IMG/VR virus record: IMGVR_UViG_3300042368_000845
Reading direction: 5' to 3' (one strand)
Length of the DNA stretch: 20,000 nucleotides
DNA from: an uncultured virus (IMG/VR IMGVR_UViG_3300042368_000845)
Lineage: Duplodnaviria; Heunggongvirae; Uroviricota; Caudoviricetes
The notes under the pieces were generated by a model. The model was not told where the DNA came from and ran no database searches. It was given only the letters and a program-made list of their open reading frames with translations. The position numbers and the translations under genes are program-made. How positions within the stretch are numbered: position 1 is the stretch's first letter; each line of letters starts with the position of its first letter. This document shows positions 1 through 20,000 of the stretch, piece after piece.

Positions 1-335
1 ACAACATTATTGATGAATTTTTTTCTTTTATTCACTGTGCTGTCGATTCTCATTCTTTGTGAGTATGATAAATCTTTCCAATTACCCTTATAGAGCTTCT
101 TTTTTAGTTCTGTTCGAACAATTCTTCTGGCTCTATTTTTGAGTTGAGTACTTGATCTACGTCTTTTTGCTCTCATTTTTCGTAGAAATGCTCTACGTTT
201 TGATGTTCTACGTGCGGCAATAGCCAACTTCATTCTGGTGCGAACGGAAGCGGCTTCATTTAAATTTTGAGAAAATTCTTCAAAATCTCCAGAACTTAAC
301 CAATCTTCAGGTAAAATATTCAAGTTTTCATTCAT
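1..335 (-). CDS. Highly basic T4-like late/prohead-core-type protein (runs off the window edge)
   Basis: Manual translation from ATG 335: MNENLNILPEDWLSSGDFEEFSQNLNEAASVRTRMKLAIAARRTSKRRAFLRKMRAKRRRS...; open to position 1; TATAAATA 8 nt upstream; acidic leader ending LNE, then R/K-rich helix. Confidence 0.7.
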   Translation of the reverse strand, partial: MNENLNILPEDWLSSGDFEEFSQNLNEAASVRTRMKLAIAARRTSKRRAFLRKMRAKRRRSSTQLKNRARRIVRTELKKKLYKGNWKDLSYSQRMRIDSTVNKRKKFINNV

Positions 336-343
336 AGCTTAAA

Positions 344-351
344 TATTTATA
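344..351 (-). promoter_or_regulatory. T4-type late promoter TATAAATA
   Basis: Exact T4 gp55 consensus 8 nt upstream of ATG 335. Confidence 0.75.
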
Positions 352-356
352 ATATT

Positions 357-381
357 AAAAAACCCTCCGAAGAGGGTTTTT
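357..381 (-). terminator. Intrinsic terminator with cUUCGg loop
   Basis: Minus strand AAAAACCCTC-TTCG-GAGGGTTTTTT right after the stop at 386. Confidence 0.85.
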
Positions 382-385
382 GGAA

Positions 386-736
386 TCACTTCCAGGGTAT
401 TTCGGCTACAAATTTAAAGCCATGGTGTGATTTTCTTTTACCCGCTATACACTCATACATAGCAGCTCTTTTTAGTTTATTTTTCTTACAAAATTCATAC
501 ATGTTATCGACTGTGTATAAGACACCATTTTTATCCTCTATGATGAATTTACGTCTTCTTTCAAGACGAGTTATTTCTTTCCATCTAAAACAATTATATT
601 TTTCTTTTACAAATTCTCCACCAAATTGTTGAATAAATCTTTCACGAAATAATCTTGATTTAGAATTGTCATTACAATAAACCCATGTTGGAGAATATTT
701 ACGATTTATATCTTCTTTTTTAAATGGAATCATCAA
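386..736 (-). CDS. Protein with C-terminal NUMOD1/IENR1-like DNA-binding domain
   Basis: VDNMYEFCKKNKLKRAAMYECIAGKRKSHHGFKF resembles the NUMOD1 helix-turn-helix; no nuclease motif visible. Confidence 0.6.
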   Translation of the reverse strand: MMIPFKKEDINRKYSPTWVYCNDNSKSRLFRERFIQQFGGEFVKEKYNCFRWKEITRLERRRKFIIEDKNGVLYTVDNMYEFCKKNKLKRAAMYECIAGKRKSHHGFKFVAEIPWK

Positions 737-1391
737 AATTATCCTTATAATATTTCTTTACACAGTCTGCCAATCTTTTCAAATATTTAGATGCCTTCTC
801 TTCAAAGATTTGCAGTTCACCCGTTTCTGTTGCAATTAAAATAACTATATCTTTAATCTTTTTATTTGTGCGTTCTTCCCATAATAAGGAATATGCAGTT
901 GCTTGCATAAAATAATTATCAATATCATCCTTATATTTTGGTTTAGTAGAACCCTTAAAATCTATGATACATGTCTTACCATTATATTTTGCTATACAGT
1001 CAACTCTACCAGCCAATCCTGTTCGTTCTCCCCACAACATTGTCTCTAAAGCATAGACTTCTTCTATCTTATCGATCTCTGGTTTTAATTGTTCAAATAA
1101 TTTTAATTCTGTTTCTGAAATTTCAGATAAATCTAATTGTTCATTAAGTAGATATTTTTCTGCTAAAGAATGTATTGTGTTTCCTCTAGCACAGACTCTA
1201 TTTGATTCTTGAATATTATTTTTTCTCCAAGAAGCAAAGAAGGCACGCTTTTCCCATCCAGTTACTGTTGTAACAGATGGAAGCATACCTTCTGGAGTAG
1301 AATAGAATCGTCTTCCATCCTCTTCTACTTTGCTTATCTCTTCAGTTGGATTATATAAAAAGTTATGTTTAAAATTACCACAAATAATCAT
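720..1391 (-). CDS. PD-(D/E)XK (Cas4/RecB-like) exonuclease of T4-like phages
   Basis: PSVTTV, RGNTIH, AGRVDCI, IIDFK and YFMQATAY motifs. Confidence 0.9.
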   Translation of the reverse strand: MIICGNFKHNFLYNPTEEISKVEEDGRRFYSTPEGMLPSVTTVTGWEKRAFFASWRKNNIQESNRVCARGNTIHSLAEKYLLNEQLDLSEISETELKLFEQLKPEIDKIEEVYALETMLWGERTGLAGRVDCIAKYNGKTCIIDFKGSTKPKYKDDIDNYFMQATAYSLLWEERTNKKIKDIVILIATETGELQIFEEKASKYLKRLADCVKKYYKDNFDDSI

Positions 1392-1978
1392 TATTCACCA
1401 GATATTTCACTTCTCATTTTATTTATCTCAGTTTTATGAGGTTCTTTATTCAGTAATGATAAAACTCTTTTACGAATGAGTTTTACATTCTCGGTTAATT
1501 CTTCTTTATTTGATGAAAATGGATCATATGAGGCGGCTATAGGCATTCTTTGAAATCCACCAACCATTGATCTCAAAGGACTTACTTGTGGGGATGCAAA
1601 TGGTACACCAGCACTTCTTGTTCTTGCTGACTGAACTGTGTTTGTTGCATAACCCATTGCTGCCATTTGTGTTGGAGTTAGCGAACCACTAAAACTAGCT
1701 AGAGGTGATGCTTGTGTTGATGCTGCTGCTTTTGGAGTCTGCAATGTATTTAATCTTATTTTTTTAACGTCGTCTTGTGTTGGCTTTGATTCAATAGATG
1801 AACTGCCAGTATCGGATGTTGTATCTGGATATGTTAATTCATTTTCTTCATCTTCATCTTCATCATTTTTTTCTTTTTGAGAAGTATTTTTCTTTTCATT
1901 TAATGAAGATTTAGATTGTTTTATATTCTCTTGAAGTGATATGAAATTAATAAATTCTGATAGATCTTCGTTTTCCAT
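1391..1978 (-). CDS. Hypothetical low-complexity protein, possibly virion-internal
   Basis: 195-aa ORF, S/T/Q-rich, stop/start coupled to both neighbours. Confidence 0.7.
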   Translation of the reverse strand: MENEDLSEFINFISLQENIKQSKSSLNEKKNTSQKEKNDEDEDEENELTYPDTTSDTGSSSIESKPTQDDVKKIRLNTLQTPKAAASTQASPLASFSGSLTPTQMAAMGYATNTVQSARTRSAGVPFASPQVSPLRSMVGGFQRMPIAASYDPFSSNKEELTENVKLIRKRVLSLLNKEPHKTEINKMRSEISGE

Positions 1979-2535
1979 TACGTTCCCCTAAATTTTGCTC
2001 GAAAGCCTCCAAGCATTGCTTGAAGCGATGATGGTGTAGCAATAGAACCAGCTAAAGTAACTGGTGGTCTATTGGTTGGATTTATAGATCTAACTGCCTC
2101 TGGTGTTGTTCCCATAGAACTTGCAGATTGTGGTCTAATAGTTTCAACATCGGACACTCCAGGATCTACTGGTAGTGCTTCATCTTGCGTTTGATTATTC
2201 GCCCCAGATCCATTCATGGCTCGACCAGCCACTGCTTGTGCTACACCACCTACTGTGGCCCTTCCAATTGGTGTACGTCCAAATGTTCTTGATCTAGTAA
2301 GAATATTTCCTACTTTTGCTTTAACTGCTGTTTGAGCCGTTCCCATAGCGGCACGAGATGAAGCAGCACTTCTACCAGCAGCACTTGCTGCTGATGATGC
2401 AGTCCTAGAAAGAACTCCTCCTCCTGCTCTTACTACACTTGGTACTAACCGTGCAGCAGCAGCAAGTAAAGGAGCAATGAACTCATCTAATTGTTCTTGT
2501 TCTGCGAGATATGTTTTGAATGATTTTAATTCCAT
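1978..2535 (-). CDS. Ala/Gly-rich putative head-internal protein
   Basis: N-terminus LKSFKTYLAE...LDE resembles T4 capsid-targeting and gp21 cleavage leaders. Confidence 0.7.
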   Translation of the reverse strand: MELKSFKTYLAEQEQLDEFIAPLLAAAARLVPSVVRAGGGVLSRTASSAASAAGRSAASSRAAMGTAQTAVKAKVGNILTRSRTFGRTPIGRATVGGVAQAVAGRAMNGSGANNQTQDEALPVDPGVSDVETIRPQSASSMGTTPEAVRSINPTNRPPVTLAGSIATPSSLQAMLGGFRAKFRGT

Positions 2536-2822
2536 TTTTTACCCGATCTATTTGATGCGATATCAAGATTTTTATGAAATCGCTTTGGCATACCTTTTTT
2601 CATTCTATTCATAAGTTGATTCCATTGACCGCCTGTTTTTTTATTAGGTGTCATGTTAATATCAGAAGCAACGCCTTGAACAAATCCAGTATAATTTCTT
2701 ACAATTTTATGTTCTGTGCATTTTTCACATGCTTCAGATAGTGGTTTCTCTCTGTCGTCAATAGAACAAAAACGATCAAATTCATGATTACAATTTTGAC
2801 AGATATATCCGTAATTAGGCAT
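2526..2822 (-). CDS. FmdB-family zinc-ribbon protein
   Basis: MPNYGYICQNCNHEF...CEKC; start reset to ATG 2822 (MPxYxYxC consensus). Confidence 0.85.
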   Translation of the reverse strand: MPNYGYICQNCNHEFDRFCSIDDREKPLSEACEKCTEHKIVRNYTGFVQGVASDINMTPNKKTGGQWNQLMNRMKKGMPKRFHKNLDIASNRSGKKWN

Positions 2823-2919
2823 CTTTTTTCTTTCCAAATGTTCTTTTCACATTTACAACTCTTCTTGGTTGAAATTTAGAAGTTGGTTTTGGTGTTTCTT
2901 TTTTAGTTTCTTTTTTCAT
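2815..2919 (-). CDS. 34-aa Lys-rich hypothetical protein
   Basis: MKKETKKETPKPTSKFQPRRVVNVKRTFGKKKDA; fills the gap between two minus-strand genes. Confidence 0.45.
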   Translation of the reverse strand: MKKETKKETPKPTSKFQPRRVVNVKRTFGKKKDA

Positions 2920-2920
2920 T

Positions 2921-3730
2921 TTATTTTCCGTAATAAAAATTATGTATAGTATCTACATACCATTTTTTTGGTTCTTCTTTTGACCCTATCCCAACATTCC
3001 AGTGTTTAGTGAATCTATACAAATCATCTTTTGATAATGGTTTATGAATATCAATACCTAATTCATCACCTTTTGCTTTAATAACCTTAAGTATTAATTC
3101 TGTGTGTTTATCAGCATGTTCTTCACCACCAAGATCACCCATTCCATTAAACCCATATGTTGGATGTTTTTTACCGTGGGTCAAAAGTTTTTTTCCTTGT
3201 TGAAGAAATTTAGTAACAAATTCACTTTTTTCAATTTTACCTTGATTAACAAATCCTTCCACAGTTGATCTTGTTAATTGTGCTGGACCATAAGCAGATG
3301 AATTAGTAGATACTCTGTTTCTAACATGAATTTTAGGATCATACGCATATGGATCTTTTCCGACTACTCCACGATGTTCAGCAGATACAATCGCACCATA
3401 AAGTCTTTTCGCATGTTCAGAACCATAATCAAATTCTTTTGCCTTTTCATTTGTGGTCTGTGGAGCTTTTTGAGTAACTTTTTGTTGTGTATTTGTTGTC
3501 TGCTGAGTATTTACAGGTTTTTGTTGTTGAACTGTAGATGTTGTAGGTTGTGTTGGAACACTAGGTTGAACAATTGGCTCCTGTGGTGCAAATCTACCAA
3601 TACCAAGAGCCTTTGCACCAGCTGCCATACCACTTACAAGACTACCACCTACGATCACACCAGTAGCAAGACCTTTTGCAAGTGACTTAAGATCAACCTC
3701 TGCGATATATTTCTTATCTTCAACAATCAT
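2921..3730 (-). CDS. Putative lysozyme-like/lytic transglycosylase with hydrophobic N-terminus and Q/T/P linker
   Basis: AIVSAE (candidate catalytic Glu) and SAYGPAQLTRST resemble SLT motifs I and II. Confidence 0.55.
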   Translation of the reverse strand: MIVEDKKYIAEVDLKSLAKGLATGVIVGGSLVSGMAAGAKALGIGRFAPQEPIVQPSVPTQPTTSTVQQQKPVNTQQTTNTQQKVTQKAPQTTNEKAKEFDYGSEHAKRLYGAIVSAEHRGVVGKDPYAYDPKIHVRNRVSTNSSAYGPAQLTRSTVEGFVNQGKIEKSEFVTKFLQQGKKLLTHGKKHPTYGFNGMGDLGGEEHADKHTELILKVIKAKGDELGIDIHKPLSKDDLYRFTKHWNVGIGSKEEPKKWYVDTIHNFYYGK

Positions 3731-3887
3731 TCAGATTTCTTTCTTTATATTTTCTACACTTATGTGATGTGCATTTTTGAATAAGTGGATCACCAGATTT
3801 ATTTAATCCAGATCTTAAATATTTGTTAACAGTCAACTTCTTTTCTCTTTTAAGACAGCGAAATAATTTATCCTCAAAGTGATTCAT
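3720..3887 (-). CDS. 55-aa basic hypothetical protein
   Basis: GGAGG SD upstream of ATG 3887 (MNHFEDKL...). Confidence 0.5.
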   Translation of the reverse strand: MNHFEDKLFRCLKREKKLTVNKYLRSGLNKSGDPLIQKCTSHKCRKYKERNLNDC

Positions 3888-3960
3888 GATAACCTCCAGA
3901 TAAAACATCATCAGGATCTTCTGGTATTTCGTATGGACCTTGCAGACCATCGATGTTCAT
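3874..3960 (-). CDS. 28-aa acidic peptide
   Basis: MNIDGLQGPYEIPEDPDDVLSGGYHESL; AATAAATA (3973-3966) lies 5 nt before the ATG. Confidence 0.4.
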   Translation of the reverse strand: MNIDGLQGPYEIPEDPDDVLSGGYHESL

Positions 3961-3964
3961 GTAA

Positions 3965-4204
3965 TTATTTATTTGGCTTTGTATTTACATTACGATCTAA
4001 GGTGGTATATCCTAATTTTTTTGCTGCTTGTTCAGGATGATCACCACGATCCATCATTTTATCATGCTGATCTTGTATATGTTGAGGTGCAGTAGATATA
4101 TGAGGTCTATCAGTTTCCTCAGTTATTTTTTTGATGGGATTTACATTTCTCTTTCCCTTCAATTGTCTCAACTTATCGATAATCTGTTTAGCTTTTATTC
4201 TCAT
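3965..4204 (-). CDS. Hypothetical late protein
   Basis: 79 aa; AATAAATA 5 nt upstream. Confidence 0.65.
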   Translation of the reverse strand: MRIKAKQIIDKLRQLKGKRNVNPIKKITEETDRPHISTAPQHIQDQHDKMMDRGDHPEQAAKKLGYTTLDRNVNTKPNK

Positions 4205-4209
4205 ATTTC

Positions 4210-4224
4210 TATTTATTATAAATA
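4210..4224. promoter_or_regulatory. Back-to-back late promoters
   Basis: AATAAATA on minus (4217-4210) and TATAAATA on plus (4217-4224), each 5 nt from an ATG. Confidence 0.7.
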
Positions 4225-4229
4225 TTTTT

Positions 4230-4373
4230 ATGAAATTTAAGAAATTATTATCTAAAATTCACGAACAGAGTGGATCTGGAAATGCAGTAAATATTTTGCG
4301 TCATGTAGAAACATTACGAAATAGAATAAAAAGACCTTCACCTAATACTAAACCATATTCAGCTAAAACGTAA
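4230..4373 (+). CDS. 47-aa basic late protein
   Basis: MKFKKLLSKIHEQSG...; start reset to ATG 4230 behind TATAAATA; hairpin follows the stop. Confidence 0.6.
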   Translation: MKFKKLLSKIHEQSGSGNAVNILRHVETLRNRIKRPSPNTKPYSAKT

Positions 4374-4402
4374 TAAGAGGGCGATTACTCGCCCTCTTAT
4401 TA
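4371..4402. terminator. Hairpin between convergent genes, likely bidirectional terminator
   Basis: TAATAAGAGGGCGA-TTAC-TCGCCCTCTTATTA, a 14-bp perfect stem. Confidence 0.75.
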
Positions 4403-4792
4403 AGCCACTTCTTCTGGCTTTCGATTCCTAAGTTGATAATCTAGCCAGTAGTCCTTCCAATCCTTTCGAGATGTCCTCTTGTAAGGATATTTAATATCGT
4501 TAATTTCAAGGAAAGAATCATCTACATCATGAAGATGGCAGTAATGTGATGGTCGCACATCACGTGGATCGTTATACATTCGTGTCTTTGCATCACCATG
4601 TTGTGATGTTTTAATCAACTTTAAAGTTCCAGGAAGAGTATTAATATTAAAATAATACTTGATAATATCAGAATCTGAAAGATTCTGCCACCAAGATACA
4701 AACTGTTCTTCAGTCATACCTGGCTTCCAATTATATGTGCGATATCCATATTCTTCGTTAAGAAAGATTTGTAGTTCGTTATTCATAATCAA
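4400..4792 (-). CDS. Hypothetical protein
   Basis: 130-aa ORF in a minus-strand run. Confidence 0.75.
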   Translation of the reverse strand: MIMNNELQIFLNEEYGYRTYNWKPGMTEEQFVSWWQNLSDSDIIKYYFNINTLPGTLKLIKTSQHGDAKTRMYNDPRDVRPSHYCHLHDVDDSFLEINDIKYPYKRTSRKDWKDYWLDYQLRNRKPEEVA

Positions 4793-4991
4793 ATGTTGTA
4801 ATAATTTTTTTTAAAAAGTCAATTTCTTCATCAGAAAACATTGTATTGTCATGTGTCTTCAATAAGTTTTCTGCTATAATAAATGCCCTGCTATAAATTT
4901 CATTAGACTGAGATGATTTTCCCTGATCTGCCAATTCGTATGATTTTTGAATTAAATCATGTACGGTATTGATTCGATCAGATATCATCAT
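4779..4991 (-). CDS. Hypothetical helical protein
   Basis: 70-aa ORF overlapping the next gene. Confidence 0.65.
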   Translation of the reverse strand: MMISDRINTVHDLIQKSYELADQGKSSQSNEIYSRAFIIAENLLKTHDNTMFSDEEIDFLKKIITTFDYE

Positions 4992-5003
4992 TATTGGTAT
5001 CCA

Positions 5004-5207
5004 TCAATAGAAGTGTTGGATGAAACGGGTCTTACTGTTTTGGTAAACAAAGATGTCCTCAATTTCATCGTCTTCACTGGGGAGATCTTCGAATTCTTCG
5101 TCAAAGTCGTATTCAGTTTCTTCATCCACCCGTGGTTTAGGGTTTTTGTTTGGATCTTCATCAGTAATTCCTTGAGTAATAATAAAAATTGATTCTGAGT
5201 CTGACAT
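5004..5207 (-). CDS. Acidic hypothetical protein
   Basis: GGAG SD before ATG 5207 (MSDSESIF...); D/E-rich. Confidence 0.65.
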   Translation of the reverse strand: MSDSESIFIITQGITDEDPNKNPKPRVDEETEYDFDEEFEDLPSEDDEIEDIFVYQNSKTRFIQHFY

Positions 5208-5226
5208 TTTTACTCCGTAGTCATAT

Positions 5227-5514
5227 TTATGAAATTTTTGTTTTATGATACTCATCATAAATTTTTTGATTGATTCCCCTCAACATGCACATTTCTTTAA
5301 ATGTTGAATTCTTTCTTTCGATTTTTGTATCAATACTTGTTAGTTGGTTATAGTAATGATCTGTGATTTGATATGAGAATGTTCCATCTGTATCTACAAA
5401 TACATCTAGAACATTATCCTTTAACATTAGTTCAATTTCTCTTTCCATCTCAACGATGTTATAAATTGTTTGAACATAATACGCTACGTTTGTAAAGTTA
5501 GGTGTATTTTCCAT
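5227..5514 (-). CDS. Hypothetical protein
   Basis: 95-aa ORF. Confidence 0.65.
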   Translation of the reverse strand: MENTPNFTNVAYYVQTIYNIVEMEREIELMLKDNVLDVFVDTDGTFSYQITDHYYNQLTSIDTKIERKNSTFKEMCMLRGINQKIYDEYHKTKIS

Positions 5515-5516
5515 AG

Positions 5517-5607
5517 GTCACAACCTTGTCACATGAATTCAAACCTGTCACACATTCCATACAAAACTGTCACAAATTTTTTGAAGCCCCGTCACATGTA
5601 TGTCAGT
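5517..5607. repeat. GTCACA direct-repeat cluster with mostly 11/22-bp spacing
   Basis: Copies at 5517, 5528, 5547, 5569, 5591 and GTCAGT at 5602. Confidence 0.6.
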
Positions 5608-6168
5608 GATCATCTTATCATTTTTCTTTGCTGCGTAATGTTTCCAATTTGCTCTTGCATATGACGCTGGTAAAAACTTCATTCTCAAAATTTTTGATTG
5701 GATAAGCTTTTGTGGTAGTGTAGTATAGTCTTCATCATAAAAACGGTCAACAAAAATTTCTAAAATTTGATCAGTATTGTTAAATGAAAAATATTGCACA
5801 GCAATTCTTCGATCAAAATTAATTTGTTTTGAGATTACAACATTATCTTTGTATTTTCTCAAGATAGGAATTTTAAATTCAGTATAATCAGATGACATGT
5901 AGAAAGGATTGTCCTGTCTCACAACATATCTAAGACCGTCATATAATTTCAGTCTGTTGATTTCGCTTTTTACATTTTCTGATAATATATTGTACTTCAC
6001 ATACCATCTCTGTTCTATTGAGTCAAAAAGACTCCCAAAACCCTTTACAAAAGTCCTATAATTTATTGATAATTTGTTACGAAATGGTATATGCAAATAA
6101 ACATCATCAATGTCATTATAACTCATTTCGGGAGTCACACGATTAAGTGGTAATAACTCATTTGCCAT
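5548..6168 (-). CDS. Hypothetical protein
   Basis: 206-aa ORF with GAGGA SD. Confidence 0.75.
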   Translation of the reverse strand: MANELLPLNRVTPEMSYNDIDDVYLHIPFRNKLSINYRTFVKGFGSLFDSIEQRWYVKYNILSENVKSEINRLKLYDGLRYVVRQDNPFYMSSDYTEFKIPILRKYKDNVVISKQINFDRRIAVQYFSFNNTDQILEIFVDRFYDEDYTTLPQKLIQSKILRMKFLPASYARANWKHYAAKKNDKMITDIHVTGLQKICDSFVWNV

Positions 6169-6225
6169 ACTATCAACTTCCTCACGTCCTATAACTAACT
6201 ATCAACAAATACTATCAACTTTGGC

Positions 6226-6266
6226 AAAAAAAAGAGGACACTCGCATCAAACGATGCGAATGCCTC
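6226..6266 (-). terminator. Intrinsic terminator overlapping the stop of the wHTH gene
   Basis: Minus strand GAGGCATTCGCATC-GTTT-GATGCGAGTGTCCTC followed by 8 T. Confidence 0.75.
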
Positions 6267-6471
6267 CGTTGCGACCGCGAGTGAAAGTAATCCGTGATCC
6301 GAAATGATCGACAAGAATCTTTCGCATTTCGTTGGTCGTGACACCAAACTGTTTTGAGAGTGAAAGAACCGTAACCTTTTCACCCGAATTGAAACGATTT
6401 TCTGCATCAACGCAAATCGACTTGTACTGATCTGTGTTGAGATTGCCACTAACGACTGTGTTGTTGTTCAT
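6247..6471 (-). CDS. Small winged-helix protein, paralog A
   Basis: VTVLSLSKQFGVTTNEMRKIL...TFTRGRNGGI (Rrf2-like RGxxGG wing); start reset to 6471. Confidence 0.75.
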   Translation of the reverse strand: MNNNTVVSGNLNTDQYKSICVDAENRFNSGEKVTVLSLSKQFGVTTNEMRKILVDHFGSRITFTRGRNGGIRIV

Positions 6472-6477
6472 GCTCAT

Positions 6478-6506
6478 ATTGTACTTCCTTTCTCTCTTGC
6501 TGTCAA
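6478..6506 (-). promoter_or_regulatory. Sigma70-type promoter, leaderless geometry
   Basis: TTGACA-17-TACAAT-ATGAGC-ATG(6471). Confidence 0.85.
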
Positions 6507-6507
6507 T

Positions 6508-6536
6508 GGGGAGGGTAAGACCACCTTACCCTCCCC
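6508..6536. terminator. GC-rich hairpin after the AAA gene, no U-tract
   Basis: GGGGAGGGTAAG-ACCAC-CTTACCCTCCCC. Confidence 0.55.
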
Positions 6537-6545
6537 GACGTTTAC

Positions 6546-7721
6546 TCAGAACGGTGGTTCATTTGGATCGACTGCGGTAGCGGGTGCTGTGTTCTTGTTC
6601 ACAGGAGGATTGACAGTCTCATCAATCTTCGTGTAGAGGGAATAGAACCCGTCCTGCGTGTCACGATCGAATCGTGCGAGTGCCATCTGCACAGACTTTG
6701 GCTTGTCCTTGAACACGGAGTATGCCTTGACGATGTTCAGCAGACGACGAGTAGACACGATCTCATCAACCGCACCCTCATTGAATGACTTGCGGATCAT
6801 CTCTGCCCAAGTCACAAGGTTGTCAGCGAACTGGTGATCGTCAATTCCATACTTGGAGAGTGCCTTGACGATGATCTTCTTCTCAGTACTCTTCGGTGCG
6901 TAGGACTGTTCGTAGGTGTAATCGAAACGATCAAGGAATGCCTCGTTCATCACGTTCGTGCCGATGAATCGACCATCGTCAGAACCCTTGCCCTTGGTGT
7001 TTGCCGTTGCCACCACACAGAAGCCCTTGGCAGGAGTCACCCAAACATTCTGCTTCTTGACATACACACCCTTTCCCTCAAGGACGCTTTGGAGGCACAT
7101 GATCTTCTCCGTGCCAAGGTCAACCTCGTCAAGCAAAAGAACCGCACCACGCTTCATGGCCTCGACAACAGGGCCATCCTGCCACACGGTGCTTCCATTC
7201 ACAAGACGCATACCACCGATCAGATCATCCTCATCGGTCGTTCCGATGATGTTGACGCGGTAGCACTCTCGCTTCAACTTCGCACAAATCTGTTCGATCA
7301 TGGTTGTCTTGCCGTTGCCCGACATACCAGTAAGGTAGATCGTGAAGAAATCCTTGGACGAGAGAAGACGGTGAATGTCCTCGTAGTGACCCCATGCGAC
7401 ATACTCAGGGTTTACGTCGGGGACGAGGGAGGTGCGATCACCCATCGTCATGCCAAGGACTGCTGATGCCATATTGAGCGTTGTCGTGGAAGTTTCAATC
7501 ATTGTGTTTTCCTTTGTTTCAATCATTGTATCAGAAATCTCAGGGATGTGGTAGACACCGTGAGAGATTTTTCGATCTTTTTCAAGACACCACGATGGTG
7601 GATTTGAGAGGCCAATCATGTTCGCCGCACGAATAAGTTCTGCACGGCTGACAGAGGTGGTCTTGATGCCGTTGGTGCGAAGGCTGTCGATAAATTTTTG
7701 TTGTTCCGTGGTGAGGTTCAT
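6546..7721 (-). CDS. CobS/MoxR-like AAA+ ATPase with an N-terminal extra domain
   Basis: Walker A GMSGNGKT, Walker B LLLDEVD, ATANTKG, NEAFLDRF, STRRL; start reset to 7721. Confidence 0.92.
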   Translation of the reverse strand: MNLTTEQQKFIDSLRTNGIKTTSVSRAELIRAANMIGLSNPPSWCLEKDRKISHGVYHIPEISDTMIETKENTMIETSTTTLNMASAVLGMTMGDRTSLVPDVNPEYVAWGHYEDIHRLLSSKDFFTIYLTGMSGNGKTTMIEQICAKLKRECYRVNIIGTTDEDDLIGGMRLVNGSTVWQDGPVVEAMKRGAVLLLDEVDLGTEKIMCLQSVLEGKGVYVKKQNVWVTPAKGFCVVATANTKGKGSDDGRFIGTNVMNEAFLDRFDYTYEQSYAPKSTEKKIIVKALSKYGIDDHQFADNLVTWAEMIRKSFNEGAVDEIVSTRRLLNIVKAYSVFKDKPKSVQMALARFDRDTQDGFYSLYTKIDETVNPPVNKNTAPATAVDPNEPPF

Positions 7722-7727
7722 ACGCAT

Positions 7728-7756
7728 ATTATATCAATGACCATGAAAGAAATCAA
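7728..7756 (-). promoter_or_regulatory. Sigma70-type promoter, leaderless geometry
   Basis: TTGATT-17-TATAAT-ATGCGT-ATG(7721). Confidence 0.85.
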
Positions 7757-7821
7757 TGCACATGGAATGATTTCCAAAAATTTTCATAGATACTTGTATG
7801 ACCAACAAACAAAATGAAAAT

Positions 7822-7860
7822 AAAAATTCACGGCAAGTCAAGAAGACTACCGTGAATTTT
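7822..7860 (-). terminator. Intrinsic terminator after the vWA gene
   Basis: AAAATTCACGG...CCGTGAATTTTT. Confidence 0.7.
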
Positions 7861-7885
7861 ATGAAACCTTATCAGAAGAGAAAGT

Positions 7886-9979
7886 TTACTCGACCGCGAT
7901 CAGGTCGATGAATCGGTTGAGCATGACGCGGGATGATGTACGCTTATCCATCGTCTTGATGAACGCATTCCGAATACCGACGTTCGACTTCTTATCGGAA
8001 AGAATTTCGTCAAGATCATCATCCTCAATCGAAGCATTTCCCTGAATGATGAAGAGTTCGTCATGTCCGTGGCATGACTTGTCTGCAACCGCAAAACCTT
8101 CCTTGTCGTAGGTACTCTTTGCCTTTTCAAGTACTTGATTGTTCTTGAAAAATCGCGTGGTTACGTTGTTCGACATTCCACCACGTCGGCGTGAGTCGAG
8201 GAAGATACCGATGCTGCGGCATCCAGTAATGTCGGAGAATGCCGTATAGAGTGCGTCGGTGGATGATGTACCCTCCATCACCTGATACGTCTTCTTGCCG
8301 ACAATGATGAAAGACTTCATGTAGGCCGATGAGCCACAGATGCTTGAACCAGTTGTTTCCCCGTCAGTAAGGAACACCGTATGAACAATGTCCAAGTTGT
8401 TATCCTGCTTGAACTTGGGGACAATCTTCATGGCGGCGACGACCGCCTCATTGAGTGGGGTTGATGACAACTCCATCTGTGGAGGAATGCTGTAGTTGTA
8501 CTGGCTTCGTCGTGAGTATCCGTTGATCTGCACAAACAGATTTCGCATCATCGTGTTGAAGTCAACACCATTCATCCGTGATGAAAGAATATTCAACAGA
8601 CTGAAGTTGTTGAAACCCATCTTGGAACCCTTCATGTCTGATGGATACTCAAAGTCAGACTTGTTGTTGTCAAGTTCTGCGAAACGAGATGTGAAAGCGT
8701 AAACCTCATACGGAATGTTCAATCGCTTGCAGAACAGAACAATCTGAAAGAGTTGCTTCAGCGTATCCTCAAGGCATACTGCCATGCTGCCTGACCAATC
8801 CATGAAGAAGACAAGACCGTGAGACTTTCCCTTCTTCATCGTCGTTTGACGCATGAAGATATCATCCGTGAAATGGAAGTTCATCATGCGTACCGTGTCA
8901 ATTACGCCTGTCTTGTTCACCGACAAACGGAAACTGTCACGGGCCGCTTTCTTTGTCATGAACTGCTTGCACAGAATGTTCACAGCGGCCTTTGACTTGT
9001 TCGCAAACTCTTGGTAGTCCTTGTTTGCCATGTCATAGGCATCACGATGACGAGTGTCGTAACCGTGATAATAACGCATCACACCCTTGTAGTCAACGAT
9101 AACATTGTTCTTCAACGATGGAATCGTTTGGTAAAAATAATTATCGTATGTGTTGGATGCCATTTTGCGAAGGTGGCTCTCAAGGATCTGCTGTGTCGAG
9201 CATTGATCAGGGAGAATACCCTGATTGCTGTATCCATCAAGGCGATTTTCGCTGTTCTTGTTTTCCGATTCCTCTCCCTTCACAGAGGTGGCATTACCCG
9301 TACCATTGCCAAAACCGACAGCGGTCTTTCCACCCTCTCCATCCTCACGGCTGTCACGCTTCTTGTCCTTGCAGTATTCCCAAATTTTCTTGGTCACGGC
9401 AATGACTTGCTCAAAGGTACGAGCCTGATCAATCTCTTCGATGAATGGCATCTCCTCATCGGAGAACTTGATGAAGTTGTGTCGGTATGTGCCAACCTTG
9501 TAGTGAAGGTTGATTCGGTCGATGAATCCCATCTTGGACACATCCTTACCACGAATCTCGAAGAAATCACGTTCATCAAGATCCTTGTAACCGATGTAGA
9601 AGTCGCGTCGAAGACCTCCGAACTTCTCCTTCATCAACTTTTCGATACGGGCATCCTCAACCACGTTGAGGTATCCCATAGCATGGTTTGCGTGTTCCTC
9701 ACCACCAATTTCCACGGCTGCTGCCATTGGCTTGCCATTCTTGATGGACTCCTCATCCTTCTCCGTATATGGAGTGTAAAGAGCATGACCAACCTCATGC
9801 CCCACGATCATGTCGTAGAGTTCGTTGGACATCTCACCAAGCACGGGAAGCGTGAGAACACGATTGCGAACGTCGAATGACGCTGTGCGAGCCTTGTTGT
9901 CATGGATCACGGTGATATTCTCAGAAGCGAGAAGCCTTGACAGAACGGACTTGGATTGCTTGTTCGTTTGCGTGTGCAT
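7886..9979 (-). CDS. CobT-like protein: N-terminal zincin-like HExxH domain plus C-terminal vWA (MIDAS)
   Basis: HEVGH, NVVEDARIE, DWSGS, STPL, LTDG; partner of the adjacent AAA+; start reset to 9979. Confidence 0.9.
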   Translation of the reverse strand: MHTQTNKQSKSVLSRLLASENITVIHDNKARTASFDVRNRVLTLPVLGEMSNELYDMIVGHEVGHALYTPYTEKDEESIKNGKPMAAAVEIGGEEHANHAMGYLNVVEDARIEKLMKEKFGGLRRDFYIGYKDLDERDFFEIRGKDVSKMGFIDRINLHYKVGTYRHNFIKFSDEEMPFIEEIDQARTFEQVIAVTKKIWEYCKDKKRDSREDGEGGKTAVGFGNGTGNATSVKGEESENKNSENRLDGYSNQGILPDQCSTQQILESHLRKMASNTYDNYFYQTIPSLKNNVIVDYKGVMRYYHGYDTRHRDAYDMANKDYQEFANKSKAAVNILCKQFMTKKAARDSFRLSVNKTGVIDTVRMMNFHFTDDIFMRQTTMKKGKSHGLVFFMDWSGSMAVCLEDTLKQLFQIVLFCKRLNIPYEVYAFTSRFAELDNNKSDFEYPSDMKGSKMGFNNFSLLNILSSRMNGVDFNTMMRNLFVQINGYSRRSQYNYSIPPQMELSSTPLNEAVVAAMKIVPKFKQDNNLDIVHTVFLTDGETTGSSICGSSAYMKSFIIVGKKTYQVMEGTSSTDALYTAFSDITGCRSIGIFLDSRRRGGMSNNVTTRFFKNNQVLEKAKSTYDKEGFAVADKSCHGHDELFIIQGNASIEDDDLDEILSDKKSNVGIRNAFIKTMDKRTSSRVMLNRFIDLIAVE

Positions 9980-9985
9980 GAGGTC

Positions 9986-10014
9986 ATTATACCAAACCAC
10001 CCATGTAAAATCAA
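9986..10014 (-). promoter_or_regulatory. Sigma70-type promoter, leaderless geometry
   Basis: TTGATT-17-TATAAT-GACCTC-ATG(9979). Confidence 0.85.
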
Positions 10015-10051
10015 TGGCATGGAAAAAAATCTGAAAAACTCTTCAAAGGTG

Positions 10052-10080
10052 TTGACTCACGAAGGAAAAGAAACTAAACT
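10052..10080 (+). promoter_or_regulatory. Sigma70-type promoter, leaderless geometry
   Basis: TTGACT-17-TAAACT-ATGCAC-ATG(10087). Confidence 0.8.
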
Positions 10081-10086
10081 ATGCAC

Positions 10087-10311
10087 ATGGACACAAGCAC
10101 CATTCAAACGGCGACGGCCACGGCCTCGACTCACATTATCGCATCCCTTCTTGAGACTCGCCTCAGCAACAATGAGCGTGTTACCCTGTCGGATCTTGCA
10201 TCCGCAGGAAACATGAGCGTGGTTGAGGCTCGCAAGACGCTGATCCAAGTGTTTGGAACTCGCGTTCAGTTCAAGCGAGGCCGAACGGGGGGTATCCTCC
10301 TCGCCAACTAA
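10087..10311 (+). CDS. Small winged-helix protein, paralog B
   Basis: VTLSDLASAGNMSVVEARKTL...QFKRGRTGGI; aligns with 6247-6471. Confidence 0.75.
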   Translation: MDTSTIQTATATASTHIIASLLETRLSNNERVTLSDLASAGNMSVVEARKTLIQVFGTRVQFKRGRTGGILLAN

Positions 10312-10336
10312 TAGCGAGCCTTGAACTCGCCAAATG

Positions 10337-10371
10337 ATCCTAGTGAGCGAAAGTTCACTAGGATATTTCTT
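10337..10371 (+). terminator. Terminator with GAAA loop
   Basis: ATCCTAGTGAGC-GAAA-GTTCACTAGGAT-ATTTCTT. Confidence 0.7.
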
Positions 10372-10398
10372 GACCGCTCAATCCAAAAAGGGTAAAAT
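10370..10398 (+). promoter_or_regulatory. Sigma70-type promoter, leaderless geometry
   Basis: TTGACC-17-TAAAAT-ACGCAC-ATG(10405). Confidence 0.85.
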
Positions 10399-10404
10399 AC
10401 GCAC

Positions 10405-10803
10405 ATGAACTACGAATCCGATGAAACTCGCGTGTACCAACTTGGAAAACTCTTCTATGAGTTTTCGCGCAGCAATGGGTACAAGGTTGATGACGCAAAC
10501 CACGTTATGGAGATGGTCGATCTCATGTTCGATGATTACATGACTGATGACCTAGTTTCATTTTGGGATGCACTTCGGGACAATGCACAGATTGATGCAG
10601 AATTCTGCAAGATGCTCCTTGAGAGCGGACTGATGGACGAGAATGAAATCTTTGGGCTTGACAATGGACTCGACAGGGCCATCTACGATATGCAATGGCC
10701 TGTGGATGAGGATGGGGTTGAGGGTGAGGACTATTGTCCTGACTACATCATCGTGAATGTCGATGACTACGACTTCGATGATGAGGTTGAGGATGATGAA
10801 TGA
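10405..10803 (+). CDS. Very acidic hypothetical protein
   Basis: 132 aa, D/E-rich, own promoter and terminator. Confidence 0.8.
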   Translation: MNYESDETRVYQLGKLFYEFSRSNGYKVDDANHVMEMVDLMFDDYMTDDLVSFWDALRDNAQIDAEFCKMLLESGLMDENEIFGLDNGLDRAIYDMQWPVDEDGVEGEDYCPDYIIVNVDDYDFDDEVEDDE

Positions 10804-10834
10804 AATCAGGGGGCTTACGCCCCCTGATTTTTTT
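10803..10834 (+). terminator. Intrinsic terminator, possibly bidirectional
   Basis: AAATCAGGGGGC-TTAC-GCCCCCTGATTTTTTTT. Confidence 0.85.
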
Positions 10835-10970
10835 ATTGGTTTTTACTATCAACTTTCTGAGAGTAATTTCGCTTTCGATTCACAGACTTCAAAAACAACA
10901 AATACTTCTTGCCGCGTGATGAGTGTGGGATTGGGCCTGCACCCTTACCCTTACGATAATTTCGTGCCAT
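10833..10970 (-). CDS. 45-aa basic peptide, probably late-expressed
   Basis: MARNYRKGKGAGPIPHSSRGKKYLLFLKSVNRKRNYSQKVDSKNQ; AAGGAG SD; CTAAATA at 10996-10990. Confidence 0.65.
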   Translation of the reverse strand: MARNYRKGKGAGPIPHSSRGKKYLLFLKSVNRKRNYSQKVDSKNQ

Positions 10971-10994
10971 AATAAAAACTCCTTGTCTATATTT

Positions 10995-11260
10995 AGAAAC
11001 AGATATCACCGCTGTTTCTTGACCAGTTGCAACAAGTCAAGTCATACGGTGAATCTGCGCCTCCAATCCATGAGCGTATTATTTATTACAATGATCTGTA
11101 GATTGGATCATATAACAGATCAAGGCCAATAGTAAAAGGTGATATCATTCCTTTTATTTTACGATACTATGGGGAAGCAAACCACCATAGTAAAGCCATT
11201 GGGGAATGGGAGGATTACCCTCCCCGCACTAGACCTAATCCCATTTGTTACTCGTCTAGT
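10995..11260. ncRNA. Candidate structured RNA (7 tandem stem-loops)
   Basis: Inverted repeats at 10995-11019, 11018-11041, 11092-11122, 11133-11156, 11165-11192, 11208-11224, 11228-11260; no credible ORF. Confidence 0.45.
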
Positions 11261-11270
11261 CGAGATCGGC

Positions 11271-11516
11271 TCAGTCGCCGCTGTCGATGGTATGTGAAAT
11301 GTAGACTTCGGTGTTGCCATCATCACGCACCTTGAAGCCATCGTAACTGTTCATCTGACCTCGTTGGTGAGTCTGAACATAGTTCTCACCATACGAGTCG
11401 ATCACTTCCTTGGGGTGAGTACCTTCGATGAGGATCGTGTGGTTCTCACGATTGTAGCAGCGACCAAGATTCATGTTTGTGTAGGTGTGCTTGAGGACTT
11501 TGAGTTGCTGTGTCAT
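11271..11516 (-). CDS. Hypothetical protein
   Basis: MTQQLKVL...; start reset to 11516. Confidence 0.75.
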   Translation of the reverse strand: MTQQLKVLKHTYTNMNLGRCYNRENHTILIEGTHPKEVIDSYGENYVQTHQRGQMNSYDGFKVRDDGNTEVYISHTIDSGD

Positions 11517-11522
11517 GCTCAT

Positions 11523-11551
11523 ATTTTACTCCGCTACTGCCTTGCTGTCAA
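11523..11551 (-). promoter_or_regulatory. Sigma70-type promoter, leaderless geometry
   Basis: TTGACA-17-TAAAAT-ATGAGC-ATG(11516). Confidence 0.85.
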
Positions 11552-11774
11552 TCTTCTTTGTCGTGAAGTCTGAGATTTTGGTGACTTGCAGGAATCCTGC
11601 ACCATTTCCTTCGGGGTCTGCATTTGCAATAACCTCGTAGGTACGCTTGCCGTTCTCAACGATCAGCCCCATGTAAGTATCACCATACTTATCAGGATCG
11701 ACAACGATCTTCTTGATCTTGCCGCCAATGAGAGGCTTGAGGTAATTGAAGTAGACTTCTTGACTGTTGCTCAA
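11526..11774 (-). CDS. Hypothetical protein
   Basis: TTG start with GGAG SD; DPEGNGAGFL segment. Confidence 0.75.
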   Translation of the reverse strand: MSNSQEVYFNYLKPLIGGKIKKIVVDPDKYGDTYMGLIVENGKRTYEVIANADPEGNGAGFLQVTKISDFTTKKIDSKAVAE

Positions 11775-11869
11775 TCGTTGTCTCCGAAAATGTTGTGAAT
11801 GAAGTACCGTGCGACCATTACCGTGGCGATCACGGCAACACAGATTGTGACGATGATGCTAAGTTCCAT
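11771..11869 (-). CDS. 32-aa single-TM peptide
   Basis: MELSIIVTICVAVIATVMVARYFIHNIFGDND; TAATG and TTGA overlaps with neighbours. Confidence 0.65.
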   Translation of the reverse strand: MELSIIVTICVAVIATVMVARYFIHNIFGDND

Positions 11870-12102
11870 TAGATGTTCCTGAATGGGTCAAGAATTTTCA
11901 TGGCTTCGGCAACACGAATCAGGTCATGACGACTGACTACAATTTCGTGTTTTTGTTTGTCGGCTGAATAAACATTCAGCGTGACATTGCTTGTGTTGTT
12001 GTCATCCAAACACACAATCAACCGAACGGACTGATCAAGTGTTGGAATGTCAAATGACGATCCCATGAAAGGTTTGTAGTGATTTGATGGATGTGTTTCC
12101 AT
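11869..12102 (-). CDS. Hypothetical protein
   Basis: 77 aa with own promoter. Confidence 0.75.
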   Translation of the reverse strand: METHPSNHYKPFMGSSFDIPTLDQSVRLIVCLDDNNTSNVTLNVYSADKQKHEIVVSRHDLIRVAEAMKILDPFRNI

Positions 12103-12108
12103 GTTTGT

Positions 12109-12137
12109 ATCTTACCAAAGCCCGATTGTACCGTCAA
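12109..12137 (-). promoter_or_regulatory. Sigma70-type promoter, leaderless geometry
   Basis: TTGACG-17-TAAGAT-ACAAAC-ATG(12102). Confidence 0.8.
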
Positions 12138-12144
12138 GTACAAT

Positions 12145-12368
12145 CAGACATCTACCTTGTGTGGTTGATCGTGAATACAGGTAGACCATCTACGATGGCA
12201 AATATTCACTTTCGCACTCACCCATAACCCTATAATCTTAGACAGATATGATGAGTGTATCTGTCTTGCAGCCAAAATGAACACTTTGACGGGTGTATGC
12301 GAAATTACAGAATACGCATCCCTCTGCCTCCGTTGGTGGAGGAACCATGTAATATAGAACTTACATGG
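12145..12368 (-). ncRNA. Candidate ~220-nt structured RNA beginning AUG-UAA
   Basis: Near-consensus promoter 12401-12373, ATGTAA at 12366, six hairpins. Confidence 0.55.
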
Positions 12369-12372
12369 GCGG

Positions 12373-12401
12373 ATTGTATAAGTAGTTGGTTTCCATGTCA
12401 A
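12373..12401 (-). promoter_or_regulatory. Sigma70-type promoter
   Basis: TTGACA-17-TACAAT-CCGCCC-ATGTAA. Confidence 0.85.
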
Positions 12402-12438
12402 GTACCTACAAACCGTTTTTTTGGCGTTCTGAAGGGGC

Positions 12439-12467
12439 TTGACAAGATTTCAAAACCTTGGTAAAAT
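12439..12467 (+). promoter_or_regulatory. Sigma70-type promoter, leadered transcript
   Basis: TTGACA-17-TAAAAT, then AAGGA SD and ATG 12495. Confidence 0.8.
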
Positions 12468-12494
12468 AAACTGTCTGGTATAAGGAAAACTAGG

Positions 12495-12641
12495 ATGAAA
12501 ATTACCATCAAGACATCTACAAGTACAAGTACCCGCAAGGGCCACCACCACCAACGCCCAAAGACATGGGCGAACAAGGATCGTGACCCAATTCGGGATC
12601 GACGTGATTCCAAGGCCGAACTTCGGAGGGCATTCGCATGA
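12495..12641 (+). CDS. 48-aa basic peptide
   Basis: MKITIKTSTSTSTRKGHHHQRPKTWANKDRDPIRDRRDSKAELRRAFA; ATGA overlap with the next gene. Confidence 0.7.
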   Translation: MKITIKTSTSTSTRKGHHHQRPKTWANKDRDPIRDRRDSKAELRRAFA

Positions 12642-12778
12642 CCGAACTTCTTTGGTGTTTCCTCACCTTCATCTTCTTTGTCTGCTTTGTCATGTGTACG
12701 GTCTACCTCAGCGGGATTCGTTCAGATACCGCCAAGATCATTCGTTATCTTGACATCATGAACAGGAAGATGAAATAA
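12638..12778 (+). CDS. 46-aa membrane peptide
   Basis: MTELLWCFLTFIFFVCFVMCTVYLSGIRSD...; coupled on both sides. Confidence 0.7.
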   Translation: MTELLWCFLTFIFFVCFVMCTVYLSGIRSDTAKIIRYLDIMNRKMK

Positions 12779-12990
12779 TGTGCAAGTGCAATGACTGCGG
12801 CGACGAAATTCCACAGGCACGGCTTGATTTTTTGCCTGATACAGAGTATTGTATCAACTGCTCAGACAAGCACACCTTCAAGTATGTGGCACGAATGATC
12901 TACCCACACAAGACGGGTGGGGATCTTTTCGTAGCCAAGTCAAAGGGTGATGCCGAACGACTCAACCGTGAGTATACGAGGGCAAGATGA
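12778..12990 (+). CDS. DksA/TraR-type C4 zinc-finger protein
   Basis: CNDCGDEIPQARLDFLPDTEYCINC. Confidence 0.85.
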   Translation: MCKCNDCGDEIPQARLDFLPDTEYCINCSDKHTFKYVARMIYPHKTGGDLFVAKSKGDAERLNREYTRAR

Positions 12991-13157
12991 ACCAAATGAA
13001 ACGCATACACGAATCCCTGAACGCTATGCTTGACGAACTCGAACCCGATGAACTCAACATGGTTGAGGATTTCATTGTGAACGAGTGTGATGTGGATGAT
13101 ACTGATGAGAATGGAAATTTTCCAAATCTCTTCAGAATGTTCATCACCTACAAGTAA
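12987..13157 (+). CDS. 56-aa acidic protein
   Basis: MNQMKRIHESLNAMLDELEPDELNMVEDFIVNECDVDD...; ATGA overlap. Confidence 0.7.
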   Translation: MNQMKRIHESLNAMLDELEPDELNMVEDFIVNECDVDDTDENGNFPNLFRMFITYK

Positions 13158-13164
13158 ATCTTTG

Positions 13165-13170
13165 TAGAAT
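13165..13170 (+). promoter_or_regulatory. -10 box with leaderless geometry, weak -35
   Basis: TAGAAT-ACCACC-ATG(13177). Confidence 0.6.
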
Positions 13171-13176
13171 ACCACC

Positions 13177-13413
13177 ATGACCCACTCATTCAATTACTTC
13201 GTCGGCAATCTTCCCGCAGAGATTCCTCTTCACGATTTCATTTACATGGTTCGTGATACGGTTGGTGTCAAACCAGTTATTCTCAAAGAGAGTAAAAATG
13301 GGATTGACTTTCGCATCACCGTCGATGATAATTACGTCGAGGGCTGTTTGGACACGATCCGCAAGGACATGGGCCAAGACATTCAATACCGTACTGGTTT
13401 GAGGATCTACTGA
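13177..13413 (+). CDS. Hypothetical protein
   Basis: 78 aa. Confidence 0.75.
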   Translation: MTHSFNYFVGNLPAEIPLHDFIYMVRDTVGVKPVILKESKNGIDFRITVDDNYVEGCLDTIRKDMGQDIQYRTGLRIY

Positions 13414-13790
13414 TGAGTACATCAACCACCAACCCCGTGTTCATCTACCGCAATCTCACCAAAGGCTGTTGGTCGATCAAGGATACCAAGACCAACCGTG
13501 TTATCGGCCATGCGGATTCAATTCGCTTGGTCAACTGTAGGTTCAAGGTGTCTGAGGCAGGACGGCAGCGAGTCATCCGCGAACGCAAAAAGTATGTTCA
13601 TGCGGGTGTGGTTGGTATGCTGACATCTGACTGTTCAACCATTGACTCATGGAGTCCAGTACGGTATAATCCGTACACCACCACAACCTTTGTCGATGTG
13701 AGTGGTAATGCCGTGCATAGTGCCTCTGCCGTGTTCTTCGACGGCAATGGCAAGGTTTTTACAGAAGAACAAAAAAAGGAACAATCATGA
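13413..13790 (+). CDS. Conserved-looking phage protein of unknown function
   Basis: YRNL..CWS, AGRQRVIRERKKYVHA and YNPY motifs. Confidence 0.8.
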   Translation: MSTSTTNPVFIYRNLTKGCWSIKDTKTNRVIGHADSIRLVNCRFKVSEAGRQRVIRERKKYVHAGVVGMLTSDCSTIDSWSPVRYNPYTTTTFVDVSGNAVHSASAVFFDGNGKVFTEEQKKEQS

Positions 13791-14044
13791 ACTACGAACT
13801 CGTTGCAGGAATTTTCTTTGGCGTTGGAATGTGTGCTACCGCATACCTTTTCTATAGCGTCAATCGTGTGCGTAAGATTGACCTGAACTTGGTTACAAAG
13901 ACCAATGACATCGACAAGGAAGCACTTCGGCAAGACATCAACCACATTCGTGAGGATGTGAACCAAATGTACTCTGACATGGATTTGGTATTGTCTCGCA
14001 TTGAGGCACTTGAGACAAAGCCCAAGCCTAAGAAGAAGGCATAA
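13787..14044 (+). CDS. N-terminal TM plus coiled-coil protein
   Basis: Hydrophobic N-terminus; AAGGA SD. Confidence 0.75.
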   Translation: MNYELVAGIFFGVGMCATAYLFYSVNRVRKIDLNLVTKTNDIDKEALRQDINHIREDVNQMYSDMDLVLSRIEALETKPKPKKKA

Positions 14045-14304
14045 TGACTCAGCAATTTCGCATCAGGTCAAAAACTTGCCATAAATTTGATTACCTTTTT
14101 CGGGTTCATACCTATCCAAACGGTAGTCGTGGTGGTACAATATGGGCCTACAACCATGACAGAGAGGATTTCTTTGCTATGTGCCAAGGTACTACTGGAA
14201 GGCAGTACCTTCGTGGTGATTACATGGATATCACCGAACTTCGTAAAGAATGGAAATCTCTCAGGGAAAATGGTTGGCAAGAGATACCAGTTGAGGTAAA
14301 ATAG
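14044..14304 (+). CDS. Hypothetical protein (RxxWxxL family)
   Basis: TAATG coupling; ELRKEWKSLRENGW. Confidence 0.75.
   Translation: MTQQFRIRSKTCHKFDYLFRVHTYPNGSRGGTIWAYNHDREDFFAMCQGTTGRQYLRGDYMDITELRKEWKSLRENGWQEIPVEVK
14274..14302 (+). promoter_or_regulatory. Sigma70-type promoter, leaderless geometry
   Basis: TTGGCA-17-TAAAAT-AGCCAC-ATG(14309). Confidence 0.7.
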
Positions 14305-14308
14305 CCAC

Positions 14309-14557
14309 ATGGGAGTCAAACTACACAGTCTTTTTTCACCACAAGGTGATATCATGATCCTTTTCGCCATCCATTCGGATGGTACTGGATGTGTTACACA
14401 GAACGAAGGTGGTGAAAATAATGCTAATGGTACTGGTTACACCATGCCATTTCACTACAACGTCTCTTACCCAGTATCCCTACTCAGGAATGAGTGGAGA
14501 TATTTACGAAAAAACTGTTGGAAAACTTCAGAGGAAAGGTGTAGAATTACAGCATGA
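14309..14557 (+). CDS. Hypothetical protein (RxxWxxL family)
   Basis: SYPVSLLRNEWRYLRKNCW. Confidence 0.7.
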   Translation: MGVKLHSLFSPQGDIMILFAIHSDGTGCVTQNEGGENNANGTGYTMPFHYNVSYPVSLLRNEWRYLRKNCWKTSEERCRITA

Positions 14558-14805
14558 AGACCTTTACCGCACAATACGTTGCAGACTTTCTCACCCTCCC
14601 AATGGACAAGTTTCAGGAGGAGTGCCGCATCCTGACGGGTGTTGAGGCGACCGACGTTGTTCAAATTGATGAAAGCACATGGTTCAACATCACCTGTGAG
14701 GTTGATGAGGATGAGGTTGACCCCGACAACCATTTCGACCTCGTTGGTCGTGACCTCGCACGACGCTTTCAATGCGAAGTCTATTTGGACGACATTTTCG
14801 AGTAA
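14554..14805 (+). CDS. Acidic hypothetical protein
   Basis: 83 aa, ATGA overlap. Confidence 0.75.
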   Translation: MKTFTAQYVADFLTLPMDKFQEECRILTGVEATDVVQIDESTWFNITCEVDEDEVDPDNHFDLVGRDLARRFQCEVYLDDIFE

Positions 14806-14809
14806 GTGA

Positions 14810-14838
14810 TTGACGGCCACGAACCAAAAAGGTACAAT
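14810..14838 (+). promoter_or_regulatory. Sigma70-type promoter, leaderless geometry
   Basis: TTGACG-17-TACAAT-ACGCAC-ATG(14845). Confidence 0.85.
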
Positions 14839-14844
14839 ACGCAC

Positions 14845-15378
14845 ATGGGCTACTACATCGAAATCACAAATTCATCGTTTCGCATCCCCAAGGCCAATCT
14901 TGACAAGTTTTGGGAACTCGCAACCCACCTGATGACTGATGAAATCATCGTTGAGAACGGTACTGGTGGATCATGGGTGAGTGGCAAGAAGGCGGACGTT
15001 TGGTATGCGTGGGTTGATACCGAAAAGGCTCGCAAGGCCATCCTCAACCGCGACATCGTTGACTTCTTCGCCCAATGGGGTTATAATGTCCTGTTGGGTG
15101 ATAACGACTCTCAGTACGAGGTCGTTGAGATTCGCCATTCAAGCCACTCATCGTACAAGATCGGCAACGAGGAAGTTCTCTTTGCCGTTGTAGCCCCTAC
15201 GATTGAGCCTGAGTCATTCCTTCATGTCAAGGGGGAGATTGGCGAGGAATGGCGTTGGACGTTCTCTGATGGCAACCTACACGCACAGGACGTTGTTGAT
15301 GTGGTCTACCACTTTGCACCATGTGCTGAGTACAATCGAATCACCTACCGAACTCCAAAAACCAAAACTTTGGCTTGA
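14845..15378 (+). CDS. Hypothetical phage protein
   Basis: MGYYIEIT...; start reset to 14845. Confidence 0.8.
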   Translation: MGYYIEITNSSFRIPKANLDKFWELATHLMTDEIIVENGTGGSWVSGKKADVWYAWVDTEKARKAILNRDIVDFFAQWGYNVLLGDNDSQYEVVEIRHSSHSSYKIGNEEVLFAVVAPTIEPESFLHVKGEIGEEWRWTFSDGNLHAQDVVDVVYHFAPCAEYNRITYRTPKTKTLA

Positions 15379-15403
15379 TTTCAACAACCATCAAAGGTAG
15401 AAT
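15375..15403 (+). promoter_or_regulatory. Sigma70-type promoter, leaderless geometry
   Basis: TTGATT-17-TAGAAT-ACACAC-ATG(15410). Confidence 0.85.
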
Positions 15404-15409
15404 ACACAC

Positions 15410-15742
15410 ATGGCAAACAAACTCTTCGTTGACCCACCTTCGGGGTGGAAGTACGGCTTTCCCAAGCAAGCACCATCAAATCTTCGTGAAATGGATTTCC
15501 ACGATATCACCAACTGGTTGGTGGAGAATGGGTATCCGATTGAAGAGGCTGAAGTTTGGTCAAAATCCAAGTTCGGAAGTGTTCCATGTCGATTCATTGA
15601 GATGGACATTCAGGAGGTTGAGGAAAAGCCTCTGTATGAACGATTTCATGCAATGTTCAACGATATGATTGATCGTGACGATCTTTCGGTCGAGGACTAC
15701 CGTACCATGCGTGACGTTGAACAATTCCTGAAGAAAGGTTGA
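15410..15742 (+). CDS. Hypothetical phage protein (DPPSGWKYGFP motif)
   Basis: 110 aa with own promoter. Confidence 0.8.
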   Translation: MANKLFVDPPSGWKYGFPKQAPSNLREMDFHDITNWLVENGYPIEEAEVWSKSKFGSVPCRFIEMDIQEVEEKPLYERFHAMFNDMIDRDDLSVEDYRTMRDVEQFLKKG

Positions 15743-15745
15743 AAA

Positions 15746-16114
15746 ATGAACACCAAGTGCTATACTCTTGTTAGTGAGGCAAACAAAAGCAATCAGGCCT
15801 CCAAGCGTAGTGAGATGCTTTTCCTGATCGAACATGATCAGGATGGAAAGCCGCACAGCGGCACGGTTGTTGAATTTTTCGATGAACACAACGAGATGTG
15901 TGATGACTTCATGATTCGGGACGAGGGACATACCCTTGTGATCTCATCAAAGTTATCATACCCGATTCAGACGATTCGGCGTGTGTGGAATTGCCTCATC
16001 ACGAATAAGCCATTGTACGGGATGAGTTTTACACGAACCGACAAGATGTGTGCGAATGCACAAAATCTTGTGAATGAAATTCAGAGCGAACATGGCTATT
16101 CCGTGTTGACCTGA
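15746..16114 (+). CDS. Hypothetical protein (RxxWxxL family)
   Basis: SYPIQTIRRVWNCL. Confidence 0.75.
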   Translation: MNTKCYTLVSEANKSNQASKRSEMLFLIEHDQDGKPHSGTVVEFFDEHNEMCDDFMIRDEGHTLVISSKLSYPIQTIRRVWNCLITNKPLYGMSFTRTDKMCANAQNLVNEIQSEHGYSVLT

Positions 16115-16134
16115 CGACCAACCAAAGGTAGAAT
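16106..16134 (+). promoter_or_regulatory. Sigma70-type promoter, leaderless geometry
   Basis: TTGACC-17-TAGAAT-ACCCAC-ATG(16141). Confidence 0.85.
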
Positions 16135-16140
16135 ACCCAC

Positions 16141-16554
16141 ATGAGCAACGAGAACACCACCGCTTCCGAAATGCAGCACCCCGAACTCGACATTGTGGAT
16201 CGACTGCTTACCAAGCCTCCGCTACACATCCTTACGAATATGGATCTCGTAAAGGCAGCGGACGAGATCGTTGTTCTTCGTGCAATGCAGACCGCGTATC
16301 AGATTGAGATTCAGAAAATCTTTGAGGAGAACGCAAAACTCAAGGCCGAAGCAAAGGAACTCCACGAAATGGTGGATGATCTTTCGGGGTGGGTTGCAGG
16401 GGTCGAAGCGGACAACGACACTCTTCGCAAGGAGATTGCTCGACTCAAGGAAGAGCGTGATGCGGCACGACGAGATTTCTGCAATGCGTCTTACGACGAT
16501 CCGCATTTGGTCGCACGGGAACGGGAATGGGACTGCTTTGGGAAAATGAAATGA
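16141..16554 (+). CDS. Coiled-coil protein, tandem paralog 1
   Basis: AADEI...ERDAARRDFC...REWDCF. Confidence 0.8.
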   Translation: MSNENTTASEMQHPELDIVDRLLTKPPLHILTNMDLVKAADEIVVLRAMQTAYQIEIQKIFEENAKLKAEAKELHEMVDDLSGWVAGVEADNDTLRKEIARLKEERDAARRDFCNASYDDPHLVAREREWDCFGKMK

Positions 16555-16970
16555 GCAACGAAAACACAAAGTTTCTTCGTGATTTTGCGAATGCGAACAT
16601 CGACTCGTTTGAAGAGTGGCATCTTCATATGCTCCGCAATGCGGCAAATGAGATCGAAAACCTGATCGAAGAACGCAACTCCGCACGATGGGAAGTCTGT
16701 GAGTTGACGAGCAATGGGTCAATCGACTCCGCATCACGGGTGGCAATCGAGCGTGGATGGGATATCGCCAACGAGGATGAGATAATCAACTATTTCTGCG
16801 ATCATTGCGGGGATGCCATTGACTCTCGAAATGTTGTTTTCTATAATGCACTCCCGCAGGACATTGCGAGTGCGAACAAGGGAGAATCGGCAACGACGTG
16901 CCGCAAGTGCTGTGAGATGATCGACGCAAACGCAAACAATCAGGACTTCCGTAGCACGGATATGGGTTGA
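16551..16970 (+). CDS. Coiled-coil paralog 2 with C-terminal CxxC...CxxC
   Basis: Start reset to ATG 16551 (ATGA overlap); AANEI...ERNSARWEVC...RGWDI; CDHC and CRKC. Confidence 0.8.
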   Translation: MSNENTKFLRDFANANIDSFEEWHLHMLRNAANEIENLIEERNSARWEVCELTSNGSIDSASRVAIERGWDIANEDEIINYFCDHCGDAIDSRNVVFYNALPQDIASANKGESATTCRKCCEMIDANANNQDFRSTDMG

Positions 16971-16995
16971 CACCCACGAACCAATTTGGTACAAT
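16967..16995 (+). promoter_or_regulatory. Sigma70-type promoter, leaderless geometry
   Basis: TTGACA-17-TACAAT-ACCACC-ATG(17002). Confidence 0.9.
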
Positions 16996-17001
16996 ACCAC
17001 C

Positions 17002-17307
17002 ATGAGCAACACCAATACCATCTCCGATTCGCTCTCACGCATCAATCTCATCGACAACACCTACAACAAGGGATTCACGATGACGTTTCAGAATCGCATC
17101 ACGGTTTCGATTCGTTGGGGTAGTTGCAACTACTCCGATGGCAAGACCACGGCAGAGTGTGCCGCGTGGAATGCGGATAACCATGCTTGGGTTCATGTCA
17201 TTGGTTTCAACTACTACGACAACGACGTGCTTGGGCATCTCACCTCTGACGATGTGGCAAGGTTCATTTACATGGCATCGACCATGACATTGGGAGTCAA
17301 CGGATGA
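17002..17307 (+). CDS. Hypothetical phage protein
   Basis: 101 aa; KGFTMTFQNRITVSIRWG. Confidence 0.8.
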   Translation: MSNTNTISDSLSRINLIDNTYNKGFTMTFQNRITVSIRWGSCNYSDGKTTAECAAWNADNHAWVHVIGFNYYDNDVLGHLTSDDVARFIYMASTMTLGVNG

Positions 17308-17414
17308 GAGATTTCATTGACAAAACATTTGAGTTCTACACGAATCCACGGTTTCTGCTGTGGATGGTTGTGGCAACTCTCATTCTTCTCAACCTTGTGG
17401 TATACCTAAAATGA
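17304..17414 (+). CDS. 36-aa single-TM peptide
   Basis: MRDFIDKTFEFYTNPRFLLWMVVATLILLNLVVYLK; ATGA overlaps at both ends. Confidence 0.7.
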   Translation: MRDFIDKTFEFYTNPRFLLWMVVATLILLNLVVYLK

Positions 17415-17605
17415 AAAAGAACACAAAAAACACATCAACCAAGTCAAAGACGAACAAATCAATTACAGACAAGATTTGGGGCATTCGTGAAGCCCTCGAC
17501 CACATCATGTTTTTGATTGATGAGGGTAATATCAGTCAAAATGACATCTATTATCGACTTGAGTCTATCCATGAAAAACTGGAAAGGCTTGAGGAATCGC
17601 TGTAA
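17411..17605 (+). CDS. 64-aa helical protein
   Basis: Start reset to ATG 17411. Confidence 0.7.
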   Translation: MKKNTKNTSTKSKTNKSITDKIWGIREALDHIMFLIDEGNISQNDIYYRLESIHEKLERLEESL

Positions 17606-17610
17606 AGTCA

Positions 17611-17639
17611 TTGACCACCACGAACCATTTTGGTACAAT
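17611..17639 (+). promoter_or_regulatory. Sigma70-type promoter, leaderless geometry
   Basis: TTGACC-17-TACAAT-GTACCC-ATG(17646). Confidence 0.85.
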
Positions 17640-17645
17640 GTACCC

Positions 17646-18098
17646 ATGCCAACGACTCAACACAATTCCATGCGTTCCACTCAATACCGTGCGGGTGAGA
17701 TCCCGATGCCGCACCACACGTTTGAGGATTTCGCCATGCCTCTCGTCTATGCGTTGATCGAAACCAATTCGGAATACAACATGAAGTTCGCACGGGTCTA
17801 CACACCGAACCCTTGGCATCCCACCGAAGTTCGTTTCTATGACTGGATTCTCTCCTCCGATGGCACTTGGCGACGGACGATGGGCAGTTCATTTGGCAGT
17901 CTTGAAGCGGCCCGTGCAGACTGGCTTTCCCGCAAGGCGAAGGGACATATCCCGCAGGATGTGATTGCGAATCCGCTCAACGGGGACAAGCGTGTGTGGT
18001 GGGATGAGTTTGCGAACAATTTCTGCTCGCAGGGAACCTACGGATTCCACGAACTCATTCGTGCGTACAAGAACGAATACCCACGGAAAGTCGCTTGA
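17646..18098 (+). CDS. Hypothetical protein
   Basis: MPTTQHNS...; start reset to 17646. Confidence 0.8.
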   Translation: MPTTQHNSMRSTQYRAGEIPMPHHTFEDFAMPLVYALIETNSEYNMKFARVYTPNPWHPTEVRFYDWILSSDGTWRRTMGSSFGSLEAARADWLSRKAKGHIPQDVIANPLNGDKRVWWDEFANNFCSQGTYGFHELIRAYKNEYPRKVA

Positions 18099-18123
18099 CG
18101 TAAACCAACTGGAAAGGTAGAAT
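18095..18123 (+). promoter_or_regulatory. Sigma70-type promoter, leaderless geometry
   Basis: TTGACG-17-TAGAAT-ACCACG-ATG(18130). Confidence 0.85.
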
Positions 18124-18129
18124 ACCACG

Positions 18130-18249
18130 ATGGCACGACGATATCGACCACTCATCGACGGTGATGATCCAAAGAACATCGAATGGATCACAATTATTGG
18201 TGTTCCAGTAGGAATCATTATTGCATTCCTCGTCTGTTGGATCTTCTGA
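18130..18249 (+). CDS. 39-aa tail-anchored membrane peptide
   Basis: MARRYRPLIDGDDPKNIEWITIIGVPVGIIIAFLVCWIF. Confidence 0.7.
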   Translation: MARRYRPLIDGDDPKNIEWITIIGVPVGIIIAFLVCWIF

Positions 18250-18259
18250 CCAAAAAGAC

Positions 18260-18287
18260 TTGACAAAAAAACCAACAAAGGTACAAT
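18260..18287 (+). promoter_or_regulatory. Sigma70-type promoter, leaderless geometry
   Basis: TTGACA-16-TACAAT-ACCACC-ATG(18294). Confidence 0.8.
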
Positions 18288-18293
18288 ACCACC

Positions 18294-18443
18294 ATGAGCA
18301 ACCAATCAAACAACTTCGACCATTTCGACACGCAGATTCAGTCTGATGAACTCATCCCTGATGGGTATGAGGACTACATTCAGGATGGGGATTGGGAGTA
18401 CGACATCTTCATCCATGATGATTGGGATGATGAGGAAGAGTGA
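18294..18443 (+). CDS. 49-aa very acidic, aromatic-rich peptide
   Basis: MSNQSNNFDHFDTQIQSDELIPDGYEDYIQDGDWEYDIFIHDDWDDEEE; no K or R. Confidence 0.75.
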   Translation: MSNQSNNFDHFDTQIQSDELIPDGYEDYIQDGDWEYDIFIHDDWDDEEE

Positions 18444-18467
18444 GTAGAGAGAGAGAGTCTTGGACAA

Positions 18468-18691
18468 GTAAAGAAATCTTTACGAATAGGTAAAGAGTAA
18501 GTCGGCTGGTTTCCCATAGGGAAGATACCGTGGTTGTATACCACCTCGTCGCAGCCTATTCAACCTTGGAAGGGTTATGAATCCCTGTGTTTGCCGAACA
18601 GTAATATCGGCTTCTTGTCAAGGAAAAAGTAAAGAATCATAAAGAAATCTTTGTGAAACTTTATGATTTGCATATTTGAATAAAATATGCA
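18468..18691. other. Non-coding island of palindromes/hairpins and TAAAGA repeats
   Basis: About 8 inverted repeats; TAAAGAAATCTTT at 18469 and 18640. Confidence 0.5.
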
Positions 18692-18732
18692 CCTACTGCC
18701 ATAATGACAGGTGTGGTCAGAATGACGGTATA

Positions 18733-18777
18733 GGGGTCAGAGTGGGGCAAAGTGGGGGAAAGTGTAGAGGGGTGTTG
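18733..18777 (+). repeat. 10-bp periodic GTG(GGG) direct repeats / four G-tracts
   Basis: GTG at 18742, 18752, 18762, 18772. Confidence 0.6.
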
Positions 18778-18815
18778 GCATAAACTTCCCACCCGCAGAC
18801 ACACTCAAATAATTT

Positions 18816-19061
18816 TTAGAGGTAGCGTAGATCCTCTATAAACCGTTTTGGTATCTTTTCCACGGTTGAGCAGCCCTCCGAATGGAACGCCCGTATGAGG
18901 CTTATATGCGATTCAGAGACAAATGCCAAATAACCAACAGATTTTACCGTTGGGCATGGCTTCGCAGCCTCCTCAAGCATTTCATCAAGGTCATTCCAAC
19001 CAACCTGACCAACCTCTTCAGCGTCTACCCAAATGACTTCGACAATCGGATATTCAGGCAT
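18816..19061 (-). CDS. 81-aa hypothetical phage protein
   Basis: MPEYPIVEVIWVDA...GW...VGYL; GAGGGAG SD; start reset to 19061. Confidence 0.75.
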   Translation of the reverse strand: MPEYPIVEVIWVDAEEVGQVGWNDLDEMLEEAAKPCPTVKSVGYLAFVSESHISLIRAFHSEGCSTVEKIPKRFIEDLRYL

Positions 19062-19082
19062 AGAAATCTCCCTCTTTATGTA

Positions 19083-19111
19083 TTGACAAGAGGAAAAAAG
19101 AAAGGTAGAAT
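19083..19111 (+). promoter_or_regulatory. Sigma70-type promoter, leaderless geometry
   Basis: TTGACA-17-TAGAAT-ACCACC-ATG(19118). Confidence 0.9.
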
Positions 19112-19117
19112 ACCACC

Positions 19118-19372
19118 ATGAGTCAACTACGACAACTTCTGAAGTCAGGCAAGACGGTCTTCGTGCGGTTTGAGAAGGCGGATGGTTCAATCCGTCACAT
19201 GATCTGCACTCAAAACTTTCACATGATTCCGAAAGAGAATCATCCTGCAAAGAATCCCATGCAGTACGACAAGGCACAGATTCGGGTTTGGGATGTCGCC
19301 GCAAAGGAGTGGCGATCCATGCGAGAGGAACGAATTCAAGAATTTTCAGAATACACCGCACAGGTGGCTTGA
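19118..19372 (+). CDS. WYL_2 / Sm-like SH3 beta-barrel protein
   Basis: VRFEKADGSIRHMICT...VWDVAAKEWRSMR. Confidence 0.85.
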   Translation: MSQLRQLLKSGKTVFVRFEKADGSIRHMICTQNFHMIPKENHPAKNPMQYDKAQIRVWDVAAKEWRSMREERIQEFSEYTAQVA

Positions 19373-19398
19373 CAGCCTCCCGTGTGACGTGGTAGAAT
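19369..19398 (+). promoter_or_regulatory. Sigma70-type promoter with no downstream ATG
   Basis: TTGACA-18-TAGAAT followed by the hairpin 19399-19433. Confidence 0.7.
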
Positions 19399-19544
19399 AC
19401 CCCCAAAGGACAGGTGGGCTGTCCTGCGGGGGTTGATAGTGCTGGTCACAGCGTTGATAGTACGTCACAATCGCTAAATTATTATCGGAAAGTCATTCTG
19501 ACTCTATAAAATGTCACAATAATGTGATAAAACACCAAAACTAT

Positions 19545-19564
19545 CAACTTCCTTGCGGAAGTTG
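19545..19564 (-). terminator. Probable terminator hairpin (GCAA loop)
   Basis: CAACTTCC-GCAA-GGAAGTTG-ATAGTTTT on minus, downstream of 19602. Confidence 0.5.
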
Positions 19565-19601
19565 GGTGGAGTGAGATGTCACGGCCACCCTCTGAGCGTC
19601 A

Positions 19602-19844
19602 CTATGAACGCCTATGAACAAGATCAAGTCCTGCGAAGTATGCGTCTGTCGCACTACAACGAGTGTTGTGAAAGAACTCCTTGGAGAAGTCACCTCCGTC
19701 CTCCAATGCGTCAATCATCCCGTGAATGCGAGAGAGGGCCAACTGCAAATCGTGCTGAGTTGAGAGCCTGTGCTGTCCTGTCGCAAGGTTCTTGATGGCG
19801 AGGTCGATGCGATTGATAATACGATCGAAAACTTCGTCTTGCAT
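19602..19844 (-). CDS. Hypothetical helical protein
   Basis: 80 aa; AAGGAG SD and own promoter. Confidence 0.75.
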   Translation of the reverse strand: MQDEVFDRIINRIDLAIKNLATGQHRLSTQHDLQLALSRIHGMIDALEDGGDFSKEFFHNTRCSATDAYFAGLDLVHRRS

Positions 19845-19874
19845 GGCAGTCTCCTTGGTTCGGGGTGAGACGCC

Positions 19875-19903
19875 ATTGTACCAAAAAGGTCACTCAGGGT
19901 CAA
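19875..19903 (-). promoter_or_regulatory. Sigma70-type promoter, leadered transcript
   Basis: TTGACC-17-TACAAT, 30 nt before ATG 19844. Confidence 0.8.
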
Positions 19904-19928
19904 GGCGTAAAGAAAGAATTTAGGGAAT

Positions 19929-19987
19929 ACTATCAACTTTGGGGTTATGGGTCTATGCGTTCGCAAAATAACCCCAAAGTTGATAGT
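19929..19987. repeat. 20-bp perfect inverted repeat with 19-nt spacer
   Basis: ACTATCAACTTTGGGGTTAT ... ATAACCCCAAAGTTGATAGT. Confidence 0.9.
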
Positions 19988-20000
19988 TTTTGACTAAAAG

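Follow-up and report, generated by a model that had tools for sequence, protein, structure and literature searches.

The organization of this viral region raises the question of why so many of its accessory genes begin exactly six bases downstream of a -10 box, and of whether they might be read from leaderless mRNAs. The window analyzed here is a stretch of 20,000 nucleotides from an uncultured virus (Caudoviricetes). In its sequence 18 ATGs, six on the minus strand and 12 on the plus strand, lie six bases 3' of a -10 box; the full pattern, TTGxxx-N17-TAxxxT-N6-ATG, occurs at 16 of them, while the spacer is N16 at 18294 and the -10 box stands alone at 13177. All these sites had been correctly placed, and their three promoter forms correctly given, in the preliminary description, which missed one further site, 14554 (TTGGAA-N18-TAGAAT-N6-ATG), and listed as a gene the start-stop ATG-TAA at 12366, where no ORF exists. 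Four similar sites are found elsewhere on the genome, beyond the window (29231, 29691, 31662, and 39406). The features are the following (promoters as -35 box, spacer length, -10 box, and gap):

6247..6506, minus strand: ATG 6471, TTGACA-17-TACAAT-N6; 74-aa protein, paralog of 10087
6505-6545: strong hairpin, abutting the -35 box of the 6471 promoter
6546..7756, minus strand: ATG 7721, TTGATT-17-TATAAT-N6; CobS-like AAA+ ATPase, 391 aa (AAA_5, PHROG 249)
about 7823-7860: strong hairpin after the 697-aa gene
7886..10014, minus strand: ATG 9979, TTGATT-17-TATAAT-N6; 697-aa protein, PHROG 459 'peptidase'
10052..10311, plus strand: ATG 10087, TTGACT-17-TAAACT-N6; 74-aa protein, weak winged-HTH hints only
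10337-10364: hairpin just 5' of the -35 box of the 10405 promoter
10370..10803, plus strand: ATG 10405, TTGACC-17-TAAAAT-N6; 132-aa acidic ORF
10802-10831: terminator-like hairpin downstream of the 132-aa ORF (10405)
11271..11551, minus strand: ATG 11516, TTGACA-17-TAAAAT-N6; 81-aa ORF
11869..12137, minus strand: ATG 12102, TTGACG-17-TAAGAT-N6; 77-aa ORF
12361..12401, minus strand: 12366, TTGACA-17-TACAAT-N6; stop directly after the start (ATG-TAA), no protein; 5' hairpin predicted
12439..12641, plus strand: leadered counter-example, same promoter type; ATG 27 nt downstream of the -10 box; SD-like site
13165..13413, plus strand: ATG 13177, -10 box only (TAGAAT), N6; 78-aa ORF
14274..14557, plus strand: ATG 14309, TTGGCA-17-TAAAAT-N6; 82-aa ORF
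14518..14805, plus strand: ATG 14554, TTGGAA-18-TAGAAT-N6; 83-aa ORF
14810..15378, plus strand: ATG 14845, TTGACG-17-TACAAT-N6; 177-aa ORF (PHROG 38862)
15375..15742, plus strand: ATG 15410, TTGATT-17-TAGAAT-N6; 110-aa ORF; preceding gene's TGA inside the -35 box
16106..16554, plus strand: ATG 16141, TTGACC-17-TAGAAT-N6; 137-aa ORF
16967..17307, plus strand: ATG 17002, TTGACA-17-TACAAT-N6; 101-aa ORF; preceding TGA inside the -35 box
17611..18098, plus strand: ATG 17646, TTGACC-17-TACAAT-N6; 150-aa ORF; longer in-frame starts upstream
18095..18249, plus strand: ATG 18130, TTGACG-17-TAGAAT-N6; 39-aa ORF; preceding TGA inside the -35 box
18260..18443, plus strand: ATG 18294, TTGACA-16-TACAAT-N6; 49-aa acidic ORF
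19083..19372, plus strand: ATG 19118, TTGACA-17-TAGAAT-N6; 84-aa WYL_2 protein
19602..19903, minus strand: leadered counter-example, same promoter type; ATG 30 nt downstream of the -10 box; SD-like site; 80-aa ORF

The promoters are 'private', as first described, in that each gene has its own; the motif itself is of the ordinary host sigma-70 type and not phage-specific. The 697-aa product, previously taken for a vWA protein, has no Pfam support for that domain. As many as 18 of the 20 promoter-proximal protein genes in the window are leaderless-spaced.

Since a motif such as TAxxxT is short and common, the spacing might be imagined as an artefact of A/T-rich intergenic DNA, an idea whose probability we consider negligible and which the distance counts in the window and in its relatives refute. 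Between positions 6000 and 20000, 43 loose TTG-N16..18-TA..T sites have the ATG at distance 6 in 18 cases and at distances 5 or 7 in none. When the threshold for a promoter-like site is set at a score of at least 9/12, 18 of 27 sites in the same interval have an ATG at distance 6 (binomial p 3e-23), the other distances from 0 to 199 having a mean of 0.64 and a maximum of 4 ATGs. The same scan of two other phages gave distance 6 at 1/29 sites in Syn9 and 1/41 in HTVC008M.

The six-base gap contains no SD at the leaderless-spaced sites, in agreement with what had been reported, and a purine run (AAGG/GGAG) lies just 5' of the -10 box at several of them. The GG preceding the -10 box is carried by non-leaderless promoters (12467, 19398, and 19875) as well, which argues that it belongs to the promoter; the anti-SD energy over -20..-4, which picks it up, was dropped as a discriminator. 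The A/C-rich, unstructured 5' coding ends were also abandoned as a diagnostic, because the leadered neighbours show the same bias (no significant difference, p 0.07 and 0.62). The base at -1 is C at 17, T at one, and G at one of the 19 sites, in line with the pyrimidine/purine rule for transcription start, and an in-frame stop opens the -10 box at 11 of the 19. This pyrimidine at 18 of 19 sites, together with the 11 boxes opening with a stop, makes leaderless mRNA likely. An upstream in-frame start is lacking for 11 of the 18 ORFs and present for seven; in the CobS homologues the N-termini agree from MNLT and the N-terminal extensions vary.

It might be argued that the promoters are real and that the proteins are nevertheless made mainly from polycistronic RNA, via the purine tracts, a second ATG, or coupling, the spacing being the relic of a copied cassette. 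Few terminators are found across the plus-strand cluster, AAGG/GGAG runs immediately precede several of the -10 boxes, and in four genes (6471, 7721, 10087, and 11516) the -10 box is followed at once by two in-frame ATGs (ATG-nnn-ATG). Moreover, the ATG at 14554 overlaps the preceding stop (ATGA), so that coupling is an alternative to a leaderless start there, and spacer words common to several cassettes suggest copying; one run yielded no recombination joints between cassettes and was too shallow to inform. However, the gaps differ in sequence (mean column identity only 60%) and are fixed in length, and phages whose CobS is only 45-62% identical show the spacing again, with unrelated gap sequences. 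In addition, the first genes of divergent pairs (9979 and 10087) have no upstream transcript, and a transcript starting at +1 would leave the first gene without a usable start. On balance, such a read-through origin of the proteins appears rather unlikely.

The histogram of -10-to-ATG distances that had been proposed as a check confirmed the pattern in relatives: across 78 loci, 178 ATGs lie at distance 6, 40 at 7, and 3-19 at each other distance. In IMG/VR, about 850 stretches match the motif when the gap is 6 nt, about 140 when it is 5, and 76 when it is 9. In a cobS tree that was quick, midpoint-rooted, and based on a single gene, the 25 relatives whose cobS-like gene is leaderless all group with the window in one 50-row clade (SH-aLRT 97), against 0/34 outside it; distance-6 sites number 186/629 inside the clade vs 17/530 outside. 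The cobS gene is leadered in nine members of the clade, orthologs of three small genes are seldom leaderless (1/8, 1/7, and 1/12), and at least two loci outside the clade have the peptidase gene with leaderless spacing. By its predicted gene content the phage is T4-like: the contig encodes DNA polymerase B, RecA/UvsX, and DnaB helicase, TAAATA late promoter motifs are present, the best CobS matches are pelagiphages and cyanophages, and one relative (G001) carries gp32, UvsY, and the late coactivator. Late promoters of the cultured pelagiphage HTVC008M share the leaderless geometry (seven of them at distance 5), so that the leaderless idea could be examined in a phage-host pair that already exists, HTVC008M and Pelagibacter.

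The accessory genes are presumably early. The layout, at first regarded as specific to early genes, extends to some late TAAATA promoters with equivalent spacing; leaders of 12-30 nt precede most genes behind late promoters, in many cases with SD-like sites. Similarly, 13 genes neighbouring the leaderless-spaced ones are leadered or coupled. Two of them have SD-like sites and immediately follow a promoter of this same type, and one of these two (12439..12641) is the first gene of an operon whose members, a DksA/TraR zinc finger among them, are leadered or coupled. These leadered genes speak against the suggestion that the phage goes on translating while SD initiation is inhibited, according to which early leaderless mRNAs would stay readable when the phage blocks or modifies SD-dependent initiation. 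Besides, a scan of 105 proteins from the contig gave no match to an initiation factor, a ribosomal protein, or a toxin-like nuclease family, and the putative host already has the leaderless layout. In favour of such a hijack are the leaderless share of the phage, far above that of the putative host, a leaderless-spaced SpoU-family RNA methyltransferase on the contig, the probable absence from the contig of over half of the genome, and the rise of IF2 and fall of IF3 during phiYS40 infection, with leaderless middle/late mRNAs, as summarized in a review (PMC3594737). We regard it as unlikely.

As for the host, the PEP-CTERM-like and GC-type-dockerin-like genes of the phage suggest a member of Phycisphaerales, the basis being two family matches below curated cut-offs, one atlas row (phylum known for 17/54 members, the larger neighbouring cluster mostly Pseudomonadota), and one motif. 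The phage also has a NeuB gene; cohesin/dockerin modules and sialic acids have been reported in freshwater Phycisphaerae (PMC6461901). In bacterial contigs with the phage's PEP-CTERM tail, defined by that tail and not by taxonomy and scored by the -10 box alone, 16 of 226 genes have distance 6 (background mean 1), or 13 of 168 after collapsing homologs, and two control genomes are flat; the leaderless-spaced fraction of all sampled putative-host genes is roughly 8-14%. The same six-base peak in these contigs therefore favours the 'leaderless-rich host' first offered as one possible explanation. The host may differ from member to member of the phage clade, since the PEP tail was seen in none of 157 cobS loci and five related phage records gave no NF041540 or P0155 match (0/5 each).

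Other candidates were discarded. An actinobacterial host was dropped, WhiB being found in 0/5 related phage records. The cobS-like gene occurs on five genome contigs of mixed taxa, and a MAG with an in-clade copy shows no distance-6 peak (7/146 ORFs, flat) and no DUF1559, and is probably mis-binned; the strict promoter pattern in 5/41 genomes of its class is uninformative for the host, as is a dockerin search in another phylum (0/31). No host emerged from cluster-member names, from one atlas search, or from two plasmid searches. In a freshwater metatranscriptome run, 0.11 of the sampled words were present, with 15 shallow contigs that carry no start or strand information and are possibly DNA.

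As a whole, we consider probable a host-driven leaderless reading, in which a sigma-70 promoter six bases from the ATG sets +1 on the A of AUG in a planctomycete using leaderless mRNA routinely. Each of the 18 accessory genes has its own sigma-70-type promoter with the ATG six bases on. Host RNA polymerase would likely begin transcription at the A of this AUG, and ribosomes would likely initiate at the mRNA 5' end because the host, likely a freshwater Phycisphaerales planctomycete, would translate leaderless mRNA routinely. The phage would exaggerate this habit (18/20 vs roughly 8-14%), likely because the 41-nt promoter-plus-ATG unit may be the smallest self-sufficient expression cassette, able to fit over the preceding gene's stop codon. 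Genes deeper in operons would use SD or stop-start coupling; for the promoter-proximal accessory genes, the earlier idea of leaderless mRNA is indirectly well supported by geometry, the -1 pyrimidine, in-frame stops in the -10 box, and clade conservation. We can also speculate, with little confidence, that the Phycisphaerales of fresh water are an unrecognised leaderless-rich lineage, and that a large clade of T4-like phages infecting them makes nearly all first-in-operon early genes leaderless because a phage product (such as its own leaderless-spaced SpoU methyltransferase or an uncharacterised early protein) tilts host ribosomes to 5'-AUG. If the host-driven reading is true, the -10-to-ATG distance would offer an inexpensive means of predicting the hosts of uncultured phages, and start sites could be corrected where ORF callers extend such genes into the promoter.

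TANNNT at this distance from the start codon is described as a leaderless signature (PMC3160421, PMC6028130). As in the leaderless genes of Actinobacteria and Deinococcus-Thermus (PMC3160421, PMC6028130, PMC12340547), the -10 box in the window lies within 6-8 nt of the start codon with no SD room; unlike in them, the promoters here have a complete -35 box and a -10 box close to the consensus, and WhiB is absent from 5/5 related phage records. Planctomycetes are not mentioned in the main texts of PMC3160421 and PMC6028130, and the literature searched, supplements being outside its scope, yielded no description of them as a leaderless-using group. The PeSL cassettes of the T4-type phages RB49, phi1, PST, and nt-1 (PMC2839356, PMC4122927) similarly place near-consensus sigma-70 promoters before single small uncharacterised genes in a variable region, and hairpins adjoin promoters here too, at two of the 19 sites (6471 and 10405), only part of which were folded. 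However, PeSL cassettes carry at their 3' end an SD and the start codon, and the six-base gap here has no room for an SD, and the word 'leaderless' does not occur in the main texts of the two papers. In the Thermus phages phiYS40 and Lalka27a, mRNAs are reported to start on the initiator codon phage-wide (PMC3594737, bioRxiv 10.64898/2026.04.20.719267), in a host phylum that is leaderless-rich; theirs come from experimental mapping, which in phiYS40 concerns chiefly middle/late genes, whereas ours are predicted from sequence alone, and here the phage is T4-like, the promoters are mainly sigma-70 (-35/-10), and the host is probably a planctomycete. Leaderless mRNA and phages rich in it are both already known; what is added is a T4-like clade that is systematically leaderless-spaced, together with an initial indication that the trait tracks the host lineage.

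The six-base promoter-to-ATG layout is real. All 18 N6-ATG sites claimed in the preliminary description were found as described, six of them on the minus strand, and when positions 6000-20000 were scanned for promoter-like sites (score of at least 9/12 against TTGACA/TATAAT), the ATG lay exactly 6 nt past the -10 box in 18 of 27 (p 3e-23), counts at the remaining distances averaging 0.64 with a maximum of 4. As a gene start, the listed site 12366 had to be withdrawn, since it reads ATG-TAA and opens no ORF; site 14554, absent from that list, was added, bringing the number of ORFs to 18. Behind two further promoters of this type the gene has a leader, with an SD-like site and the ATG at 27 and 30 nt, respectively, and a third, at 19369-19398, has no ORF behind it. 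The layout is therefore present in 18 of the 20 protein genes that stand first after a promoter, or in 18 of the approximately 31 genes counted in the cassette region. Four further sites occur in the core region, before the dUTPase, a 135-aa ORF region, SpoU and a 75-aa ORF.

The virus record (76,280 bases, of which the window is the final 20 kb) is a T4-like fragment encoding, upstream of the window, DNA polymerase B, a RecA-like recombinase, a DnaB-like helicase, ThyX, a B12-dependent ribonucleotide reductase and a dUTPase. At position 6000 the GC content steps from ~31% to 44-52%. Concerning the large AAA+ and vWA genes previously named, the former was borne out, the 391-aa gene being a CobS-like AAA+ ATPase (PHROG 249); the vWA domain was not confirmed by Pfam in the 697-aa gene, which matches the PHROG 459 "peptidase". 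Most remaining proteins of the cassette region were assigned no family by Pfam or PHROG. These genes are putatively called early because their promoters are of the sigma-70 type and a single ATAAATA late word occurs in the 14 kb. The following features were also observed (L002 and L003 are upstream parts of the same record):

6247-6471, minus strand, and 10087-10311, plus strand: paralogous 74-aa pair flanking the cobS-peptidase pair (42% over 48 aa; weak HTH hints)
11202-11265, minus strand: Pistol-ribozyme-like RNA (34.3 bits, gathering score 34.5; E 0.005 when the whole window was scanned), beginning ~6 nt past the stop codon of the ORF at 11516, itself leaderless-spaced; loop segments that could pair in the pseudoknot were seen by eye
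12144-12401, minus strand: strong promoter, predicted +1 on an AUG-UAA in a small hairpin, then ~220 nt with no clear ORF, no Rfam match and no notable folding (z -1.1 and -1.5); possibly a non-coding RNA or a lost gene
19369-19480, plus strand: strong promoter, then a stable hairpin (z -2.9), no ORF
19430-19990 and 6172-6220, opposite edges of the high-GC region: recurring short word CTATCAACT or its complement
L002:11662-12195 (genome 31662): gene for a SpoU-family RNA methyltransferase, near tRNA-Leu(TAA), its promoter leaderless-spaced
L002:10155-11636 and L003:1596-2720: family B DNA polymerase split over two genes ~8 kb apart

Indirect evidence from the sequence says that +1 would fall on the A of the AUG. 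The -10 box of the cassettes covers -12 to -7, the usual position of a sigma-70 -10 element. PMC3160421 and PMC6028130 take this -10-to-start distance as the leaderless signature. A pyrimidine occupies -1 in 18/19 sites, and in 11/19 an in-frame stop opens the -10 box. No upstream in-frame start exists for 11 of the 18 ORFs; of the seven that have one, four have it as the ATG directly past the box. CobS homologs align from MNLT onwards, the N-terminal extensions found in databases differing from one another and running through the -10 box. A GG 5' of the -10 box is also found in non-leaderless promoters. The A+C content of leaderless-spaced 5' ends is 0.70 versus 0.50 in gene bodies; these A/C-rich, weakly folded ends did not differ significantly from those of 13 leadered or internal neighbours. 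The one RNA run examined gave contigs of low depth. In an ATG-nnn-ATG arrangement, a second in-frame ATG stands right after the -10 box at 6477, 7727, 10081 and 11522; those at 6477 and 11522 are preceded by an SD-like run. Such second ATGs could have a role on read-through transcripts.

The histogram of -10-to-ATG distances in relatives, proposed in the preliminary description, does peak at 6 across 78 cobS loci (80 from which an identical copy and two loci cut at an edge were removed and to which locus L022 was added): 178 ATGs lie at distance 6, 40 at 7 and 3-19 elsewhere, distance 0 being slightly raised (19 versus ~8). A second set of 80 loci, most of them more distant, owes its peak largely to two identical copies and locus L007. 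In a quick CobS tree (84 rows from 141 distinct sequences, 90% thinning), one 50-row clade (SH-aLRT 97) takes in the window and every one of the 25 leaderless rows, together with 9 leadered and 15 unclassified or cut rows, versus 0/34 leaderless and 16/34 leadered outside. Locus-wide, promoter-like sites at 6-7 number 186/629 inside the clade versus 17/530 outside, and median cobS GC is 56% versus 43%. None of these counts are independent, as kin share traits. The leaderless state of each gene is not fixed: peptidase orthologs are leaderless-spaced in 37/91, at least two of them outside the clade, and small-gene orthologs in 1/8, 1/7 and 1/12. Within IMG/VR, the motif occurs with a 6-nt gap in ~850 stretches (estimated from 10/64 parts), with a 5-nt gap in ~140 (54/64 parts) and with a 9-nt gap in 76. 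No early peak was found in the cultured controls Syn9 (145 of 177 kb; 1/29 at distance 6, eight at 22-25) and HTVC008M (112 of 147 kb; 1/41 at 6, spread over 6-12).

Leaderless spacing is not confined to early genes. In T4 late promoters, a distance of 5 between late word and ATG is the equivalent geometry, and it is found for 3/37 ATAAATA words in this contig, whose late genes are mostly leadered, many with SD-like sites, 11/47 in the related phage record G001, 2/72 in G003, and 0/28 in Syn9. In the cultured SAR11 phage HTVC008M (NC_020484.1; L183, L185, L187) it is found for 7/30, and leaderless late mRNAs are predicted in a culturable system.

As for the host, the contig encodes NeuB, a PEP-CTERM-like protein and a GC-type-dockerin-like repeat protein, the latter two each under the curated cut-off. 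Atlas neighbours of the PEP-CTERM-like protein form one PEP-CTERM cluster that is mostly Planctomycetota and a larger one that is mostly Pseudomonadota. The PEP-CTERM tail of this type is a putative Phycisphaerales marker. A tail scan gave 127 metagenome stretches from 8/64 parts, of which 124 loci (L208-L331) were analysed; a sample of them proved bacterial, its 55 proteins including purH, dimeric glyS, accC, aroA, FlgI and FlgK, and 7/124 carry a total of 11 dockerin-like motifs, whereas 400 kb of control genomes contain none. PMC6461901 reports cohesin/dockerin modules and sialic acids for freshwater Phycisphaerae. The high-GC tail contigs are probably Phycisphaerales. TANNNT-to-ATG distances over 226 genes of the 107 loci whose GC is 56% or more gave 16 at 6 nt, 5 at 7 and 7 at 8 (background mean 1), and 13/168 at 6 with homologs collapsed, a peak lacking an obvious -35 consensus; it was not found in the 17 lower-GC loci, excluded from this count, and the control genomes were flat (G006 7/146, G045 3/130). 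Dockerin-like motifs also occur in the clade members G001, L115 and L117; profile searches (NF041540, P0155) of five related phage records gave no match, and the host may vary within the clade.

The leaderless share of the phage is far above that of the putative host, which we attribute to selection for minimal cassettes, because the upstream gene's stop lies inside the -35 box in 3/19 cassettes and within or adjoining the promoter in several others. We consider it likely that host RNA polymerase would start on the A of the AUG and ribosomes load at the mRNA 5' end (a loading reviewed in PMC9031893), that genes further downstream would rely on SD or coupling, and that selection for minimal cassettes would have raised the leaderless share. 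Read-through with a weak SD or coupling is an unlikely substitute, even if it may act additionally. Still less probable is a hijack of translation by which the phage favours leaderless mRNAs; SpoU and the missing portion of the genome keep this idea alive, but it must account for the sparing of SD-led neighbours and late genes.

The literature searched, which included few subscription papers, describes neither T4-like phages whose early genes are systematically leaderless nor leaderless-rich Phycisphaerae. The layout resembles that of the PeSL regions of T4-type phages; however, these have an SD before the start codon, and the cassettes, having none, fall outside them. The Thermus phages with leaderless transcripts share the mode of working of the phage described here.

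Follow-up and report, generated by a model that had tools for sequence, protein, structure and literature searches.

The glmS ribozyme-riboswitch is the standard natural ligand-dependent self-cleaver. Its ligand is reported to serve as a cofactor (PMC6154101). For the pistol ribozyme (Rfam RF02679), purine 32, G33, G40, C41 and G42 are described as important for catalysis (PMC6154101, PMC6795133), the P1-P2 linker as carrying a highly conserved A19-A20-A21 (PMC6101554) and the 2-nt junction as strictly kept in length with letters that vary (PMC4604425); a conserved U29 is reported to pair with U+1, and the G-U at the cut to be modestly conserved (PMC6795133). Ribozymes are further reported to cluster near phage genes and near other ribozymes (PMC4604425). 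A pseudoknot-containing hammerhead with the same connectivity as pistol has been described (PMC11300833), and T4-type phages carry PeSL cassettes, in which a short repeat of promoter plus hairpin is described as recurring in about 50 copies (PMC2839356). The phage RNA analysed here is, judged by its helices and conserved letters, laid out like a pistol ribozyme, yet it is no member of that family as defined.

The RNA is encoded in a stretch of 20,000 nt (the window) that forms part of a 42.5-kb linear virus record, estimated to be ~23% complete. The window encodes a gp41-type helicase, UvsX, primase, DNA polymerase, ribonucleotide reductase and thymidylate synthase, and the best cultured matches of the helicase are T4-like cyanophages and methylophages, at 54–60% identity. 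Because of these matches and the T4-type gene set, the source of the RNA is classed as an uncultured T4-like phage. Sequencing runs that contain the stretch 11800–12500 are labelled freshwater and wastewater, and a protein with a weak PEP-CTERM-family match in a distant relative (L112 3551–4180, plus strand; E 1e-5, below the cut-off) is a possible clue to the host group. The window also holds two paralogous ORFs of ~76 aa in opposite orientation (10081–10311, plus strand; 6247–6477, minus strand), which flank an AAA-ATPase/peptidase pair. In the early region we counted 73 sigma-70-type promoter-like sites, against 45 ± 7 in shuffles. At 14 of the 23 strong sites in the window, that of the RNA included, an ATG lies exactly 7 nt past the -10 box, which bears out an earlier remark that the RNA shares its geometry with the protein genes; the ORFs listed behind such sites encode 39–697 aa. 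Since the ATG falls right at the predicted +1 at these strong sites, most early genes of this phage would appear to be leaderless.

The promoter of the RNA, of sigma-70 type, lies at 12373–12401 on the minus strand, to which all coordinates of the RNA refer. A first-pass annotation of this DNA had called it near-consensus, and with 11 of 12 consensus matches it is just that: the -35 hexamer stands at 12401, the spacer measures 17 nt, the -10 hexamer ends at 12373 and an ATG-TAA follows 6 nt on, at 12366–12361. The +1 of the transcript is probably the A of this ATG, and we infer that host RNA polymerase transcribes the RNA at the start of infection. With the predicted +1 as its start and the last helix as its end, the RNA occupies 12151–12366 (216 nt; 225–234 nt in homologs). 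The region had been described as ending at the next promoter; this early promoter begins at 12137 (12109–12137, minus strand) and serves a leaderless 77-aa ORF at 12102–11869. The 77-aa protein belongs to the only protein cluster retrieved in a database search, and a 42% identical version occurs in one group of relatives (lineage C, below). Wherever a contig extends far enough, the next early promoter follows the RNA, and the neighbouring genes vary; in locus L306 the gene downstream is a different one.

To collect homologs, we ran the neighbouring TraR/DksA-type zinc-finger gene (Pfam PF01258) as bait against metagenome contigs and recovered 17 loci, nine of which contain the RNA or its 5' part. 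The sequences form three lineages: A (the window, L001 and L314), B (L298 and L300) and C (L302–L306 and L308). Global identity of the RNA is 79% between A and B, 55% between A and C and 51% between B and C, against a background of 47 ± 2% with shuffled sequence. In 10 of the 10 loci examined, the matching position is occupied by this type of promoter. With a sequence-only profile of five lineage-C RNAs, the window RNA was the sole match in the 20 kb (24.8 bits, E 1e-7); a covariance model of the same five, for which the structure was drawn with knowledge of all lineages, gave 75.4 bits for the window RNA and 42.8 bits for lineage B. The 5' half of the RNA is 70% identical between A and B and the 3' half 93%, so that most core columns amount to about two independent lineages. 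The TraR-type gene of L298 is 92% identical to that of the window, next to RNA halves at these 70% and 93%, and recombination between A and B has likely taken place at a point within the RNA. Upstream of the TraR-type gene, L301 (~1985–2130), L307 (at its start) and L309 (~2150–2300) carry a different multi-stem non-coding stretch on the plus strand; L301 and L309 differ in it by changes that are visibly paired, and neither has an Rfam match at E<=0.5.

No reading frame is common to the lineages. An internal ORF of 36 aa, which had been singled out as possibly coding, does exist; its start is lost and its frame shifted in lineage B, and it has no counterpart in C, where 1-nt indels shift the frames even between near-identical members. 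Together with the conserved promoter and the covarying helices described below, the lack of a common frame supports the earlier proposal of an early phage ncRNA of ~220 nt, and on these comparisons the RNA is a conserved non-coding gene. The region is more stable than shuffled sequence (z = -3.66, with 1 of 200 shuffles equally stable). Single sequences of lineages B and C reach z-scores of only -1.5 to -2.3, as chance hairpins or a decayed protein gene might; this is nevertheless the least probable of the explanations that we considered, given the compensatory changes, the high score of the window RNA with the model built on lineage C and the indels among near-identical lineage-C members. Hardly more probable is a start-stop decoy, an idea raised at first sight of the AUG-UAA, in which a leaderless AUG-UAA would trap 70S ribosomes or release factors. 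The AUG-UAA of lineage A (12361–12366) does stand exactly at the leaderless start position, but it forms the 5' arm of hairpin P1 and is not conserved: an AUG at +1 occurs in two of eight sequences, both of lineage A, and neither lineage B nor lineage C has the start-stop. The +1 triplet of lineage B ends in C, opposite a G in the first stem, a compensatory change; because the G of AUG is exchanged along with its pairing partner, it is the P1 helix and not the codon that is kept. The 5' end of the lineage-C RNA is an unrelated short hairpin.

Searches outside these loci returned little. Scanning the whole window with Rfam at E<=5 gave no match in 12145–12401, and a narrow scan gave two irrelevant weak matches (E 0.45 and 9.2), in keeping with the initial impression that no known RNA family is present. 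ARAGORN found no tRNA or tmRNA genes in the window; in two relatives there are tRNA clusters together with a tmRNA, which the program marks with an asterisk, read as permuted and two-piece (L111 8062–8570 and L112 6637–7071, plus strand), and the long intervening stretch of the L111 tmRNA contains a tRNA-Pro. Against GenBank phages, blastn with the window RNA gave no match, and with a lineage-C RNA 13 records, with one 26-nt match at E 0.9 and nothing new. Pattern scans of IMG/VR (27, at least 118, 62, 1 and 64 stretches) yielded, among the matches listed, one near-identical record as the sole homolog; pattern scans of GTDB yielded none and, in another, nine stretches that are alike only around the pattern, three of which gave nothing with the covariance model. 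A DNA search of 42 related virus records produced four short matches only (E 0.04–0.07), and of two RNA models, one found only its own record among 31 records and the other only the near-identical record among 77. Most of the searched records are fragments, so that a lack of matches in them is no proof of absence. In its own record the RNA is single-copy, by DNA search and by model, within the ~23% of the genome that this represents, and no antisense target emerges there, the longest complementary match on the one strand examined being 11 nt. Titles and abstract openings of the papers retrieved contain no report of the RNA. Four short motifs and a sample number are absent from six of the nine supplementary files of a large viral structured-RNA survey (PMC10690425); a prior computational listing is possible in the other three (files 1, 2 and 4). 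Within these searches the RNA has no Rfam family and no GenBank phage match.

For the analysis of helices we used a model-fitted alignment, because MAFFT misaligns P6–P8; this alignment leans to the nested helices of fold I (below), and P7 and P8 were checked sequence by sequence. Pair counts refer to eight sequences, seven of them distinct, with duplicates (L300 and L314), a partial sequence (L304) and repeat copies of the near-identical record excluded. All six stems of the first-pass annotation are found where it had placed them. Its count of six hairpins falls short, since two further helices (12290–12271 and 12209–12202/12178–12171) and all long-range pairings had been overlooked, and its first stem, P1 (12345–12368), exists with 6 bp and -3.5 kcal/mol if the transcript starts at 12366, rather than with 8 bp and -8.7. 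Eight helices are common to two alternative folds. P1 is a variable 5' hairpin that differs in sequence and length per lineage, and P2 (12327–12342) is a 5-bp hairpin present in all three lineages with changed letters. In stem A (12327–12323/12311–12307) all five pairs are 100% paired, four of them invariant and one with a one-sided change. The hairpins P4 (12271–12290) and P5 (12240–12266) show double-sided changes at four of eight and five of nine pairs, respectively, and P6 (12209–12202/12178–12171) at four of eight counted pairs. P7 (12186–12198) is a hairpin in the P6 loop, of 5–6 bp in lineages A and B and 7 bp in C, where two stem variants occur. P8 (12185–12179/12157–12151) is a pseudoknot joining the 3' tail to the P6 loop; it stands outside the pair counts, as the model does not align it, and its duplex has -9.6 to -9.8 kcal/mol in all eight sequences.

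The two folds differ in how they use the same four strands and are mutually exclusive. Fold I adds P3 (12319–12315/12301–12297; four pairs counted, one with a double-sided change), which forms an H-type pseudoknot with stem A, as well as the G33-C41 pair and pseudoknot B (12256–12251/12221–12216). Four of the six pairs of pseudoknot B are invariant, one shows a one-sided change and one is broken in lineage C, with no double-sided change. Fold II has P10 (12320–12317/12253–12250), which joins the stem A loop to the P5 loop, and P11 (12301–12298/12216–12213 plus 12296–12295/12221–12220), which buries G40-C41-G42. In an unbiased listing of helices paired in all rows, P10 has four Watson-Crick pairs in every row and two double-sided changes; a P10-like helix arises in 2 of 150 column shuffles if only Watson-Crick pairs count and in 26 of 150 with G-U allowed. 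All six P11 pairs are 100% paired, with one double-sided and one one-sided change, and the 4-bp part of P11 is present in both the minimum-energy fold and the RNAalifold consensus. The P10/P11 columns do not differ between lineages A and B. Overall, fold I has 95.4% of cells paired and double-sided changes at 16 of 44 pairs, with a covariation score of 0.413 that 0 of 500 shuffles reach, in a control that ignores relatedness and is not a probability; slid controls score much lower. The corresponding values for fold II are 96.7%, 18 of 43 pairs and 0.476, so that it appears supported at least as well as fold I. Summed duplex energies favour fold I by ~2–4.5 kcal/mol in all three lineages, with loops and tertiary terms ignored. 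Because each fold leaves invariant letters unexplained that the other one pairs, we favour a two-state RNA, which the molecule seems able to be. With two effective lineages, either pairing set could be partly due to chance.

The likeness to pistol resides in the 3' half of the RNA. A canonical pistol ribozyme of the same phage lies 0.9 kb downstream at 11202–11265 on the minus strand (34.3 bits, E 0.0048; gathering score 34.5), and one is also present in four of nine related loci; its cut-site dinucleotide is A-U in the window and G-U in L303. Right behind it, a non-coding stretch of ~215 nt (~11200–10985, minus strand) is conserved across lineages far beyond the genes around it; it shows several pairs changed on both sides, contains one RNA-run contig, has no Rfam family and is probably a second structured RNA, with its 5' end made by the pistol. 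In fold I and in all three lineages, the 3' half of our RNA has the same order, spacing and register as this canonical pistol: a hairpin with a 6-nt pseudoknot, a linker, a P2-like helix, a 4-nt loop ending in a purine, then G33-C41, G40 and G42, pistol P3 starting at once, the 2-nt junction and the P2 partner. P5 corresponds to pistol P1, pseudoknot B to its pseudoknot, P6 to its P3 and P9 (12230–12227/12165–12162) to its P2, and these pair in all lineages, with P9 and pseudoknot B weakly covarying and rivalled by fold II. P9 is a weak helix of 3–4 bp with double-sided changes at two of the three pairs counted; by covariation alone it is unremarkable, one among 55 comparable 2-bp stacks, and RNAalifold on the MAFFT alignment pairs its 3' strand elsewhere, a sign of its weakness. 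The core comprises purine 32 (12223), G33 (12222) and G40-C41-G42 (12215–12213). Kept in all three lineages, these residues (purine 32, G33-C41, G40 and G42) are present in six of six sequences compared, and fold II alone can account for the invariant G40-C41-G42, since P11 pairs these letters. Of the ten pistol nucleotides with more than 97% conservation, this comparison covers those that the cited texts name. The 2-nt junction C-A (12166–12167), with the same letters and length in the three lineages, holds the predicted scissile bond if the core is active; in lineages A and B it requires that a single pair and a 2x2 internal loop open P6. A descriptor of the pistol layout, written after the RNA was seen, finds exactly two matches in the 42.5-kb record, our RNA and the canonical pistol. 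It is loose, and two real helices add to its success: it is matched by 42 and 27 of 20000 shuffles of two of the lineage RNAs, and 64 of 70 distinct matches in 3.25 Mb are due to chance.

Like pistol, the RNA also sits in a phage early region, with a true pistol nearby. It differs in that the AAA linker is not kept (the linker word is A-A-G-A-U, and an AAA run occurs only in lineage C, elsewhere), and neither are U29 and the G-U cut site: position 29 is U or C and 30–31 are A-U, giving Y-A-U for 29–31, with C-A at the junction. Pistol P1 has 8–9 bp and P2 3–4 bp, a hairpin and a pseudoknot are inserted in the P3 loop, and the RNA has a 5' domain of ~100 nt, its own promoter and an alternative fold. 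The Rfam pistol model gives no match in 12120–12400 at E<=10, nor does it match the homologous RNAs at E<=0.5. Analogy with the hammerhead described in PMC11300833 gives the same bond, 12167/12166, and lineages A and B carry G-A-A-A past the C of the one-pair stem; as that source presents the hammerhead, however, the RNA lacks its 7-nt core loop C3-A9 (3–4 nt lie between P9 and G33) and loses G-A-A in lineage C, and we rejected this assignment. With PeSL cassettes the RNA shares a strong sigma-70-type early promoter followed by stem-loops, a variable early region and changing neighbours; unlike the PeSLs as PMC2839356 describes them, it is a single copy of 216–234 nt with many conserved helices and pseudoknots past +1 and no repeated terminator hairpin. 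It would resemble glmS, if the preferred reading given below is true, in being a natural self-cleaving RNA under control, and differs in its unrelated fold, the absence of an Rfam match and the strand swap.

Contigs from two RNA runs of one study cover the RNA. Three runs contain part of 11800–12500, of which run X2 is probably DNA and was excluded; since the runs were found with that stretch, cover within it is by selection. In metatranscriptome 1, seven contigs fall within 10000–14500, and the one spanning 12153–12330 has a depth of 14, compared with 4.1–5.9 for the others, a measure that cannot rank genes. In metatranscriptome 2, another sample of the same study, there is a single contig, 12152–12346. 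Both contigs end 1–2 nt before P8 does (12151) and continue for 14–15 nt beyond the predicted cut, an overrun below our 31-nt rule for a bridge. As they come from one study, carry no information on strand or level and may include DNA, they hint weakly at a discrete RNA that ends at P8 and is not fully cut; the overrun speaks against fast, complete cleavage.

Our preferred reading, which we hold tentatively, is that this early phage RNA stands alone and derives its scaffold from the pistol ribozyme, with self-cleavage that is slow or gated. In fold II the 5' domain would hold the P5 loop (via P10) and the G40-C41-G42 strand (via P11), which would keep the core off, and the RNA would sit mostly in this fold, uncut and persisting at full length to P8. 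Once the four strands swap and fold I forms, with P3 and pseudoknot B, the pistol-type centre would be assembled and would then cut between C12167 and A12166. P8 would keep the tail docked after the cut, since P9 has only 3–4 bp. Such a cut would set how long the RNA lives, or would detach it from transcripts that read through into the next early operon. The swap would more likely be triggered by the binding of a protein, from host or phage, than by a metabolite. A stronger version, in which the RNA is a new self-cleaving sister sub-class of pistol with its own junction letters, housed in a dedicated early RNA and gated by the four-strand swap as an allosteric timer or sensor, is rather unlikely. 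It is pure speculation that a read-through transcript cut both by the core of this RNA and by the pistol would give a piece of ~960 nt (12166–11207, minus strand) with end groups permitting circularisation.

Close behind in probability, and likewise short of an even bet, is a non-catalytic decoy or scaffold, which takes up the protein sponge suggested in the first-pass annotation: a compact, nuclease-resistant RNA with fold II as its ground state, made early in quantity, that binds a host protein and in which the pistol features are a relic or a reused scaffold. An RNA of this kind would explain the strong promoter of its own and the large 5' domain, which a plain ribozyme does not need; the contig ends at 12152–12153, adjoining the P8 end and beyond the predicted cut, are consistent with it, as is fold II being best backed by covariation and energy (minimum-energy fold and RNAalifold). 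Candidate targets are an RNA-binding defence protein or bS1, the removal of which would favour the leaderless mRNAs of the phage. We name bS1 because the early genes appear leaderless, with the geometry at 14 of 23 strong sites, and because bS1 is reported to be dispensable for leaderless mRNA and to bind pseudoknots with high affinity (PMC9031893, PMC10931766), a choice that draws on literature on other bacteria. What a decoy leaves unexplained is the pistol register of the pseudoknot B letters, P9 and the 2-nt junction across 51–55% identity. A cis-acting leader or attenuator, either a riboswitch-like two-state element or one of PeSL type controlling read-through into the downstream early operon, is improbable. 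Switches typically have alternative folds, the 3' end of the RNA has no listed terminator-like site and the RNA always lies directly before the next early promoter, but the gene that follows is leaderless and transcribed from a promoter of its own and therefore needs no leader, the downstream gene differs in L306, and the RNA is single-copy as opposed to the ~50 copies reported for PeSLs in PMC2839356. To functions outside the readings considered here we assign a somewhat smaller share still.

The roles of phage ribozymes and ncRNAs are mostly obscure, and here is an RNA without a catalogued family, with its own early promoter and with one predicted bond. If the RNA cuts, the pistol/hammerhead family would be widened beyond its consensus, and if the cut is also gated, this would be a natural allosteric ribozyme in a phage. 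If it does not cut, the phage, with early genes that mostly lack leaders, would have turned a ribozyme scaffold to binding, and an RNA route to the takeover of host translation would become testable.
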